DNA of 64,000 nucleotides, taken from a virus (lineage: Duplodnaviria; Caudoviricetes). The DNA lies in IMG/VR virus record IMGVR_UViG_3300037067_004891, positions 320,001 through 384,000 of that record; one strand, given 5' to 3'. Numbering within the stretch: position 1 is the first letter of the stretch; each line of letters starts with the position of its first letter. Below, one piece after another: positions 1-64,000 of this stretch. The position numbers were made by a program, and so were the translations under genes. Under the pieces are notes generated by a model, which was given only the letters and a program-made list of their open reading frames with translations, ran no database searches and was not told the origin of the DNA.

Positions 1-1
1 A

Positions 2-643
2 AAGAAAAATTTAGCAGCATATTCAGCAGCCAGTAAAAAAGGGTGGATAGACGAAATATGTAAGCATATGTTTTTAATAAAAACCCCACATAAATTTTGG
101 AATTATGAAAGGTGTCAAGAAGCAGCATTAAAATGTAAATCAAGAAAAGAATTAGCTAAAAAATATAATGGTGCATATAGTTCGGCTTTAAAACATGGTT
201 GGTTAAATGAAATGTGCGTACATATGGAAACCACTGGTAATCGTTTTAATAGGTGTATTTATGTGTGGGAATTCGAAGATAAAACAACATATATTGGATT
301 AACGTTTAATCTAAAAGAACGGAGCTATAACCATACACAAGATATTAATAGTCCAGTGTTAAAATATAACCAAAAAACAAAATTAATACCTATTTGTAAA
401 CAATTAACTGAGTATATAAGTGTAGAAGAATCTCAAATTAAAGAAGATTTTTTCATTCAACAATATAAAAAATTAGGTTGGAATGTATTAAATAAAGTAA
501 AAGGTGGTTCAACTGGGCGTAAAGAAAAATATTGGACAAAAGATAGATGTAAGGGAGAATCATTAAAATTTAAATCTAAAAAAGAATTTCGAGAAAAAAG
601 TTGGGTAGCATATCAGAATATTTATAAAAACAAATGGGGTTAA
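2..643 (+). CDS. GIY-YIG homing endonuclease with repeated helical DNA-binding motifs (5' truncated by the window edge)
   Basis: CIYVWEF...YIGLT...R...E...LN GIY-YIG pattern; repeated W..E.C...A.K..S..E....AY..A.K.GW unit; the frame is open from nt 2 (KKNLAAYSAASKKGWIDEICKHM), so 68 is not the true start. Confidence 0.75.
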   Translation, partial: KKNLAAYSAASKKGWIDEICKHMFLIKTPHKFWNYERCQEAALKCKSRKELAKKYNGAYSSALKHGWLNEMCVHMETTGNRFNRCIYVWEFEDKTTYIGLTFNLKERSYNHTQDINSPVLKYNQKTKLIPICKQLTEYISVEESQIKEDFFIQQYKKLGWNVLNKVKGGSTGRKEKYWTKDRCKGESLKFKSKKEFREKSWVAYQNIYKNKWG

Positions 644-648
644 CCAAC

Positions 649-899
649 TGCTAACAAAAATATAATAAAATCTACAAATATTTAATAAAATTAAAACAAA
701 ACGTTTTAATTTTAATATAAATTTAATGTTAAAAGCGATAAAAATAAGGTTGTACCCTAATAAAAATCAAGAAGTTTATATTAATAAACTTCTTGGTTGT
801 TACCGAATCAGAAATGGTTTGCTAAAAAGTAGTGAGAGTGTGAAACAAGAAGAAATATTTTTAACAAATTTGTAATTTTTGTTAGATTTTTTTGAACGG
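649..899 (+). mobile_element. Internally deleted TnpB element (IS607-like MITE)
   Basis: ORF 726..875 begins MLKAIKIRLYPNKNQEVYINKLLGCYR (TnpB N-terminal HTH) and then jumps to sequence resembling a TnpB 3' end; right end GTTAGATTT...AACGG (881-899) matches that of the intact TnpB (2205-2223); CTAACAAAAAT occurs inverted at both ends; left boundary approximate. Confidence 0.65.
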
Positions 900-1075
900 T
901 AATAAAAACGTTAAAAAGAATTTTAGTAAAAGAATTGACTCATTTACTGAAGATATTAAAAAATATGAAAATTTGTTCGAAAAAACAAATAATCAAAGAT
1001 ATTTAAATATAGCTAATAATCTTAGAGCAAGAAGTGGAGAATTACAATTTATATCAAAAAATTATTTTTAATTAA

Positions 1076-2209
1076 ATGCAAATAATTAGGTCAACCAAAT
1101 GTAGTTTAAAATTTTCTACTAAAAAGAAAATGAATGATTTGTTAATAATTTTAGATGAATACTCTAAAGTTGTTAATATTTTCATAAACTATTTTTGGTT
1201 AAATCCTGATGTTGCGAACAAAACTAATTTATTAAAACCAATTGTAGATATACCAGAAACTTGGTTAAGTGCGAGATTAAGAAAAGTTGCAGCAAGAGAA
1301 GCAATTGATATGATTAATGCTGCTAAATTAAGATGGAAAGATAAAGCAGTAATTCCTGTTCATAAAGGAAATAGAATGTATGTTAGTTGTACTATTGCTG
1401 ATTTAGTACCTACTAAAAACACTAATTATAAAACTGAAGAAAGTAGATTATTCGATGCTTGGTTACATCTTGCTTCTATAGGAAATAAAATGATAATGGA
1501 TTTACCAATTAAATATCATAAACATTTTAATAAGTACAATAACATTGGTAAAAGATTAAACTCATACATAATAACTAAAAATTACGTTCAATTCACTTTT
1601 GAAATTAATACTCAACCTAAAAAAGAAGGTAAACATTGTATTGGAATAGATACTGGAATTAACGCACTTGCAAGTTTGAATAATGGTAATCAATATGGAT
1701 TAGATATTAAGGAATGTATTGAGAGAATAAAACGTTGTGTGCAAGGAAGTAAAGGACAACAAGTAGCGAGACATGCTCTAAAACAACGTATTGATGAAGT
1801 AGTAAAAGAATTAATGATAAAAGAGAATCCAGATTTAATAGTTGTGGAAAGACTAAAGAATATGGGAAAGAAAAGTAAAGCCAAACGTTTATTGGCTAAA
1901 AATATTAGACGTTCTATCGGAACATGGAACTGGAAGTATTGGTTAAAAAGGTTAGAAGAATACTGTGAATTAAATCGTATTTCATTCAGAAGTGTTTTAT
2001 CTTTCTATACCAGTACAACTTGTCCTGTATGTGGTCATTCTGATAAGGGAAATCGAAATGGAGAAATATTCTTATGTCTTAAATGTGAACACAAAGATAA
2101 TGCTGATGTAAATGCAGGAAAGAATATTTTAAATCGGTTTCTCACAGGACAATACGGTGTCTGTTACAAAGAGGAGAGTTTAAGAGAGGCTATTAGTAGT
2201 TTTTGTTAG
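1076..2209 (+). CDS. tnpB: RNA-guided endonuclease TnpB (Cas12f-like)
   Basis: RuvC-I IGIDTG, RuvC-II VVERL, Zn finger CPVC...CLKC, RuvC-III NADVNAGKNI; D-E-D triad intact; no tnpA or CRISPR array adjacent. Confidence 0.92.
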   Translation: MQIIRSTKCSLKFSTKKKMNDLLIILDEYSKVVNIFINYFWLNPDVANKTNLLKPIVDIPETWLSARLRKVAAREAIDMINAAKLRWKDKAVIPVHKGNRMYVSCTIADLVPTKNTNYKTEESRLFDAWLHLASIGNKMIMDLPIKYHKHFNKYNNIGKRLNSYIITKNYVQFTFEINTQPKKEGKHCIGIDTGINALASLNNGNQYGLDIKECIERIKRCVQGSKGQQVARHALKQRIDEVVKELMIKENPDLIVVERLKNMGKKSKAKRLLAKNIRRSIGTWNWKYWLKRLEEYCELNRISFRSVLSFYTSTTCPVCGHSDKGNRNGEIFLCLKCEHKDNADVNAGKNILNRFLTGQYGVCYKEESLREAISSFC

Positions 2210-2215
2210 ATTTAA

Positions 2216-2656
2216 ATTAACGGTGAGTATTTAAATAATGTAAAAAATTGCAGTGTGGTAGAATTTATATTTGAATCTAAATTTGATGATGTGTTAAAAC
2301 ACAAGCCACAGATAGTATATCATGTAACAGAAAGAAGAAATATAGAAAAAATAATGAAAGTTGGGATAGTGCCTAAATATAAATATAAAAAAACATTTCA
2401 TTTAGAACGTATTTATATCACTTTACATTTGGATTCGGCTATAAAAATAAAAAATATGTTTATATATGATAAAGTAAGAAATAATAAATCATCAATTGGG
2501 TATGATGATATAAAAGATGATTATGTTATTTTAGAAATAGATATTACAGATAAATTTTATAAAGACATGAAAATCTATAAAGACCCAAATATGAAAGGTG
2601 GTTATTATGTTTATAATAATATACGACCACAAGATATCAAAATAATAGATGGTTAA
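2216..2656 (+). CDS. ADP-ribosyltransferase-fold protein (Tpt1/DarT-like), probably 5'-truncated by the TnpB element
   Basis: YHVT...I...GI.P, RIYIT, YVILEID, DPN...GYY...NI.P motifs; frame is open from 2216 across the element right end; only a GTG start at 2255. Confidence 0.55.
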   Translation: MNGEYLNNVKNCSVVEFIFESKFDDVLKHKPQIVYHVTERRNIEKIMKVGIVPKYKYKKTFHLERIYITLHLDSAIKIKNMFIYDKVRNNKSSIGYDDIKDDYVILEIDITDKFYKDMKIYKDPNMKGGYYVYNNIRPQDIKIIDG

Positions 2657-2706
2657 AAATTTTAATATATAACAAAAGATATTCTCTAAAAATAAAATAT
2701 TTTAAA

Positions 2707-5700
2707 TTGATAAACAAAAGTTTCCAGTTATTAAAAACCAACCCATTATTAACATCTAATTTCAGAGTGGTTGTTTCATCGGATTATAAAATTTATCTCG
2801 AATCGATAAATTCGAACAGGGAATTAAATTCGACAAAGTATAAACATTTTGGTTTATCTAAAAATTCATTAATTGAAGATAAAATAAACGAATTTTACGA
2901 TGGATTATCTCCTAATTTAGCATTTGAAGTAAAATTTGATAATGATGAAGATATCATGTATAATGATTTTGGTAATCAATATGATGATATTTATTCTGCT
3001 GGTGCAAAAAATGTAGAGGATCAGTGGTACAAAGAAGAATTTGAATATTTTGCTCCGTTGTTTATAAGAAAGGAAGATTTACCAAACAATTTTATCATAT
3101 TAAGAGTAGACGATCCTGCTGTATATAAAATAGAAGTTGATAAATATAGAATTCAGGGGTTAACACAAGATAATTTCAGAAGTGAAATAATAGATAAATG
3201 GAAATGTGTATCTGTTTTTGATTTACAAAGAACATCTGATCTGGGTGTGTTTTTAGCAAACAATATAACTGAAAATTCGAGATTTCCAATAAAATCATTT
3301 GAATTGGATATAAAAAAATATAATTTTTCAAGATGGTTTGGATATGATTATGATACTGGTATTTTTACCGAAAAATCATTAATACTTGATGATAAATTAT
3401 ATTATGAAACACCTGATTTCAAACTGGAAAAATTTATTACTGAGGGGTTTAAAAATAATAAATTAATTTATCCACATATTTTAAATCTAAAATTTTTATT
3501 TGATGACACACCAGCCACACCAGATGTTATAAGGAAATGGTCTATGAATAGATATTATGGTTTTTATATTGAGGATATGGAAAGAGTGAATAAATTGACA
3601 TCTTATATAACACCTGATGTCAGAGTTGATGTTAAATTAATAAACAATATTTTTGTTAAAATCAATACAATTGAAAGTGTAAATCCATTTATTATTAATT
3701 GGGATGACAATGTTGCATATTTTCTGTATGTAGAAAACGATTTGCATCGATTAAAAAGAATAATAGAAAACAACAAGTACATTTACAAAGTTATAAGTGA
3801 AAAAAAGTTAGATGATATTTTTGATTCATCTCAAATTAATGTAAATACAATAACAATAACATATAATAATGTTGATAGTAGAAGTTATATTCAAAATTTA
3901 TCAGGTGATTTATTGTTAAATTCTTATACGGATGGAGATGGTCGAGTTAATAGTATGGATGGAGATTTATTTTTGATTGATATTAATGGTAAATACCATG
4001 TGTTAAAAAACAATCAAGTATTAGTAGGAAATGTATATAATAATAATTATTATATACAGACCGATTATGCTATAAATTCGACTGACACTTATTTAGAATA
4101 TTGGATAGGTGAGAAAAATAGCGAGTATTACACAAAAATGAACATATTAAATTCTAACGTAGATATTCTTCCTTTGATGTATCAAGTTTATAGAATTCGG
4201 TTTTCTGATGTGAAAGATTTTGATTTTGATAGGGTTCACACTAATTTTTCAGATTTTGATTATGAAAAATCATATTATTATAAAACAAATGAAGTTAAGT
4301 TAAATGCTACTGAGTATAGAGATATAGATGATCCTAAAAATTACAAATTACATGAAAGTGGAGAAGATGGACAATTTGAAATAAAAAATATATCTTCTGA
4401 ATATATCGCAAATGATGAGTTATTTGAAATTTCATCAAATCACAAAAACATTAGTGATATATGGAGAAAAAATCAATCTGTATGTAAATGGGGATATGAG
4501 GGTTCAAACAGTCATTGTGATTATCCATATAAATTAAATAATTCTCTTAGAACTGGTTCTATATTTAACAAAGTTGTTAATCCGTTTAAATATGAAAGTG
4601 ATGATATACAGAAAACGCATGATTATTTTTATCGTATTGGTCATTTTCATAATACAAATGATGCATATCCCAGTGCAACAATACCTGTTTATTATTATAA
4701 ACAAACGACTAATATCACGACTGATTTATTAGATCAAACATTGAGTAACAAATTTAATCTTAATTTGTATATAAAATCCGATATGGATTATTTCACTTAT
4801 TTTTTTAAAAACAGTGAAATTTATTATGATTTTGGTTTACCAAAAGAAAGAAAATATGAAAAATATTCTATTTTTAATAGTGGTGATGATTATCAGAATT
4901 CAAGCACATTATTTAAAGGTTTAAAGGTTAATATTTATGGTGTAAATAATTTCATACTTGGGAGTGATAATAAAATAGAGCAAATTTTAGTTGATGAAAC
5001 TAAAAAATTTAATGGATACAAATTTTCTATTTTATTATCAGAATATTATATGCGATATATGTCAGACGGTACTCTTGTTGATGTCGAATCCGCTGGATTA
5101 CAAAATAACACATTAATAGATACAACAAAAAATGGTATTCATGTAATTTTAAATGAAAAATACAAAAATATATTAATTATAATAAATTTGGTTGTTCCAA
5201 TACTTGATACTGTTCGAGATTTCAACAATTTGGCTTATTTATTAAACGAAAAATATGGTTTATATTATGCTAAAACAAGTGGTGGAACAACAATTGATAA
5301 TTTTTTGGGTGTTAGTTCTTTGAATCGATATAAACCGACACTTATAACAGCCAATAATTTTAGTTCTTCATTAAATAATATGAATGATAAATATAGTTTT
5401 GATAATTATATTAATTTTTATTATGTAAACAGTGATGGTATATCGGGTAGAACTATGATTACTGAATATAATACATCAACATTGAGTGGTGTTACGGGTT
5501 GGAGCAAAAAAGTACCACCGTTTACTTTAAAAATTGAATTTCCAACTGAATTAGTATTAAAGAAAGATTCATATAAATATATTGGAATTATCGGCCCTGA
5601 TCACAATATTTATAATAGTTATTCAAGTGACCCAGCAAAATCTGTTAAAAGAAGCAATGAAATTGATGATTATTTAGCAAGAAATATACTAATAAACGAA

Positions 5701-6081
5701 AAAGAAGTAAAACTAAGATCGCAAGTTCATCAGGAAGAATTAATTTACAATTATTCTATTTATAGATATAGTGGTTCATATGAACCGATATTTAAAACTG
5801 TTGAATTATTTAATAATTATGCGATAGTATCTGGTGAAACATATTACAGACCATGTGGTTATCGTTTTGATGATACACATACTCGTTTTGGTATGATAGA
5901 CGAAATTATATATTCTAAGGTAAATCGAAAAGGAAATATTCTCATGTTGAGAAATGCAGAAAATGATAAATCGATTTATCCTATGGTTGATGAATTTGGT
6001 TATCAATATCGTGATTTTTTTATTTTTAAATCTGGTTGGGATGATAATTTATTCATAGAGACCGATTATCCAATAATATAA
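2707..6081 (+). CDS. Large hypothetical protein, likely virion structural
   Basis: 1124-aa N/Y/D-rich ORF preceded by TAATATATA at 2663. Confidence 0.5.
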   Translation: MINKSFQLLKTNPLLTSNFRVVVSSDYKIYLESINSNRELNSTKYKHFGLSKNSLIEDKINEFYDGLSPNLAFEVKFDNDEDIMYNDFGNQYDDIYSAGAKNVEDQWYKEEFEYFAPLFIRKEDLPNNFIILRVDDPAVYKIEVDKYRIQGLTQDNFRSEIIDKWKCVSVFDLQRTSDLGVFLANNITENSRFPIKSFELDIKKYNFSRWFGYDYDTGIFTEKSLILDDKLYYETPDFKLEKFITEGFKNNKLIYPHILNLKFLFDDTPATPDVIRKWSMNRYYGFYIEDMERVNKLTSYITPDVRVDVKLINNIFVKINTIESVNPFIINWDDNVAYFLYVENDLHRLKRIIENNKYIYKVISEKKLDDIFDSSQINVNTITITYNNVDSRSYIQNLSGDLLLNSYTDGDGRVNSMDGDLFLIDINGKYHVLKNNQVLVGNVYNNNYYIQTDYAINSTDTYLEYWIGEKNSEYYTKMNILNSNVDILPLMYQVYRIRFSDVKDFDFDRVHTNFSDFDYEKSYYYKTNEVKLNATEYRDIDDPKNYKLHESGEDGQFEIKNISSEYIANDELFEISSNHKNISDIWRKNQSVCKWGYEGSNSHCDYPYKLNNSLRTGSIFNKVVNPFKYESDDIQKTHDYFYRIGHFHNTNDAYPSATIPVYYYKQTTNITTDLLDQTLSNKFNLNLYIKSDMDYFTYFFKNSEIYYDFGLPKERKYEKYSIFNSGDDYQNSSTLFKGLKVNIYGVNNFILGSDNKIEQILVDETKKFNGYKFSILLSEYYMRYMSDGTLVDVESAGLQNNTLIDTTKNGIHVILNEKYKNILIIINLVVPILDTVRDFNNLAYLLNEKYGLYYAKTSGGTTIDNFLGVSSLNRYKPTLITANNFSSSLNNMNDKYSFDNYINFYYVNSDGISGRTMITEYNTSTLSGVTGWSKKVPPFTLKIEFPTELVLKKDSYKYIGIIGPDHNIYNSYSSDPAKSVKRSNEIDDYLARNILINEKEVKLRSQVHQEELIYNYSIYRYSGSYEPIFKTVELFNNYAIVSGETYYRPCGYRFDDTHTRFGMIDEIIYSKVNRKGNILMLRNAENDKSIYPMVDEFGYQYRDFFIFKSGWDDNLFIETDYPII

Positions 6082-6090
6082 TGATTAATT

Positions 6091-6816
6091 ATGAAAAGTG
6101 ATTTGATGTTAAAAAAATATAGTACTACTTATGTATCTGGCACAGTCAGTGAAAAAGAGTTCAGACGTATATTTGGTAGTAAAATGTTAGAAATAGAAGA
6201 TATTATTACGATAGACGACAAATCTATTCAGTTTTCTGATGTTATATCAGATGATAATAATAATGGTTTTCAAGATTTTGTATATAATTCAATGGAAGAA
6301 ATACGAAATATTAATTTATACAATTTAAAATATGATAATTCTTCCATAGAACAACAATCACAAACTGAATTAGATAAAGTAAATAATACAAAGTGGTTAT
6401 TAAACATAAATGCAAAGAAAATATTACAAGATTATTTGTTTTATAAAATAAAAGAAAATCGCACATTCAAATGTATTTATTATGAAGATTTGTATGGATA
6501 TGATGTGAACACTTTTATCAGAAAATATATTGATGAAAATGTTTTGAACCGATATCAATTTGATAGTATAAAATTATATGTAAAATATATAAATTTATTA
6601 ATAGAAAGTGATATTTATTCTTCTATAAAATTGAAATATGATCCAACATTTAATAGAACAATTAATATAAATGATTTTGTTATAAAAAATGTTAATATTG
6701 GGGAGATAAACAATATATTATATTTGGATAACTTAGAAGTATATTACAATCAAACTAAAAAATCTACTGAGTATAAATTTGATTATTATTTTGATTTAAT
6801 ATTCACAAAAATATAA
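6091..6816 (+). CDS. Hypothetical protein
   Basis: 241-aa ORF in the same operon. Confidence 0.6.
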   Translation: MKSDLMLKKYSTTYVSGTVSEKEFRRIFGSKMLEIEDIITIDDKSIQFSDVISDDNNNGFQDFVYNSMEEIRNINLYNLKYDNSSIEQQSQTELDKVNNTKWLLNINAKKILQDYLFYKIKENRTFKCIYYEDLYGYDVNTFIRKYIDENVLNRYQFDSIKLYVKYINLLIESDIYSSIKLKYDPTFNRTININDFVIKNVNIGEINNILYLDNLEVYYNQTKKSTEYKFDYYFDLIFTKI

Positions 6817-6831
6817 ACAATAATTGTTTAT

Positions 6832-7341
6832 ATGAATATAATTAAAAAACATTTTATTATGACAGATAAAAGTGGCGTATTTAAGGAACAAGACATAAAA
6901 GTTTTTGAAGATAATTTAATAAAACTTAGTGATAAGTGTGAAAAAGAAGATAAACTTTGGAATTTGAAAATATCTAATTTATCACATCGATTTAAGACAA
7001 AAGATGGTGTAGAAATGGTTGATTTTATGGGTGATGTTTTAAATGAAAAACAAATGGTTTTAGAAGATATTAGGCAAACTGCTGATAATTTGAGTAAATG
7101 TTTGAAGAAAAAAAGAGAATTGGGTGAACAAATATCACAAATTTATTCTAATAACAATCAATTAAAAATGACTGATACGAGATTAAATAAAAAGGTAGAA
7201 GCGGAACTCAGTGTACATATTCGTCAAATAAACATTTATGAAATTCATATTGAACATTTAAAAGAAACAGCAAAAAACATTGAACAAATAAATTATCACA
7301 TAAAGAACCGTATTGATTTAATGGGTATTTTAAAAATATAA
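6832..7341 (+). CDS. uvsY: UvsY-like recombination mediator
   Basis: All-helical 169-aa protein with C-terminal HLKETAKNIEQINYHIKNRID resembling UvsY; adjacent to uvsW as in T4-like phages. Confidence 0.5.
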   Translation: MNIIKKHFIMTDKSGVFKEQDIKVFEDNLIKLSDKCEKEDKLWNLKISNLSHRFKTKDGVEMVDFMGDVLNEKQMVLEDIRQTADNLSKCLKKKRELGEQISQIYSNNNQLKMTDTRLNKKVEAELSVHIRQINIYEIHIEHLKETAKNIEQINYHIKNRIDLMGILKI

Positions 7342-7347
7342 AATTAT

Positions 7348-7545
7348 ATGGATGATAAAGATATAAGTGAACTTTTAACATTAATGCTTGGTAGAAACAC
7401 TTTTGATAATTCTATTTCGAGTTTTGAAACTGCTAAATCTTTAGTTTAGTTTAGTGGTAGTTCATTTGTTAATTTAAAACACATCTTACCACAGCATTTA
7501 TTTGAACAAAAAATTTTAAAATTCAAAGATTTCTTCCAATTATAA
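7348..7545 (+). pseudogene. Small ORF (53 aa when restored) interrupted by a 36-nt IS200/IS605 hairpin insertion
   Basis: Removing 7429..7464 rejoins MDDKDISELL...SSFE to FVNLKHILPQ...FFQL* in frame. Confidence 0.55.
7429..7464 (+). mobile_element. Minimal IS200/IS605-type hairpin element
   Basis: ACTGCTAAATCTTTAGTTTAGTTTAGTGGTAGTTCA directly after TTGAA; matches the right ends at 20078, 20523, 23388 and 41507. Confidence 0.65.
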
Positions 7546-7599
7546 ACTTTACCACCATTTTTGAATATATATAATATATTCAAAAAATAAATATGATGG

Positions 7600-8763
7600 A
7601 TGAAGTTTAAATTCAATGCAGATAAATCCAAAATAATTCTCACTGAAGCCACTCAGATAGAAATTCACCAATTAAAAATATGGTTTATTAGATATGCCAA
7701 AGATTATAGGTTTATGACAAAATTTAAACTTGGTGTTTGGGATGGTAAAATTGACAATTATACAGATGGATATTTTCGTTTTGGTTTATGGCATGAAATT
7801 GTAAAAGTTTGTAAACAATATGATTTTAAATTAAAATTTCCTGATAAAAACGATTTTCCTTTCGATAATGATATCACTTATGAAAATGTAGATAAATTCG
7901 CCAAGGAATATTTTGATGGATATAAACAGACAGATGGTACAAATTTTTTGCCTTATGACCATCAAGTGGATTCTGTTTATAGAATGTTAAAATATAAATT
8001 CGGTTGTATTGAAGTTGCTACTGCTGGTGGTAAATCTTTAATATTGGGATTATTTTTGTTTTATTATCTTAAATATATTAATCCAGATGCTAAATTATTA
8101 TTAATAGTTCCAAGTATTTCTTTGGTACAACAATTTAATGATGACTTGGTAGATTATAATTTAGGATATAATAAGGAACAGAAAAAACCTTTTGATTTAA
8201 GGGTTCAAGAATATATGTCAGATAAACCAAGGAAAGTTAGAGAGGGTGAAGAACCAAATGTGTGTATCGGTACATATCAATCTCTTGAAAAATACCCTGA
8301 ACAGTGGTTTAGTCAGTTTGATATAGTAGTATGTGATGAATGTCTACACCCAGATACTTTAATAAAAATGGGTTATGGTAAAAATAAAAAAATAAAAGAT
8401 ATTAATATAGGTGATTTAGTATACACTTTAAATGAAAAAACAAATGTTTATGAAATTAAAGAAGTTGAATATGTTTATAAAAATTTAACTAAAAATGTCG
8501 ATGTTTATGAAATAGAAATGGATAATGGTGAAAAAATTATATTAACTGGTAATCATAAAATATACTTAAAATGTGGTGTTTGGAAAAGAGTGGACGAATT
8601 AAATAATGGAGATGATATAGTTTACTATAATTTATATGAAAATGAAAAAAATAGATGTTGTCCTGTATGCAAATCTAATTATATTTTTGAATTAAAAAAA
8701 CAGAAAGGTCGAAACATACATTATAGATGTTGCAATTGTAAGCATAAATTTAAAACAATTTGA
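7600..8763 (+). CDS. uvsW: UvsW-like SF2 helicase N-extein fused to a split intein N-fragment and a C-terminal Zn ribbon
   Basis: WDGKI, Walker A ATAGGKS, LLIVPS, VVCDE, then intein block A CLHPDT at 8341, block B LTGNH, tail CPVC...CCNC. Confidence 0.9.
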   Translation: MKFKFNADKSKIILTEATQIEIHQLKIWFIRYAKDYRFMTKFKLGVWDGKIDNYTDGYFRFGLWHEIVKVCKQYDFKLKFPDKNDFPFDNDITYENVDKFAKEYFDGYKQTDGTNFLPYDHQVDSVYRMLKYKFGCIEVATAGGKSLILGLFLFYYLKYINPDAKLLLIVPSISLVQQFNDDLVDYNLGYNKEQKKPFDLRVQEYMSDKPRKVREGEEPNVCIGTYQSLEKYPEQWFSQFDIVVCDECLHPDTLIKMGYGKNKKIKDINIGDLVYTLNEKTNVYEIKEVEYVYKNLTKNVDVYEIEMDNGEKIILTGNHKIYLKCGVWKRVDELNNGDDIVYYNLYENEKNRCCPVCKSNYIFELKKQKGRNIHYRCCNCKHKFKTI

Positions 8764-9696
8764 ATGAAAATAAAAACAATTAAGAAAATAGAATATGATG
8801 GTGATGTTTTTAATTTAAGAATAAAATCACCAGAAGATACGAATCATAATTATTTTGCTAATAATATTTGCGTTTCTAATTGTCATATGGCAAAAGCACC
8901 CACATTGGATAGTATATTATCAAGAACATTTGGTTCAGCTAAAAGTAGATTAGGTATGAGTGGTACATATCCAGATGAGGATAGTGCAGATTTTATGTCT
9001 ATTACATCATTACTTGGACCGAGCTTATTAACCATTGGTGCAAGAAAATTAATGGAGCAAAAAATCATATCAGAGGTTAAAATAAAAGCTATGATTATTA
9101 ATCATAATGACCCAACATTTGCCGATAATCTGTCTGTGATAAAACGTGCTGGTGATGGTAAGAGAGCATATCTTTTAGAGAAAGAATATGTTCAGAAATC
9201 ACATAAAAGAAAAGAATTTATAAAAAAACTTATTGGAAAATTTAATCAAAATTCATTATTGCTGTTTCATACAATAGAATATGGTAAAGAAGTGTTTGAG
9301 TATATGAGTAATAATGTAACGAATAAAAATTTTTATTATATAGATGGTACAACCCCAGCAGATAAACGCAATGTTATCAAGAAAAACATGGAGATTACTA
9401 CTGGTAAACCACAGATATTAATTGCATCGTTCGGGACACTCTCGATTGGGGTTAATATCAAAGCTATTTGTAACATCGTTTTCTTAGATAGTTTCAAAAG
9501 CGACAAAATGATTAGACAATCGATAGGTAGAGGTTTAAGATTGCACATTTTAAAACAAAAACTTATTGTTTTTGATATAGTCGATATGTTTTCAAAGTCA
9601 TATAAAAATACATTGTATAAACATTATGAAGCCAGACGGGAAACTATTTATAAAAAACAGGATTTTCCTTTTGATGAATTAAAAATAATTTTATAA
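8764..9696 (+). CDS. uvsW: Split intein C-fragment fused to the UvsW helicase C-extein
   Basis: MKIKTIKK...VFNL...HNYFANNICVSN (8764-8880), then C+1 HMAKA, GMSGT (motif III), GVNIK (motif V), QSIGRGLR (motif VI). Confidence 0.9.
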   Translation: MKIKTIKKIEYDGDVFNLRIKSPEDTNHNYFANNICVSNCHMAKAPTLDSILSRTFGSAKSRLGMSGTYPDEDSADFMSITSLLGPSLLTIGARKLMEQKIISEVKIKAMIINHNDPTFADNLSVIKRAGDGKRAYLLEKEYVQKSHKRKEFIKKLIGKFNQNSLLLFHTIEYGKEVFEYMSNNVTNKNFYYIDGTTPADKRNVIKKNMEITTGKPQILIASFGTLSIGVNIKAICNIVFLDSFKSDKMIRQSIGRGLRLHILKQKLIVFDIVDMFSKSYKNTLYKHYEARRETIYKKQDFPFDELKIIL

Positions 9697-9697
9697 T

Positions 9698-11548
9698 ATG
9701 ATACTAACTAAGTCTGTAAAAGTTAAAATAAAAAAAGATAATATAGATTATTATAAAAATAAAATTGGTAATGATAATATCAAATGTAAAGATATCGTAG
9801 AAATAAAACCAACATTATTAACTATTGGTAGTGGAAAATTGATATTAGTAGCTTGTGATATATGCGGTTGTGAAAAAGAAATGACATATGGAACATATAT
9901 ACTATCAATTAAAAATGGTGGTTATTATTCATGTTGTAAATGTAAACATAAAAAATTTAAAGAAACTTTTTTAAAAAGATATGGTGTTGAGTCACCGTTA
10001 CAATCAAAAGAAATCATGAATAAACTTGTTAATACTAATATGGAAAGATATGGAGTTAAATATACAGTATTAGATGATAACGTTAAAATTAAAATGAAAG
10101 ATACTAATTTTAAACGTTATGGTAATAATTCATCATTACATGGAATGAATCAAGAAAAAACTGAAAAAATATTTTTAGAAAAATATGGAACAAAATTTCC
10201 ATCTCAAAATGAAGAAGTAAAATTAAAAATTAAAAACACATTTCTGAATAAATATGGTGTTGAGTCACCGTTACAATCAAAAGAAATCATGAATAAACTT
10301 GTTAATACTAATATGGAAAGATATGGAGTTAAAAATGTTGGAGAAAATGAAAACATAAAAAATAAGATAAAGAAAACTATATTAAAACGATATGGTGTTG
10401 AATATTATTTTCAAACGGAAGAATTTAAAGAAAAATATAAGAATTATTATTTAGAAAAATATGGAGTTGAAAATTATTCTATGAGTGAGGATTTCAAGAA
10501 TCAAAGAGAAGAAATAAACACAAAAATAATAGAGTATAAAAAAAATAAACAATTTGAGAAATATCCTAATATAGTTGGAATTGATTATGAAAAAGATGAA
10601 TATACTGTATATTGCGAGGTTTGTAATTCTACATATACTATTTCTACTAATTTATTTTTTAGTAGATTAGGTTATAATTGTTCTACGTGTATAAATTGTA
10701 ATCCTATTACTAATAATGAATCTTTTAAAGAAAAAGAATTATTAGAATTCATTCAAAATAATTATAATGATAGAATAATAATTAATGATAGAAAAATATT
10801 ATCTGGGTTAGAATTAGATATATATCTTCCAGATTTAAACTTAGCTTTTGAATATAATGGATTATATTGGCACAGTGAAGAATTTAAATCAAATAATTAC
10901 CATATAAATAAAACGGATATGTGTGAAACGCAAGGAATAAAACTCATACATATTTATGAAGACGAATGGAATAATAAAAAAGAAATAATTAAATCAAACA
11001 TTCTTGGTCTATTAAATAAAACTTCAGTTAAAATTAATTCAAAAAAATGTGCGATTAAAGAAATAAATTCAAAAACCTCAAAAGATTTCTTAGATATCAA
11101 CCACATACAAGGAGATATAAATTCTGATATTAAACTCGGATTATTTTATAATGATGAATTAGTTTATTTGGTGGTATTTAATTCTAATGTATTAATAAAT
11201 GAATATGAAATATTAAGATTTTGTAGTAAATTGAATACTACTGTAATAGGTGGTGCGAGTAAATTGTTTAAATATTTTGTTGAAAATTACGACCCAAAAT
11301 CTATAATAACTTTTGTTGATAGAAGTTGGTCAAGTGATGATTTATATTTAAATTTGGGTTTTAAATTTATACATAAAACTAAACCAAATTATGATTATGT
11401 GATAAATGGTAAACGAATCGACAAAAATGTTTTTGAAAAACATATATTGATAAAAGAAGGTTTTGATGTCAATAAAAATATGCAAAATAAAAAATATTAT
11501 AGAATATTTGATTCTGGTAGTATAAAATTCATATTTACAAGTCAATAA
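9698..11548 (+). CDS. Hef-like homing endonuclease: Zn ribbon, KYGV repeats, Vsr/PD-(D/E)xK-like nuclease, Mom/GNAT-like C-terminal domain
   Basis: CDICG...CCKC; 23-aa (K/R)YGV repeats; ELDIYLPDLNLAFEYNGLYWH; NHIQG, EILRFCSKLN..VIGGASKL. Confidence 0.75.
   Translation: MILTKSVKVKIKKDNIDYYKNKIGNDNIKCKDIVEIKPTLLTIGSGKLILVACDICGCEKEMTYGTYILSIKNGGYYSCCKCKHKKFKETFLKRYGVESPLQSKEIMNKLVNTNMERYGVKYTVLDDNVKIKMKDTNFKRYGNNSSLHGMNQEKTEKIFLEKYGTKFPSQNEEVKLKIKNTFLNKYGVESPLQSKEIMNKLVNTNMERYGVKNVGENENIKNKIKKTILKRYGVEYYFQTEEFKEKYKNYYLEKYGVENYSMSEDFKNQREEINTKIIEYKKNKQFEKYPNIVGIDYEKDEYTVYCEVCNSTYTISTNLFFSRLGYNCSTCINCNPITNNESFKEKELLEFIQNNYNDRIIINDRKILSGLELDIYLPDLNLAFEYNGLYWHSEEFKSNNYHINKTDMCETQGIKLIHIYEDEWNNKKEIIKSNILGLLNKTSVKINSKKCAIKEINSKTSKDFLDINHIQGDINSDIKLGLFYNDELVYLVVFNSNVLINEYEILRFCSKLNTTVIGGASKLFKYFVENYDPKSIITFVDRSWSSDDLYLNLGFKFIHKTKPNYDYVINGKRIDKNVFEKHILIKEGFDVNKNMQNKKYYRIFDSGSIKFIFTSQ
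9979..10333 (+). repeat. Exact ~82-bp direct repeat (9979-10060 and 10252-10333) within the endonuclease repeat region
   Basis: Both copies encode YGVESPLQSKEIMNKLVNTNMERYGVK with identical DNA. Confidence 0.85.
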
Positions 11549-11553
11549 ATGTT

Positions 11554-11874
11554 ATGAACTATATTGATGATGTATATACCAGATATGTAAAAGAAAAATA
11601 TAATTATTTTTTTTCTATATACAGTAAAAATTGTTCCAAAACTGAATATAAAAAATATTTAGAACAAGATATAAAGGCGTTTGTAATGGTCGATTTAAAA
11701 TTAATCGGTATAAGTTTTAAAGATGTTAAATTTAATTTTAGTGTTACTGTTAAATATGATTATTCTTTGGGATTGTTGATGATATTAGCTGATAATAAAA
11801 CTATAAATTTATTTCATAAAAGAAGAATTGAAATTGAACGATTATCTAAATTAAAGAATATTTTCGATGAATGA
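11554..11874 (+). CDS. Hypothetical protein with C-terminal RxxKLxxIF motif
   Basis: Ends ERLSKLKNIFDE. Confidence 0.6.
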   Translation: MNYIDDVYTRYVKEKYNYFFSIYSKNCSKTEYKKYLEQDIKAFVMVDLKLIGISFKDVKFNFSVTVKYDYSLGLLMILADNKTINLFHKRRIEIERLSKLKNIFDE

Positions 11875-12214
11875 TATTAATTTAATTGATAGCAACAGCA
11901 AATTCATACTTGAGAATATTCAGGATATCATCAAAACTGAGTTATCCGAAGTATTTGATGTTGATCAGAAAAATAAAGTAGATTTCAAAATAACAATAAA
12001 AAAAAGAATTATTGCACTGGTAAAAGAAATGGTAATTGATTTGAATATTGAAAATTTTCGATTTGATATTGAAGTCATTATTTTAGAAAACGGTGATGAT
12101 AAATTATTAAAAATGAGTATAAAACCCACTCATCCATATGCAGAAAAAATATTTAAAGAAAATAATTTTCACATATTATACAGAAGAATTAAAATCAATA
12201 AAATTTTCGAATAA
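11867..12214 (+). CDS. Hypothetical protein with C-terminal RxxKIxxIF motif
   Basis: Ends YRRIKINKIFE; overlaps the upstream stop. Confidence 0.6.
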   Translation: MNDINLIDSNSKFILENIQDIIKTELSEVFDVDQKNKVDFKITIKKRIIALVKEMVIDLNIENFRFDIEVIILENGDDKLLKMSIKPTHPYAEKIFKENNFHILYRRIKINKIFE

Positions 12215-12583
12215 TGACATTTTTTTTTTAATAAAAATATTAATTATTTAACATATGAATTAAACCCCCATATACAAAGAGTTTATAGTTTGCTTTATTA
12301 TAGTGCTGACAATCGAAAGGTTTCTATTAAAAATTATATAATTAAACACATATATTATCTAACTGGTGTATTAGTTAAGAGTTTTGATATAGATATATCA
12401 ATGAATGATAATATATATATATATATATAATTTGCAAATTTACAATATGGATCAAAAACAACTAACATTTTTTATAATTATGATTTCGAAAAGTTGAAAA
12501 AAGTAAAAGAAAGAAAGCTTAAAATAAAAGAAATATTTAATGGGGAATTTGAACACGGAAATACAATATCGGGGATTTTATAA
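12214..12583 (+). pseudogene. Disrupted member of the same small-protein family
   Basis: ATG 12214 is followed by T10 (removing one T opens a long frame); in-frame TAA at the end of the (AT)n tract (12428); downstream part contains ERKLKIKEIF. Confidence 0.5.
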
Positions 12584-12893
12584 AAAGAATTCACGTTTTC
12601 TTTTTGATCATTTTTATGAGAGAATAAACAGTTTGGTATTTTCAAATAACACAAAAAGATTAGAAGAGGAAATTAAACGATTTATCGAGCAATTAATTAA
12701 TTTACCTTGTAGTGGTTTGTGCATATGTATATATTTTTCTAATGATATTAAAATTGAAATAATAGAAGCATCAGATATTTTATATAAATACGATTTAGAA
12801 TATTGTTATATGGCAAGATTAAGAAAACAAAAATTAAAACAGATATTTTCCGATGAATGGAATACATGTGAATTGGACGAAACCTCATTTTAA
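12540..12893 (+). CDS. Hypothetical protein with RKQKLKQIF motif
   Basis: C-terminal RLRKQKLKQIFSDE. Confidence 0.6.
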   Translation: MGNLNTEIQYRGFYKKNSRFLFDHFYERINSLVFSNNTKRLEEEIKRFIEQLINLPCSGLCICIYFSNDIKIEIIEASDILYKYDLEYCYMARLRKQKLKQIFSDEWNTCELDETSF

Positions 12894-13836
12894 TAGAGAA
12901 AAAAGAGTGAATGGTACTTTTCTCGTCAATGGTAAACGAGATATTAGACCGTATAAAATATCCAATTATCTTTTATTGTGCCAGATATTATCAATTCTGT
13001 TTTGGAAAAAATATAATGGTGAGATACATTTATATACAGATAGAGAAGGTTTTAATTATTATCAAAAGCTTGGGATACATAAGTTTTATGATTATGTTAA
13101 TATTGATTTGCTGGAAAATTATGAAAATGTTAACCCAGAAGTGTTCTGGGCTGCTGGAAAGTTGCAAGTTCAAGCTCACTTACCATGTCCATTTGTTATG
13201 CTTGATATGGATTTATTCATTGAAATGAATTTAAACGAAGTTAATTATTTCAACTATCCAGTTAGTTCTACACACTTAGAAGACCCTTATGAACCATATT
13301 ATCCATCAATGGATAAAGTGTTGTTTCATACAAATTATGAATTCCCAGATATTTTTAAATGGAATAAACGGGCATTTAATGTATCTCTTTTATATTGGGG
13401 AGATGATAAGATAAAAAAAGATTACCTTGATATAGCATTTGAATATATGGATAATTCTAACCCCAAAAAGGTAGATATTGATGAATATCAAAGTCGGATA
13501 GTTTTTGCAGAACAAAGATTACTGGGCGAATACGTTTTTAGTAACAATATACCGTTTACTACATTGATTAAAGAATCTTACAATCCAAGAGGTGTGAATA
13601 AATATGATGAACAATTATGGTATGATTGTGGTAATGGTGAAAATAAAGATGTAATAAACGAAAAACTTTTACATATTTGGGGTAAAAAAAAGATATTTGA
13701 TGTTAATAATTCAGAAAGAAATTTTATTGAAAAATATTTTTTTGATTTAATAGATATAAATTTTCCTGAATATAAAAATCAAATAACCTCTATCTTTAAT
13801 ATGAATAAAGACAAAGGTTATTATTTTACAAACTAA
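12853..13836 (+). CDS. Putative GT-A-fold glycosyltransferase (DUF6734-like)
   Basis: IHLYTD, FWAAGKL, PFVMLDMD (DxD), FAEQRLL, LHIWG. Confidence 0.55.
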   Translation: MNGIHVNWTKPHFNREKRVNGTFLVNGKRDIRPYKISNYLLLCQILSILFWKKYNGEIHLYTDREGFNYYQKLGIHKFYDYVNIDLLENYENVNPEVFWAAGKLQVQAHLPCPFVMLDMDLFIEMNLNEVNYFNYPVSSTHLEDPYEPYYPSMDKVLFHTNYEFPDIFKWNKRAFNVSLLYWGDDKIKKDYLDIAFEYMDNSNPKKVDIDEYQSRIVFAEQRLLGEYVFSNNIPFTTLIKESYNPRGVNKYDEQLWYDCGNGENKDVINEKLLHIWGKKKIFDVNNSERNFIEKYFFDLIDINFPEYKNQITSIFNMNKDKGYYFTN

Positions 13837-13842
13837 AATATT

Positions 13843-14325
13843 TTACCAGAGAAATATAAAGTAATAAAAATTTCTCAGTTTATCTTGAAATGTCAAATGT
13901 GTCTGGGTTTTAGTCTCATACATAGAATGAACAAGGCATGGGAAAAGTTCGTCATAAATTGACCGATACATTCTAATAGCTTTTCTATACATGAAATATT
14001 TTAGAATAAAAAATAAGACACCTAAAATCGGTAAGAATAATATGAATATCTTACTTATGATACATAAAAATGTTATTCCAAGTGTTACATAGCCGAGATA
14101 TTCGAAAAGAAAGGAAAATGATAAGTAGATGTGTGTTGATTCCAATGTCATTTGATTCATTCGTTCGATAAAAAGGTTTTGGTCAACTCCCCTATTTATA
14201 AGGTCATTGAAATATTCATACCCTTTAAATTGATTCCAAACGTTTTCTTTGTTTTTTCTGAACACTAAGCCACTGAAAGCATAATCTTCATTTAGGCTAA
14301 ATGTTTTTTGTTGCAAGATATTCAT
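13843..14325 (-). CDS. Hypothetical membrane protein
   Basis: Long central hydrophobic stretch (about 2 TM helices). Confidence 0.6.
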   Translation of the reverse strand: MNILQQKTFSLNEDYAFSGLVFRKNKENVWNQFKGYEYFNDLINRGVDQNLFIERMNQMTLESTHIYLSFSFLFEYLGYVTLGITFLCIISKIFILFLPILGVLFFILKYFMYRKAIRMYRSIYDELFPCLVHSMYETKTQTHLTFQDKLRNFYYFIFLW

Positions 14326-14387
14326 ATATATTATTTTTAGTTTATTATACGTTTTATTTTTTCTTTATGATACAAATAAAACAAATA

Positions 14388-14420
14388 AACCCGTATAAAA
14401 AAAATCATACGGGTTAAAAA
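14388..14420. terminator. Hairpin, probable intrinsic terminator for 14887(-)
   Basis: AACCCGTAT...ATACGGGTT flanked by A tracts. Confidence 0.6.
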
Positions 14421-14437
14421 TAACATTTAAAATATTT

Positions 14438-14887
14438 TTAATATGAACCAACAGCAGAATGAAGTCCACTTGGGCCTGCTACATTACCAGTTTTAGCGTA
14501 AAGTTTACCCATACGATCTAATCCATAAAATTTCGTTACTTTACTATTCTTTAATGAATCAGAATAAACTTTTATAAAGTTTAAAATAATATCTGGGTTA
14601 CCTTTTGGATTCGCAATAATTTCTTTTTTCTTGGCGATAGCTGCATTACCATTATGTGTACCTGGGTTGGATAAAGAGAAAGAATCCATTATTTTGCTAA
14701 TTAATTTTTTTTGCATTAATGCATCAATGTCAGTTTCTTCTAATTTACCTTTAGCTGCTAAGTTATCGATAAGTTGTTTTTCTTCATTACTCATACCAAT
14801 ACCCATAAACTTTTCATTAGTTTCTGTTGTATTATCAGTATCTAATGAATATTGTTCAAACGTTTTAAGATGTTTTAAGTCTTTCAT
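14438..14887 (-). CDS. Putative internal head protein with capsid-targeting-like N-terminus
   Basis: MKDLKHLKTFEQY...TNE; TAATATATA on the minus strand at 14931-14939. Confidence 0.55.
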   Translation of the reverse strand: MKDLKHLKTFEQYSLDTDNTTETNEKFMGIGMSNEEKQLIDNLAAKGKLEETDIDALMQKKLISKIMDSFSLSNPGTHNGNAAIAKKKEIIANPKGNPDIILNFIKVYSDSLKNSKVTKFYGLDRMGKLYAKTGNVAGPSGLHSAVGSY

Positions 14888-15043
14888 TTTTTTATTTATT
14901 AATTTTTTATTTTTTTATTAATTTTTTATTTATATATTAAATATTTTTATTTATATTTTCAATCGATATTATATATTAAAAAATATTAAAAAAATTCTAA
15001 TGGAACTCTATATACAAAATATATAAGAATAAAAATATATATT

Positions 15044-15373
15044 TTGACTACGATATATTTAATTGAATGTATAAATGAATATGATGAACCTTTATATAAA
15101 ATAGGTCACACTAAAAATAATCCTTTAAAAAGATTACAACAGTTACAAACAGGTAATGCTCATAAATTAAAAATGGTTGGTGAGTATTCAACCAGATATG
15201 GTACAAAACTTGAAAAAACATTACATCGACATTTCTCACATTTAAATATTAATAACGAATGGTTTAAATTAACATTCGATGAAGTTGTTGATTTTAAAAA
15301 AACATGTGAAAACATTGAAAGAGGATTTAAAATATTAGAAGAAACAAACAATTATTTTTTTGATAAAATTTGA
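15044..15373 (+). CDS. T5orf172/MUG113-like GIY-YIG domain protein
   Basis: IYLI...YKIGHT...KRLQQLQTGN...EKTLH...NEWF. Confidence 0.8.
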   Translation: MTTIYLIECINEYDEPLYKIGHTKNNPLKRLQQLQTGNAHKLKMVGEYSTRYGTKLEKTLHRHFSHLNINNEWFKLTFDEVVDFKKTCENIERGFKILEETNNYFFDKI

Positions 15374-15464
15374 ATCTTTTGTTAAAAAAAATCGTTTAGT
15401 CTTTAAAAGTTACTTATTGTTATGTTAATCCAACTTAAATATTCAAAAATAAAAAGAAAAAAAT

Positions 15465-15950
15465 ATGATTATAACAATTAAACCAGAAGATATTATAAAA
15501 AGATGTTTATGGTCAGAATATAAAAGATTTGCGTTAAGAAATATATCAGAAGAAGAAATTGTTGAAATTGTTGAAAAAAATGAACCAACTGTTATTTCCG
15601 AGGATGTCGCTTTTGTTATAGGGTTGTTGAAATGTGTTGAAACGGATAATTTAATTCATAGATTCAATCAATATTTATTGGAAACACTTCAAATGAAAAG
15701 TAATATTTATGAAGATAATCTTTATATAAATAAAAATGTTGTTTCTAAAGATGTTGTGAATTTTAAATATAGATTTCCTGATTCATATAAACCAGAAAAA
15801 AATTATGAAACTGCTATTAAGAATCTTATTGTTTATATTGATATTTTAAAAGCGAAAATAGATAATCTGACAATAAAAATCATTATTAATAATGAAAAAA
15901 CATATGAATGTTTAAGTTCTAACGAAATAAAGAAATTGTTAACTTTATAG
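15465..15950 (+). CDS. Hypothetical protein
   Basis: 161-aa ORF. Confidence 0.6.
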   Translation: MIITIKPEDIIKRCLWSEYKRFALRNISEEEIVEIVEKNEPTVISEDVAFVIGLLKCVETDNLIHRFNQYLLETLQMKSNIYEDNLYINKNVVSKDVVNFKYRFPDSYKPEKNYETAIKNLIVYIDILKAKIDNLTIKIIINNEKTYECLSSNEIKKLLTL

Positions 15951-16751
15951 TTCACCATCTTCATAATAAGGTTTTATAGATATTATTTTAACCTCTGATT
16001 CGGGGAATAATGTTATTTCATTTTCAACCACCCATACACTATTTGTTAACAGTGTACTTTCAAGGTCTATATTAGATTTATCTGTTTCTATCTCATAGAG
16101 GAACATAGGGGAATCATAATCTATACCTATATCTTCTAAGAAGTGGTCGTCAATATACATAGGGTCAATTGTATAATGGTCTCCTAAATCAGATGTATCG
16201 ATTTCATCTATATTTTCAGAAGAAAGAATTCTATATAATGTGATTGGATTTGGTTGTTTTTGTATATAATGAACATGTTTTATTAAATGCTCTAAAATTT
16301 CATCGTATTCAAAAATACTATCACCAGATGTACCAACATATTCTAAAAACATTTCGACATCTTTATCTGTAATATCATTAATGTCAGAATTTTTTATTTT
16401 ATCAACTATTGTGTTGTTATGAAAATCTTCAAAAACTTTAATATATTTTAATTTTTTTTTATAAAATTCTAATATAGTATTTAGTTCAGGTTGTTTATCT
16501 AATATTGTTTTTTTAATATCATCACTTAATTTATATAAATATTTTTTCAACCATTTTACAAGTGTAGGTCTTTCTATTATAATTCTGGCAATATCAACAT
16601 CTAATAATTTATCAAACATATATATGGGCATATTAAAAAATGAAATGGGGTTTTCAATTATTTTATTTGCCAATGTTTTACTATATTTTTGTGGGTTTTT
16701 ATCAAAAATGTGTAAAAATTCATTTAAATTATCATAATTATCTTTACTCAT
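15945..16751 (-). CDS. Putative ADP-ribosyltransferase-fold protein with an internal capsid-targeting-like motif
   Basis: ITLYRIL...LGDHYT...ENEITL (R...ExE pattern); internal LKYIKVFEDF. Confidence 0.5.
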   Translation of the reverse strand: MSKDNYDNLNEFLHIFDKNPQKYSKTLANKIIENPISFFNMPIYMFDKLLDVDIARIIIERPTLVKWLKKYLYKLSDDIKKTILDKQPELNTILEFYKKKLKYIKVFEDFHNNTIVDKIKNSDINDITDKDVEMFLEYVGTSGDSIFEYDEILEHLIKHVHYIQKQPNPITLYRILSSENIDEIDTSDLGDHYTIDPMYIDDHFLEDIGIDYDSPMFLYEIETDKSNIDLESTLLTNSVWVVENEITLFPESEVKIISIKPYYEDGEL

Positions 16752-16755
16752 ATTA

Positions 16756-19113
16756 TTATTTGAAATTTTTTGTTTCTACATTTTGTGTATATATTTTTCT
16801 ATTAGCATTGTCAGCTATGATTAAATGTCCAGCATCTTTTATTATATTTTGAGCCAATATATTGAACAGATTTTCATTTTCTATAATATCGTCAAATATT
16901 CTTAAATTTGAATAACATATATCTGAACCATATAATTTAATACTCTCGGCATGTGAGTATTCTTGTGGTTCAATAGCTTCGTATATGTTTTCATATAACA
17001 CCACAAAAGAAGATACTGCTGGTTCTATGTATTCTGAATTTAGAACTGGTTTATAACCATTATTCAAAGCTTCTGTTTTGCCAGATAAATCAGTAAAATC
17101 TAAAAACAGTCTTTCGTAAGAATCAACTTGAAAATAAGTAACATCAACATTAGTGTTTCTTTTAAGAAGTTTTAAATTAATAATTTGTTGGCGTTGATTC
17201 ATATTCACAACCAAACCATACCAAATGTTGGTGGATAAATCAGGAACATCTAAAATATACGTTTGTTGATTTAAAATAAAATATATCTGTTTATTCTTAT
17301 AAAAATATTTATAACCAACGTGATTGTTAACATCATAATTATCCAATAAATGAAACGTGCTGGCTTGATTTATATTATATGAAGAAAAAGTTTTTTTGGT
17401 TAACGCTCTATCTTCTTCATACACAGAATTAAATTTAAACCATGATATAAATGAACGGTCATCACCTTTAGTTAATATATTATCAACATGTTGATATTCA
17501 ATAGCTTTTTTATTCATCATATTGGTTAATATATAATAATTTTTAATAAAATCAATTTCTCCACTATAAACAGGTTGATTAACAATACTAACTTTAGCTG
17601 AAATTGATTGTCTTATTTTATCCATAGATTTTGGTATAGTCTGGTTTTTGTTTGCTATTTTATCTTCATCTTTTTTATTTTCGAATCCAAATAATGCATC
17701 TATTGTGGTATTATTGGTAAGTGATTCAATAGCATTTTTAGTTGTTTCTTGTTTGTGTTTAATATTCACTTTTTCTTCATATTTTTCAAGAATAACTTTA
17801 TAATAAATACCAGCATGTAAAATATCTTTGTGTAAATGTGCGTGTTTCACATAATATAATCTATTAGGTATACAGAAAAATAAAATATCATTTTCTGCTG
17901 GTCGTTCTTCTATTCCGAAAGCATTTTTAAAAATATCTTTCAAAATATGAACTTCAAATGTATCGAATAAATCTAAATTAAAATTGTTTATTTTAATTGT
18001 ATTATCTGGAAATTGATTTTCAGGAACAATTACTTTAATTTGTTTTAATGATATAATATTATATAAACCATATTCATGTAATTGATAATCTATTCCATTT
18101 TTATCTGGGTCTGATTTATAATAATCAACAGCCCATCCAAATATAGTATTTGTTTGATTAGCTAACGTATTGTAAAAATCTGTTATCTTCGTTATTGAAG
18201 TACTATCATATGGATTCCATATGGTTGAAGAAGTCGTTGATGTTGATGTTGATGTTGCTATGGTGTCAGAATAACAACCTAAACCGTTTGTTTCACCATT
18301 ATAAACTAACTGTTTTTCTATTTCAGCACTTAATGTTTCACCACTTGACATAGCTGAAATACAATCTTCCCTCAAACCATATTTATTTGTTTTAAGTCCG
18401 TTGGCAGAAACATTTTGAAAATCACCAACTAATATAATATCAAATATTCTTATAGATGATGAACTATTATCAGTCTTTTTAATTAAATATTGAACTTTAG
18501 CAAATCGCAACTCATTTATATCTTTTCGGATAGCTTGTATGTTCTCTTTTGTTAGAGGATACCATTTAGTAAATGTATATCCATTATCCTGAGTTATTTT
18601 AAATTTAATATCTAAATCGTTTTCATCGATTAATCCAGCTTGTAATACTATAAAATCTTCTAATTCAAATATTTTATATGTATCTTTCGGTTCTAATATT
18701 ATTTCTTCACCAGCAGTTGTTAATGTGATTATACCATCAGTTACTAATATATTATATTCAGTTTCTACTACTATATTAGAAATAGTGATTGCAGGAGCAG
18801 ATGTAACACCTTCATTTACAAAAAAGAAATATATTTTTAATTCCAAAGGGCATAATTCATTTAATACTATACTTGATAATTCAGATATTTCTAATAAATC
18901 TGACCAGAACTCACAAGTTTTTATTTTAAATTTAACTTGTATAAATTCATTTGATGGTGTAAAATCATAATCTATTCCAACAATATTTGTAATACCTGAT
19001 ATTGGTTCGGGAGTTTCTAAAATTAATATATTGTTTGTAGAATCTAATACTACCGACCCAATAAAGTTAATCGAAGCTGTCCCATTATATCTTTTATTTA
19101 ATATATATTGCAT
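16756..19113 (-). CDS. Virion protein with a gp14-like neck domain and beta-rich accessory domains
   Basis: FNLDLFDTFEVHI..DIF....ERPAENDILFF..PNRLYYV resembles the T4 gp14 RPxEGDLIYFP motif; LamG-like C-terminus; promoter motif at 19138-19146(-). Confidence 0.6.
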   Translation of the reverse strand: MQYILNKRYNGTASINFIGSVVLDSTNNILILETPEPISGITNIVGIDYDFTPSNEFIQVKFKIKTCEFWSDLLEISELSSIVLNELCPLELKIYFFFVNEGVTSAPAITISNIVVETEYNILVTDGIITLTTAGEEIILEPKDTYKIFELEDFIVLQAGLIDENDLDIKFKITQDNGYTFTKWYPLTKENIQAIRKDINELRFAKVQYLIKKTDNSSSSIRIFDIILVGDFQNVSANGLKTNKYGLREDCISAMSSGETLSAEIEKQLVYNGETNGLGCYSDTIATSTSTSTTSSTIWNPYDSTSITKITDFYNTLANQTNTIFGWAVDYYKSDPDKNGIDYQLHEYGLYNIISLKQIKVIVPENQFPDNTIKINNFNLDLFDTFEVHILKDIFKNAFGIEERPAENDILFFCIPNRLYYVKHAHLHKDILHAGIYYKVILEKYEEKVNIKHKQETTKNAIESLTNNTTIDALFGFENKKDEDKIANKNQTIPKSMDKIRQSISAKVSIVNQPVYSGEIDFIKNYYILTNMMNKKAIEYQHVDNILTKGDDRSFISWFKFNSVYEEDRALTKKTFSSYNINQASTFHLLDNYDVNNHVGYKYFYKNKQIYFILNQQTYILDVPDLSTNIWYGLVVNMNQRQQIINLKLLKRNTNVDVTYFQVDSYERLFLDFTDLSGKTEALNNGYKPVLNSEYIEPAVSSFVVLYENIYEAIEPQEYSHAESIKLYGSDICYSNLRIFDDIIENENLFNILAQNIIKDAGHLIIADNANRKIYTQNVETKNFK

Positions 19114-19243
19114 TAAAAAGTTTTATATATTTTTAATTATATATTATTTTTTTTTATCAAAAACAAATATCAATTTGAAAATATTAAAATAAAATGTTTT
19201 ATATTTGTTATTATGTAATTATTAATCATTTAAAATTTTTATA

Positions 19244-19489
19244 ATGATAGAAACACAATTTAACGGAAACTTTGGATTAGATTGGATAAAAAAAATAAGG
19301 TTAAGAAACAATGGACTTAATACAGTTTATGAAATGAGATTTGTAAACGATAAACGTATAATAATTGCTACTAAATTACATTGTTTCTTAACCGATGAAA
19401 GACAACCTAAAATTTCAAATGAATTAAAAGCTGGCGATAAAATATGGATTAATACAAGTGAACTAAGTAAATTTGAAGTGCGTAAATAA
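19244..19489 (+). CDS. Free-standing intein/Hint-like fragment
   Basis: VYEMRF...IIIATKLHCFLT...ELKAGDKI aligns with intein block B (TxxH) and the IntN end; no block A or block G. Confidence 0.6.
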   Translation: MIETQFNGNFGLDWIKKIRLRNNGLNTVYEMRFVNDKRIIIATKLHCFLTDERQPKISNELKAGDKIWINTSELSKFEVRK

Positions 19490-19571
19490 TTGTGAATATC
19501 GGTTAGGTATTTGTGTTGTACATCTTAACCACAAATTTTAAAATTTAGTATAACATTTAAAAAATTATAAT

Positions 19572-20051
19572 ATGGAAGCTGATATTTGTTATGTTTCGTG
19601 GTTTGAATTTATCAGATTATCTGATTTATTAATCAAAAAAGTAAATAAAAAAACATACGATTCTATTGTATGTATTGGTAATGGTGGATTGATTTTAGGT
19701 AAGATAGTTAGTGAACAACTATCTTTGCCGTTGGCTGTTATTTCTGCAAAATCATATGATAACTGTGATTTTGAAAGAAAAAATACTGAAGTTTTAATTG
19801 GGTCTATTTCGTCAAGCTTTAAAATAAAAGGACATATTTTATTGATTGATGATTTGGTCGATGGTGGATTTACCATGAAAAAGGTAAAGGAACATCTTCT
19901 GAAAATTGAATTAGTTAAAGAAATTACTACTGCAACTTTATATAAAAAGTCTCATACAATTTTTATACCCGATTATTTCATTCAAGAATTAAATGATTGG
20001 ATAAAATTTCCATATGAAAAATATGAATTTCACAAAGAGAACGTTGTGTAA
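19572..20051 (+). CDS. Type I phosphoribosyltransferase (xanthine/guanine PRT-like)
   Basis: GNGGLI, ILLIDDLVDGGFT PRPP-binding motif, PDYF...WIKFPYE. Confidence 0.85.
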   Translation: MEADICYVSWFEFIRLSDLLIKKVNKKTYDSIVCIGNGGLILGKIVSEQLSLPLAVISAKSYDNCDFERKNTEVLIGSISSSFKIKGHILLIDDLVDGGFTMKKVKEHLLKIELVKEITTATLYKKSHTIFIPDYFIQELNDWIKFPYEKYEFHKENVV

Positions 20052-20077
20052 TTTTTATAATATAATTTATAATATTA

Positions 20078-20451
20078 TGAACTACCACTAAGCTAAAGAC
20101 TTAGTGGTTTCAGGAAATAAATTCCGTCTCTTTAAATGCTTCACAGACTGTGCTTTATATATAACTTAAAAGTTAAAAAGTCTTAATTATCTCCACATTC
20201 GTAATCAGTCGTTCCAACTGATGTATATTTTTAAATTAAATTTAAAAATTAGTTACTACTTTTTGATTTTACTTGAAACAAGATTTTTCGTTTCAAAACC
20301 AAATTAAATCAAAGAACTTAAGTTAAAAAACTTATTTTCGTTTCTAACTATATTTTTTATATTAAAATATTTTAATAAAGTTTTAAATTATTTAGTTTAT
20401 TTTACTATTTTTGAAATTCATCCACGAAGCTAAAAGACTTCGTGGTTCTTT
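20078..20451 (-). mobile_element. Non-autonomous IS200/IS605 element A (no ORF; left-end hairpin, TnpB 3'/omegaRNA-like tract, right-end hairpin)
   Basis: Minus strand: TTGAA|AAAGAACCACGAAGTCTTTTAGCTTCGTGGATGAATTTC ... ATCAGTTGGAACGACTGATTACG ... GAAACCACTAAGTCTTTAGCTTAGTGGTAGTTCA. Confidence 0.8.
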
Positions 20452-20487
20452 TTCAATAAAAATATAGAAATTTTATAATTTTGTGAA

Positions 20488-20523
20488 AGAAAACCACTAA
20501 ATCTTCAGTTCAGTGGTAGTTCA
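20488..20523 (+). mobile_element. Single-hairpin left-end/right-end hybrid mini-element
   Basis: AGAAAACCACTAAATCTTCAGTTCAGTGGTAGTTCA. Confidence 0.65.
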
Positions 20524-20554
20524 AGTTATATATTAATACTTAAAAAAATTCGGA

Positions 20555-20588
20555 TTTTTATTTTCACAAATTAATATATAAAGAAAAA
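20555..20588 (+). promoter_or_regulatory. 34-bp upstream element containing TAATATATA, exactly repeated at 23432-23465
   Basis: TTTTTATTTTCACAAATTAATATATAAAGAAAAA precedes the starts at 20602 and 23479. Confidence 0.7.
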
Positions 20589-20601
20589 TAATATTTCTTT
20601 A

Positions 20602-22470
20602 ATGTATATTCAAAATAGTTCATTCTTATCTCCAACATTCAAAGTTATTCGACCATATGAATGTTCTATGGTTGTAATTGATGGTGTGGATACCGTAGGA
20701 AAAATATCTTTACAAAGTCTTGAAATAGAATATGATTCTTTTTTCACTTCTAAAATGACTTTAAGAGCAAATGAACAGAATAAACCAATTTTATATGGGT
20801 TTCTGGGTAATGATATAACTTTTTTAATGATCAAAGTTATATATGATAACGAAATAGACCCAAGATGTTGCAGTTCAACAGAAGATGAAAGATATATTGA
20901 GTATTTTTTTGCAGATGCCCCAGATATTATACGACCAATTAATCAGTTGATGATTTTATCGGGTAGTGAATCACATAGATTACCACAGGCTTTTTTAAAC
21001 AATCCACACAATTATCCTATTATAGTTGAAATAATGGTTGCAAGTCTTGTTTCTTTATCAGATACAAATATAGATACAAATATTACACAAGCTGTTATAG
21101 ATGGTCTTTATTATAATTCATTAATAACTGATGTTATTTTAAGTGGTTCTACACAATTTGAAATAATTAACGAAAATAATGATATTGTGTTTGTTTTACC
21201 AATTGAATTATTCGACACTGATGCAAATATTCATAATATCGAACAAACTGGTAACATTTTAACTATAACTACCGAAAATACACAAAAGGCTATACTTAAA
21301 TTTTTATCTATATGGGATGCTAATCAAGCTCATAGTAGATTTGATTGGATATTAGAAAATCCTGTTCATAGATATTTAACAAAAGATTCACCATCATCAG
21401 ATTTAATTGCTCCTGTTATGAATATAAACCCGTATGTTGATGGAATATTTAATAGTACTGGAGCTACAAGTGATCTACTGAGAACATATTATATTATTGA
21501 TGTATATGATGAAAGAGACGGTGAAATAGAGGTTAGTAATGTTGCAGTAATAATAAGGGAACATGATTTTATTACTACAATAAGTGAGATAACATCCGAA
21601 GGTATATATGATATTCTTTTTAGTATATCAGATATTGCTGGTAATGTGTCAAATATAATGAAAACTGCAATTTTTGATGCAACACCACCCGTTATTACTT
21701 TTACAACTGTTGCTGCTGGTAGTATCATACCTATGTCAATAACAAATGATAGTCAGTTGGTAATATCAGAAGGTTTGACTCAAATGGATGTTATCAGATT
21801 TTGTATCGATAGTGTTGTTGATAATATCGATGGTGTTATTGCTAATAGTGCTGTTACATTATCAATTACTGGAACTACTTTTCCAATAACAGTTGGTGGT
21901 TCGATACCAATTTCTTTTTCTATATCTGATATGGCACAGAATGAAACTTTAATTACAGGTAAAACGTTGCTTATTACTGATGATATTCCATCCGTTTTGA
22001 CAGATGGTATGATGTATTCAACTCCAACTGGTATAACAGGTGGTTTAGTAAGTGGTTATACATTCTATATTAATGGTGATTCTGGAACTACTTATAATTT
22101 ACAGTTTGTATCTGGTATTACAAAAGATAAGGATTTAGTAGTTGGACAATATTTTTCATTTACAATTATTGATGTTATCTTACCAAGTGGGAGTACGTAT
22201 CCAAGTTTAGATGCATATTTCTTAATGAATTTTGAAACTGGTACAACATTAGATTATTATGTTGATATGGCTAATGGTTTAGAGCCATTCTTTAATGTGA
22301 GTGGCGGTACAGTAGAACCTATAATTGACGGGTGTCTTGACACAATAGATTTAATTATACGTGGTGATTTTCCAACATCTACTTTACTTGTTAGTGGTTC
22401 AATTGAAGATCAACAGGGTAATGTGAATTCAATAATGTTTACTATGATTGTGGTAAACCCATTTGTTTAG
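20602..22470 (+). CDS. Virion structural protein with Ig-like repeats
   Basis: Acidic, beta-rich; repeated D..AP/PP V...D..DG.I...FSISD.A.N units. Confidence 0.6.
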   Translation: MYIQNSSFLSPTFKVIRPYECSMVVIDGVDTVGKISLQSLEIEYDSFFTSKMTLRANEQNKPILYGFLGNDITFLMIKVIYDNEIDPRCCSSTEDERYIEYFFADAPDIIRPINQLMILSGSESHRLPQAFLNNPHNYPIIVEIMVASLVSLSDTNIDTNITQAVIDGLYYNSLITDVILSGSTQFEIINENNDIVFVLPIELFDTDANIHNIEQTGNILTITTENTQKAILKFLSIWDANQAHSRFDWILENPVHRYLTKDSPSSDLIAPVMNINPYVDGIFNSTGATSDLLRTYYIIDVYDERDGEIEVSNVAVIIREHDFITTISEITSEGIYDILFSISDIAGNVSNIMKTAIFDATPPVITFTTVAAGSIIPMSITNDSQLVISEGLTQMDVIRFCIDSVVDNIDGVIANSAVTLSITGTTFPITVGGSIPISFSISDMAQNETLITGKTLLITDDIPSVLTDGMMYSTPTGITGGLVSGYTFYINGDSGTTYNLQFVSGITKDKDLVVGQYFSFTIIDVILPSGSTYPSLDAYFLMNFETGTTLDYYVDMANGLEPFFNVSGGTVEPIIDGCLDTIDLIIRGDFPTSTLLVSGSIEDQQGNVNSIMFTMIVVNPFV

Positions 22471-22490
22471 TATTGAGTTTTTATATTTTT

Positions 22491-22524
22491 AAATCACCTA
22501 TTTTTAAATGGGTGATTTTTTTTT
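22491..22524 (+). terminator. Intrinsic terminator
   Basis: AAATCACCTATT...AATGGGTGATTT hairpin followed by a T tract. Confidence 0.75.
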
Positions 22525-22595
22525 AATAAAATGAGGAAAAAAGTCATTTAGACCCAAATAAGTTAAATATATATAAACAAAAAAGTTATTATTTT

Positions 22596-23063
22596 ATGAA
22601 AAATTTAGATTTATTTAGATTAAAAGAAGGTTTAAATGACGTATCAAATTTAAAAGGTGTTAAATTTGCATATGTTGTTTTGAAAAATAAAAAATATATT
22701 GATGAAGAAATAGAATCTCTTCAAAAATCTATTGAAATGTCAGTTGATTTTCAAGAATTTGATAGGATGCGTATTAATCTTTGTGAACAACACTCTGAAA
22801 AAAACACAGACGGTTCTCCTGTTATTATAAATAATGCATATAATATTTTAGATAAAAAAACATTCGAAGATGATGTATTGAAACTAAAAAACAAATTTGT
22901 TGAAGCAGTATCTGAAAGAGACAATCAATTAAGAGAATACGATAAATTGTTAAAAGATGATTGTACAATATTCGATAAACTTGTTAAAATAAAAATAGAA
23001 TATATTCCAGATGATATTTCTTCTAATCAATTAGAAAATATTAAAGAAATTATTGAAGACTAA
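22596..23063 (+). CDS. Helical hypothetical protein (possible fibre-associated chaperone)
   Basis: 155-aa coiled-coil-rich ORF within the fibre cluster. Confidence 0.5.
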   Translation: MKNLDLFRLKEGLNDVSNLKGVKFAYVVLKNKKYIDEEIESLQKSIEMSVDFQEFDRMRINLCEQHSEKNTDGSPVIINNAYNILDKKTFEDDVLKLKNKFVEAVSERDNQLREYDKLLKDDCTIFDKLVKIKIEYIPDDISSNQLENIKEIIED

Positions 23064-23083
23064 AAATTTATGGTTTTCTTGAA

Positions 23084-23388
23084 AGAAAAACCACGAAGTC
23101 TTTAGCTTCGTGGATGAATTTCAAAATTAATTCAAAAAAGAAATAATTCAAAAACTTAAAACAAAACCAAAACCAAAACCAAAACAATTTAATATATAAT
23201 AAAAAAAGTTCTTTAATATATTTGATTTTTAACTAAAATCTTAATAAAATCTTAATAAAAAGTAATTAAATATTAAAATATTATCTGGTTCAGGAACTGA
23301 GTTGGATATAAAACAAAAACAGGTGGAGGCGTTATCATTAAGTCTACGAAACTTGAAACCTCTCAATCTTTAGTTTAGAGGTAGTTCA
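23084..23388 (+). mobile_element. Non-autonomous IS200/IS605 element B
   Basis: TTGAA|AGAAAAACCACGAAGTCTTTAGCTTCGTGGATGAATTTC; internal TAATATATA at 23190; TCTGGTTCAGGAACTGAG...GAGGCG TnpB-3'-like tract; right end CCTCTCAATCTTTAGTTTAGAGGTAGTTCA. Confidence 0.8.
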
Positions 23389-23410
23389 TATATTTTTGTT
23401 ATATTAACTT

Positions 23411-23436
23411 CCCAACTTAATTAAGTTGGGTTTTTT
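23411..23436 (+). terminator. Intrinsic terminator
   Basis: CCCAACTTAATTAAGTTGGG palindrome plus T6, 22 nt after the element B right end. Confidence 0.7.
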
Positions 23437-23478
23437 ATTTTCACAAATTAATATATAAAGAAAAACATTTAAATAATA

Positions 23479-24060
23479 ATGGCATCATTTAATTATACAT
23501 TGGAAACTTTTTTGGCTAATCCAGCCCCTGGTGACACCCAATTGCGTGTTTATGATAAAAATAGAGTAATAAAACATACACTTAACCCAGATTTATCATC
23601 TTTTTTTGTTAAGAATAATTTAGTTATTATCAAAGTAGAAAACACAAATGATATTATATTAAATTTTGAAACAACCCCAGTTGCAATTCAAGCATTAGCT
23701 AAATTGAATTGGGCTAAAAAAGAAGTATCAAAATCCCCAGTTATTATCGTTTCAACAGTTGTGTTTTCGCTGGCGAACTTAAATATGGACGGACAGATCA
23801 CCGTAGTTGATGGGGATTTAGCTTGTGATCAACCAATAGGTGATGACCCACTATCAAATGTTAGAGTGTTTATAAATGGTGTAGAAGTTAGTGTTGGAGC
23901 AGATTTAGACTGTTTCTTTTCACCAGATGGTGGTACTACAAAAAGAAACCCAGCCGAAGCAGTGAGTGGCGACTTTTTACATTGGAATGGTAGTTATATA
24001 GGTTTTCAATTAGATGCTATTGATCAAATAGATTTTATTTATCTGATTAAAAATAACTAA
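23479..24060 (+). CDS. Virion protein with the shared NG.../FSxDGG fibre module
   Basis: LAC...VFINGV...CFFSPDGGTT...GDFLHWN...IDFIY shared with 27566 and 37599. Confidence 0.65.
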   Translation: MASFNYTLETFLANPAPGDTQLRVYDKNRVIKHTLNPDLSSFFVKNNLVIIKVENTNDIILNFETTPVAIQALAKLNWAKKEVSKSPVIIVSTVVFSLANLNMDGQITVVDGDLACDQPIGDDPLSNVRVFINGVEVSVGADLDCFFSPDGGTTKRNPAEAVSGDFLHWNGSYIGFQLDAIDQIDFIYLIKNN

Positions 24061-24065
24061 ATGAT

Positions 24066-24806
24066 ATGATTAAAAAATTTGAAGATTTTCTTTTTGAGAA
24101 AATGGATATTAGAAACGATATCGATTTACAAAAAGAATTTGATGATATAAATAAAAGGTGTTTTAATAATGAAGTAGAAAAAATTCCTTTAGTTTGGATA
24201 AAAAGTAAAAAGGTTTGTGGAAGAACTCATGCTACATATTACCCAGCTTCTAAAACATATAAAGTAGAAAAAATAGAAATATCTTATTTTTATGAATTAG
24301 ATTACGAAAAATTTAAGGATATCATGGCACATGAAATGATTCATGCCTATATGTATCAGAAAAATATAAAAGAATATGGTGGTTCTCACGGAATTCGTTT
24401 TAAAGAATGGATGGATAAGTTAAATAAAATGGGGTTCAATATTAATATTAAGGATGATGCAGAATTTTTTAAAGTTTCAAATGATAATGAATTAAGTAGT
24501 CCAGTTGTAGTTATCTTAATAAAGGATGAAAAGAATAATAATATAAATTTTTCGATAGCACTATTCCAAGAAAATTTTATTACCGATGAAACCAAAGACT
24601 GGATAATAAAAATGTTTAAAAGAAATAATATTTATAATCACATGAAATATTATTTAACTTTTATTAAATCCAAAGATTCTCGTTTGAAAAAATTTCAAGT
24701 TAAAAGAAGTGCATCATCATTCGGGACATATACTATATCTGAACAATTTTATAACGAATTAATGGAACAAGGTGATATTTTGTATAACACTACTCTCATA
24801 GAGTAG
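24066..24806 (+). CDS. SprT-like zinc metalloprotease with capsid-targeting-like N-terminus
   Basis: HEMIH...HG..F; N-terminus MIKKFEDFLFE. Confidence 0.8.
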   Translation: MIKKFEDFLFEKMDIRNDIDLQKEFDDINKRCFNNEVEKIPLVWIKSKKVCGRTHATYYPASKTYKVEKIEISYFYELDYEKFKDIMAHEMIHAYMYQKNIKEYGGSHGIRFKEWMDKLNKMGFNINIKDDAEFFKVSNDNELSSPVVVILIKDEKNNNINFSIALFQENFITDETKDWIIKMFKRNNIYNHMKYYLTFIKSKDSRLKKFQVKRSASSFGTYTISEQFYNELMEQGDILYNTTLIE

Positions 24807-25308
24807 ATTCGAAAATACTATCTAATTTAGCCTTTCTTACAAATGCTTTTAATTCACTATCAGTTTTGAATACTTTTTCCAATTCTTTTTCCGAAATTAT
24901 ATTTAAAATATTAAATTTAATCAAAGGAAAATCATCCAAATAAAGTCTGAATTCACCTGAAAAATTTACACCACCATTAAAAGTTCCAGTATGGAAACCA
25001 AGTTGTGTTGAAAAACAAGCGGTTTGACAGAAAGGTGAATCAATCAAATTTTTCGTTGGTAATACTAACCATTCGCCCTTAATCCAACCTCTGAACCCTA
25101 AATAATTTTTACTTGTATTATTAGAATAACGTCTAACAACATTTAATGGGTTATCGTGGGAGATGTTTATAAATTCAAAATGGAAATCTTTCCAATTTTT
25201 AAATTTAACAACACCACCATGTATAATTTTCATATTTCGAATATAATTTTTTTCCAATTCGTCTAAATTTTTTGAATTTAAACGAGCCTGATTTTTTAAT
25301 GTATTCAT
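24796..25308 (-). CDS. Hypothetical protein with C-terminal RKAKLDSIF motif
   Basis: 170-aa ORF. Confidence 0.6.
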   Translation of the reverse strand: MNTLKNQARLNSKNLDELEKNYIRNMKIIHGGVVKFKNWKDFHFEFINISHDNPLNVVRRYSNNTSKNYLGFRGWIKGEWLVLPTKNLIDSPFCQTACFSTQLGFHTGTFNGGVNFSGEFRLYLDDFPLIKFNILNIISEKELEKVFKTDSELKAFVRKAKLDSIFESTL

Positions 25309-25593
25309 TTATTTAATCATCAATAATATTTTAAACAAAGATAGTAAAAAATATATTATACGTATAAAAATATTTTTATTTTAAAAAATTAATATATAAA
25401 AATATATTGAATAATTTGATTTTAATATATATTTTTATAAAAAACGCTAAAATTAAATATAGAGTTTCAATCGATGAATTAAATTATCGATTGTTTTCGA
25501 GTCAAAAATATAATAATTTAATAAATGTTTTAACCGATTTTTATTAATTTTTATCATTTTGATATTTAAAACAAAAGTAATTTTTAAAATATT

Positions 25594-27369
25594 ATGCCTA
25601 AAATTCGTGGAAAGCAAATAAACGCTGATACTTTACCTGTAAACCCATATGATGTGGTTAATAAAGCATACGCTGATAGTTTAGTTATATCAGGTGGCAC
25701 AGGTGCTATCACTATTCAAGACGAAGGAATTCTTGTTAGTTCTGGTGCAACTGTTTTGAATTTTATAGGTACATCGGTTTTAGCTCAACAAGGAATAGGT
25801 AGAGTTGATATTTTTATACCAGCACCAACATATTCTTCACATTTTAATACAAGTGACGGAACTACAAATGCTGTGTTATCAAATATTGCAACCACAAACA
25901 GATATATTTCAAGTCCAACAACAGAAGGAGACCCCTTTAAAATAGGTAGCTGGGTTGGTGGTTCTACTCATACATCAATAAGAAACATAACAAACCCATC
26001 TTATTTAACACCAGAAACATTTTCTATTTTTAATAGTGCAACAACTTTAAGAACAAGATTATATGATGCCGATGGAACATCAATTTTAGCTGAAAATCTT
26101 ATTACATTAAATGCTGACGGTGTGTTTTCAACTGGTGGTATAATGTACACTGTTACTGGGTGGAGTTCTGATTCTGATAGGTATAAGGCAACTGTTTCTA
26201 TTAGTATACAAATACCTACTGGTGGAAGATATAGTATTGAAATAATACATAATAATGGTGCTGATGGCACTTATACTTTTACTCAAACTAATATATTCAA
26301 AGACTCTGAAATACTGAATGCTAACCTTGACACATCAGTGTTAACGATAGAAGAAGGAACAAGTATTATTACTAAACATATTAGTGGCGTTGAATTTTAT
26401 ACATTAAATACACAATGGCACATCCATGTAACGAATGTAAATAATCTAAATAGTATATCTTTTCCGACTACACAACAAATGGTGTTAAGTGAAAGTAACT
26501 TATTTATATCAACTGATTTAAATGTACATGGTTTGGGTGGTTCTTATGATACTTTTTCTGGGACTACATGGACAAACTTGCATAATAATACGGGCGCAAC
26601 TTATGATAAATTAAACTGGGCTACCAATCAGACTAATCAGATAAACTGGAATAATGGTAGTGGAACAATAAATCCGAATACAATTACTGCAAGTGTATAC
26701 GACTGGAGTTTAGTTGATACTGCTATATCATCTGGATATAATTATTTGATTGACACATTAGTAGACGGTTCAGATAGAAATTCTGAAATGTTCAGAAGTG
26801 AAAACACTGCTGGCTATCCAAGATTACAATCAGGTTTAACAACATCTTGGGATAGTTCGGTTTCTTTATTAACCCAAGATGGTGGTTCAGGATTACAAAT
26901 CTTAGGCGATAGATTAGTATATCCAAAAAATAATTTTACTATTTATAACCCGAATATGGGTTCTCAACCTAATTATACATCTTCAAGTGGTAATAAACAT
27001 TATTATAGAAGATTTGATACTAATGGTGCTAATATATCAAATGGTATTATTGTTTTTTCAGACCATAATTTAGTTGAATCTGATTTAACTGGTAATACAG
27101 TACATTTTGATATTTCAATTGATAATGGTGCAAGCTGGTTTAATTTAAATTCTCAATATGTTGGTGGTTCATTGTCAGATGGTTCTGGATGTAGAACTGA
27201 TGTATTAGAATATGGATTAGGTGCTGGTACAACTAATAATAATGCATTAAGATTCACATTGGGACTTGGTGGTACATCAACCTTTATTTATTTGAGAATA
27301 ATATACAGTTCATCTGCTATTAATAAATATATAGGTGGAATTGATATCACTGATGCTAATTGGATTTAA
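25594..27369 (+). CDS. Virion fibre/decoration protein (GKQ N-terminus)
   Basis: MPKIRGKQI, VVNKAYAD, S/T/G-rich; C-terminal domain paralogous to 33571. Confidence 0.7.
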   Translation: MPKIRGKQINADTLPVNPYDVVNKAYADSLVISGGTGAITIQDEGILVSSGATVLNFIGTSVLAQQGIGRVDIFIPAPTYSSHFNTSDGTTNAVLSNIATTNRYISSPTTEGDPFKIGSWVGGSTHTSIRNITNPSYLTPETFSIFNSATTLRTRLYDADGTSILAENLITLNADGVFSTGGIMYTVTGWSSDSDRYKATVSISIQIPTGGRYSIEIIHNNGADGTYTFTQTNIFKDSEILNANLDTSVLTIEEGTSIITKHISGVEFYTLNTQWHIHVTNVNNLNSISFPTTQQMVLSESNLFISTDLNVHGLGGSYDTFSGTTWTNLHNNTGATYDKLNWATNQTNQINWNNGSGTINPNTITASVYDWSLVDTAISSGYNYLIDTLVDGSDRNSEMFRSENTAGYPRLQSGLTTSWDSSVSLLTQDGGSGLQILGDRLVYPKNNFTIYNPNMGSQPNYTSSSGNKHYYRRFDTNGANISNGIIVFSDHNLVESDLTGNTVHFDISIDNGASWFNLNSQYVGGSLSDGSGCRTDVLEYGLGAGTTNNNALRFTLGLGGTSTFIYLRIIYSSSAINKYIGGIDITDANWI

Positions 27370-27386
27370 AAAATAAAATATAAATC

Positions 27387-27548
27387 ATGTCAGATTTTGA
27401 AATAAAAAAAATATCAGAAAATAAGTATTACTTAAATTTAATTAAGGATGTTGAAGGTAATATTTCTTCAAATGGTTTGTCTTTTGATAAAAACGAATTG
27501 TACAAATTGTATATGAAGTTGCGTGATATTTTCAGCGTTGCTGAATAA
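27387..27548 (+). CDS. Small hypothetical protein (53 aa, not in the ORF track)
   Basis: MSDFEIKKISENKYY...FSVAE* fills the intergenic gap. Confidence 0.5.
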   Translation: MSDFEIKKISENKYYLNLIKDVEGNISSNGLSFDKNELYKLYMKLRDIFSVAE

Positions 27549-27565
27549 AAATTAAAAACTTTTAA

Positions 27566-28816
27566 ATGGGTTCATTATCAACAAACGAACAAAGAAAGCT
27601 GGCATATTTTCATGCACTAAGTAAAACTATGACCGAAGGTACACAAGATGCGTATGAAACAAGATATAAATCTTCGCATAATGTTACTTTGAATGAAGTA
27701 TGGGCTGATAATATATATTTTGCTGCTGATTATACAACTGCTGTTGCAGAATCTTTGACTAATTCAGCCGTTACATTATTTGAACAGGTAGAAATGGATA
27801 TGATTTATGGTTCAAATGGTCAGGCATATTCTTATATTTCTGGTGGTACATATAAAGATTCTTCATATCCATTAAACGAACGTGGACAATTAACATCTGG
27901 TGCAACATATATTCGTCCTTGGATTGCTTCAACTGATATACCACATCCGATAACAAACGACCCAAGTAATGGTTATGCTCTTAGGTTATTCAGGGGTAAT
28001 AATACTGAAATATTTTTAACAGAGGGGGCATGGAGTGTTGATTATTATTCTGGTGTTATTCACTTTGCACAAGGTTACGCACCTGCTGATTTAAATTGGG
28101 GTGCGATAAAAGCTACATTTTTTCAATATTCGGGTAATTATGGTGCATCTGGTACAACTGGTGGTTTTACTTCGGCTCAATTTAATTCTGGTACAAGCCA
28201 AATAATTTTTAATTCAGGTGAGACAAGTGAAACAGTATTAGATTTAAGTTCACTTAATAATTTAAGTGGTTTCACAACTGCAATTTTTGATAATTTAACA
28301 AATCATTTAGTTTTTAACTCAGGTGGAACTAATCAAACAATTGTTGATTTAAGCTGGTTAAAAGATAATAGTGGATTTACTTCTGTTGAATTTAATTCAG
28401 GTAATAATTATTTGATTTTTAACTCAGGTGGAACAAATCAACAGACGGTGGATTTAACAAGTTTAAAAAGTATCACAGGATTAACTATTTTGTTATCCAA
28501 TTTGAATATTGACATGTCAACTAATACAACAAATTCTGGTTCAACTTTAGCTTGTAATACTGCTTTATTAAACAGTTCTATAATAAATTCATATGTATCA
28601 GTTTATGTTAATGGTATTCAAATGATAGTTGGTGATGGTGTTAAAACTAAAGATTGTTACTTTAGTAGCGATGGTGGAACAACTGCTAAACCATCCAATA
28701 ATGTTATATTTGGTGATTTATTATATTGGAGTTATGATATTGGTGGTAATCCTATTTCGGGGTTCAATTTAAATGCTGCTACCGATAAGGTGACGTTTAT
28801 TTATTTGACACTATAA
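27566..28816 (+). CDS. Virion fibre protein
   Basis: N-terminal domain paralogous to 35282 (EGAWSVDYYSGVIHF); three GFT..F......FNSG.T....DLS repeats; C-terminal FSSDGG module. Confidence 0.7.
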   Translation: MGSLSTNEQRKLAYFHALSKTMTEGTQDAYETRYKSSHNVTLNEVWADNIYFAADYTTAVAESLTNSAVTLFEQVEMDMIYGSNGQAYSYISGGTYKDSSYPLNERGQLTSGATYIRPWIASTDIPHPITNDPSNGYALRLFRGNNTEIFLTEGAWSVDYYSGVIHFAQGYAPADLNWGAIKATFFQYSGNYGASGTTGGFTSAQFNSGTSQIIFNSGETSETVLDLSSLNNLSGFTTAIFDNLTNHLVFNSGGTNQTIVDLSWLKDNSGFTSVEFNSGNNYLIFNSGGTNQQTVDLTSLKSITGLTILLSNLNIDMSTNTTNSGSTLACNTALLNSSIINSYVSVYVNGIQMIVGDGVKTKDCYFSSDGGTTAKPSNNVIFGDLLYWSYDIGGNPISGFNLNAATDKVTFIYLTL

Positions 28817-30393
28817 TTACACCATTCAAATATTAAATTACCAGAATCATATATTTTATTGATATGTTTGATATTTTTTTGAAGTATTTTTTCTTTTTCG
28901 ATAAATATTTCATTATTATGGTGATAAAAACAATTAGGTTCTGTTTTTGATAATAATTTAAATCCAAAATTTGAAAATAGAAAATTTGGATAAGAACGGT
29001 TCATAATATATTTAACATTATCTGGTTTATGTTTTAATATGAAATAATCAAATAATTTCATATATCCATCAATTATATTATAATTATTTTTATTACAAAT
29101 TGATATTATATTGTATTTGTTTTTATGTTTTTGTATTCCAATTATAGAAATTAAAATATCTTCATAATACAAACCATATCTTATATTAGATTTATTATCA
29201 CTTAAAATATTGTTATTCTTAATAAATAAACAAAAATCTGTTTTTGATACTTTTTTTAAAATACAATTTTCAGATGATATTATTTTCGAATATGAATTTA
29301 AACATTGTAATATGTAATTTTTTACACATTCTTCTTTCGTATCCAAATCATGTTCCCAAATATGAATTAATTTTATGTTCTTTTCTTCACATAAATCTGA
29401 TTTTATTTTATGATAATATTTAGATTTATTTAGATTGTTATGCCAGTACATACCATTAAATTCAAAAGCTAAATTTAAATTTGGTAGAAATATATCCAAT
29501 TCGTATGGGTGTATTATATTTTTTGTATTTGTTATTATATCATAATTATAATTATTTCTAATGAAATCTAATATATTATGTTCTTTATTTGATTTATTTA
29601 GATTTCCGACTGGATTGCAAATTGTACAAACTGTACATTTAGAAACATTTTTTCTAAGATAATATAAACTACTGCTTATTTTAAATGTGTGAGTTAAATT
29701 TTTATCACAATTTAGTAAATAAAATCCACTTTCATCAATATCTAATATATCTTCATTTTTATTTTTAATATTATTTTGTCTGGTTTTCTTAATTTTAATT
29801 TTAGTGTCATCTAAACGTAGAGGATAATCTATATTATATTTTGATATGTTTGTTTCTATTGTTTTTCGTTTTATATTTTCATTTTTAGCTGGAATTTCAT
29901 AACCATATTTATTTTTACATGTATGTTTTATATTTTCTTGAATTTCTTTGTTTGAAAGTGGATTATCAACACCAAAATTTATTCGACAAGTTTCTTTAAA
30001 TTTGTCTTTATATTCTACCGTTTTTGAATAATGTTCAACACCATATTTATCTAAGCAGGTAGCCTTATAATTATCTCTAACTTGTTTATTTTTATTTGGA
30101 TGTGTTTCGTTATATTTTATGATACATGTATTTTGAAATTTATTTTTAGAACACTTTGAAGAACACGAATAATATCCACCTTTACTAATACTTCTATTAT
30201 ATTCATTAAAAGATAATAGTTTTTCTTTACCACAAATATCACATTTCACTCTTATAAGAACACTACTACCTTTTTTTAAATCGATAACTTTAACTTTTAT
30301 TTTTGTGTGACATTTAACAACATAACCTAAATTTTTAAAATGTTTATGATTACTTGGAGTAATCATAATATCAACAAGTTCATCTAAAATCAT
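28801..30393 (-). CDS. Hef-like homing endonuclease paralog
   Basis: CDICG, KYGV repeats, ELDIFLPNLNLAFEFNGMYWH. Confidence 0.75.
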   Translation of the reverse strand: MILDELVDIMITPSNHKHFKNLGYVVKCHTKIKVKVIDLKKGSSVLIRVKCDICGKEKLLSFNEYNRSISKGGYYSCSSKCSKNKFQNTCIIKYNETHPNKNKQVRDNYKATCLDKYGVEHYSKTVEYKDKFKETCRINFGVDNPLSNKEIQENIKHTCKNKYGYEIPAKNENIKRKTIETNISKYNIDYPLRLDDTKIKIKKTRQNNIKNKNEDILDIDESGFYLLNCDKNLTHTFKISSSLYYLRKNVSKCTVCTICNPVGNLNKSNKEHNILDFIRNNYNYDIITNTKNIIHPYELDIFLPNLNLAFEFNGMYWHNNLNKSKYYHKIKSDLCEEKNIKLIHIWEHDLDTKEECVKNYILQCLNSYSKIISSENCILKKVSKTDFCLFIKNNNILSDNKSNIRYGLYYEDILISIIGIQKHKNKYNIISICNKNNYNIIDGYMKLFDYFILKHKPDNVKYIMNRSYPNFLFSNFGFKLLSKTEPNCFYHHNNEIFIEKEKILQKNIKHINKIYDSGNLIFEWCNYSVK

Positions 30394-30411
30394 TATTTAA
30401 ATTTATATTTT

Positions 30412-30423
30412 TAATATATATTA
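30412..30423. promoter_or_regulatory. Palindromic TAATATATATTA, putative divergent promoter
   Basis: Contains TAATATATA on both strands between divergent genes. Confidence 0.5.
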
Positions 30424-30442
30424 TAAAAATATGGTCTCATTA

Positions 30443-30644
30443 ATGAATTCGATATTATCATATACTAATTTTTTGAATGAAAATAAATCAAATAAAAATT
30501 ATTAAATATATTGAAACAAATGGTGCTATATTAATAGTAAATGATATTCTTTGTGATGGTGTGATTGATTCACACAATGAGCAAATAATGGATGCTGTAA
30601 TTTTTAACAGTGAACAAATATTAACAATAAAAAAATATTTATAA
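30443..30644 (+). pseudogene. Deleted and frameshifted remnant of an ART-PolyVal-like gene
   Basis: MNSILSYTNFLNE leader; another frame ends DGVIDSHNEQIMDAVIFNSEQILTIKKYL*. Confidence 0.45.
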
Positions 30645-30647
30645 AAT

Positions 30648-31718
30648 ATGATAACCAAATTTTTAAAATTCATAAACGAATCAATTAATAATAAAGTCAC
30701 TTTATATAGAGGTGATTCAATTTATATTGACAATTTTAATTATGAAAAATTTGATGCGAAAGCTATTTATGGTCTTGGGTTATACTTGACTGATAATAAA
30801 AGAGTGGCATATTCTTACACTTTAAAAGGTGATAATTCTTCCGTAGTCGTAGAACTGTTTCCAAGTTCTGAAAAGCAAAAAGATGCTGAATTATGTTTTG
30901 TTATAGAAAAACTTTTAAATGAAGTCAATGGGACTAATATATCTGATGACGAATTACATGATATTTTTGACACATTAAAGACATATGAATATGGATATGG
31001 TAAAGAAATGATTGAAAGATATAAAAAAGGTGATAAATTATTCTGGACTGATAAAGAAAAAACTGATAAACTTTCACCAGAAGAACGTGAAGAAACAATA
31101 AAAGAATATAATTTTCTATTAGATAGTATAGTAAATCATATTAAAAAATTAGAAGACGTTCACAAAAAATATGATGCTTTTATAAATAAAGCATTGGCCT
31201 ATTATAAAACAGTTAAAAACCAGTATGATTTTTTATATGATGGAAGTGAAAGTTGGAAAGTAATTAGTAAAGAAAAAAATATTGGTCATGTAAGTGAATT
31301 TTTAGTTGACCAAAATGTAATTGATAAATGTTATAATGCAAATATTCCAATGTCCGATGATATTATTAGTGTTTTAAGAAGAATGGTCAATCGTTATTTG
31401 AAAAATGAAAAAATTGTTAATTATTTAAAAAAACATTATTATTTCGTTAAAAAATTTAGTTTTAAATCTTTTATAACTTATATTTCTGATTATCAAAATA
31501 AAAATAATATAACACTGGCTAATTTTTTATATGAAAATAGTGTTTTTAGAGATAAAGATACTCACTTTGAAACAACTGAGTGGAACTATTTTACATCCGA
31601 AATGAAAAAATTAGGATATAAAGGTATTGTGTACGATGGTGGTGAACATTTAAATTCTCCAATAAAACATAAAGCTTATGTTATATGGGATTTGAATGAT
31701 GTAGAAAGAGTGAAATAA
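30648..31718 (+). CDS. ADP-ribosyltransferase (ART-PolyVal-like) with capsid-targeting-like N-terminus
   Basis: LYRGD...YGLGLYLTD...A..Y; LGYKGIVY...YVIWD; N-terminus MITKFLKFINE. Confidence 0.65.
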   Translation: MITKFLKFINESINNKVTLYRGDSIYIDNFNYEKFDAKAIYGLGLYLTDNKRVAYSYTLKGDNSSVVVELFPSSEKQKDAELCFVIEKLLNEVNGTNISDDELHDIFDTLKTYEYGYGKEMIERYKKGDKLFWTDKEKTDKLSPEEREETIKEYNFLLDSIVNHIKKLEDVHKKYDAFINKALAYYKTVKNQYDFLYDGSESWKVISKEKNIGHVSEFLVDQNVIDKCYNANIPMSDDIISVLRRMVNRYLKNEKIVNYLKKHYYFVKKFSFKSFITYISDYQNKNNITLANFLYENSVFRDKDTHFETTEWNYFTSEMKKLGYKGIVYDGGEHLNSPIKHKAYVIWDLNDVERVK

Positions 31719-31722
31719 TTAT

Positions 31723-33447
31723 TTAATGTGTATTACTCCAAATATATTTTAAATTACCTGCATTGTATATTCGGTATATATTTCTTTCTAACATTATTTC
31801 ATGTTCCGTTTTGTTAACATCAAATCCTTCTTTAATTAATGTTTTTTTACTAAACTCAACACTATTTTCTCGGTTTTCGTTTATAACGTAATAATAATTA
31901 GGTTCAGATTTATATAAAAAATTAAAACCTAATTTTTCATAAATTTTACCATTAAAATAACTTCTATCAACAAATGTTATTACTTTTTTAGGATTATAAT
32001 TGTTTATAAAATAATGAAATAATTTAGTTTCACCGCCAATGATATCTGTATTTAATTTTGAACAAATTCTTAACATTTCATATTCATTTGAATTGGAATT
32101 TGATATTTTTCTTTTTCTTCCGAATGTCATTAATAATACAAGCTCGTTATTATAAAATAAACCTATTCGAATTGATGATATTATGTTACCTTGAATATGG
32201 TTTTTTATTAAAAAATCTTTTGAATCAGTTGAATTTATTTCTTTAATAACACACTTCCCACTATAAATTTCAGTTTGTATATTAGATATTTTATTTGTTA
32301 TAATAGATTTTACTATGTCTTCTTTACGATTCCAATCATCTTCCCATATATGTATCAACTGAATATCTTTTTCTTCACACAAATCAGATTTCATCTTATG
32401 GTAATTATTTGGTTTGTATAATTCATTATGCCAATACACCCCATTAAACTCAAATGCTAAATTCAAATCTGGAAGATATATATCTAATTCATAAGGATGA
32501 ATTATTTTTTTAGAATTTGTTATGATTTTTTTATTATAAATACTTTCTATGAATCTTAATAGTGATTTTTCAGAATCGGATAAATTGTGTAAACCAATTG
32601 GATTACATATTGTACATTTTGTTACGTTTTGTTTCTTTCTAAGATAATACAATGGATTTGATATAATATAATTATGTTCTTTATTTAAATCACATTTTAT
32701 TAAAAAATTACCACTACTTATTATTTCAACTATATTTGGTATTTTATTTATGATATTATTTTTATATATCATTTTACATTTTTGTTTATAATCCTCTGAT
32801 TTAGAATAGTGGTCAACACCATGTTTTTCTAAACAATTATTTTTCATTTTTTCTTTAAATTCATCTGTTTGTGAATAGTGGTCAACATTATAATTTTTTG
32901 TTATAGTTTTTTTATATTTATCTTTAAATTCTTCTGTTTTAGAATAGTGGTCAACACCATGCTTTTCTAAGCAAGTATTTTTAAGTTTTTCTTTAAATTC
33001 TTCTGTTTTAGAATAGTGGTCAACACCATGTTTTTCTAAACATTTTTTACTTCTTTTTACTTGTATAATAGAAGACCCCATTGGATTTACAGAACCATAT
33101 TTTTCTAAATTAGTTTCTTTTATTTTAACTTTAATATTTTCATCTTTAAATACATTATCATACCCATATTTTAAATTGACGACTTCTTTACTTTTTATAT
33201 TTGAACATTTTGAACAGGCATATTTATTCAAAGATTTAATACTATTATTATAATCTTTATATGTCAATTCCTTTTCTTGTCCACAGTAATCACATTCAAC
33301 TTTTACTAAAGTGTGTGAACCTTTAGATAAATCTTCAGTATTGATATATATTTCACCATCCATGTGTGTAAAAATATAACCCAACTTCGTATATATGTTT
33401 TTATTATTTTTATTCCATTTCACTTTAACTTTTTTATCCAATAACAT
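31723..33447 (-). CDS. Hef-like homing endonuclease paralog
   Basis: CDYCG, four near-identical 23-aa KHGVDHYSK repeats, ELDIYLPDLNLAFEFNGVYWH, NHIQG. Confidence 0.75.
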   Translation of the reverse strand: MLLDKKVKVKWNKNNKNIYTKLGYIFTHMDGEIYINTEDLSKGSHTLVKVECDYCGQEKELTYKDYNNSIKSLNKYACSKCSNIKSKEVVNLKYGYDNVFKDENIKVKIKETNLEKYGSVNPMGSSIIQVKRSKKCLEKHGVDHYSKTEEFKEKLKNTCLEKHGVDHYSKTEEFKDKYKKTITKNYNVDHYSQTDEFKEKMKNNCLEKHGVDHYSKSEDYKQKCKMIYKNNIINKIPNIVEIISSGNFLIKCDLNKEHNYIISNPLYYLRKKQNVTKCTICNPIGLHNLSDSEKSLLRFIESIYNKKIITNSKKIIHPYELDIYLPDLNLAFEFNGVYWHNELYKPNNYHKMKSDLCEEKDIQLIHIWEDDWNRKEDIVKSIITNKISNIQTEIYSGKCVIKEINSTDSKDFLIKNHIQGNIISSIRIGLFYNNELVLLMTFGRKRKISNSNSNEYEMLRICSKLNTDIIGGETKLFHYFINNYNPKKVITFVDRSYFNGKIYEKLGFNFLYKSEPNYYYVINENRENSVEFSKKTLIKEGFDVNKTEHEIMLERNIYRIYNAGNLKYIWSNTH

Positions 33448-33570
33448 AAAAAATATTTTTATTTATTATAGATTAAATAAAAATATTTGTTTGAAATATG
33501 ATTTTTTTAATTTTTTATTTAATATATACGATTAATAAATTTAAAACATTAAAAAAATAAAAATATAAAA

Positions 33571-35229
33571 ATGCCTAAAATTCAAGGAAAACAATTAGCT
33601 GGAAATACAATAACACAGGATTTATTGAATTTAACTACTCCAAACTCAGGTGAAACGCTTAGTGGTGCAACAGTAGAGTATGTAAACAACGCACTTATTT
33701 CAGTAAGTGGTTCATCTGTTATTGGTCAGGCTGAAGACTCAGAAGGTTACATCGATGGTATTTTCACCGATTTTACACCAAACACCCCAGTTGGAGTGGC
33801 AATTGATAGATTTAATGAGATGATACTTTTGTTAGCTCCAGCCCCACCAAGTAATAGTTGGGATAATGTTTTTACTAATTTAATTTTAGGCGAAACATTA
33901 TATTCAGCAAGAGCTTTAACAAGTGGTAGTGCAGTTTCAAATATTACAACAATATCTACACCAACAATCAATTTAACAACAGACACAGTTGGAATAAGTG
34001 ATGCTGCAAAATCCTTACCAACAAGCACAAACACATTAACTTTTATATTAAGTGATAGTGTGAATGGTACACTCGAAACAGAAGTTATTAATTCAGGTAG
34101 TACTGGAGATGTAACTGGGTATATACGATACACTGTTGCTGATCCATATGATGGTCAATCAGGAAAACAAGGTTTTTGGACTGGTATAACAGCTTTTTCT
34201 GTTACTGGTGATATGTCACCAGCTTTATCCGCAAGTGCTACACAAAAAACATTAACTTACACTCACCCTGGTTCAGATTCACCCGAAACATTTAATTATT
34301 ATTATGATATTCCAGCAACTGTAACAATTGATACTATTACAGTCACTATGCCAGCTATGACAAGATATGTCAGTGGTGTGCCTTCTTTAGCAACTGGTGA
34401 TTCTATAACAGATATTGCTTTTAATATCAATAACGTTGCAAGTTATTTTTATGCATCTACCTCAGTTTGGCAAATAAACGCTGGTTTAATTGGTGGATCA
34501 ACTGGTGATCCAGATTCTATTCCAGTATCAAATGCTGAAACTGGTGTTGTTACAAACAAAACAGCAACAGTTTTAACTAATCAATATAGTGACACATCAT
34601 TTAGTTTTACTGTAAGAGGAAGAAATTTTATTGGAACATATGGTAGTAATGCTACTTTCACTGATAGTACTTATAGAGTTGATACAGTTTCTAATGAAAC
34701 TATACGTAGAGTATCTGGTACTGGAAGTTATCCAGTGGGTAGTTGGGGTGGTATATTTGATTCTACACAATCATTAATGGGAACTTATACATCAGAACTT
34801 ATGTTGAAAAACAACATATATCAATATCCTTCTGGTAATTATACAACATTTGGTGGCCCTGATTATTCAGGAGCTGCTGGAACTCGTTGGGTAACATTTA
34901 ACTTAGGTAATTTTACTAATAATGGTGCTTTTACTTTAACATTTGTCAATCCTGTTGGTATCACATCCATTGGACAACTTAACTTATTAGTTGAGATTAA
35001 AATATCTGGTTCAACTTATTGGGTTGATGGAAATACTGCTTATTCTGGTGTTGGAAATCCAGGTTCGACTGTTGATGGTGTTGCTGCTGTTGTAACTGGA
35101 AGTTCAACTGCTACTGCAAGAAGAATAACATTTGGTTCAATTACATATTCAGGTGCTATTATAGTAAGAATTGGTATAACTGGACTTGGTGTAACATTTG
35201 CTGGATTGACAGCAACAAGCTTAGTTTAA
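33571..35229 (+). CDS. Virion fibre/decoration protein (GKQ N-terminus)
   Basis: MPKIQGKQL; S/T/G-rich; paralog of 25594; TAATATATA at 33520. Confidence 0.7.
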   Translation: MPKIQGKQLAGNTITQDLLNLTTPNSGETLSGATVEYVNNALISVSGSSVIGQAEDSEGYIDGIFTDFTPNTPVGVAIDRFNEMILLLAPAPPSNSWDNVFTNLILGETLYSARALTSGSAVSNITTISTPTINLTTDTVGISDAAKSLPTSTNTLTFILSDSVNGTLETEVINSGSTGDVTGYIRYTVADPYDGQSGKQGFWTGITAFSVTGDMSPALSASATQKTLTYTHPGSDSPETFNYYYDIPATVTIDTITVTMPAMTRYVSGVPSLATGDSITDIAFNINNVASYFYASTSVWQINAGLIGGSTGDPDSIPVSNAETGVVTNKTATVLTNQYSDTSFSFTVRGRNFIGTYGSNATFTDSTYRVDTVSNETIRRVSGTGSYPVGSWGGIFDSTQSLMGTYTSELMLKNNIYQYPSGNYTTFGGPDYSGAAGTRWVTFNLGNFTNNGAFTLTFVNPVGITSIGQLNLLVEIKISGSTYWVDGNTAYSGVGNPGSTVDGVAAVVTGSSTATARRITFGSITYSGAIIVRIGITGLGVTFAGLTATSLV

Positions 35230-35281
35230 AAATGAAATAATTTTTTATTAAATATAAAACAAAAAATAATATAATATAAAA

Positions 35282-37411
35282 ATGGCTTTAACTCCCGAAC
35301 AAAAATCAAGTAGGCTCTTTAAAAAATCCCTTGGTGCATCAGAATCTTTAACAACTAAAGATTTTTTTGAAGAAGCTAAATTGGGGAAAACATCTATATT
35401 ACCAAGTCAAATATGGTCAGAAGCTGCGAGTATACCAAACACTGCTCCAACACTAACAAATAATCAAATTGATGGTGTAGTTCAGTTTTTTGAAAAACTT
35501 GCTCTGACACATATTCCTGGTTCTACAGATAAAGCATATTTCCATGAATCTTTAAAAAATTGTATACCATTTAATTTTGGAGATGGTTCCTATAACTATG
35601 GTTTATATAAAAGTGATGATACCACTCAAATTGCATTCGGTGAAGGTGATTGGTTAATTGATACCGAGGCTGGAGTATTAACTTTTTATGGTACGTTACC
35701 TACTGTTGTATCAGCAGCAGCACCACCACATCTTACTTTTTATAAATATGTGGGTGCATTAGGTTTACCTTCTGGCTCAACTGCTGGATTAAACGTTCAT
35801 GATTCAGTTAAATATGCTACAACTGGACAGACTGATGCCACATATTCAACTGCTACTACTGGATTTACAACATTACCTTCTAATGTAGATGGTGCAACTT
35901 TGTTTGATGAAGGTGATAGAATTTTAATAAAAAATCAAGCAACTGCATATGAAAATGGTGTTTATATTGTAAGTGGAACTACACTTGTAAGAGCTGAAGA
36001 TTCGAATGGTCAACCATTTGGTGAAGTTTCACTTAATGATTATGTTTTTGTAACATCAGGTGCAACAAATATTGCAACATCATGGGTTATTGGGAATTCA
36101 AGTTCATTAAATTCACAAGGATATATAACAGTTGGTGTTGATTCACAGATTTGGACAATTTTCGCAACAAGTAAAGCTTATAGTGCAGATGGTATGGCAT
36201 TAAAATTAAATGGTAGTGAATTTGGTATTGATTTGGATGATACTGAATTTAGTGGTTCAACTTTTCATAATTACAATTCTGGTTTATATCAGAGTATCGA
36301 TGGATTAAGACTTGCAACACCTGTTGTTACAGATATATTTGAATTGAGTGGTATAACAACTTCATTAACAAGTGATTTGTCATCATTAGAAACTGTTATT
36401 AGTTCAGATTATGCATCTTTATCAAGTGCAATTTCAACTGAATCTTCTACAAGAAGTGATGAAACCACATCTTTAGAAACATCAATTAATACATTAACTG
36501 GTCAAACAGCTTCATTATCAACTGCTATTTCAACAGAAAATTCTGGTAGAGAATCTGCGGATACGTCCATAATAACTGCTATTAATAATTTGAGTGGTGT
36601 TACTGTTCAGACTGCTGGTTCAGGTTTAACATTTGATTCTTTAGAACAATCATTAAATGTGAATGTTGATGGTTTAACTATTGAAATTTCAAGTGATATC
36701 TTAAAAGTAGCAAGTGGTTATACAACATCTTTAGAAACATCAATAAGTAATGTTACAACAGGTCTAACATCATTAGAAACTGTCATTTCAAATAACACAT
36801 CAACTATTACTGTTTTAAGTGGACAAACAACATCACTATCTACTGCAATTTCAACAGAAACATCAAATAGATTTTCTGAAGTTTCATCATTAGAAACTAT
36901 TATTAGTTCAGATTATACAACTTTATCAAGTGCAATTTCAACTGAATCTTCTACAAGAAATGACGGTGATATTTCATTAACAACTGCTATTAATAATTTG
37001 AGTGGTGTTACTGCTCAGACTGCTGGTTCAGGTTTAACATTTGATTCTTTAGAACAATCATTAAATGTAAATGTTGATGATTATACAATTAAAATTGTAA
37101 ATGATCAATTGAGAGGTGCGCAAATTTGGATTCAATCGACATATTCAGCTACTATTGTTTCTGGAACAACTGGTTCAACAGGTTTAGTTTTAGCATATGA
37201 ACCAATAACACCAGTTCAAGCCAGTGTAAATGGAGTCGAATATCTAATAAGTTTAACTACAACAAGTCAAACAAATATGCCATTCTATTTTAATGCAGCA
37301 CCAGCAGTACAAGGTTCTACTTTATACTATGATGCCTCAGAAGCTGGTTTTGGTATTGATACTGGAGTTGATTTAATTATTATTAAATATTCATATATTT
37401 CTTTAGTTTAA
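35282..37411 (+). CDS. Fibre protein with SLST coiled-coil repeats
   Basis: GDRILIKNQ...ENGVY...RAED tail-fibre motif; SLSTAISTE.S.R repeats; internal near-exact DNA duplications. Confidence 0.75.
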   Translation: MALTPEQKSSRLFKKSLGASESLTTKDFFEEAKLGKTSILPSQIWSEAASIPNTAPTLTNNQIDGVVQFFEKLALTHIPGSTDKAYFHESLKNCIPFNFGDGSYNYGLYKSDDTTQIAFGEGDWLIDTEAGVLTFYGTLPTVVSAAAPPHLTFYKYVGALGLPSGSTAGLNVHDSVKYATTGQTDATYSTATTGFTTLPSNVDGATLFDEGDRILIKNQATAYENGVYIVSGTTLVRAEDSNGQPFGEVSLNDYVFVTSGATNIATSWVIGNSSSLNSQGYITVGVDSQIWTIFATSKAYSADGMALKLNGSEFGIDLDDTEFSGSTFHNYNSGLYQSIDGLRLATPVVTDIFELSGITTSLTSDLSSLETVISSDYASLSSAISTESSTRSDETTSLETSINTLTGQTASLSTAISTENSGRESADTSIITAINNLSGVTVQTAGSGLTFDSLEQSLNVNVDGLTIEISSDILKVASGYTTSLETSISNVTTGLTSLETVISNNTSTITVLSGQTTSLSTAISTETSNRFSEVSSLETIISSDYTTLSSAISTESSTRNDGDISLTTAINNLSGVTAQTAGSGLTFDSLEQSLNVNVDDYTIKIVNDQLRGAQIWIQSTYSATIVSGTTGSTGLVLAYEPITPVQASVNGVEYLISLTTTSQTNMPFYFNAAPAVQGSTLYYDASEAGFGIDTGVDLIIIKYSYISLV

Positions 37412-37429
37412 TACACGTTAATTGTAATA

Positions 37430-37477
37430 TTTTTTATAATAAAAAAGAGGATTTTACCTCTTTTTTATTATAAAAAA
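37430..37477. terminator. Perfect 21-bp inverted repeat, probable terminator
   Basis: TTTTTTATAATAAAAAAGAGG-ATTTTA-CCTCTTTTTTATTATAAAAAA. Confidence 0.75.
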
Positions 37478-37598
37478 TGAAACAAAAATAAACAATTCAC
37501 CAAAAACATATTCAAACAAATATTAAAAATATTTGAATATTAAAATATATAAAACGTTGATTATTTTTTTTAATATATAATAAAAAAAAATATTTTTT

Positions 37599-39533
37599 AT
37601 GAAAATAAAGGGTAAACAGCTCGATGATAATACTATTTTTCAAAATAATTTATCTTTGACTACCCCAGTATTTAATACAGATGCAGCAACAAAAGAATAT
37701 GTAGATTTATTATCTTCGACAGAATATATTAATGTATCCAATAAAGGGATGGCTGCTATTTCAACTTCGGGTATAACTGGTGCTACAATAGCTTGTAATA
37801 CGTCTATATCAGAAACACCAACAACAGGTTGTTATATTATGGTATTAATCAATAAATTACAAGTTGATGTTGGAATTGGTAAAGAATGTTTTTTTTCTAA
37901 TGATGGTGGAGTTACCGCAAGAGTTTCTGGTGAAGAACAATTAGGTGATTTTTTATATTGGAATACAAATATTGCACCATATGATTTAGAAATAACAGAT
38001 GAAATCGATTTTATTTATATTAAAAGTGAATCGGCTATATCTGGTACTACAAACACTGAAACAATTTCAAGGACTATTTATGTTAGCCCTACGGGTAATG
38101 ACGGAACTGGTGATGGAAGTATATCACTACCATTTGCAACACCATTACGAGCTTTCATGAATATTAAAGAAGTAATAGGAGAGAACATTGATATTACAAT
38201 TAATTTTGCATCAGGTATTTACACATGGGATTGTGCTGCAATAAGAGAAGAGACAAGAAAAAAATATATAAGTAAAGCTGCTGGAATAATAATAAATGGA
38301 ACATCGGTCACTGATGTAAGTGGTTTAACTATAACTACAGTGGGGGGAGATACTCCTTACATATATAATGTTACGGGAGCTACTTTTACTACAAATCAAT
38401 ATCAGGACTATTTTATAAGTGATGAGGCAATTTGGTATCCTATTGTTAAAAATGGTACAACTACTATTAATAGTAATATAGCTGCTGCTGGTCATACTCT
38501 GATAACACATAACGGGGTAACATTTAATTTAACTGATACTGATATGGGTATTATGTCTAAATGTCATTCTACTGGTTCTGTCACTTTAAATATTACTAAT
38601 GTAAATTTAATATCGACAGTAACAGTAAGATTAGTATTTGGTGGAGTAATAAATTTATATTTCAGTAAAATAGTAGGGGGATTCGTTACTTTTCCTTTTG
38701 AAACAGGAAGATTAAACATACGTGGTTGTGTTATTGCCACGAGTGCAGGTGGGATTATTTCAAATAATTCACTTCAAATTAGGCACACTTCAATTAGAAA
38801 AACAGGAAGTAAAGCAGGACAGGGCTTAACCTTATGTAGGTTAAATGAAAAAACAAATTTTTTGTCTGCGTATGGCGTTTATATAAGTAATTTTGCTGTG
38901 GGGATTTATTTTGATGCAGATGGAGGAGCAAATGATATGAATCAGGGTAGTGGATCATTAATTTTAGATAATTGTACGGATGGTTTTGGTATTAGAAATA
39001 ATTGTTTTATTCATTTTTCTGCTGTAGAATCAAAGGTCTATATTATAGGAGTAACTAACTTAATAAATAGAGCAGCCTCAAATCAAACAATGCTGTGTAA
39101 TTATGGAGTGACAATTCAAGATTTGTATGGTACACCTACAAACTGGGCAACATCTTACATAACTGCAAATGGTTATAATAATCCTGGGCGAAATATAGCT
39201 ATAAATATTGAGGGACTGTATGGGGAATTTGAATATAATAAAACTGCTACTCTGGCAAATAATTCATCTGGTACTACTGTAATTGGTTCTACTACACAAA
39301 ATAAATCGATATTTATTAAATATACGATAACAAGAGGAACTACACAAGAACAAGGCACAATATGGGTTAATAATAAAAATGATGTTGATATTTCAATCAA
39401 ATCTGAATTTGATGATTGTGGGGTTACATTCGGTAAACAAATATCAAGTACTGCAATTAATTTAACTTGGGTAACGACAAATACAGGAACAGCAGCAACA
39501 TTTAGATATGATATTGACAGAATAATGATATAA
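37599..39533 (+). CDS. Fibre/tailspike-like protein (GKQ N-terminus, FSNDGG module, beta-helix-like body)
   Basis: MKIKGKQL, DAATKEYVD, TIYVSPTGNDGTGDGS..PFAT..RA. Confidence 0.7.
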   Translation: MKIKGKQLDDNTIFQNNLSLTTPVFNTDAATKEYVDLLSSTEYINVSNKGMAAISTSGITGATIACNTSISETPTTGCYIMVLINKLQVDVGIGKECFFSNDGGVTARVSGEEQLGDFLYWNTNIAPYDLEITDEIDFIYIKSESAISGTTNTETISRTIYVSPTGNDGTGDGSISLPFATPLRAFMNIKEVIGENIDITINFASGIYTWDCAAIREETRKKYISKAAGIIINGTSVTDVSGLTITTVGGDTPYIYNVTGATFTTNQYQDYFISDEAIWYPIVKNGTTTINSNIAAAGHTLITHNGVTFNLTDTDMGIMSKCHSTGSVTLNITNVNLISTVTVRLVFGGVINLYFSKIVGGFVTFPFETGRLNIRGCVIATSAGGIISNNSLQIRHTSIRKTGSKAGQGLTLCRLNEKTNFLSAYGVYISNFAVGIYFDADGGANDMNQGSGSLILDNCTDGFGIRNNCFIHFSAVESKVYIIGVTNLINRAASNQTMLCNYGVTIQDLYGTPTNWATSYITANGYNNPGRNIAINIEGLYGEFEYNKTATLANNSSGTTVIGSTTQNKSIFIKYTITRGTTQEQGTIWVNNKNDVDISIKSEFDDCGVTFGKQISSTAINLTWVTTNTGTAATFRYDIDRIMI

Positions 39534-39556
39534 ATATAAAATATAAAATAACAAAA

Positions 39557-41413
39557 ATGTCAAGAATAAAAGAACCAAGTTATAAAGTAACAACAACTAA
39601 TACTGATGGTATTATATTTAATTCAACAAATGGTGGAAATATAGTATTATCAGCAACTACGGGTATTATAATATTATCAGCACCGAGTGGTGTTACAAGC
39701 AGTGGTGATTGTAGTTTATATTATACTGATAGATCATTTGTAGATAAGGGATATGTTGATAGTAAAACAATTTCGGGTGCAACAAATATTGGAAGTGGTA
39801 CTACAATATATAGTGGAATAAGTGGTCAAACATTGATATTTAATACAATTATTGGGAGTGGAAATACAACAGTTCAAAAAATTGGAAATGAGATTATAAT
39901 AGCAACTGTTGATGAAATTGAAACAGTTTCAAGAACTATTTATGTAAGCACTACGGGTGATGATGAAACTGGTACGGGATTAATAGCTGCACCTTTTAGA
40001 AATATTTTAAGAGCGTTACAAGATATAAAAGATAATGTAGAGGGGGTAACAATAACAATATCTTTAGGAGGTATTGGTGATTTTCCTGTAACTTACGATG
40101 AAATGTATGAGTTAGCTAAAAAGACTTTTATAAATTCTATTTTAGAAATTACAGGTTCTGATTATACTACAATTGAAAGTGGATTTACATTAACTAAGAC
40201 AGCAAATAGGTGCTTTGCTTATACACTTACAAAGGCAGGTGTAACAGTAACAATTGATCAGTATAGAGATTATTTTATTTCTACGGGTTCAGCATATTAT
40301 CCTATAGCTTATAATGCTTCTGGTACAACTGCTTTTGAGGTTGAATATTTGCATGAGTCTTCGTTAACACCAACATCAATTATTGAGTGGGGAGCAACAA
40401 TTACAAATCCAGGTAATTTCACTAATTTATTAGATTTAAGTTTAAAAAATAATTCAATAATTAGTTTTAATAATCTTAATTTTAATAATGGTACAAACGA
40501 TCTTGCTATAAGTAATTCTTATAAAGAATTTAATAACATTAAATTTAGTTCGTTATCTATAAAAATAGGAGATAATAGTGCTTATTTGTCAAGTCAAAAT
40601 TTTATAAGTTGTATTTTTATAAATTCTGCTACGGTTAGTAATTTTTTCATATTAGGTAAAAAAGCAAATACTTTATTTACTCGTTGTTTAATCGAAGCTA
40701 AAATGACAACTCAAGCTGCTTTAGTATTTAACGGAAACAACATAACAAGTGTCAATAATGCTTTTTATATAAATGGAAATAATGTAGGAACTGCAATTTA
40801 TAGTAAATTAACAGCCAATAATTATTTCTCCGTATCTTATCGATTAAAAGTAAAAGGTTTTACTAATTTTTTGTCAGCACACCGAAACATGGTAATTACA
40901 GCCCAAAATAGTGCCTCTGTATTTTATACTGAATTTACTAATGTTACTAATTTATTAAGTAGTGTTCCAACATTTGGATTAAAATTAGAATTATCTGGAA
41001 TATATGGTTCATTGCCAACTAACATTATTAACGGAGTAACGTCAGGCTACATTTTTGTTGACCCTAAGAATGATATTCACATTTCAGTTCCTGGTGTTTA
41101 CGGTGAATATGAACCTTCGGTAGTTGTTACTCTCGCAAACAATTCAGGTAGTACAATTATTGTGGGTGATATAACACAAAACAAATTTTTATATATTGAC
41201 TATACTATTTCTCGTTCTGGTTTAACTGAAGGTGGTACTATATTAATGACCAATAAGACAGGTACTGATATAGTAGACAACGATGAATTCGATGATACTG
41301 GTGTAACGTTCACAAAAATAGTTGTTGGTAGTTCTATCAATTTAGGGTGGACAACAACTAATACTGGATCATCTGCCATACTAACTTTCAGTGTGAGACG
41401 AATTTTAACTTAA
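39557..41413 (+). CDS. Fibre/tailspike-like protein, paralog of 37599
   Basis: VDKGYVD, TIYVSTTGDDETG; shared C-terminal TLANNS...EFDD.GVTF...W.TTNTG. Confidence 0.7.
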   Translation: MSRIKEPSYKVTTTNTDGIIFNSTNGGNIVLSATTGIIILSAPSGVTSSGDCSLYYTDRSFVDKGYVDSKTISGATNIGSGTTIYSGISGQTLIFNTIIGSGNTTVQKIGNEIIIATVDEIETVSRTIYVSTTGDDETGTGLIAAPFRNILRALQDIKDNVEGVTITISLGGIGDFPVTYDEMYELAKKTFINSILEITGSDYTTIESGFTLTKTANRCFAYTLTKAGVTVTIDQYRDYFISTGSAYYPIAYNASGTTAFEVEYLHESSLTPTSIIEWGATITNPGNFTNLLDLSLKNNSIISFNNLNFNNGTNDLAISNSYKEFNNIKFSSLSIKIGDNSAYLSSQNFISCIFINSATVSNFFILGKKANTLFTRCLIEAKMTTQAALVFNGNNITSVNNAFYINGNNVGTAIYSKLTANNYFSVSYRLKVKGFTNFLSAHRNMVITAQNSASVFYTEFTNVTNLLSSVPTFGLKLELSGIYGSLPTNIINGVTSGYIFVDPKNDIHISVPGVYGEYEPSVVVTLANNSGSTIIVGDITQNKFLYIDYTISRSGLTEGGTILMTNKTGTDIVDNDEFDDTGVTFTKIVVGSSINLGWTTTNTGSSAILTFSVRRILT

Positions 41414-41506
41414 TGAGAATTTTTAGTTAAAAATTGATCATATTTTTAAAGTGGTAGTTCATTAAGAAACCTTTTTATTTTTTTTTGTGTGTTAAAAATT
41501 TATGTA

Positions 41507-41837
41507 TGAACAACCGCTAAACTAAAATATTTAGTGGTATCCTCTTAAAAATTAAGAGAACTTTGATTTTTTAATTCAAAGGCTTGTTCATAAAAGCAAA
41601 CATGAGATGTTTTAAAAACATATTTAAACTCATTTTATTTTTTGATAGTCAGTCAAATTTTTAACCATAAACTGGGTTAAAACAGTAAAAATGACTTGTT
41701 TACTTTTTTGATTTACTTTGACTAAGATTTTAGTTAAAAACCAAATATATCAAAGAACTTCTTTTTTATTTATATATTAAAATGTTTTGGTTCTGTTTTA
41801 ATTTAATTTTGAAATTCATCCACGAAGCTGGTTTTCT
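41507..41837 (-). mobile_element. Degenerate non-autonomous IS200/IS605 element C
   Basis: Minus strand: partly deleted left end GCTTCGTGGATGAATTTC, TAATATATA, shared AAGTTCTTTGAT...AAAAGTA leader, right end CCACTAAAT...TTTAGCGGTTGTTCA. Confidence 0.7.
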
Positions 41838-41923
41838 TTTAAGAAAATATAAAAACATATTTTTTATTTAATATATAATGTCAAATTATGTAATAAATAA
41901 TTAAAAAAAAATATGTTTTTAAT

Positions 41924-43858
41924 ATGGCTCAATTATTAAAAGGTAAGCAGATTGCACAGCAAACCATAACTATAAAAGGTGCAACTGGTAATGTTGTGGT
42001 TCAAGGTGACTTAGATATGTCCACATATAATGTGGTAATATCTGGAACACCTACTGCCAACAATCAAGCTGTTAATAAGGCTTATGTTGATGCAGTAGCA
42101 CAAGGATTAATACCACATCCACCAGTAAAAGTTGTAGCACTTACAACCGTAGCATCATTAACAGGACTTACAACAGTAGATGGATACTCTTTATCTGCTG
42201 ATGATAGAGTTCTTTTAGTCAATCAAGGTGGAACAGGTGTTGGTGATTCTGATATTCAAAATGGTTTATGGTTAGCAAAAGCTGGCGCATGGTTAAGACC
42301 AACAGATGCAGATGGTACACCTGAAAACGAAGTTGCTTTAGGTGATTTTGTGTATGTTGAAACTGGTACTACTTATACATCATCAGGTTGGGTGTTAGCT
42401 GGTACTGATGGAAACTCAAATAATAATATTGAAGTTGGTATAGAAGCTCAACAATGGGTACAAGTTTCCGCACCTGGACAATATGGTACAGATGGTGAAG
42501 GTATTGAACTCGTTGGAAACATATTTAATCTTGAATTAGATGGTTCAACTTTAAGTAAAACATCTTCTGGTATAAGAGTTGCAGCATCAGTAATAACAGT
42601 TATTTCAAATAATCAAAGTAACACGACATCATTATCAACAGCTATTTCAAGTGAGCTTTCTACAAGAGGTACTGCGGACACATCATTATCAACAGCTATT
42701 TCTGGAAATACATCTGCTACAACATCATTATCAACAGCTATTTCAACAGAAGTGTCTACAAGAACATCTACTGATTCAACTTTATCAACAGCTATTTCAA
42801 CAGAAACTTCAACAAGAAATTCAGTTGATGTTTCATTATCAACTGCAATAAATAATAGTATTACTGGTTTAACCAATGGCAATGGAACAACCGCAAACGG
42901 AACTGCTGTAAATTTTGGGGGAATATTATCTGATAATACCTATATAGATTTAAGTTCAAGCACAATGGAATTTTGGGGTGAATATGGGGAGATTGCAATG
43001 GGACGGGGTATATCAGAATCGGGTGATTATGATTATCTTGGGATCGATGGTCTTGGAATAAATGTAACAACTGAAAATGGACAAGGTATTAAATATGTAG
43101 CAGATTATTCTAAAACATTACTTGATAATTCATTAGTTAATAAAGGATTTGTGACAGGTTACACATCAGGTATGACTTTAAATATATCTTCTTTATCAAC
43201 AGCTATTTCAACTGAAGCTTCAACAAGAACTTCTACTGATTCAACCTTATCGACAACTATTTCAACTGAAGCATCTACAAGAACATCTGCTGATACATCT
43301 TTAGCTACTGGTATTTCAACTACTGTTTCAACAGAAGCCTCTATAAGAGCATCAGCCGATACTTCGTTAAGTACTGAAATTGCTGCTATTACTTCTGGTT
43401 CTACTGCTGGTGTTGATTCATTATCAACAGCATTATCGAATGAAATATCTACAAGAGGTACTGCTGACACATCATTATCAACAACTATTTCAACTGAAGC
43501 ATCTACAAGAACATCTGCTGATTCTTCATTAGCAACAGCAATCAGTAATATTCAAGCTCCAAGTTATTTCGAGCAGTTATTAACTCCAGCAATAAGTGGT
43601 TCTTCAACTGCTGTAAATATTGGTACTGCTTTTGCTCACGGTGTAACTGGTGGGGTAATTGATGAATCTACTGTTATAGTATTCTTTAACGGCATTGAAT
43701 ATACCTTCGAATATGTACAAGGTTCACCTGCTGTATTCCATACAAACGGTGTCACACCTACATCTGCTGGAACTCCATTATATTTTGATGGTGTAGAAGC
43801 TGGTTTCGCAATCGAAACAACTGATGACGTTAAAATTAAATATGTAGTAACTACATAA
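41924..43858 (+). CDS. Fibre protein with extensive SLST repeats (GKQ N-terminus)
   Basis: LLKGKQI, AVNKAYVD, DRVLLVNQ...QNGLW; about 9 SLSTAISTE.STR.S.D units. Confidence 0.78.
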   Translation: MAQLLKGKQIAQQTITIKGATGNVVVQGDLDMSTYNVVISGTPTANNQAVNKAYVDAVAQGLIPHPPVKVVALTTVASLTGLTTVDGYSLSADDRVLLVNQGGTGVGDSDIQNGLWLAKAGAWLRPTDADGTPENEVALGDFVYVETGTTYTSSGWVLAGTDGNSNNNIEVGIEAQQWVQVSAPGQYGTDGEGIELVGNIFNLELDGSTLSKTSSGIRVAASVITVISNNQSNTTSLSTAISSELSTRGTADTSLSTAISGNTSATTSLSTAISTEVSTRTSTDSTLSTAISTETSTRNSVDVSLSTAINNSITGLTNGNGTTANGTAVNFGGILSDNTYIDLSSSTMEFWGEYGEIAMGRGISESGDYDYLGIDGLGINVTTENGQGIKYVADYSKTLLDNSLVNKGFVTGYTSGMTLNISSLSTAISTEASTRTSTDSTLSTTISTEASTRTSADTSLATGISTTVSTEASIRASADTSLSTEIAAITSGSTAGVDSLSTALSNEISTRGTADTSLSTTISTEASTRTSADSSLATAISNIQAPSYFEQLLTPAISGSSTAVNIGTAFAHGVTGGVIDESTVIVFFNGIEYTFEYVQGSPAVFHTNGVTPTSAGTPLYFDGVEAGFAIETTDDVKIKYVVTT

Positions 43859-43895
43859 TTATTTATAATATTTTAAAATTGTTATAACGTTTAAC

Positions 43896-43938
43896 AAAAA
43901 CTGCTTATCTGCTAACTAATGTGGATAAGCAGTTTTTT
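43896..43938 (+). terminator. Intrinsic terminator
   Basis: AAAAACTGCTTATC...GATAAGCAGTTTTTT. Confidence 0.75.
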
Positions 43939-44021
43939 ATACAGATAATGTCCTAATTATTTAGTGATGAACCCAAAACATTTTAATAAATACATTAAAA
44001 TTAAAAAATGATTTTTTATTT

Positions 44022-45653
44022 ATGGAATCAAAATTAAATATTGGAATAACAATTTTTTTACATGAAGAAAATCAAAGTGTATGGACTAATGGTATATTAC
44101 AAAATGCGATTTTTTTGACAAAAACATTTCAAAATTCAATTCAAAATTATAACGTATATCTTGTCAATATGAGTAATATTAATATTACAAATAAATTAGG
44201 TTGGAATATAGAAAAATATAAAACGGTTCAATTTGATGAAATAAAAGATAAATTAGATATTATTTTTCCACTTGGTGGGTCTATTGATAAACCAACTACT
44301 GAATATTTGAGGAATAGAGGATGTAAAGTTGTACCATATAAATGTGGTAATGAATATATTATTAGTATGGAAAATATAATTTTTAACAGACAAGATATAG
44401 TTAAAGATTATCCAGAAGTTGATCAAGTTTGGAATATTCCACAAATGGAAAATACTAATCACCATTATTGGAGAATTTTACACAATGCCGAAACTATTAC
44501 TATACCATTCGTCTGGAATTCTATGTTTTTAGACCAACATATCGATGAATTAAAAAGACAAGGAAAAAATCCTTATTATACACCAAGTAAACTAAGTAAA
44601 AAAATTTCGATTTTCGAACCTAATATAAATGTTTATAAATTTTTAATGTATCCAATGTTAATTATAGAAGATGCATATAGAGAATATCCCGAACTGTTTC
44701 ATAGTGTGAAAGTTACAAACACACAGAAAGTTAGATTAACTAAAGAACTTAGTTCTATCATGAATCATTTAAGCATAGTTAAAGATAAAAAAACAACATT
44801 TGAGAATCGATTTCCGATTACTTGGTTTTTAACTGAACATACGGATGTTGTGGTTTCTCATCAATGGGAAAACGCTTTAAATTATGCATATCTGGATGCC
44901 ATATATTTAGGTTACCCGTTGGTTCATAATGCACATCTTTGTAAAGAATGCGGGTATTATTATGAAGGTTTTGATGTAAATGAAGGAAAAGATAAACTTA
45001 TTTATGCTTTAACTGAACATGATAATAATTTGGAAGAATATGCTGAAAAAAATAAAAAAATTTTAGAAAAATATTCATCTGATAATATTGAGAATGTTAA
45101 AAAATATGATGAATTGATTAATAATATAATGGGTTCTAAATCTCTTGCCGAAAAATTTGTACCTACCAGTTATGGTGCGTTTAAATCGGAAATAAAAGAT
45201 TATGTTTTAGATAAATATGATAAAGAGGCTAAGATATTAGATGTTGGTGCTGGATGTGGTACATATGCTAATATTTTAAAAGAATATAAAAATATTGATG
45301 CTATTGAAATTTATAAACCATATATTAAAAAATATGATTTAAAAAAGAAATATAAAAATATATTTAACTTAAATATTATTGATTTTGAATTTAATTTTTA
45401 TGATATAATTATATTAGGTGATGTTTTAGAACACTTAGAAATAGAAGATGCCCAAAAATTAATAAATAAATTATATAATAAATGTGAAGATTTAATAATA
45501 AGTGTTCCATATCTTATGATACAACATGGTCTTGAAAATAAACATGAAGATCACATTCAAGATGATTTAACAGAAGAAATAATGGAAACAAGATATCCTA
45601 ATTTAAAGAAAATGTGGAGCAATAATACAATTGCTATTTATTTTAAAAAATAA
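44022..45653 (+). CDS. DUF2827-like putative glycosyltransferase fused to a class I SAM methyltransferase
   Basis: WTNGILQN, VWNIPQ, FEPNI, SHQWENALNY, YPLVHN, GYYY..FD; C-terminal ILDVGAGCG, GDVLEH. Confidence 0.7.
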   Translation: MESKLNIGITIFLHEENQSVWTNGILQNAIFLTKTFQNSIQNYNVYLVNMSNINITNKLGWNIEKYKTVQFDEIKDKLDIIFPLGGSIDKPTTEYLRNRGCKVVPYKCGNEYIISMENIIFNRQDIVKDYPEVDQVWNIPQMENTNHHYWRILHNAETITIPFVWNSMFLDQHIDELKRQGKNPYYTPSKLSKKISIFEPNINVYKFLMYPMLIIEDAYREYPELFHSVKVTNTQKVRLTKELSSIMNHLSIVKDKKTTFENRFPITWFLTEHTDVVVSHQWENALNYAYLDAIYLGYPLVHNAHLCKECGYYYEGFDVNEGKDKLIYALTEHDNNLEEYAEKNKKILEKYSSDNIENVKKYDELINNIMGSKSLAEKFVPTSYGAFKSEIKDYVLDKYDKEAKILDVGAGCGTYANILKEYKNIDAIEIYKPYIKKYDLKKKYKNIFNLNIIDFEFNFYDIIILGDVLEHLEIEDAQKLINKLYNKCEDLIISVPYLMIQHGLENKHEDHIQDDLTEEIMETRYPNLKKMWSNNTIAIYFKK

Positions 45654-45662
45654 AATATTAGA

Positions 45663-46772
45663 ATGACAAATATCGCTATTACAATAGGTGTCAAAGAAGA
45701 TAATGAGAATTTATGGATTAATGGTATAAAATTAAATGCTCTATACTTAGCCAAATTACTTAAAAATATTGGAAAATATAATGTGTTCTTCGCTAATACA
45801 ACAAGTAAAGATATAACAAAATATGATTTTGATACAAAAGAATTTCCAGTATACCATATATCTGAGGTAAAAAACGATATCGATATATTAATATCCCTTG
45901 GTGGTCAGATAGATCATGATATGACCATGTTTTTGAAAAATAAAAAAACAAAAATTGTATCTTATAAGTGTGGTGATGAATATGTAATTCGAATGGAAAA
46001 TGTTTTGTTTAATCAAGATGTCGGTAACATAAAGATATGGTGTAACCCCGATTATGATGAAATATGGACAGTTCCACAGATATATGAACATAATTATTAT
46101 TATTTTAAACGGTTTCATAAAAACAAAAATTTAAAAACTGTTCCATTTATATGGAATTCGTTTATAATTGATGATCTGGTTCAGAAAATGGATAATAAAC
46201 CTATTTATAAACCATCAGACAAACCAAAATCATTGGCTATTTTAGAACCAAACCAAAATGTTTTAAAATATGCTATGTATCCAATTTTGATTGCTGATGA
46301 AGCATATGAAAAAAACCCCGAATTAATTGAAAAATTATATGTAACAAATACATCCAAAATAAGAACAAATAAAGTTTTTATTGAATATATGAATCATCTG
46401 AAAATTGTTCAAGATAAAAAAGCTACTTTTGAAGATAGATTTTCTACCGTTGATTTCTTAGCTAATTATGCTGATATTGTAATAAGTCATCAGTGGGATA
46501 ATGTTTTAAATTATTTTTATTTGGATGTTGCATATCTTGGACATGCTATATTACACAATGCACCAATGTGTAAAAATATTGGTTATTATTACAATAGGTT
46601 CGATGGTGATAACGCAGCTAAAAAATTATCATGGATTCTTAAAAATCATGATAAAAATTTGGATAATTATAATGAAGTAAATAAAAAAATATTATTCTCA
46701 TATGATGCTGATAATGAAATCAATATCAACACTTATGATAATTTATTAAAAACGCTCATTAAAAAATATTAA
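45663..46772 (+). CDS. DUF2827-like putative glycosyltransferase
   Basis: WINGIKLN, IWTVPQ, LEPN, SHQWDNVLNY, GYYY..FD; paralog of the preceding gene. Confidence 0.7.
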   Translation: MTNIAITIGVKEDNENLWINGIKLNALYLAKLLKNIGKYNVFFANTTSKDITKYDFDTKEFPVYHISEVKNDIDILISLGGQIDHDMTMFLKNKKTKIVSYKCGDEYVIRMENVLFNQDVGNIKIWCNPDYDEIWTVPQIYEHNYYYFKRFHKNKNLKTVPFIWNSFIIDDLVQKMDNKPIYKPSDKPKSLAILEPNQNVLKYAMYPILIADEAYEKNPELIEKLYVTNTSKIRTNKVFIEYMNHLKIVQDKKATFEDRFSTVDFLANYADIVISHQWDNVLNYFYLDVAYLGHAILHNAPMCKNIGYYYNRFDGDNAAKKLSWILKNHDKNLDNYNEVNKKILFSYDADNEININTYDNLLKTLIKKY

Positions 46773-46778
46773 ACTTAA

Positions 46779-47585
46779 ATGAAAGATGGTATATCAATTG
46801 TGATGGCTTATCATAATAGGAGAGAACAATTAATTAGAACTTTAAATTCTATTAATGAAACTAAATATGATAAATCGAAATTAGAAATTATTATCATTAA
46901 CGATAATAGTTTAGAACAACATTCGATAGATGATTTACTATCTTTATTTAATAGTTTGAAAATTCGGATTTTCAATATTAAGAAAGAACAGAAGAAATGG
47001 ACATGTTCATGTGTGCCATATAATATAGGATTTAATAACGTTCAATATAATAAAATACTTTTTCAAAACCCTGAGTGTTATCATATAGGAGATATCTTAT
47101 CGGACATTAATTTAAATTTATCCAATAATAATTATATACCATATGCGTGTTATTCCATAGGTGAAAAGGAATATATAGATAATGATTATAATAATTTAGT
47201 TTATGAACACGTTCAACCAACTCATGCATGTTCCAACGGGTGGTATAATCATTCTAAAATAAATTCAAAATGTTATCATTTCGCTTCTGCAATAACTACT
47301 GATAATTTATACAAAATAGGTGGGTTCGATGAAGATTATAAAGATGGTATTGCTTTCGATGATAATGAGATATTAAGAAGAATTAGGTTGTTGGGTCTAA
47401 ATATAAATATTATAGATTATCCATATGTTATCCATCAGTGGCACGATAGTGTTTATCATTTCAATGCATTGACATCTGAAGATGAAAAAAAGAAAATTAT
47501 GGAATTATTTTATAAAAATCAGAATTTATATGATAATGGTGTTTTAACATATAAAGCAAAAAACAATTTTTATTTTAATCCGTGA
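46779..47585 (+). CDS. Glycosyltransferase family 2
   Basis: ISIVMAYHNR, IIINDNS, IGGFDEDY...DDNE, HQWH. Confidence 0.85.
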   Translation: MKDGISIVMAYHNRREQLIRTLNSINETKYDKSKLEIIIINDNSLEQHSIDDLLSLFNSLKIRIFNIKKEQKKWTCSCVPYNIGFNNVQYNKILFQNPECYHIGDILSDINLNLSNNNYIPYACYSIGEKEYIDNDYNNLVYEHVQPTHACSNGWYNHSKINSKCYHFASAITTDNLYKIGGFDEDYKDGIAFDDNEILRRIRLLGLNINIIDYPYVIHQWHDSVYHFNALTSEDEKKKIMELFYKNQNLYDNGVLTYKAKNNFYFNP

Positions 47586-48265
47586 ATAATCAAAAAATAA
47601 AATATATTCAACTATATGCTGAACGACACACTGGTTCAAAATGGTTTGAAGATTGTATTAAACAATATTTGGTTATTCATAGTTATTTATTTCATTTAGG
47701 TTGGAAACATTTCTTTCCAGATATTTATACTATTGATAAAACATATTTAGATGAATATCTTTTCATAGTATTGAGTCGAAACCCATATGATTGGACAAAA
47801 TCTATGAATGAAAACCCATATCATGCACATATTTCTCTTAGAAATAAACCGTTAAATGATTTTATTAAAATGCCTTGGATTAGTGTACATGAAAAGAAGT
47901 TGAATAAAGAAAATGATTTATATCAGGAAAAAGAAATGTATTTTGAGAGAAATCCTCAAACATTATTACCATTTACAAATATAATAGAAATGAGGAATAT
48001 GAAAAATCAATATTTTATAAATTTAAAAAATATAGTTTCAAATATCAAAATTATTAGATATGAAGACATATGCACTGATATTGTAAAGATAATGAGTGAT
48101 ATATCTGATGAATTTAAAATATATAAAACAAATCGAAGAACAACTTATAATTCAATACCAAAAATGAGAAAAGAAATTGATGAGGATTCTTTAGATTTTA
48201 TAAATAAAAATATTAACTGGGAAGTTGAAAAATTTTTAGGATATGAAAAAAGAATTATTAATTAA
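47582..48265 (+). CDS. Putative sulfotransferase
   Basis: ERHTGS (5'-PSB-like), RNPYDWTKS (3'-PB-like), IRYED. Confidence 0.6.
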   Translation: MNNQKIKYIQLYAERHTGSKWFEDCIKQYLVIHSYLFHLGWKHFFPDIYTIDKTYLDEYLFIVLSRNPYDWTKSMNENPYHAHISLRNKPLNDFIKMPWISVHEKKLNKENDLYQEKEMYFERNPQTLLPFTNIIEMRNMKNQYFINLKNIVSNIKIIRYEDICTDIVKIMSDISDEFKIYKTNRRTTYNSIPKMRKEIDEDSLDFINKNINWEVEKFLGYEKRIIN

Positions 48266-48738
48266 TGTTTGAAGCAGAAAAAAGGGCAGGTGATATAGCA
48301 GAAGAAAATTTTCGTAATTTATTTGAAAGTAAAGGGTATACTGTTAATAAAACAAATTTTCAAGATGATGTGTATAATCATTTTGATTTTATAGTAGAAA
48401 AGGATGGAGTTGTTAAGAAATTTGAAGTAAAAGCAGCTAAAAAAGATGATAGAAATGATAATAAAGCATCATTTGAAATGACTTGGATAGAACTAAAAGG
48501 AATTAAAGGTTATTCAGGGTGGGTATATGGTCAGGCTGATTATTTTGCTTTTGAACAAAAAGAAGGTTTTATTATATCAAAACGAAAAGATATAGTCGAT
48601 TTAATTCTTCAAAAATTAGTCGATAATAATTTTGAAAGGGGAAAAGGAATGTATCAAATATATGGTAGAGAAGGTAGGGAAGATATTATAGTTAAAATTC
48701 TTTTCAAAGATTTAGAAAACAAACGTATTGTGAAATGA
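48265..48738 (+). CDS. PD-(D/E)xK nuclease-like protein
   Basis: AEE.F...HFDF...FEVK...WIELK...GWVYG.ADY. Confidence 0.6.
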   Translation: MFEAEKRAGDIAEENFRNLFESKGYTVNKTNFQDDVYNHFDFIVEKDGVVKKFEVKAAKKDDRNDNKASFEMTWIELKGIKGYSGWVYGQADYFAFEQKEGFIISKRKDIVDLILQKLVDNNFERGKGMYQIYGREGREDIIVKILFKDLENKRIVK

Positions 48739-49538
48739 AAATATCAATAGTAACAGCATATTATAATCGAAAAAATCTATTTTATAATACATTGAGATCA
48801 ATTGAAAGCTTAGTATCAAAAGATAGTGTTGAAATAATAGTTGTTGATGATGCTTCTCGTGAAGAAGAACGAATCGAAAGTTTTGTTGATAAATTTGATT
48901 TAGATTTAAAAATCATAAGAATAGAACAAAAAGATAAGTGGTGGACAAATCCATGTATACCTTTTAACATTGGTTTTAAGAATGCTACTGGGGATGTTAT
49001 AATTATTCAAAACCCAGAATGCATACATATGGGAAATATTATAAAATTTGTTGAAGAAAATATTCAAGATAATGTTTATTTGAATTTCGGATGCTATTCT
49101 ATTGATGAAAAGTTGACAAGAAAAATAACAAATTCTATTCAACCAGATTTTAATAAAGTTAAAGTAAATAATTTGATTTATCCAACCAACAATTGTAGTA
49201 TTGTTGCAGATGGTGAAACAGCTTGGTATAATCACTCGAAATATAGACCACATCAATTACATTTTTGTTCAGCTATAACTAAAAATAATTTAGTAGAATT
49301 GGGCGGGTTTGATGAAAGGTACGCCGATGGTATTGGTTTTGATGATAATGAATTTCTTTTAAGAATAAAAAGAAAGAATATGTTGATTAAAATGATTGAT
49401 AACCCATTTGTTCTACATCAATATCATTATTCGGGTACACCAATGAGTCAACAGAACCGTTTGTTATTTGGTAAGAATGGGAAATTATATTATAATATAT
49501 CACAAAATGAAAAAAATATAAAAATACAAGATTTATAA
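48735..49538 (+). CDS. Glycosyltransferase family 2 (paralog of 46779)
   Basis: ISIVTAYYNR, VVDDAS, QNPEC, GGFDERY. Confidence 0.85.
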   Translation: MKISIVTAYYNRKNLFYNTLRSIESLVSKDSVEIIVVDDASREEERIESFVDKFDLDLKIIRIEQKDKWWTNPCIPFNIGFKNATGDVIIIQNPECIHMGNIIKFVEENIQDNVYLNFGCYSIDEKLTRKITNSIQPDFNKVKVNNLIYPTNNCSIVADGETAWYNHSKYRPHQLHFCSAITKNNLVELGGFDERYADGIGFDDNEFLLRIKRKNMLIKMIDNPFVLHQYHYSGTPMSQQNRLLFGKNGKLYYNISQNEKNIKIQDL

Positions 49539-50389
49539 TGATACCAAAACGTATATTTTTTTATTGGTCAGGTAGTAATCTATCGTGGATGCGTTATATG
49601 ACACTATTTTCATTTAGAAAATATAATCCAACTTGGGAAATGATTCTTTATATCTCAGATAATGATAATGAGAAAAATTGGAAAGGTATTGAAGAACAAG
49701 ATTTTTCTAATTATAAAGGTATTGATTATTTTGAAAAAGTGAAAGAATTAAATATTGAAGTCAAAAAAATAAAATTACCAGATGAAATACAAAATAAGAT
49801 TAAAAAATTATCACCAGTACATGAAAGTGATATATTCAGATATTATGAACTATACACTAATGGTGGAATATATTCCGATATGGACGTTTTATACTTTAGG
49901 TCAATTGATGACTTATATAATTCATTAGAAGAAAAAAATATTGACACATTAATACATCAAGACACTGGTTATATTACAATTGGATTTCTTGGTTCGGGTG
50001 TTGAAAATAAATTATTCAGTGATATTTTTAATAAAGCTATAAATCTTATTTCATATAATAATTATCAATCATTTGGTGTTGATTTGATATATAGTATGTT
50101 TGGTGGGAATCGTCAAAATCCATTAATTATTGACAAAATTAAAAAAATTTATCAATATTTGAATATTTTTAATTTGAAAAATCAAACTGTTTACCAATTT
50201 GATTGGACAATGATAAATTATAATTTCAATAATGCCGTTGGTATCAATAGTTTTTCAAAAGATTCAATCGGATATCACTGGTTTGGCGGTAGTCCTATTT
50301 CTCAAAAATTTAATAATTTATTGAACGGAAGTAACTATCAAAATTATAAAATAACGTTTAGTGAAATTTGCAAAGAAATTTTAAAATAA
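49538..50389 (+). CDS. DxD glycosyltransferase (GT32-like)
   Basis: MIPKRIFFYW, SDIFRY, GGIYSDMD. Confidence 0.8.
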   Translation: MIPKRIFFYWSGSNLSWMRYMTLFSFRKYNPTWEMILYISDNDNEKNWKGIEEQDFSNYKGIDYFEKVKELNIEVKKIKLPDEIQNKIKKLSPVHESDIFRYYELYTNGGIYSDMDVLYFRSIDDLYNSLEEKNIDTLIHQDTGYITIGFLGSGVENKLFSDIFNKAINLISYNNYQSFGVDLIYSMFGGNRQNPLIIDKIKKIYQYLNIFNLKNQTVYQFDWTMINYNFNNAVGINSFSKDSIGYHWFGGSPISQKFNNLLNGSNYQNYKITFSEICKEILK

Positions 50390-50404
50390 AATCAAATCAA
50401 ATCG

Positions 50405-51142
50405 ATGGATAACAAATTTATTATAATTATACCTGTATATAATGCTGAGATATATATTGAGAAATGTATGTTATCTATTTTAAACCAAAATTATGATAAT
50501 TTTGAAATCGGTGTGGTTGATGGTGGTTCAACGGACAACACATTTGAAATATTAAAAAAATTGAAAGAAAACTATCAATTTGAACTTATTCAAAATGATG
50601 TGAATATTAGCTCACCATTATCCAATTATCTTTTGGGAGTAGATACATTTTCCAAGGATAAAGAAGATATATTGGTAACCGTAGATGGTGATGATTTTTT
50701 GGCACATAATGGCGTGTTATCACTTTTAAATGATGTCTATCAAGATGAAAATATATGGTTAACTTATGGTCAATATGAACCTTTGAGTAGAACATATTTT
50801 AATTATTGCAGACCTATACCAGACACTCGAATTTATAGACGAAGTGGACAATGGTATGCTTCTCATCTTAGGACTGTTAAGAAAAAACTATTAGATAAGG
50901 TAAAGAGAGAAGATATGATAAATGAAAATGGTATATATTATCGGTATGCATGTGACGCTGCTTATATGTTTCCTATTATAGAAATGTCTGGACAAAAACA
51001 CATGAAATTCATAAAAGAAGTTTTGTATTATTACAATGATGTTACCCCGAACAATGCTATGAAAACTGATACTATGATTTTATTAAAAACTGATAAAATC
51101 ATTAGAGACAAACCAATTTACAATGAATTAACTGAATTATGA
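50405..51142 (+). CDS. Glycosyltransferase family 2
   Basis: IIPVYNAE, VDGGSTD, VDGDD. Confidence 0.85.
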   Translation: MDNKFIIIIPVYNAEIYIEKCMLSILNQNYDNFEIGVVDGGSTDNTFEILKKLKENYQFELIQNDVNISSPLSNYLLGVDTFSKDKEDILVTVDGDDFLAHNGVLSLLNDVYQDENIWLTYGQYEPLSRTYFNYCRPIPDTRIYRRSGQWYASHLRTVKKKLLDKVKREDMINENGIYYRYACDAAYMFPIIEMSGQKHMKFIKEVLYYYNDVTPNNAMKTDTMILLKTDKIIRDKPIYNELTEL

Positions 51143-51927
51143 ATATTGTAGTTTTCAGTAAAGATAGGGCAATGCAATTAGAGTTGTTTATTAGAAGTTT
51201 TAATAAATACGTTAAGAATTCTTCTGAATATTTAATAAAAATATTATATACATGTTCGAACAATGAATTCAAAAATGGTTATGAGAAATTAATAGCGGAG
51301 TCTGAAGAAAATGTGTTATGGAAGAAAGAAGAAAATTTCAAAGTAGACCTAATAAATTTAATGAATAAATATGATGCATACACAGTGTTTTTTGTTGATG
51401 ATATAGTATTTAAAAATCCAATAGATTTTAATGACAATCAACAAAAAGTATTCGAACATGATACTGACATATTGTGTAGAAGTTTGAGATTACAACCAAA
51501 TTTTAAATATTCTTATGCATCAAAAGATGCCATGACTAACCCAGATTATTTAGAACATAATGTTTATTTCTGGAAAGGTAAAAGTGGTGATTATGGTTAT
51601 CCAATGTCTGTTGATGGTCATATTTATAGAACAAATCAAATATATCCATATGTGTTAAATTTACCTTATACAAATCCTAATTCATTCGAAGGGAATATGG
51701 CAATAAGACCTCTTAATTTACCTAAAATGGTTTGTTATGATAAATCTATAATTGTAAATAATCCATGTAATAAAGTTCAAACAAATAATCCTAATTTTCA
51801 TGGTAAAATTGATGCCAAATTTCTTAATAATAAATATTTGGATGGATATATAATTAGTTTAGAAAATTTTGACGGCATTGAAAATTCAGCATGTCATCAA
51901 GAGATTGATTTAATTTTTAAAAAATAA
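51139..51927 (+). CDS. Putative GT-A glycosyltransferase
   Basis: IVVFSKDRAMQL, FFVDD; genomic context. Confidence 0.55.
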   Translation: MNIVVFSKDRAMQLELFIRSFNKYVKNSSEYLIKILYTCSNNEFKNGYEKLIAESEENVLWKKEENFKVDLINLMNKYDAYTVFFVDDIVFKNPIDFNDNQQKVFEHDTDILCRSLRLQPNFKYSYASKDAMTNPDYLEHNVYFWKGKSGDYGYPMSVDGHIYRTNQIYPYVLNLPYTNPNSFEGNMAIRPLNLPKMVCYDKSIIVNNPCNKVQTNNPNFHGKIDAKFLNNKYLDGYIISLENFDGIENSACHQEIDLIFKK

Positions 51928-51937
51928 AAATACTATC

Positions 51938-52555
51938 ATGTTACTCGATCTTGAAACTTTAATAAAAAAATACAATCTAAATATAAAAGGAGTATTGCAC
52001 ATTGGCGCACATGTTGGTAGGGAAATTAATGCATATCGAAAAGCTAATATAAAAAATGTGATGTTTTTTGAACCACTTCCTCATACATTTGAAAAATTAA
52101 AACAATATGTTGGTGAAAACGGTGCAATATTTATAAATAAGGCTCTTGGTAATAAGACAGGAAAAGCTGAGATGTATGTAGAATATAATAATGAAAGTCA
52201 GTCATCTTCTATATTAGAACCAGCATTACATGTAAAACAATATCCAAATATAATATTTAATGATAAAATTGAGGTTGAAATAGATAAATTGGATAATATC
52301 CCATATTTGAGAAACGATTATAATTTTATAAATATAGACGTTCAGGGGTATGAATTAGAAGTTTTTAAAGGTGCGCCAAAATCATTGTATACAATAGATT
52401 ATATAATGACTGAAATTAATAGAGCAGATTTATATAAAGATTGTGTTTTAGAAGAAGAACTGGATAATTTTTTATTTGAATTTGGGTTCATAAGAGTTGA
52501 AACTTATTGGGCTGGTGTAACTTGGGGTGATGCTCTTTATATAAAAATTAAATAA
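51938..52555 (+). CDS. FkbM-family methyltransferase
   Basis: LHIGAH.G, FEP, NIDVQGYELEV. Confidence 0.85.
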   Translation: MLLDLETLIKKYNLNIKGVLHIGAHVGREINAYRKANIKNVMFFEPLPHTFEKLKQYVGENGAIFINKALGNKTGKAEMYVEYNNESQSSSILEPALHVKQYPNIIFNDKIEVEIDKLDNIPYLRNDYNFINIDVQGYELEVFKGAPKSLYTIDYIMTEINRADLYKDCVLEEELDNFLFEFGFIRVETYWAGVTWGDALYIKIK

Positions 52556-52559
52556 TCAC

Positions 52560-53285
52560 ATGGTTGATAATGAAAAACTTGTGTTTTTAAAAGAATTATA
52601 TAGTAAAAACTATATAAATAAAGAAAATAAAGAACCAAAAATACCTAAAATAATACACCAAGTATGGTTGGGTAGTAAATTACCAGATAAATATAATTTT
52701 TATATCGATACAATTAAAAAAGTTAACCCAGAATGGGAATATAAATTATGGACTGATGATGATGTTGAGGGGTTTGGTTTAAAGAATATAGATTTATTTA
52801 ATAATATAAAGAACTTTGGGTCTAAAAGTGATATTTTTAGATATGAGATTCTGGAAAGATTTGGCGGTGTGTATATGGATACAGATTTTTATGGCGTTAA
52901 ATCATTCAATGAATTGTTGTATTTAGATTTTTTTGCAGGTAATGGTGGGTTGACTATTTCAGAGGTTTATAATGGGTTATTTGGTACAGCACTCAATGGT
53001 AAAATTATTACCAAAGTTGTTAATAATTTATTAAACCTACAAAATTTTAAAGATGATATTAATGGTGTAATGAAAAACACTGGCCCATATTTTTTTACTG
53101 ATCAGTTTTATAATAATGTTGATATAAATGACAATGTTGTTATATTTTCTGGTGATTTCTTTTATCCATTTCCTTCTTCAATGAGATATATACAACAGGA
53201 TATTAATTATAACGATATTATAAATAGTTACAATACTGAAAATACAATTTGTGTGCATATGTGGCATACAAGCTGGCAAAATTAA
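52560..53285 (+). CDS. DxD glycosyltransferase (GT32/OCH1-like)
   Basis: IPKIIHQVW, SDIFRYEIL, GGVYMDTD, TGP, HMWHTSW. Confidence 0.85.
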   Translation: MVDNEKLVFLKELYSKNYINKENKEPKIPKIIHQVWLGSKLPDKYNFYIDTIKKVNPEWEYKLWTDDDVEGFGLKNIDLFNNIKNFGSKSDIFRYEILERFGGVYMDTDFYGVKSFNELLYLDFFAGNGGLTISEVYNGLFGTALNGKIITKVVNNLLNLQNFKDDINGVMKNTGPYFFTDQFYNNVDINDNVVIFSGDFFYPFPSSMRYIQQDINYNDIINSYNTENTICVHMWHTSWQN

Positions 53286-53294
53286 TAATGTAAT

Positions 53295-54122
53295 ATGGAC
53301 TTTATATCTGGTGAAAAATTTATAAAACTTGCTGATTACGTTTTTAATAAACCATTAGGTGATCATGCTGATTATTATAAACTACAAAACACTTTCGATT
53401 TAAATGTTATTAACAAATCGATAAATACTCCTATCATATATTCTCCAACATACTTGGTCGAATATTTGTTTTTAGAATTAAAAAATTGTGATAGAGATAT
53501 TATTTTAATAACACATAATTCTGATCTTGATGTAAGTGAATCATTATTTTTAAAAAAACCACAATGTGTTAAAAAATGGTATTCACAAAATGTTAATTAT
53601 AAAAATAAAAATATTTTTTCAATTCCAATCGGTTTAGAAAACAGTATATGGTATACGCAAATCAATAAGACATATAAAATTCAGGAAAAAATAAAACAAG
53701 AAAAATTTATTAAAAATTTGGTTTATATGAACCATAATATAAATACGAATGTTAGCAAAAGAAAAAAACCATATGATGTTTTAGAATCTAAATCTTGGGT
53801 CAATACCAGATATGGACTGAATGGACATGATTTTGATGATTATTTAGATAATATTTATAATCACAAATTTGTCATTTGCCCAGAAGGTAATGGTATAGAT
53901 ACTCATAGAACTTGGGAATGTTTATATGTAAATACGATACCTATTGAAAAACGAAATATAAATAATCAATTTTATACTGATTTACCTATATGTTTTGTTG
54001 ATGATTGGGAAGAAATAACAGAAACTTTTTTAGAAAATGAATATATACGAATTACTAATACCAAATGGAATATTGAAAAATTGAATTTTGAGTATTGGCA
54101 GAAAAAAATATTGTATTTATGA
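53295..54122 (+). CDS. Putative glycosyltransferase (exostosin/GT47-like)
   Basis: KFVICPEGNGIDTHRTWECLY..IPI. Confidence 0.65.
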   Translation: MDFISGEKFIKLADYVFNKPLGDHADYYKLQNTFDLNVINKSINTPIIYSPTYLVEYLFLELKNCDRDIILITHNSDLDVSESLFLKKPQCVKKWYSQNVNYKNKNIFSIPIGLENSIWYTQINKTYKIQEKIKQEKFIKNLVYMNHNINTNVSKRKKPYDVLESKSWVNTRYGLNGHDFDDYLDNIYNHKFVICPEGNGIDTHRTWECLYVNTIPIEKRNINNQFYTDLPICFVDDWEEITETFLENEYIRITNTKWNIEKLNFEYWQKKILYL

Positions 54123-54970
54123 ATGTCGGTATAATTATAGATTTTAGTTATGATTTGACACATGTTTCTTTTAATAATTATTATTATGCAGTTAAAAACA
54201 TATTCGATGATGTTAAAATTATTAAAAATGAAAAAGATTTAGATGGTATAGATATATTATTTATAGGAAATGATCATTTAGAATCACATAGAAGGATATG
54301 GGAAAATGATTTATTTATAAATACGTGTAATATTAAAAATATTAAAATTTTCGTATTTACAGCCGAAACAATAATAAGTAGTTGGTATCCTTGGAATATT
54401 GGAATTCAAAAAAATTTAGAAAAATTTAATAATCTTTATCAATATGTTATAGATGTTGACGATTCAATAAAACTCCACAAAAAAATGATGAGAGGATTGA
54501 TGTCTAAACATTATGAAAATATAATAAATATTCCTAAACAAAAAAAAGACAAATGTTTATTTCTTGGTCAGATTTATCCTGAAAGACAAATACTTTTAGA
54601 TAAATTAAAAACTGTAATGAATATAGACATTATTTCTTCACCACCTCCAAGATTAAATAAATGGATTGACTACATAACTATCTTATCAAAATATCGTTTT
54701 GTATTATCGCCATTATCTACTTGTGGTAATTCGTTTCCACTTAAATTTTATGAAACACTGTTAGTTAACTCAATACCCATTCACCAAGTCAAACAAAATA
54801 CTTTAGAATATTATATAACAGAAGCTAAATATGATGATTGTATATATTTCGAAAATATTGATGAATTGTTACATAAATTATCACATTTTAATTTAAATGT
54901 GAGTTATAATAAACCTTGGTTGGAAGATCATATAAAAAATATTTTATTAGAAAATGAAATATTTTATTAA
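54119..54970 (+). CDS. Putative GT-B glycosyltransferase
   Basis: LFLGQIYPER, RFVLSPL, KFYETL; ATG 54119 overlaps the upstream TGA. Confidence 0.55.
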   Translation: MNVGIIIDFSYDLTHVSFNNYYYAVKNIFDDVKIIKNEKDLDGIDILFIGNDHLESHRRIWENDLFINTCNIKNIKIFVFTAETIISSWYPWNIGIQKNLEKFNNLYQYVIDVDDSIKLHKKMMRGLMSKHYENIINIPKQKKDKCLFLGQIYPERQILLDKLKTVMNIDIISSPPPRLNKWIDYITILSKYRFVLSPLSTCGNSFPLKFYETLLVNSIPIHQVKQNTLEYYITEAKYDDCIYFENIDELLHKLSHFNLNVSYNKPWLEDHIKNILLENEIFY

Positions 54971-55009
54971 TAAAATGATTAAACCCAATTTTTGTTTATA
55001 TATAAATAT

Positions 55010-55744
55010 ATGAATGATATAATTAAAAAAATAATTACAACTTCTTATTTATGTAAAGAAGGACACATTGCAAGTTCACTCTCTGTATTAGATATACTTT
55101 TTGTTCTTTATAAAGATATTTTAAAATTGGAATCTGAAGATAGAGATAGACTTATTTTAAGTAAAGGACACGCATCACTTGGATTATATGCCGTACTTGA
55201 TCATTTTAATTTACTTGAAGAAAACTTATCTAATTTTGGTAAATTTAATTCTAAATTGGGTGGACATCCATCTGATAAAACAAAATTTGTTGAAGCTTCG
55301 ACAGGTTCTTTAGGTCATGGGTTGGCAATTGGTGTTGGATTGGCGATGGGATACAAAATTTTAAATTATATAAATAATATTTATGTAATCATAGGTGATG
55401 GTGAATCTAATGAAGGAACTATTTGGGAATCTGCACTTTTAGCATCGCATCATAAATTGAACAATTTATATTGTATTATGGATTTTAATAGATCAAATGA
55501 TAGAGCTATTAAAATAGATAATGTAATGAGAAAATTCGATTCATTCAATTGGGATTGTATTGAGATAAATGGACATAATTATGATGAGATAAAAATGTCT
55601 TTACAATCGATTTCACAAAAACCCACGTTTATTTTAGCAAATACTATAAAAGGAAAAGGAGTTAAAATGATGGAAAATAACCCAGAATGGCATCACAGAT
55701 TTCCAAATGAAGATGAATATAATAACATATTGTTTGATTTATGA
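55010..55744 (+). CDS. Transketolase N-terminal (TPP-binding) subunit
   Basis: GHIASSLS, LSKGH, STGSLGHG, GDGESNEG, KGKG, WHH. Confidence 0.9.
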   Translation: MNDIIKKIITTSYLCKEGHIASSLSVLDILFVLYKDILKLESEDRDRLILSKGHASLGLYAVLDHFNLLEENLSNFGKFNSKLGGHPSDKTKFVEASTGSLGHGLAIGVGLAMGYKILNYINNIYVIIGDGESNEGTIWESALLASHHKLNNLYCIMDFNRSNDRAIKIDNVMRKFDSFNWDCIEINGHNYDEIKMSLQSISQKPTFILANTIKGKGVKMMENNPEWHHRFPNEDEYNNILFDL

Positions 55745-56619
55745 GAAAGCAATTAATAAAATCTGTTGAAAATTTATTAGATATTAATCCAAAAACGGTT
55801 CTTCTACTTGGTGATATAGGTGTTTTTGGATTTAGAAATTCTTTCAAAAAATATCCAAATAGAGTGTATAATATTGGAATTTTGGAACAATCTACAATTG
55901 GATTAGCAGCAGGTTTATCTAAAATTGGATTAATACCTTTTGTTCATACGATTTCGCCATTTATTGTTGAACGTGCATTAGAACAACTTAAAATAGATTT
56001 TGGTTATCAAAATCTAAATGGCAATTTTTTGGGAATAGGGGCTTCTTATGATTATTCAGCGTTGGGGGCAACACATCATTGTCCAAGTGATATTTCTATA
56101 TTACAGAACATACCAAATATGCAAATTATAATACCTGGTAGTTCATCAGAACTTGATTATCTTTTAAATTCTAATTATAATAATGGACAACCTACTTATT
56201 ATAAATTAGCAGAATACGAAAATATTAATCAGGTGAATGTAATGGTAGATAAAGCTTCAATAATTAAAACTGGAAAGTTGGCTACTGTTATTTGTTTCGG
56301 TAATATGTTGGATTCGGTATTAGAGTCAACTAAAGATTTAGATGTAACAGTTTTATATTATACTACAATAAAACCATTCGATAATAAAATTTTATATGAT
56401 AATTTTAATGAAAAAATAATTTTAATTGAACAATTTTATGAGGGTAGTATGAATTATCAAATTAATAAATCATTGATTGATAAAAAATATTCTATATATA
56501 ATATTGGAATTCGTCATGAATTTTTAGATAAAAATGGTTCTAAACAAGATATAGATAATTATTTAGGAATGGATACACAATCCATAAAAGAAAAAATACA
56601 TCAAATATGTATAAAATAA
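55741..56619 (+). CDS. Transketolase C-terminal subunit
   Basis: NIGILEQ, RALEQLK, GATHH. Confidence 0.9.
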   Translation: MRKQLIKSVENLLDINPKTVLLLGDIGVFGFRNSFKKYPNRVYNIGILEQSTIGLAAGLSKIGLIPFVHTISPFIVERALEQLKIDFGYQNLNGNFLGIGASYDYSALGATHHCPSDISILQNIPNMQIIIPGSSSELDYLLNSNYNNGQPTYYKLAEYENINQVNVMVDKASIIKTGKLATVICFGNMLDSVLESTKDLDVTVLYYTTIKPFDNKILYDNFNEKIILIEQFYEGSMNYQINKSLIDKKYSIYNIGIRHEFLDKNGSKQDIDNYLGMDTQSIKEKIHQICIK

Positions 56620-57629
56620 TAGAACAAGACGTAGAGGACATCATTAATAAAATTAATTTTACTCAATTAGAAAATAAATCGATATTAATAACTGGAGCAT
56701 CTGGTATAATAGGAGTTTATTTGATGTCTTGTTTGAAAAGACTTTATAAAAATTTAAATATTAAAGTATATGCTTGGACTAAATCAGAAATAGATGAAAA
56801 CCTTTCTTCCCTTTTTGATTTTGATCTTACTATAATTAATGAAGATATAACTGATATAATAAATTATAAGGAAACATTACCATTATTTGATTTTATAATT
56901 CATGCAGCAGGTTATGGACAACCTGGTAAGTTTCTTGAAAATAAAATAAAAACAATTGAAATTAACACTTCTGTAACCATTGAACTTATAAAATTGTTAA
57001 AACCTGACGGGAAATTTTTATTTATAAGTACGAGTGAATTATATAGTGGGTTAGACAGTGATTTTATTAAAGAAGAAGAAATTGGTAACACTAAAACTAA
57101 CCATCCTCGTGCTTCTTATATAGAAGGAAAAAGATGTGGAGAAGCTATATGTCATTCTTTTATATCTGAAGGAAAAAATATAAAAATAGCTCGTCTATGT
57201 CTGGCTTACGGTGCTGGGACAAAGAAGAATGATAATAGAGTACTGAATTCTTTAATACAAAAAGCAATTCAAAATGATAAAATCCAACTAATGGATTCTG
57301 GGAATGCAATACGAACATATTGTTATATCGCTGATGTGATTGAAATGTTTTGGAATATTTTATTTTTTGGAAAACACACTACTTATAATGTTGGGGGTGT
57401 ATCAAAAATTTCTATTTTAGAAATGGCTGAAATGATAGGTAGAATTTTTGATAAAGATGTTGTTATTCCACTAAATGATAATAATGAATTAGAAGGTAGT
57501 CCAAAAATAGTTAATATTAGTATTCAAAAATATCTGGACGAATTTAAAAAAAATGTTTCCGATTTCATACCATTTAGTTTAGGTTTACAGAGGACGATTC
57601 AGTGGCAAAAATTTATTTATAAAAAATGA
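56607..57629 (+). CDS. NAD-dependent nucleotide-sugar epimerase/dehydratase/decarboxylase
   Basis: ITGASGIIG, HAAG, STSELY, YIEGK. Confidence 0.85.
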   Translation: MYKIIEQDVEDIINKINFTQLENKSILITGASGIIGVYLMSCLKRLYKNLNIKVYAWTKSEIDENLSSLFDFDLTIINEDITDIINYKETLPLFDFIIHAAGYGQPGKFLENKIKTIEINTSVTIELIKLLKPDGKFLFISTSELYSGLDSDFIKEEEIGNTKTNHPRASYIEGKRCGEAICHSFISEGKNIKIARLCLAYGAGTKKNDNRVLNSLIQKAIQNDKIQLMDSGNAIRTYCYIADVIEMFWNILFFGKHTTYNVGGVSKISILEMAEMIGRIFDKDVVIPLNDNNELEGSPKIVNISIQKYLDEFKKNVSDFIPFSLGLQRTIQWQKFIYKK

Positions 57630-58549
57630 ACAAAATAGAACCATTTCATATCGAAAATATTTTAGGATTTAAATTGAATCCAAGCCACAATCAACAAATT
57701 ATAGATTTAAATTTAGTATATGATGAAATGTCTAAATTTGAAAGAGATGAATATTTATTATCAGTTATTGATGTACTCAATAAGGATATTACTTGTAGTG
57801 GTGAACACAGAATTAATGAATGGGAAAACGGATGGAGTGAAAATCTTCAAAATTTTAAAAAATTAAAAGATATTAAATATTTAATACCAAAATATCATGG
57901 TAAATATAATATTGCACGATGGATGGGGGATGTTGTTACATCAGAAATATCAGATTTTGATTATAAAATCCATATTTGTATGGTTGATGCAATCCTACAA
58001 CATTACTTAAAAGATTGTAAGAATATATATGAATTCGGATGTGGGTCAGCTTATCATTTAATTAGGTTAAATAATTTTAATAGTGATTTTATATTACACG
58101 GTTCAGATTGGGCGCACACATCCCAAAAAATTATTAAAGAAATAAATGATATATTGGACATTAATATTAATATGTTCAATTTTAATTTTTTTAATCCCGA
58201 TTTTAATATAAATTTAGGAGAAAATAGTGGCATTTATACTATCGCAGCATTAGAACAAGTTGGCGAAAATTTCAAAGCTTTCGTTGATTATTTATTGAAT
58301 AAAAAACCAAGTATATGTATTCATCTTGAACCTATTGATGAATTATTAGACGAAAATAAATTAATTGATAAATTATCAATTATGTATTTTAGAAAACGGA
58401 ATTATTTGAAAGGTTTCTTGCCTTATTTAGAAGAATTAGAAAGAGAAGATAAGATAGAAATAATTAAAAAACAAAGAATATTTACTGGAAGTTATTTTAT
58501 TGAAGGACATTCTTTGATAGTTTGGAGAATTAAAAATGAAAACACTTAG
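57626..58549 (+). CDS. Class I SAM-dependent methyltransferase
   Basis: IYEFGCGS, GSDW, ALEQ. Confidence 0.65.
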   Translation: MNKIEPFHIENILGFKLNPSHNQQIIDLNLVYDEMSKFERDEYLLSVIDVLNKDITCSGEHRINEWENGWSENLQNFKKLKDIKYLIPKYHGKYNIARWMGDVVTSEISDFDYKIHICMVDAILQHYLKDCKNIYEFGCGSAYHLIRLNNFNSDFILHGSDWAHTSQKIIKEINDILDININMFNFNFFNPDFNINLGENSGIYTIAALEQVGENFKAFVDYLLNKKPSICIHLEPIDELLDENKLIDKLSIMYFRKRNYLKGFLPYLEELEREDKIEIIKKQRIFTGSYFIEGHSLIVWRIKNENT

Positions 58550-59465
58550 AGTATTTGTTACAGATTGGTATTTAATGGACATGCCATATTCAGATATAGA
58601 TAATATATTTTTATGGATTCTAAAGAAAAAATTTAATGTTATAATAGATAGTGAGAACCCAGATGTATTATTTTATTCTAAGTCTGATATTGACAATTAT
58701 TTAAATTATAAAAATTGTTTAAAAATATATGTTAATAGTGAACCTGGTTATTATAATGATATTTCAAAATATGATATAAATCATATGGCATATAAAGCAA
58801 TTAAAAATTGTGATTATATGATATCATCTTATAAATCTAATATGGAAAATAATTATTACTTACCAGTGTTTATGTTATGGTTATATCATCATATATATGT
58901 AACAAAAATAATAGAATCATTTGAATCTTTAACTAAAAGTAGAAATCCTGTTGATAAAAAATATTTTTGCATTTTTTTACATAGAAATACTGTTCCTTAT
59001 AAACGAAAAGAAATTTTTAATAAATTATGTTTATATAAAAAGATTCATACTAAACACGATTTAAATGTTCCAGATAGTTCATTGAATAAGATAAATATCA
59101 TTAAAGATTTTAAATTTTCATTTGCTATGCAAAATCATTTTTATAAAGAGAACCATTATGCTAAAAATGATAATTATATAGAGTATGATATACCTGGACT
59201 TATAGATGAAAAAATATTAGAATCCTTAATATCTAATACTATTCCAATATATTACGGAAATGAAGAAATTACTAAATATTTTAATAAAAATAGTTTTTTA
59301 AATTATCATGATTTTAATGATGATGACCGATTTATTCAAGAAATTATAAATATAGATAAAAATGATAGTTTATCTAAAGAAATTTTATCACAACCAGTTT
59401 TTAATAATTTAAACGATTTGAAAATTAATGAATTAGAAAACTTTTTATTTAAAATAATAGATTAA
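58536..59465 (+). CDS. GT10 alpha-1,3-fucosyltransferase-like protein
   Basis: NPDVLF, FKFSFAM.N...EKI......IPIYYG...FN..SFLN. Confidence 0.7.
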   Translation: MKTLRVFVTDWYLMDMPYSDIDNIFLWILKKKFNVIIDSENPDVLFYSKSDIDNYLNYKNCLKIYVNSEPGYYNDISKYDINHMAYKAIKNCDYMISSYKSNMENNYYLPVFMLWLYHHIYVTKIIESFESLTKSRNPVDKKYFCIFLHRNTVPYKRKEIFNKLCLYKKIHTKHDLNVPDSSLNKINIIKDFKFSFAMQNHFYKENHYAKNDNYIEYDIPGLIDEKILESLISNTIPIYYGNEEITKYFNKNSFLNYHDFNDDDRFIQEIINIDKNDSLSKEILSQPVFNNLNDLKINELENFLFKIID

Positions 59466-59489
59466 AAACTAAAAAATAAATATTTATAT

Positions 59490-60407
59490 ATGAAGATTTT
59501 AATTACAGGTGGAGCTGGTTATAAAGGCTCTATTTTAGCTAAAGAACTTTTAGATAGAAATCATCAAGTTACAATACTTGATAATTTTATGTATGGTTAT
59601 GATAGTATATTACATATTATTAATAATTCGAATCTTAAAATTAAAAAAATTGATATTAGAAATGTTAAAGAAACCGATTTAAAAGAATATGATGTTATAT
59701 ATCATTTAGCTGGTATTAGTGGTATGCCAGCATGTGCAGCTAACCCACATTCCGCAGAAGCTATTAATGTCGAATCGGTTGATAAGATGATTAAGATATT
59801 ATCAAAAGACCAAATATTAATTAATGCTTCAACCACATCTATGTATGGATATAGTGAAATTATTTGTGATGAAAAATCTCAAATTAACCCAGTAAGTATT
59901 TATGGTAAAACTAAATATGAAGCTGAAAAAATAATTCAAAATAGAGAAAATAGTATTTCATTAAGGTTTGCTACTGTTTTTGGGGTATCGACTAAAATGA
60001 GAAATGATTTAATGGTTAATGATTTTGTTTACCGTTCAATTCATGAAAGAAATATTATTCTGTTTGCTGCTCACACCAAAAGAACATTTATTCATATAAA
60101 TGATGCAATAAATGCATATATATTCACTTTAGATAATTTTGAAGCGATGAAGGATGATGTATATAATGTTGGAGATGAAAAAATGAATCTATCCAAATTA
60201 GATATATGTGAAAATATAAAAGATTTTGTAAAATTTGAAACTATTAATTCAACTTTACCAGACTTAGATAATAGAAATTTTGAAATTTCATTTCAGAAAA
60301 TAAAAAAACTTGGATACAATGTTAACTATTCTCTGAGAGATGGTGTTGAAGATTTAGTTAAGTTGTATACAGTTTATGTTTATAATTTACCATATAATAT
60401 AATTTAA
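59490..60407 (+). CDS. NAD-dependent epimerase/dehydratase
   Basis: ITGGAGY.G, HLAG, YGKTK, LRFATVFG. Confidence 0.88.
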   Translation: MKILITGGAGYKGSILAKELLDRNHQVTILDNFMYGYDSILHIINNSNLKIKKIDIRNVKETDLKEYDVIYHLAGISGMPACAANPHSAEAINVESVDKMIKILSKDQILINASTTSMYGYSEIICDEKSQINPVSIYGKTKYEAEKIIQNRENSISLRFATVFGVSTKMRNDLMVNDFVYRSIHERNIILFAAHTKRTFIHINDAINAYIFTLDNFEAMKDDVYNVGDEKMNLSKLDICENIKDFVKFETINSTLPDLDNRNFEISFQKIKKLGYNVNYSLRDGVEDLVKLYTVYVYNLPYNII

Positions 60408-60418
60408 AAAATAAGAAA

Positions 60419-61057
60419 ATGAATTTAAAAGACAATAAAGTTTTTGTACAGATTGGGACAAATAATGGCGATGATGATTTTAATAAATTGGTGAAATTAC
60501 ATAGTCCGAGTAAAATTATATTAGTTGAACCCAATATTAGTTTAAATGAAAAAATACACAATTCATATGAAAATGTTGAAAATGTTTTTTTAGAAAACGT
60601 TATAATTTCTAATTATAAAGATGAAAAAATCAAATTAGTAAAACCTAAAAATAATATAAATGGTAAATCCATCAATGGTATAAAATATGATGATGGTCAT
60701 TATAGTTTATTACCATTAAACGATTGGGGAAATGTTTTTGATTATATTGAAACTGATACATTATCATTTATGTCTTTATGTGAAAAATACAATTTAACAG
60801 ACATACATTTTTTACAAATTGACACTGAAGGATATGACTCTGAAATAATATTGTCCATTAATTTTAATAAAGTGAATATTGATATTATAAAATATGAAAA
60901 ATGGTATTTTGATGAATCTTTTTATGAAAAGTATGGTGCGTTGTCAAAAAAGTATGGTGCTAATGGAATGAATGAAGCAAAAAAATATTTAATTTCAAAT
61001 GATTATACTTTTATAGATAATGAAAAAGATTTAGATCATGTTGTTATTAAAAAATAA
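60419..61057 (+). CDS. FkbM-family methyltransferase
   Basis: VQIGTNNG, VEP, LQIDTEGYD. Confidence 0.8.
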   Translation: MNLKDNKVFVQIGTNNGDDDFNKLVKLHSPSKIILVEPNISLNEKIHNSYENVENVFLENVIISNYKDEKIKLVKPKNNINGKSINGIKYDDGHYSLLPLNDWGNVFDYIETDTLSFMSLCEKYNLTDIHFLQIDTEGYDSEIILSINFNKVNIDIIKYEKWYFDESFYEKYGALSKKYGANGMNEAKKYLISNDYTFIDNEKDLDHVVIKK

Positions 61058-61100
61058 AAACTTTTTATCTGAAATTATCTACATATTAAAAAAGCTCCGA

Positions 61101-63497
61101 ATGAAAATTTTAACTCTGTTAGGAACACGACCTGAAATTATAAGGCTTTCTGTTATTATTAAAAAACTAAATAACATTCTTGGAAAAAATCATGTGGTAG
61201 TTTATTCAAACCAAAACTTTGATTATAAATTAAGTAAAGTTTTTTTTGGAGAACTTGGTTTACTTACTCCAAGTTATTATTTCGGTGATTTAGAAGCCAA
61301 ATCAGTTGGTGAGTTCTTATCTAAAGGTATTGAAAAATTTGAAAATGTTTTAAATCAAGAAAAACCTGATAAGATATTAATTCTCGGTGATACTAACACG
61401 GGTCTACTTGCAATGTTAGCTTCTAAACGTGGGATACCAGTGTATCATATGGAAGCAGGTAATCGTTCTTTTGATAATAGAGTGCCAGAAGAAACAAACC
61501 GAAAAATAATAGATTCTTTCTCCAAAGTAAATTTACCATATACAGAAAATAGTAAACAAAATCTTTTAGCTGAAGGATATCACAAAAATTTTGTGTTTAA
61601 AATTGGTAATCCAATTTATGAAGTATTAAATGAATACGAAGAAGGAATACGAAATAGTATGGTCATTGAAAAATTAAAATTAAAATATTATGAATATGTT
61701 CTTGTAACTGCCCACAGAAGTGAAAACGTAGATGATGATGGTAACCTCATTGAACTATATAACTTTTTAAATGAAATAGCTAAGGATAGAAAGGTTGTGT
61801 TTTCTGTTCATCCAAGAACTAAATCTAAATTGGATAAATTGAATTTAGAATTTAATGATAATATAATATTGTCAGAACCATTTGGATTTTTTGATTTTGT
61901 TAAATTAGAAAAAAATTGTCATGTAGGGATTACTGATTGTTTAAGACCAGATACATTAACTGTATTAGAAAATGGATTAATTAAATCATTTAATGAATTA
62001 AAGACTAATGATTCAATAATAAGTTTGAACAATTGTAACGATATTAAAATAATTGCTACAAAAAATGTCAATAAAAAATATAAAATTACCACTAAATATA
62101 ATGAAATATATTGCAGCGAAAATCATAAATTATTTATACAAAATGGTGATGATATTAAAGAAATAAAAATAAAAAATTTGAAAAAATCGGATAGGTTAGT
62201 ATCATTTTGTAAAATAAACATTAATAATAAAAATAATATTACTTTAAAAGAAATAGAACAACCAGATTACGTTAAAATAACAGATGAAGGAATTTCTTTT
62301 TTAAAAATATATTCAGATGGTAATCCATTAAAAGAGTTTGGTAGATTTAAAACAAATACAATTAGATTAAAGAAGGGGGTTGATTTTAAAAAATTAAAAG
62401 AAGTTTTAGATTATTTAAGTATTGAAATAGATGCTTTTAAAAAATTTATTTACAAAAGTAATCCATCACATAAAAGACAACACAATATAATTCAATCTAA
62501 AATATTAACTAATGAATTAGCAACCATATGTGGGTTTTTATGTGGTGACGGATTAAATAGGAAAAATAAAAACATTTCATTTTTCGATGAAAATGAAGAA
62601 AATCTAATTTTAATCAATGATATAATTAAAAAATTGTTTGGTTTAAGTAGTGAAATAAAATGTGATAAAAGAAGTGTATCTGGAAAATATATAAGATATA
62701 GTTCAAAATCTTTATCTAATTATTTTTCTTTAAATTTTCCAGCAGAATCTGAAAATACTACAACTAATAAAAAAGACATATCAGACATAATATTAATGTC
62801 ATCTAATGAAATAGTGAAACATTATATTAGGGGTTTATTTGAAGCCGAGGGTTTCGTGGGAGACCACCATATTGCTATAACAATGTCTGATAAACCAGTT
62901 ATATATAAGTTAAAATATCTATTATTACGATTTGGTATAATATCTAATATATATGAGTTTGAACCAAGGAGAGATAGGGATAAATCTATTATGTATCAGT
63001 TAGCTATTTATGAAAATGAAAGTAGAAAAATATTTAGAGATGAAATAGGTTTTATATCTTCCTATAAAACCAATAATTTGAATAATTTATTTGAAAAAAT
63101 AGATAGACAAAGTAGACAAAAACCAGTTATAAGATATGATAATATATTTTTTGACTTGATTAGAAATATAGAAATTATAGAAGATGAATATGAATATATT
63201 GACATAAATGTTGAACCAAATAATATTTTTTTAGCAAATGGTCTATTATCCCATAATTCGGGTACTGTACAAGAGGAATTACAAATATTTAAAGTACCAT
63301 CTATCACCATAAGAAACACCACCGAGAGACAAGAAACTATTGAAAATGGTTCTACTATACTAACTGGTATGAATTATAAAAAAATGATAGATGCTTTCAA
63401 TACGATTAAATACATGACTAATAACTGGGATGATATTTCAGATTATACAGTAGAAAATGTGTCTGATAGGGTAATAAAAATATTACTTAGTAGATAA
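61101..63497 (+). CDS. wecB: UDP-N-acetylhexosamine 2-epimerase (WecB/FnlC-like) containing a LAGLIDADG intein
   Basis: GTRPE, LGDTN, HMEAGNRS..PEE.NR, HPRT, TD|SGTVQEE, TERQE; likely start ATG 61101. Confidence 0.9.
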   Translation: MKILTLLGTRPEIIRLSVIIKKLNNILGKNHVVVYSNQNFDYKLSKVFFGELGLLTPSYYFGDLEAKSVGEFLSKGIEKFENVLNQEKPDKILILGDTNTGLLAMLASKRGIPVYHMEAGNRSFDNRVPEETNRKIIDSFSKVNLPYTENSKQNLLAEGYHKNFVFKIGNPIYEVLNEYEEGIRNSMVIEKLKLKYYEYVLVTAHRSENVDDDGNLIELYNFLNEIAKDRKVVFSVHPRTKSKLDKLNLEFNDNIILSEPFGFFDFVKLEKNCHVGITDCLRPDTLTVLENGLIKSFNELKTNDSIISLNNCNDIKIIATKNVNKKYKITTKYNEIYCSENHKLFIQNGDDIKEIKIKNLKKSDRLVSFCKININNKNNITLKEIEQPDYVKITDEGISFLKIYSDGNPLKEFGRFKTNTIRLKKGVDFKKLKEVLDYLSIEIDAFKKFIYKSNPSHKRQHNIIQSKILTNELATICGFLCGDGLNRKNKNISFFDENEENLILINDIIKKLFGLSSEIKCDKRSVSGKYIRYSSKSLSNYFSLNFPAESENTTTNKKDISDIILMSSNEIVKHYIRGLFEAEGFVGDHHIAITMSDKPVIYKLKYLLLRFGIISNIYEFEPRRDRDKSIMYQLAIYENESRKIFRDEIGFISSYKTNNLNNLFEKIDRQSRQKPVIRYDNIFFDLIRNIEIIEDEYEYIDINVEPNNIFLANGLLSHNSGTVQEELQIFKVPSITIRNTTERQETIENGSTILTGMNYKKMIDAFNTIKYMTNNWDDISDYTVENVSDRVIKILLSR
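61938..63257 (+). mobile_element. 440-aa intein with a LAGLIDADG homing endonuclease
   Basis: C1 CLRPDT, block B CSENH, ICGFLCGDG and IRGLFEAEG motifs, terminal LSHN followed by Ser+1. Confidence 0.9.
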
Positions 63498-63792
63498 ATA
63501 TGGATTGTGTTTATATATCTGATGTTTCTTCCGAAGTATATGTATATTGAGAACTTTTAAATTAGATTATTTGAAAAAATAAGACCGTTTGAAGTCAAAA
63601 TGAGATATATTTTTGGATATTAAAAAAGATTAACAGACCTAAGATTGGAGATATTGTTTTTCATAAAGGTAAGATGAATATATTAATACAAGGTGTGAAA
63701 TCTCCATATTGGGATATTTATTTTTCAGATGGACATGAAATACATGATTATACAATAGTTGAACATATACATGAAAATACTATGAAAATAAT

Positions 63793-63969
63793 ATGAAAAT
63801 CGAAGAAAGTGTATTTAACGAATTGACAGAAGATCAACAATGGTATATAACTATATTTTGTAGAGTATTGGATGAATTTGTTAATGAACAGATTATTACC
63901 CCGACCCAAAGTAACCAGATGAAGGATTATATATTGAAAAAAATGTTAAAAAAGCATGAAGTACAATAA
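63793..63969 (+). CDS. Small hypothetical protein (58 aa, not in the ORF track)
   Basis: MKIEESVFNELTEDQQW...KHEVQ*. Confidence 0.45.
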   Translation: MKIEESVFNELTEDQQWYITIFCRVLDEFVNEQIITPTQSNQMKDYILKKMLKKHEVQ

Positions 63970-64000
63970 TTCTAAAAATTTAAAAGTTATAGAAGTATTT

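Follow-up and report, generated by a model that had tools for sequence, protein, structure and literature searches.

DUF2827 proteins encoded beside SLST-repeat fibres of a phage are candidate O-glycosyltransferases for SLST repeats of phages and bacteria

Genes for proteins of the DUF2827 family (PF10933) recur next to genes for fibrous proteins with serine- and threonine-rich SLST repeats, both in phages and in bacteria. In the giant-phage DNA described here, a pair of DUF2827 proteins, g44022 and g45663, probably glycosylates Ser and Thr residues of the phage's own SLST fibres, with a downstream gene island completing the glycan and the same enzyme-repeat pairing acting on bacterial adhesins. 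The bacterial link between DUF2827 and adhesins and the proposal that DUF2827 proteins are glycosyltransferases are already known from a 2026 bioRxiv preprint (10.64898/2026.01.22.700529), which ties DUF2827 to neither SLST repeats nor viruses. The specificity of DUF2827 for SLST repeats and its spread through T4-like phages and megaphages are new.

Results

Fibre genes and SLST repeats

The window analysed is a stretch of 64,000 nucleotides (positions 320,001 to 384,000) of the IMG/VR virus record IMGVR_UViG_3300037067_004891. An original prediction, made from the sequence alone, had proposed a dedicated O-glycosylation system for the fibres; all of its gene coordinates were correct (Table 1).

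Table 1. Features of the fibre module, the DUF2827 pair and the glycan island (coordinates of the window)
Feature	Coordinates	Strand	Remarks
First gene of the fibre module	33571..35229	+	552 aa; 26% S+T; no SLST repeats
g35282, SLST-repeat fibre 1	35282..37411	+	709 aa; 7 motif matches; paralogue of g41924
g37599, fibre/spike paralogue A	37599..39533	+	644 aa; 0 SLST motif matches; paralogue of g39557
g39557, fibre/spike paralogue B	39557..41413	+	618 aa; no SLST repeats
g41924, SLST-repeat fibre 2	41924..43858	+	644 aa; 11 motif matches
Likely intrinsic terminator of the fibre transcript (hairpin, then U-run)	43896..43938	+	-22.2 kcal/mol
g44022, fusion of DUF2827 (residues 7-366) and class I SAM methyltransferase (393-490)	44022..45653	+
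g45663, stand-alone DUF2827, modelled GT-B fold	45663..46772	+	369 aa
Soluble glycan-synthesis island, co-oriented	46779..63497	+	Pfam and hydropathy scan

The SLSTAISTE.STR.S.D repeats noticed in g35282 and g41924 were found again as 18- and 14-residue repeats when matches to the motif [ST]L[SEAT]T[AVGSTE]I[SNA] were counted. In g41924, an N-terminal tail-fibre-type domain (residues 1-235) is followed by repeat blocks at residues 236-310 and 423-545, in which the motif matches are mostly spaced by 18 residues, sometimes by 14 or 22, and the 18-mer consensus is SLSTaIStEtSTRgSADT. g35282 has two repeat blocks (approximately residues 355-440 and 480-570) between an Mtd_N/tail-fibre-like N-terminal domain and a C-terminal domain. 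A local alignment of g35282 with g41924 scores z = 35 against shuffles and marks them as paralogues; the N-terminal domain and the C-terminal domain of about 80 residues are common to both. The very high Ser/Thr content ascribed to them is true of the repeat blocks but not of the whole proteins (28.2% in g35282 and 29.2% in g41924), because only the richest 150-residue windows reach 43% and 47%, respectively. Across all 421,673 bp of the record, just three ORFs of at least 150 aa carry three or more [ST]L[STA]T motifs: g35282, g41924, and an ORF with a Peptidase_S74 chaperone domain, 33 kb downstream. The two strongest are found upstream of the DUF2827 pair, at distances of 0.2 and 6.6 kb.

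g35282 and g41924 are phage tail-fibre or virion-fibre proteins, placed either on the tail or on the head. PHROG virion structural and head-decoration families matched the fibres with E-values down to 3e-19 (in g35282 on residues 168-341), and tblastn with the fibres gave matches to phage genes whose annotations read tail fibre, capsid decoration or virion protein; a Baseplate_J gene precedes one homologue. The model of the g41924 N-terminal domain resembles predicted viral tail-fibre, Mtd_N, and capsid-decoration proteins in BFVD (E down to 8e-17). Neither fibre matched YadA_anchor, YadA_stalk, YadA_head or ESPR at E <= 0.01, as trimeric autotransporters would; YadA_stalk is present in some phage fibres sharing the same N-terminal domain. 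Sequence comparison of the fibre with solved structures gave only chance-level matches, and a PDB fold name for the N-terminal domain was rejected because the best hit, a siphophage baseplate-tail chain with a Z of 4.7, was too weak.

The original prediction omitted the genes g37599 and g39557, which sit between the two SLST fibres and form a separate paralogous pair (z 50). g37599 has no Pfam match and, judged from its sequence, is probably a beta-helix-type receptor-binding protein. The first gene of the module matched nothing in Pfam or PHROG, and its N-terminus, MPKIQGKQL, resembles that of g37599.

The DUF2827 pair and its predicted fold

g44022 and g45663, earlier called DUF2827-like, are true members of the family; they matched PF10933 over its full length (model positions 1-362 of 362) with 392.3 bits (E 2.3e-117) and 343.5 bits (E 1.6e-102), respectively, at a gathering cut-off of 25 bits, and a search over the whole record found these two genes only. 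As had been noticed, they are paralogous, with 43% identity between their DUF2827 domains, and the C-terminal part of g44022 is a class I SAM methyltransferase (Methyltransf_23 on residues 393-490, 28.7 bits against a cut-off of 27; Methyltransf_11, 21.7 bits against 21.2). The g44022 start lies 163 nt from the g41924 stop, and 9 nt separate g44022 from g45663. DUF2827 is a small family, accounting for about 1,560 of the clusters that 1.84 billion proteins form at 50% identity. Across 50 homologues, 28 polar or aromatic columns are invariant, including N20, G21, D74, D132, E195, N197, K202, D271, H276, Q277, and H298, and both paralogues retain all 28; therefore, neither looks degenerate.

The AlphaFold (AF2) model of g45663 (pLDDT 92.7, pTM 0.90) confidently predicts the GT-B glycosyltransferase fold anticipated by the original prediction, with retaining GT4 enzymes as its nearest structural matches. 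The model aligned with BshA (6n1x) at a Z of 24.8 and an rmsd of 3.9 over 323 of 369 residues, followed by WaaB, PimA, and glycogen synthase, and nearly all of its top 50 structural matches were GT-B sugar transferases. Foldseek connected it to BshA and MshA with an E-value of 2e-11. Two protein Ser-O-GlcNAc transferases, SdgB (7ec1, Z 20.3) and GtfA (4pqg, Z 18.9), also resemble the model. The likeness to GT4 is structural only, because neither g44022 nor g45663 matched Glycos_transf_1, the GT4 C-terminal domain model with its EX7E-type motif, at E <= 0.01. The two proteins matched no glycosyltransferase Pfam model besides DUF2827 at this threshold, and the family profile found no solved structure by sequence. 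Folding g45663 together with three g41924 repeats (residues 423-476) gave a score of 0.00 in a run without controls, which speaks neither for nor against binding.

Transcription layout and the glycan island

Because a strong terminator hairpin (z -6.4; 0 of 200 shuffles folded as well) lies between g41924 and g44022, the two genes are separate transcription units. Scanning for promoter and terminator consensus sequences gave promoter-like sites no more often than in shuffles and missed the intergenic hairpin, which folding revealed.

The DUF2827 pair heads about 19 kb of contiguous genes for glycosyltransferases and sugar-nucleotide enzymes. The transferases are three GT2, two GT32-like DXD, one GT10-like, and one weak GT47-like enzyme, and the other genes encode two FkbM methyltransferases, a split transketolase, two NDP-sugar epimerase/dehydratases, and a WecB-type 2-epimerase with an intein. 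A hydropathy scan of the 21 island ORFs found no multi-transmembrane protein; the island thus appears to lack membrane-linked glycan machinery, which fits assembly on a soluble acceptor. Only four multi-transmembrane ORFs, none with a Pfam family, are present in the record, which is about 59% complete, and host enzymes could substitute for the membrane proteins of a lipid-linked (Wzx/Wzy, ABC or OST-type) pathway. While the predicted linkage of enzyme and repeat held, the label of a dedicated fibre system is too narrow, because the pair heads this soluble island.

DUF2827 and repeat fibres in other viruses

DUF2827 is encoded on 215 viral contigs; tblastn of g45663 against 50,697 GenBank phage records gave no match. 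A T4 gp23-type capsid gene was found in 19 of the 29 DUF2827 viral records tested, which identifies them as T4-like phages. A giant-virus origin was rejected: the NCLDV capsid PF04451 was found in neither the phage's own record nor 28 related records, and while this search had no positive control and is weak alone, the gp23 result decides the question.

When 50 whole viral DUF2827 records were searched with the g41924 repeats, 27 gave matches, and 26 of the 33 repeat-fibre regions lay within 10 kb of DUF2827, as against 6.5 expected. The Fisher-combined p is 7e-11 (2e-8 for the 13 records of at least 100 kb), values that overstate independence because the records are related to each other. The repeats were unmatched in 23 of the 50 records, some of which are 96-100% complete, and a recognisable repeat fibre lay within 10 kb at only 14 of 33 dereplicated DUF2827 loci. 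Because about half of the viral DUF2827 records are without an SLST-like fibre, other acceptors must exist. The repeat fibre is the commonest neighbour gene family of DUF2827, tied with a J-domain-like ORF (18 of the 33 dereplicated loci each). Collagen-like or other very Ser/Thr-rich ORFs lie near DUF2827 in some T4-like loci.

Relatives of the phage preserve the arrangement of fibre and enzyme genes. Fibres, a DUF2827-methyltransferase fusion, and DUF2827 follow one another in L003, while the order in L004 is SLST fibre, DUF2827, a 16-motif SLST fibre, the fusion, and DUF2827. A third phage, L215, of 616 kb, has DUF2827, fibre, DUF2827, DUF2827, and GT2. T4-like phages mostly carry a single DUF2827 gene, whereas tandem sets of two to three occur in bacteria and megaphages. 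In a tree built with FastTree only, viral DUF2827 proteins group in a clade of their own (support 90, not starred), whose sister is one of three bacterial paralogue clades. Orthology of g44022 and g45663 with the bacterial clades was rejected on the same tree, in which both fall within the viral clade and each pairs with a different viral orthologue; that of g44022 is in L006.

DUF2827 and SLST adhesins in bacteria

The preprint (10.64898/2026.01.22.700529) reports 327 DUF2827 genes adjoining trimeric autotransporter adhesins in Burkholderia, Veillonellales, and Pasteurellales, often as two to three tandem copies, and proposes glycosylation. It agrees with the Burkholderia adhesin link stated in the original prediction, as do our own data: an SLST-repeat ORF lay within 10 kb in 57 of 80 bacterial DUF2827 loci, at a median gap of 167 bp. 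Six SLST ORFs tested, from six genera, were all adhesins with ESPR and YadA domains. In 14 genomes, with the anchor-bearing reading frame used for comparison, 13 of 14 adhesins adjoining DUF2827 were SLST-rich, compared with 12 of 35 non-adjacent ones (Fisher p 2e-4, a value that likewise overstates independence, since these records, too, are related). The bacterial link is specific to SLST-type adhesins, not to adhesins in general, and the co-occurrence expected from the original prediction was found in phages and bacteria alike. Among 151 evenly sampled genomes of one order, four carried DUF2827 and three carried SLST repeats, and those three all belonged to the four. In Collimonas-type genomes, the DUF2827 enzymes adjoin no adhesin. 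The bacterial copies fall into three conserved positional paralogue clades.

Phage and bacterial repeats have a common core, SLST[AG][IL]ST, with 7/11/14/18-residue spacing. Ser and Thr are the only residues common to both at high density, and Asp, Glu, and Arg are also conserved in the repeats. With phage repeats as the phmmer query, bacterial adhesins made up only 5 of 45 matches. The Burkholderia adhesins BoaA/BoaB and BCAM2418 have serine-rich repeats that start with SLST, vary in number, and form a trimeric fibrous stalk, and their glycosylation is not reported in the two papers concerned (PMC2955633, PMC7142374). They are like the phage fibres in the core and in the 14/18-residue spacing. 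However, the phage fibres are without ESPR, YadA head, and anchor, and the repeat ends in TExSTRxSxDx in the phage, as opposed to TTNSNVA in the bacterial adhesins.

Discussion

Because the pairing of enzyme and repeat recurs in T4-like phages and beside bacterial SLST adhesins, the DUF2827 enzymes probably decorate the fibres with sugars. In the mechanism that we propose, g44022 and g45663 would be cytoplasmic GT-B glycosyltransferases, GT4-like in structure and, from this similarity, possibly of the retaining type. The likeliest acceptors would be exposed Ser and Thr residues of the SLSTx[IL]ST coiled-coil repeats, which would receive an O-linked sugar, with g41924 as the proposed main substrate and g35282 as another; the third SLST fibre, 33 kb downstream, may be modified as well. 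Inside the infected cell, this transfer would precede or accompany virion assembly. The methyltransferase domain of g44022 and the downstream soluble island would act on the same glycan, extending and methylating it and supplying sugars, to give glycan-coated fibres. In bacteria, the same pairing would operate on SLST-type trimeric autotransporter adhesins before their secretion.

It is also conceivable, but we think unlikely, that the pair simply opens a general glycan island and that the island's product is not attached to the SLST fibres. This product might be a polysaccharide, either free or lipid-linked, a host surface glycan in modified form, or a glycan on other virion proteins, for example the capsid, the sheath or the neighbouring spikes, and the nearness of pair and fibres would stem only from the organisation of the structural and variable region. 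The contiguity of the pair with the island, the terminator that separates it from g41924, the viral records without a recognisable SLST-like fibre, and the collagen-like or Ser/Thr-rich ORFs in some T4-like loci all suit this explanation. Against it, the island offers no candidate for a flippase, polymerase or polyprenyl-phosphate transferase, the adjacency recurs across settings as unrelated as T4-like phages, megaphages, and bacterial adhesin loci, and the bacterial link is SLST-specific and holds at the genome level.

Two further explanations concern what the proteins do to the repeats. One or both DUF2827 proteins could be non-catalytic and, as GtfB does for GtfA, act with their GT-B fold as chaperones or substrate-holding partners while the SLST coiled coils fold, trimerise or are exported; tandem gene sets in bacteria and megaphages and the three positional bacterial clades would suit such a multi-subunit machine. 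Nevertheless, the closest folds are active sugar transferases, both proteins keep every invariant residue, and the single copy in most T4-like phages means that a hetero-complex is not obligatory, which together make this very unlikely. That DUF2827 modifies the repeats other than by an O-linked Ser/Thr sugar, with another nucleotide-activated group or on another residue, might be argued from the varied donors of GT-B enzymes and the conserved Asp, Glu, and Arg. We consider it highly improbable, since only Ser and Thr are dense in both kinds of repeat and the flanking genes encode sugar transferases and nucleotide-sugar enzymes.

A bolder extension, which we regard as doubtful, is that DUF2827 and the SLST coiled-coil repeat travel together as a portable cassette of enzyme and substrate, which has passed from adhesins of bacteria to fibres of phages or the other way, so that phage fibres and adhesin stalks would have modules in common. 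The phage glycan coat would then have a purpose of its own, such as shielding from proteases or defence or mimicry of host glyco-adhesins, and DUF2827 would found a new family of protein O-glycosyltransferases for folded coiled coils in viruses and cells.

Comparison with known systems

The phage locus is like the bacterial DUF2827-adhesin loci in that cytoplasmic PF10933 proteins, proposed glycosyltransferases, are encoded in tandem copies beside a Ser/Thr-rich fibrous surface protein. It differs in having as partner a virion fibre devoid of signal peptide, YadA head, and anchor, in the methyltransferase fused to one copy, and in the 19-kb island that follows. In Gram-positive cocci, serine-rich repeat adhesins are O-GlcNAcylated by GtfA/GtfB and SdgA/SdgB, which are GT4 enzymes with a GT-B fold. 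There, too, a cytoplasmic GT-B enzyme of similar fold is encoded beside a repeat adhesin, Ser is decorated before export, and other transferases extend the glycan. However, these enzymes have no detectable sequence relationship to DUF2827, their substrates are disordered SD or SASA-type repeats as opposed to the SLST coiled coil of the phage, and the SecA2/Y2 export system of the GtfA/GtfB setting is absent here. The DUF2827 paralogues do not belong to the GtfA/GtfB type, being without the split into catalytic and non-catalytic partners and mostly single-copy in T4-like phages.

Among viruses, giant viruses of the Mimivirus type carry glycosylated fibrils (fibril proteins), and mycobacteriophage virions are reportedly glycosylated on capsid and tail-tube tails. 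In both, as proposed here, virus-encoded glycosyltransferases and a sugar pathway coat virion surface proteins; the enzyme families and the substrates differ from those of our phage. We know of no involvement of DUF2827 or SLST repeats in either system. The mycobacteriophage work (Freeman et al. 2023) appears as ref. 80 in PMC12582341.

Significance

Our analysis narrows the vague notion of a possible glycosyltransferase near adhesins to one enzyme and one repeat of about 18 residues. If the proposal is true, a new protein O-glycosylation system would act on SLST-type adhesins such as BoaA/BoaB and BCAM2418, and since these adhesins are under study as adhesion factors and as vaccine antigens, their antigenic surface would need re-reading. 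The 18-residue repeat and its enzyme could then serve as a compact glyco-engineering tag. T4-like phages and megaphages would coat their fibres with sugar, as hitherto documented mainly for mycobacteriophages and giant viruses, and these fibre glycans would bear on host recognition, stability, and immune recognition of the phages.

The fibre genes and their repeats

The window carries five co-oriented fibre or spike genes, among which g35282 and g41924 (genes are named by their start positions) are paralogous (alignment z = 35) and contain blocks of the Ser/Thr-rich SLST repeat, as the original prediction had held. The repeat unit has 18 residues with the consensus SLSTaIStEtSTRgSADT, and 14- and 22-residue variants also occur. 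The very high Ser/Thr content claimed for both fibres is found in the repeat blocks (43-47% in the richest 150 residues) but not over the whole proteins (28-29%). Only one further ORF in the whole record has the motif at a similar density, and it contains a Peptidase_S74 domain, an intramolecular chaperone that is characteristic of trimeric fibres of phages. The core SLST[AG][IL]ST and spacings of 7, 11, 14, and 18 residues are common to the phage and bacterial repeats, and such spacings would be expected of coiled coils.

The N-terminal domain of g41924 matched PHROG virion and head-decoration families as well as phage genes carrying a tail-fibre or capsid-decoration annotation, its model (pLDDT 76) matched predicted viral tail-fibre and Mtd_N-type proteins, and a homologue sits directly after a Baseplate_J gene. 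This domain points to a virion fibre, for which tail and head placement are both possible. Pfam YadA_stalk was found in phage-type proteins sharing the domain (database matches P0158, P0179, P0182, P0187-P0189, P0193, and P0197), and the megaphage homologue P0134 is labelled 'trimeric autotransporter adhesin' by JGI; modules appear to be common to phage fibres and adhesin stalks. The paralogues g37599 and g39557, a separate pair without a Pfam match, share the motif 'YVSxTGxDxTGxG...PF', whose sequence resembles the beginning of a pectate-lyase-type (beta-helix) tailspike. Three large DUF7487 paralogues lie near the fibre module.

Features of the window and of related viral loci
Feature	Position	Strand	Remarks
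TnpB/Cas12f-like ORF	1076-2209		TNB domain, E 3e-14
UvsW-type helicase split by intein	7600-9696		Hint/intein domain ends ORF 7600-8763; Helicase_C in next ORF
DUF7487 paralogue	9698-11548		
DUF7487 paralogue	28801-30393	-	
DUF7487 paralogue	31723-33447	-	
Fibre/spike genes	33,571-43,858		five, co-oriented
SLST-repeat fibre g35282	35282-37411	+	709 aa
Paralogue g37599	37599-39533	+	~630 aa, no SLST repeats
Paralogue g39557	39557-41413	+	~630 aa, no SLST repeats
SLST-repeat fibre g41924	41924-43858	+	644 aa
Hairpin and U-run	43,896-43,938		probable intrinsic terminator
Glycan island	46,779-63,497	+	~19 co-oriented genes after g45663
WecB-type UDP-GlcNAc 2-epimerase	61038-63497		interrupted by LAGLIDADG intein
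J-domain-like ORF, viral locus L008	8614-9195		~200 aa
J-domain-like ORF, viral locus L014	11958-12560		~200 aa
Ser/Thr- or Gly-rich ORF, T4-like phage L035	6915-9344		
Ser/Thr- or Gly-rich ORF, T4-like phage L054	15057-16799		
Polytopic ORF, window's own record (G000:C1, L162)	149203-151662		820 aa, outside the window

The DUF2827 enzymes

The gene g44022 starts 163 nt past g41924, and g45663 follows another 9 nt on. Both were confirmed as DUF2827 proteins, with PF10933 covering its entire model (392 and 343 bits, respectively, against a cut-off of 25), and the predicted fusion was located in g44022, whose residues 393-490 are a class I SAM methyltransferase domain. An AlphaFold2 model of g45663, built on an alignment of 50 homologues, confidently predicted the GT-B fold anticipated for the family (pLDDT 92.7, pTM 0.90). 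Its top structural match was the retaining GT4 enzyme BshA (Z 24.8, rmsd 3.9, 323 residues), followed almost exclusively by GT-B sugar transferases among the top 50, including SdgB (Z 20.3), TarM (20.3), and GtfA (18.9). The latter three have serine-rich repeat proteins or teichoic acid as their glycosylation targets. No solved structure related by sequence to DUF2827 was found, and the GT4 Pfam model matched neither g44022 nor g45663; 'GT4-like' is therefore a structural statement only. Because both proteins keep the 28 columns that are invariant in the family (alignment of 50), both look catalytically competent.

The family comprises 1,562 clusters (50% identity, E ≤ 0.001) among 1.84 billion proteins. 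Many members have an N-terminal extension of ~210-240 residues (P0072, P0119, and many representatives of 580-650 aa), and methyltransferase fusions as in g44022 are rarer. P0072 and P0119, the two with listed domain hits, also match a GT32-like DXD domain (PF04488), so fusions of DUF2827 to a second transferase exist. In a FastTree phylogeny of 127 dereplicated DUF2827 domains, the bacterial sequences formed three clades matching gene order, and the viral ones a single clade (support 90) sister to one of these (96). The domains of g44022 and g45663 both fell within the viral clade, where each had a viral orthologue of its own, so the two phage genes are not a counterpart of the bacterial triplet. 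DUF2827 is single-copy in most T4-like phages, so there is no need to invoke a hetero-complex.

Linkage to SLST repeats in bacteria

A preprint has listed 327 DUF2827 genes within 5 ORFs of trimeric autotransporter adhesins and suggested glycosylation (bioRxiv 10.64898/2026.01.22.700529), and the adhesins BoaA/BoaB and BCAM2418 have been described as having SLST repeats (PMC2955633, PMC7142374). In our search, an SLST ORF, defined by four or more [ST]L[STA]T motifs, lay no more than 10 kb away in 57 of 80 bacterial DUF2827 loci (median gap 167 bp), and six such ORFs, from six genera, carried ESPR, YadA_head, YadA_stalk, or YadA_anchor domains. With the 327 genes of the preprint, these loci bear out the proximity of DUF2827 to adhesins on which the original prediction had drawn.

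The specificity of this linkage was examined by locating all YadA anchors and DUF2827 genes in 14 genomes and fetching 49 adhesin genes, which were classed as SLST-rich (10 or more motifs per 1,000 aa) or SLST-poor (fewer than 5, most with zero). SLST-rich genes made up 13 of the 14 adhesins adjoining DUF2827 versus 12 of the 35 elsewhere (Fisher p 2e-4; p 1e-5 in the 12 genomes with adjacency only). Every one of the 14 genomes had at least one SLST-rich adhesin, including two whose DUF2827 triplet is not beside any adhesin. In Collimonas-type G064 (the genome of bacterial locus L092) and G133, the triplet lies apart from adhesins and 2-6 SLST-rich adhesins are found elsewhere; such separation suggests that DUF2827 acts in trans. 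Of 151 genomes sampled evenly from one order, four had DUF2827; three of these four, and no other genome in the sample, had the SLST repeat (E ≤ 1e-10). The co-occurrence proposed for bacteria was recovered both among neighbouring genes and at the level of whole genomes.

Linkage to SLST repeats in viruses

A DUF2827 relative was encoded on 215 IMG/VR contigs, and tblastn of g45663 against 50,697 GenBank phage records gave no match. The fibre-DUF2827 arrangement is kept in megaphage relatives: the order in the viral locus L004 is SLST fibre, DUF2827, 16-motif SLST fibre, DUF2827-methyltransferase fusion, DUF2827, and glycan island, and that in L215, a third phage of 616 kb, is DUF2827, fibre, DUF2827, DUF2827, and GT2. 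When the g41924 repeat block was used as a query against 50 whole viral DUF2827 records, 27 gave matches, and 26 of the 33 matched ORF regions lay within 10 kb of DUF2827, compared with 6.5 expected from record lengths, so that the co-occurrence predicted for phages was also seen. The Fisher-combined p was 7e-11 (2e-8 in the 13 records of at least 100 kb), values that are upper bounds on significance as the records are related to one another. The link is not universal: the other 23 records, some near-complete, had no repeat-block match, and just 14 of 33 dereplicated loci had an SLST-like fibre within 10 kb.

The commonest DUF2827 neighbours in these 33 loci were the fibre cluster and a ~200-aa J-domain-like ORF (18 each), followed by GT2 (nine). 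The J-domain (DnaJ) match is weak in this ORF (L008, L014, and 16 other viral loci), which may assist fibre folding or glycosylation as a chaperone; none was seen adjoining the pair in the window. In the T4-like phages L035 and L054, extreme Ser/Thr- or Gly-rich ORFs lie within a few kb of DUF2827 and may be alternative acceptors. One encodes collagen repeats and a CBM5/12 domain, and in another S+T rises to 60% over the richest 150 residues.

The glycan island and the phage record

Between g41924 and g44022, folding revealed a strong hairpin with a U-run (-22.2 kcal/mol, z -6.4), which a consensus terminator scan missed. It is probably an intrinsic terminator, so that the DUF2827 enzymes would form a separate transcription unit. 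The downstream island encodes three GT2, two GT32-like DXD, one GT10-like, and one weak GT47-like transferase, together with two FkbM methyltransferases, a split transketolase, two NDP-sugar epimerase/dehydratases, and the intein-containing WecB-type epimerase. A hydropathy scan found no island gene with multiple transmembrane segments, which fits a glycan built on a soluble acceptor rather than a lipid carrier, in a record that is an estimated 59% complete and to whose pathway host enzymes may contribute. The sole large polytopic membrane protein in the record is predicted to cross the membrane ~15 times and matched no Pfam family.

The window spans bases 320,001-384,000 of an IMG/VR virus record (421,673 bp, ~25% G+C). 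Close relatives of this record measure 640-676 kb and carry a capsid gene of the T4 gp23 type, which identifies the source as a megaphage rather than a giant eukaryotic virus. This capsid gene occurred in 19 of 29 DUF2827-bearing viral records tested, and the NCLDV capsid (PF04451) in none of 29 (the own record and 28 related ones; search without a positive control). The TnpB/Cas12f-like ORF indicates a putative IS200/IS605-type element in the phage.

Proposed function

The best explanation of these results is that DUF2827 proteins are cytoplasmic GT-B glycosyltransferases, presumably retaining, whose acceptors would be Ser/Thr residues of SLST-type coiled-coil repeats. The window enzymes would prime O-glycosylation of g41924 and g35282; elongation and modification of the fibre glycan would fall to the fused methyltransferase and the island. 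Rival readings are that the glycan product is unrelated to the fibres, that DUF2827 has a chaperone role, or that the repeats receive a modification other than O-glycosylation; we consider the modelled fold and the genomic linkage best explained by glycosylation of the repeats.

The proposed system would resemble in its workings the GtfA/B-SRRP and SdgA/B-SDR systems, as well as the glycosylation of mycobacteriophage and giant-virus virions, but DUF2827 is not a sequence member of the enzyme families of any of these. Bacterial DUF2827-adhesin adjacency and the glycosyltransferase guess are already public (10.64898/2026.01.22.700529). What is new is the specific link to SLST-type repeats and its co-occurrence at the genome level, the identification of the sampled viral carriers as T4-like phages and megaphages, the J-domain-like ORF as a neighbour, and the lack of matches in GenBank phage records. 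The function proposed here for DUF2827 is directly testable.

Follow-up and report, generated by a model that had tools for sequence, protein, structure and literature searches.

The window analysed here, a 64,000-nucleotide stretch of megaphage DNA, carries at positions 44022 to 63497 approximately three quarters of an island of glycan-synthesis enzymes, and we propose, with a probability of roughly 0.6, that this island specifies lipid-carrier-independent O-glycosylation that takes place in the host cytoplasm prior to assembly and targets fibrous proteins of the phage's own virion. The contig which harbors it, a metagenome assembly of 422 kb with a GC content of 25%, is flagged as linear and approximately 59% complete. 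The phage genomes compared were G000, G001 (98% complete), and G002 (100% complete, with terminal repeats), the latter two being near-complete relatives of 640 to 676 kb, of which the one with terminal repeats measures 640 kb. The presence of the glycan-enzyme island itself is confirmed: its 21 ORFs in the window all lie on the + strand with intergenic gaps of -28 to +24 nt, matching the roughly 20 tightly coupled, co-oriented genes described in a first-pass annotation, and a consensus scan of positions 44022 to 63497 detected no terminator-like sites, where shuffled sequences predict 2.9. That annotation had ended the island at position 63497 and had it adjoining a fibre module; the island in fact continues for approximately 7 kb beyond the window, where a dehydratase resembling PseB/FnlA and an RmlD-like reductase with an intein are encoded, to reach approximately 27 kb and at least 27 genes, and virion fibre genes do adjoin it, on both flanks rather than one.

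Table 1. Features of the island and its upstream flank (positions are those of the window)
Feature	Position	Strand	Basis or remark
Fibre-module gene, 552 aa	33571..35229	+	Begins a series of five large structural ORFs that precedes the island
Fibre or decoration protein, 709 aa	35282..37411	+	SLSTAISTE-type Ser/Thr repeats
Two large fibre-module ORFs, 644 and 618 aa	37599..41413	+	ORF calls
Fibre or decoration protein, 644 aa	41924..43858	+	Directly upstream of the island
Hairpin and T-run, terminator-like	~43900..43941	+	Between fibre gene and island; read directly from the sequence
g1, DUF2827 glycosyltransferase fused to C-terminal SAM methyltransferase	44022..45653	+
g2, DUF2827 glycosyltransferase, g1 paralogue	45663..46772	+	PF10933, E 2e-102
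g3, GT2-family glycosyltransferase	46779..47585	+	PF00535, 29.4 bits, over cut-off
g4, probable sulfotransferase	47582..48265	+
g5, small PD-(D/E)xK-like protein, possible nuclease passenger	48265..48738	+
g6, GT2-family glycosyltransferase	48735..49538	+	PF00535, E 4.6e-12
g7, DXD-motif glycosyltransferase (Gly_transf_sug, GT32-type)	49538..50389	+	PF04488, E 1.5e-10
g8, GT2-family glycosyltransferase	50405..51142	+	PF00535, E 2e-19
g9, from a large family of uncharacterised proteins	51139..51927	+
g10, FkbM-family methyltransferase	51938..52555	+	PF05050, E 2.8e-16; closes the conserved 5' block
g11-g20, strain-specific central cassette	52560..61057	+	Pfam, NCBIfam; Atlas structure match for g17
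GT32/TcdA-like glycosyltransferase	52560-53285	+	Central cassette
GT47-like (RXYLT1-like), weak	53295-54122	+	Central cassette; below Pfam cut-off, partial assignment
ORF without family assignment (Pfam, NCBIfam, ESM Atlas, AlphaFold)	54095-54970	+	Central cassette
Transketolase N subunit	54992-55744	+	Central cassette
Transketolase pyrimidine/C subunit	55741-56619	+	Central cassette
Extended SDR enzyme	56607-57629	+	Central cassette
g17, class I methyltransferase fold	57626-58549	+	Atlas structure match
GT10-like	58536-59465	+	Central cassette; just above cut-off
Extended SDR enzyme	59490-60407	+	Central cassette
FkbM methyltransferase	60419-61057	+	Central cassette
g21, WecB-type UDP-GlcNAc 2-epimerase, intein-interrupted	61101..63497	+	PF02350, E 1.4e-76; probable start
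LAGLIDADG homing intein, 440 aa	61938..63257	+	Pfam Intein_splicing and LAGLIDADG_3

Gene content was assigned with Pfam, NCBIfam, the ESM Atlas, and AlphaFold (Table 1), which recovered the enzymes listed in the first-pass annotation, namely nine glycosyltransferases (two DUF2827, three GT2, two Gly_transf_sug [GT32-type], one GT47-like, and one GT10-like), four methyltransferase domains (the g1 fusion, two FkbM proteins, and the class I fold at 57626-58549), a split transketolase, and WecB; two extended SDR enzymes were also recovered, and enzymes for the anticipated methylation and sulfation are likewise encoded. The DUF2827 domain of g1 occupies residues 7 to 366 (PF10933, E 2e-117) and its Methyltransf_23 domain residues 393 to 490; orthologues in G001 and G002 share 80 to 83% identity with g1 and 52 to 84% with g10. 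The AlphaFold model of g2 (pLDDT 93.7) adopts a GT-B fold for which BshA and MshA, both GT4 enzymes, are the top PDB matches, and DUF2827 proteins are confidently predicted on this structural basis to fold as GT-B glycosyltransferases, closest to GT4 enzymes. Sulfotransferase activity is probable for g4, in whose family the ERxxG and RNPYDW motifs, which we take to be PAPS-binding loops, are invariant: PF00685 is present in one homologue at 47% identity, the ESM Atlas points to sulfotransferase clusters, and among the Foldseek PDB matches listed for its model (pLDDT 88.5), weak as these are (E 5e-3 and up, TM 0.3 to 0.5), each is a sulfotransferase or a relative that binds PAP(S). The g9 family, with an invariant FFxDD motif, Pfam matches in 0 of 474 homologue clusters, and no match in a profile search against the PDB, may speculatively represent a further GT-A-like enzyme.

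Two phage-type passengers, an intein and a nuclease, had been noted earlier. The intein is borne out: it lies in WecB, between ITD and SGT of a conserved motif, begins with Cys and ends with His-Asn followed by Ser, and alignment shows it to be missing from the orthologues of both relatives, an intein-free orthologue clearing the TIGR00236 cut-off. The nuclease assignment is more doubtful, g5 matching YraN under the cut-off (NF009152, E 4.6e-5) and PDDEXK_5 at E 0.03; the gene is found in G001 and missing from G002. The listed ORF of g21 starts at 61038, and alignment with orthologues places the conserved, and probably genuine, start at 61101. In G001 and G002, the 5' and 3' blocks occupy the same place, g11 to g20 are missing, and the central sugar-enzyme cassette, which differs in each, instead encodes other glycosyltransferases, methyltransferases, and a sugar C-methyltransferase. 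Other viral contigs, many of them unrelated and devoid of DUF2827, also contain the module composed of transketolase N and C subunits, SDR, methyltransferase, and SDR.

The claim that the island is phage encoded, and not a chimera with host DNA, is upheld by its GC content of 24 to 26%, as across the whole 422 kb, by the fibre-island-fibre order, for which a comparison with related jumbo phages had been suggested and which is kept in the 640-kb and 676-kb relatives at 50 to 87% protein identity, and by exact-matching, overlapping contigs of an independent landfill metagenome from another study, which cover the fibre-to-island stretch. Although the gene repertoire is bacterial-looking and the contig a linear, partially complete assembly, the inteins, missing in relatives, also fit phage population dynamics, and the likelihood that the block represents misassembled host DNA, or a recent host-derived passenger without a phage role, is considered negligible.

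All 21 products are soluble: none contains a membrane span or a hydrophobic 19-mer above a KD of 1.8, and the sole hydrophobicity peaks of the island ORFs fall in Rossmann motifs. Furthermore, Bac_transf, Glycos_transf_4, Wzy_C, Polysacc_synt, and PMT_2, the five families which define lipid-carrier glycan assembly (priming, flippase, polymerase, and GT-C functions), had no matches in G000, G001, or G002, control genomes being positive; a lack of exporter, priming, and multi-pass members in the island had been remarked previously. Because peripheral glycosyltransferases of O-antigen and capsule pathways are normally also without membrane spans, the phage could in principle feed host priming, flippase, and polymerase functions. 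The main rival to our proposal is that the island remodels the host surface, its soluble glycosyltransferases acting on undecaprenyl-linked O-antigen, capsule, or general O-glycosylation intermediates at the inner membrane face, with host enzymes finishing the product and the altered surface blocking superinfection during the long megaphage cycle. GT2, FkbM, and FnlA/WecB-type routes are typical of O-antigen and capsule loci, and a variable centre between conserved flanks is reminiscent of serotype loci. As described in the available part of Iyer et al. 2021 (PMC7824862), jumbo cyanophage clusters resemble the island in their paralogous glycosyltransferases of several families, sugar-nucleotide enzymes, O-methyltransferases, and polymorphism between related phages, and are interpreted as modifying host outer polysaccharides for superinfection exclusion; a link to fibre genes or DUF2827 is not described in that part. 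The absence of priming, flippase, polymerase/ligase, and GT-C families from two essentially complete relatives counts against host-surface remodelling, which we regard as rather unlikely. Known serotype-converting phages, moreover, employ one to three genes, membrane proteins among them.

The genes flanking the island suggest a link to virion proteins. The first upstream gene (33571..35229), for which Pfam and PHROG searches gave no match, is syntenic and 76 to 80% identical in G001 and G002 and has a homologue (40% identity) in the 233-kb viral contig L118, where DUF2827 is the next-but-one gene; the ORFs at 37599..41413, also without a Pfam or PHROG family match, are distantly homologous (31 to 35% identity) to genes in the fibre blocks which lie downstream in G001 and G002. 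The product of 35282..37411 (28% Ser+Thr, four repeat motifs) carries an N-terminal domain matching the PHROGs "virion structural protein" and "head decoration," and that of 41924..43858 (PHROG "head decoration," E 2.9e-19) combines eight SLST(A/G)(I/L)S repeats of 18-residue period with an N-terminal domain whose homologues in cultured phages are capsid-decoration and tail-fibre proteins. One downstream fibre matches many tail-fibre PHROGs and has a Peptidase_S74 chaperone domain. Among the 517 ORFs of at least 100 aa in the 422-kb contig, only three show the LS[TS]x[ILVM]S repeat at least twice, two being fibres just upstream and one just downstream of the island, although such repeats may be ordinary coiled-coil sequence instead of glycosylation sites. 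The hairpin between fibre gene and island, missed by the consensus scan as its loop is too long for the scanner, is followed by a T-run, and the two may therefore not be co-transcribed.

In six phage loci (G000, G001, G002, L016, L017, and L118), DUF2827 genes adjoin fibre genes. All copies in the three genomes lie within this island, a third copy in G001 being placed between two fibre genes; the only glycosylation genes of L017 are one DUF2827 fusion and one GT2, located between fibre homologues, and in L118 a lone DUF2827 directly follows a fibre with LSGWTG rather than SLST repeats, so that no single sequon can be defined. Bacterial DUF2827 genes (80 loci) mostly occur as three to four tandem copies, and a huge ORF with at least eight SLST-type motifs lies within 8 kb in 39 of these loci, the other 41 having no Ser-rich ORF in the 8-kb flank. 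The five such ORFs inspected contain 29 to 51% Ser+Thr and end in a YadA-type anchor, with SLSTGLST-type repeats at spacings of 7, 11, 14, or 18 residues in four; these repeats of trimeric autotransporter adhesins resemble those of the island-flanking fibres. A 2026 preprint (10.64898/2026.01.22.700529) independently describes DUF2827 proteins as putative glycosyltransferases of the cytoplasm, in constant association with trimeric autotransporter adhesins. The linkage of DUF2827 to fibres and to adhesins constitutes new contextual support for a virion-protein target, and lends weight to the cytoplasmically built virion-protein glycan suggested at the outset. Remodelling of the host surface would leave unexplained both the adjacency in six phage loci, including those without other sugar genes, and the position of bacterial DUF2827 beside Ser-rich adhesins, not polysaccharide loci.

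Fibre proximity could alternatively reflect late-gene clustering only, the true target being other phage proteins (capsid, internal, or injected), host proteins, a small molecule, or a glycolipid. This appears distinctly improbable, as the DUF2827-fibre adjacency repeats across loci sharing little else and the bacterial linkage is an independent line of evidence. In its favor, the acceptor is a putative one, the transketolase-containing cassette travels without DUF2827, and the "head decoration" matches are compatible with more than one virion location of the fibres; a capsid-decoration fibre would nevertheless be a virion protein, covered by our proposal. Far less credible still is glycan hypermodification of phage DNA in the manner of T-even and newer virus-encoded DNA glycosyltransferases, for which it can be noted that the structures matched by the DUF2827 model include T4 alpha-glucosyltransferase (TM ~0.6, no better than dozens of GT-B enzymes), that a MazG-like dATP/dGTP pyrophosphohydrolase gene lies within the island of all three phages, and that diverse glycans have been documented on phage DNA (Pyle et al. 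2024, as cited in PMC12619734). In the complete relatives, the sole ThyA-family gene is situated over 100 kb from the island and scores above the equivalog cut-off for thymidylate synthase, and the search of these genomes recovered no second ThyA-family gene as a candidate hydroxymethylase. The association with fibres and adhesins holds no link to DNA, and we know of no DNA glycan that needs nine or more glycosyltransferases plus methyl- and sulfotransferases.

From the observed gene content, soluble products, synteny, and context, we infer the acceptor, the sequence of the steps, and the identity of the sugars. In the proposed O-glycosylation of the phage's own fibres, two to three DUF2827 GT-B enzymes would place the first sugars on Ser/Thr at exposed faces of the coiled-coil repeats of neighbouring fibres, soluble GT2, GT32-type, GT10-like, and GT47-like enzymes would lengthen the chain sugar by sugar, and the methyltransferases and sulfotransferase would then decorate it. 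WecB and the PseB/FnlA-like and RmlD-like enzymes are predicted to convert host UDP-GlcNAc to ManNAc and/or 6-deoxy-hexosamines of the L-RhaNAc/L-QuiNAc type, and the mobile transketolase-SDR-methyltransferase-SDR cassette may supply a further donor in this strain, probably a branched or higher-carbon methylated sugar. If this reading holds, conserved flanks and a variable centre would produce a different, serotype-like glycan in each phage strain.

The analogy to giant-virus fibril glycans drawn by the first-pass annotation is apt. Clusters of the Megavirinae (Mimivirus, Megavirus, Moumouvirus, and Tupanvirus) are clade-specific, comprise 6 to 33 genes, and include an L-Rha2NAc/L-Qui2NAc route, Mg534-536 (PMC10117803), which parallels the PseB/FnlA-like, RmlD-like, and WecB-like trio of the island. 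As in the island, virus-encoded nucleotide-sugar pathways are accompanied by several glycosyltransferases, methyltransferases, and sulfate-modifying enzymes, and bacterial-type glycans are built on virion fibrils without host secretory machinery. Megavirinae, however, are eukaryote-infecting Nucleocytoviricota rather than tailed megaphages, their fibril proteins are GMC oxidoreductases and not coiled-coil fibres, DUF2827 is not reported in their clusters, and their glycans are chemically solved, whereas that of the island is predicted. Gram-positive SRRP loci (Fap1, GspB, and PsrP) similarly place a Ser-rich-repeat fibrous adhesin beside soluble glycosyltransferases, approximately ten in the pneumococcal locus, whose glycans are polymorphic. 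According to PMC5207161, cytoplasmic O-glycosylation is begun there by a GT-B enzyme and extended stepwise by GT-A enzymes without a lipid carrier. GtfA/GtfB form a family separate from DUF2827, SRRP repeats are SxSx dipeptide runs rather than coiled-coil SLST 18-mers, and the island additionally encodes nucleotide-sugar synthesis, methylation, and sulfation of its own; it lacks the SecA2/Y2 export system of those loci, as phage fibres assemble in the cytoplasm.

Mycobacteriophages also encode glycosyltransferases which modify virion structural proteins (Freeman et al. 2023, PMC10527164, as cited in PMC12619734), at the C-termini of capsid and tail-tube subunits and with demonstration by mass spectrometry, and PMC11256854 gives Maravista as an example with approximately two. 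The island, a predicted system, differs in its gene number, variable cassette, and fibre context. Mycobacteriophages are not known to encode a sugar-nucleotide pathway. The DUF2827 arrays of Burkholderia, Veillonellales, and Pasteurellales have three to four copies, without the other island genes nearby, and their partner, a secreted adhesin of the outer membrane, is not a virion fibre, both functions being putative; they share with the island the same Pfam family (343 to 392 bits), tandem paralogues, cytoplasmic products, and an adjoining surface protein that is trimeric, fibrous, and rich in SLST-type repeats.

The glycan-synthesis gene block that begins at window position 44022 (referred to here as the island) comprises, up to position 63497, 21 ORFs (g1 to g21), all of which lie on the plus strand and are separated by intergenic gaps of -28 to +24 nt. 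No terminator-like site was found within this stretch, against 2.9 expected, while a scan for sigma-70 promoter-like sites was uninformative because their number (209) was at chance level (193 ± 17). Family and fold matches, together with a scan for membrane spans, bear out almost item for item the gene inventory proposed in the first-pass annotation, including its four methyltransferase domains. The count of the latter is completed by g17, whose class I methyltransferase fold is evident from TM scores of 0.71 to 0.79 to Atlas clusters that all carry Methyltransf_11 or Methyltransf_25. Of the phage-type passengers noted at that stage, the WecB intein is confirmed and the nuclease is weakly supported, g5 being only weakly PD-(D/E)xK-like. 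The block does not end at 63497: L005, the locus which continues the island beyond the window end, carries a pair of small ORFs, of which one is MazG-like, and then further island genes. The glycan block is, therefore, estimated at approximately 26.8 kb, extending from 44022 to approximately 70800 (extrapolated coordinates) and bracketed by fibre genes.

Island genes and neighboring features (window coordinates unless L005 is named)
Feature	Position	Assignment	Match or remark
DUF7487 ORF	28801-30393 (-)	Large ORF, paralogous to the next, just upstream of the fibre module	Also matches homing-endonuclease and HNH PHROGs
DUF7487 ORF	31723-33447 (-)	Large ORF, opposite strand to the island
Upstream fibre block	33571-43858	Five large ORFs
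Gap between two fibre genes	41414-41923	510 nt without an ORF of at least 100 aa	Several inverted repeats
g1		DUF2827 + SAM methyltransferase	392 bits against PF10933, model positions 1-362
g2		DUF2827	343 bits against PF10933, model positions 1-362
g3, g6, g8		GT2
g7, g11		Gly_transf_sug, GT32-type	g11 also matches the TcdA/TcdB glycosyltransferase domain
g9	51139-51927	Large family	474 clusters at E ≤ 1e-3; ~262 aa, sometimes ~443 aa
g10, g20		FkbM methyltransferases
g12		GT47/RXYLT1-like	Weak match, under cut-off
Transketolase module	54992-60407	Five genes
g14		Transketolase N
g15		Transketolase pyrimidine and C domains
g16, g19		Extended SDR enzymes
g18		GT10-like	Marginally over cut-off
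g21		WecB	Interrupted by a LAGLIDADG intein
MazG-like gene	L005 2088-2567	dATP/dGTP pyrophosphohydrolase	PF04447, E 2e-6; between WecB and dehydratase; conserved in all three megaphages
233-aa gene	L005 3209-3910	Conserved, 5' of the dehydratase	No family match even at E 5
Dehydratase	L005	PseB/FnlA-like UDP-GlcNAc 4,6-dehydratase	Between the 233-aa and 246-aa genes
246-aa gene	L005 4956-5696	Conserved, 3' of the dehydratase	No family match even at E 5
Reductase	L005 5702-7807 (~68700-70800 in window numbering)	RmlD-like	Split by a second LAGLIDADG intein

The product of g4 is probably a sulfotransferase: it yielded no match itself in the Pfam or NCBIfam scans, and within its small family, in which PF00685 is found in one 47%-identical member, the motifs ERxxG and RNPYDW, which we take to be PAPS-binding loops, are invariant. 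The Foldseek matches listed for its AlphaFold model (pLDDT 88.5) are all sulfotransferases or PAP(S)-binding relatives, at weak scores (E of 5e-3 or worse, TM 0.3 to 0.5). The g9 family possesses neither a Pfam domain nor a PDB relative, and its invariant FSKDR and FFxDD motifs are a hint of a GT-A-like enzyme. No Pfam match was obtained for g9 or g13 at E values up to 5, and phmmer and profile searches of PDB sequences returned nothing useful for g4 or g9.

The IMG/VR source record of this uncultured phage (421,673 bp, of which the window spans bases 320001 to 384000; CheckV completeness, 59%) has a GC content of 23 to 30% along its whole length and of 24 to 26% across the island, and genes upstream match phage helicase, homing endonuclease, and transposase families. 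The same arrangement was observed, at 50 to 87% protein identity, in two relatives of this megaphage contig (G000), namely, G001 (676 kb, 98% complete) and G002 (640 kb, with terminal repeats, 100% complete), and the fibre-island stretch is covered by exact-match contigs from an independent landfill metagenome. The phage is present in landfill and groundwater samples (runs X1 to X4), none of the data sets listed for the stretch being RNA. These observations uphold the earlier view of the island as phage DNA, and a chimeric junction of host and phage sequence is excluded because of the synteny in the relatives. An origin from a giant eukaryotic virus was rejected on account of the operon-like overlapping genes, the PHROG tail-fibre and homing-endonuclease matches, and the terminal repeats of relatives. 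An alternative genetic code was also rejected, since treating TAG or TGA as a sense codon lengthens ORFs little and table 11 leaves each of the 21 genes open. The sequence upstream of the island genes is A/T rich and devoid of Shine-Dalgarno motifs, which we take to fit a Bacteroidota-type host. All but one of the GT2 domains in each of the three genomes reside within the island; the lone outside gene (~220 to 237 aa) is found at G000:C1:253628-253987, G001:C1:417743-418093, and G002:C1:115304-115672, sites unrelated to the fibre module.

Fibre genes are present on both sides of the island, placing its glycosyltransferases beside the structural gene module, as in phage virion glycosylation systems. 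The N-terminal domains of two ORFs in the upstream block have relatives among the “head decoration,” “virion structural,” and “tail fibre” proteins known from cultured phages, a kinship which suggests that these two ORFs may encode capsid or tail fibres. The downstream block consists of three large fibre genes following the RmlD-like reductase, the last of which has dozens of matches to tail-fibre PHROGs as well as a Peptidase_S74 chaperone domain. Among the 517 ORFs of the 422-kb contig, only three contain at least two LS[TS]x[ILVM]S motifs, these being the two fibres directly before the island and one directly after it, in which the repeat SLSTAISTExSTRxSxD recurs with a period of 18 residues. 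A hairpin and T-run separate the last upstream fibre gene from g1. A variant of the fibre C terminus encoded at 43484 to 43810, with dense substitutions and a depth above that of the remainder, occurs in contigs of two other runs (X3 and X4), so that co-occurring strains may differ in the fibre tip.

The two genes that open the island encode DUF2827 proteins, scoring far above the curated PF10933 cut-off of 25 bits. A six-frame search identified two, three, and two copies of this family in G000, G001, and G002, respectively, all within the island, with the third copy of G001 located between two fibre genes. The AlphaFold model (pLDDT 93.7, pTM 0.90) adopts a GT-B fold that is matched best, among PDB entries, by the GT4 enzymes BshA and MshA (Foldseek E of ~1e-10, TM of ~0.6), and the family-invariant residues are retained in both paralogue types. 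DUF2827 lies beside fibre genes in six phage loci, of which three, in addition to those of G000 to G002, repeat this linkage while sharing little else. In the first (L016), a viral contig of 28 kb, a short fibre-like ORF that shares the fibre repeat comes after a DUF2827 pair; the second (L118), a 233-kb viral contig, carries a single DUF2827 gene immediately 3' of a fibre pair, the L118 fibre having a different repeat, LSGWTG. The third (L017; JBBAEW010000045.1), a 17-kb contig filed as a Saccharofermentanales metagenome-assembled genome (MAG), harbors a DUF2827 fusion and one GT2 gene between fibre genes. Its GC content of 24.7% and its composition, which is made up of megaphage-fibre homologues plus the fusion and the GT2 gene, indicate that it is probably a phage fragment mis-binned into a bacterial MAG.

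The alignment of phage DUF2827 sequences reached one locus of the bacterial collection, and the bacterial loci were obtained with another alignment, headed by sequences from Burkholderia. These number 80 and are mostly from Burkholderia and Paraburkholderia, with three to four tandem DUF2827 copies in 67. An ORF with at least eight SLST-type motifs is located within 8 kb in 39 of the 80 loci, about half having no adhesin within the flank read. Many of these SLST-rich ORFs exceed 1,200 aa and comprise 38 to 51% Ser plus Thr; the five inspected comprise 29 to 51%, terminate in a YadA-type anchor and, in four cases, contain SLSTGLST-type repeats with spacings of 7, 11, 14, or 18 residues. Independently, a 2026 preprint presents DUF2827 proteins as putative glycosyltransferases of the cytoplasm, in constant association with trimeric autotransporter adhesins, and claims for them the GT-B fold that the model here shows. 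The Ser-rich adhesins of Burkholderia, which form their own clades, have been compared to the glycosylated adhesins of streptococci (PMC3417366). Two unrelated kinds of trimeric fibre, bacterial and viral, thus share a neighboring gene family and a similar Ser/Thr-rich coiled-coil repeat. Among 50,697 phage records, megablast of the island and fibre region produced no match, and tblastn of g1 matched its methyltransferase part only, so that no record in this collection possesses the DUF2827 domain.

The favored reading is that the fibres are the acceptor: the DUF2827 enzymes would initiate O-glycosylation of the fibre repeats in the cytoplasm, the GT-A enzymes would lengthen the chain stepwise, and the methyltransferases and sulfotransferase would decorate it. 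The serious rival to this reading is that the island remodels the host surface, as has been the interpretation of published jumbo cyanophage clusters; such a role, however, leaves the linkage of DUF2827 to fibres and adhesins unexplained. Counting against the favored reading are the hairpin and T-run ahead of g1, the divergent repeat of the L118 fibre, and the bacterial loci that have no adhesin in the flank read. More tentatively, with a probability of roughly 0.4, DUF2827 would represent a dedicated cytoplasmic O-glycosyltransferase family for trimeric coiled-coil fibres, common to autotransporter adhesins and megaphage fibres, to which megaphages would have added a hypervariable, serotype-like virion glycocalyx (a conserved initiator block with swappable sugar cassettes, methylation, and sulfation), the equivalent in bacteriophages of the fibril glycans of giant viruses.

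Of the machinery of lipid-carrier assembly, the five families searched are missing, in keeping with the first-pass annotation and in favor of a soluble route that needs no lipid carrier. The initiating phosphoglycosyl transferase families PF02397 (Bac_transf) and PF00953 (Glycos_transf_4) are missing from G000, G001, and G002 (controls positive in 9/14 and 12/14 genomes, respectively), as are the flippase, polymerase, ligase, and GT-C families PF01943, PF04932, and PF13231 (Polysacc_synt, Wzy_C, and PMT_2), for which controls were also positive. The absence of a multi-pass membrane member also held, none of the 21 island products containing a membrane span. The only ORF in 422 kb with at least five spans encodes 820 aa with approximately 15 hydrophobic spans at G000:C1:149200-151662 (-), 170 kb upstream of the window, and has no Pfam match. 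The sugars might alternatively be destined for phage DNA. This is unlikely because the sole ThyA-family gene of the complete relatives, G001 and G002, is a canonical thymidylate synthase (273 bits against TIGR03284; cut-off, 108) located far from the island, no such gene having been found in the incomplete G000; the result argues against the presence of hydroxymethyl-pyrimidine synthesis and is no proof of its absence. The island thus fails the defining tests of both lipid-carrier polysaccharide loci and T-even-type DNA glycosylation.

Returning to glycosylation of the fibres, the system nearest in predicted function is the fibril glycosylation cluster of Megavirinae. Streptococcal serine-rich-repeat adhesin loci are nearest in logic only, with a Ser-rich fibre and adjacent soluble glycosyltransferases; GtfA/GtfB homologues and the accessory SecA2/Y2 were not detected in Pfam and NCBIfam scans of the island genes. 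Bacterial DUF2827-adhesin arrays are the sole compared system to have a family in common with the island. No paper was found on a megaphage glycan island embedded among fibre genes, nor one that connects DUF2827 with phages, and the Lak phage preprint mentions one glycosyltransferase only, “implicated in lipopolysaccharide biosynthesis.”

Sugar donors would be derived from host UDP-GlcNAc through WecB, the dehydratase, and the reductase, a trio whose enzyme logic matches that of Megavirus Mg534-536 (L-Rha2NAc/L-Qui2NAc). WecB scores 244 bits, over its cut-off, while the dehydratase (337 and 245 bits) falls under both equivalog cut-offs and the reductase (62 bits) under its own. As in megaviruses, a putative virus-encoded route from UDP-GlcNAc to a 6-deoxy-hexosamine is combined with several glycosyltransferases in one clade-variable cluster. 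In this strain, a further donor would be supplied by the five-gene module encoding transketolase N, transketolase C, an SDR, a methyltransferase, and a second SDR. The first three of these genes occur as a unit in all of 12 other viral contigs (among loci L099 to L111 and L115; GC, 25 to 45%), many of which also encode the methyltransferase-fold protein and the second SDR; the module is present on a few MAG contigs as well, and a GT10-like gene sometimes lies alongside. By analogy, its product is probably a C-branched or chain-extended methylated sugar, for which we take the TPP-dependent sugar-branching enzymes YerE and AviB1/B2 as precedents. A literature search on split transketolases in polysaccharide loci returned nothing relevant. 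The module resembles a mobile nucleotide-sugar pathway, undescribed so far and widespread among phages.

The gene order common to the relatives runs from fibres through g1 to g10, WecB, the MazG-like gene, the dehydratase, and the reductase to fibres, whereas g11 to g20 (52560 to 61057) are missing from both G001 and G002. In G001, the center is replaced by genes for a GT47-type glycosyltransferase, a SAM methyltransferase, a GT31-like glycosyltransferase, an FkbM methyltransferase, and a TylC3-like sugar C-methyltransferase. Of this set, the first two occur also in G002, which diverges thereafter. Additional glycosyltransferases (a double GT2, a rhamnosyltransferase-like gene, and a GT10-like gene) are located within the 5' block of both relatives. 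A swappable center between conserved flanks is the architecture of a serotype locus.

Virion glycosylation in phages has so far been demonstrated only for small mycobacteriophage cassettes, and autonomous, cluster-encoded glycans have been a distinguishing feature of giant eukaryotic viruses. Should megaphage fibres carry strain-specific methylated and sulfated glycans, phages would possess “glyco-serotypes,” possibly affecting adsorption and host range, resistance to proteases and immunity, and the behavior of particles in mucus or sediment. As an orphan family that adjoins adhesins of Burkholderia and other bacteria, DUF2827 would acquire a testable function, and the soluble, lipid-independent enzymes and compact acceptor repeat could be used in glycoengineering.

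The WecB intein begins at C301, ends at H739-N740 just ahead of S741, sits in an ITD|SGT motif, and matches LAGLIDADG_3 and Intein_splicing; with its first residue, His-Asn terminus, +1 nucleophile, endonuclease domain, and an empty allele in both relatives, it presents the features of a homing intein. The intein of the RmlD-like reductase is likewise missing from both relatives, so that inteins interrupt two enzymes of this three-enzyme sugar pathway in this strain only. The 233-aa and 246-aa genes flanking the dehydratase are each tandemly duplicated in G002 (L010 6898-8305 and 9352-10846).
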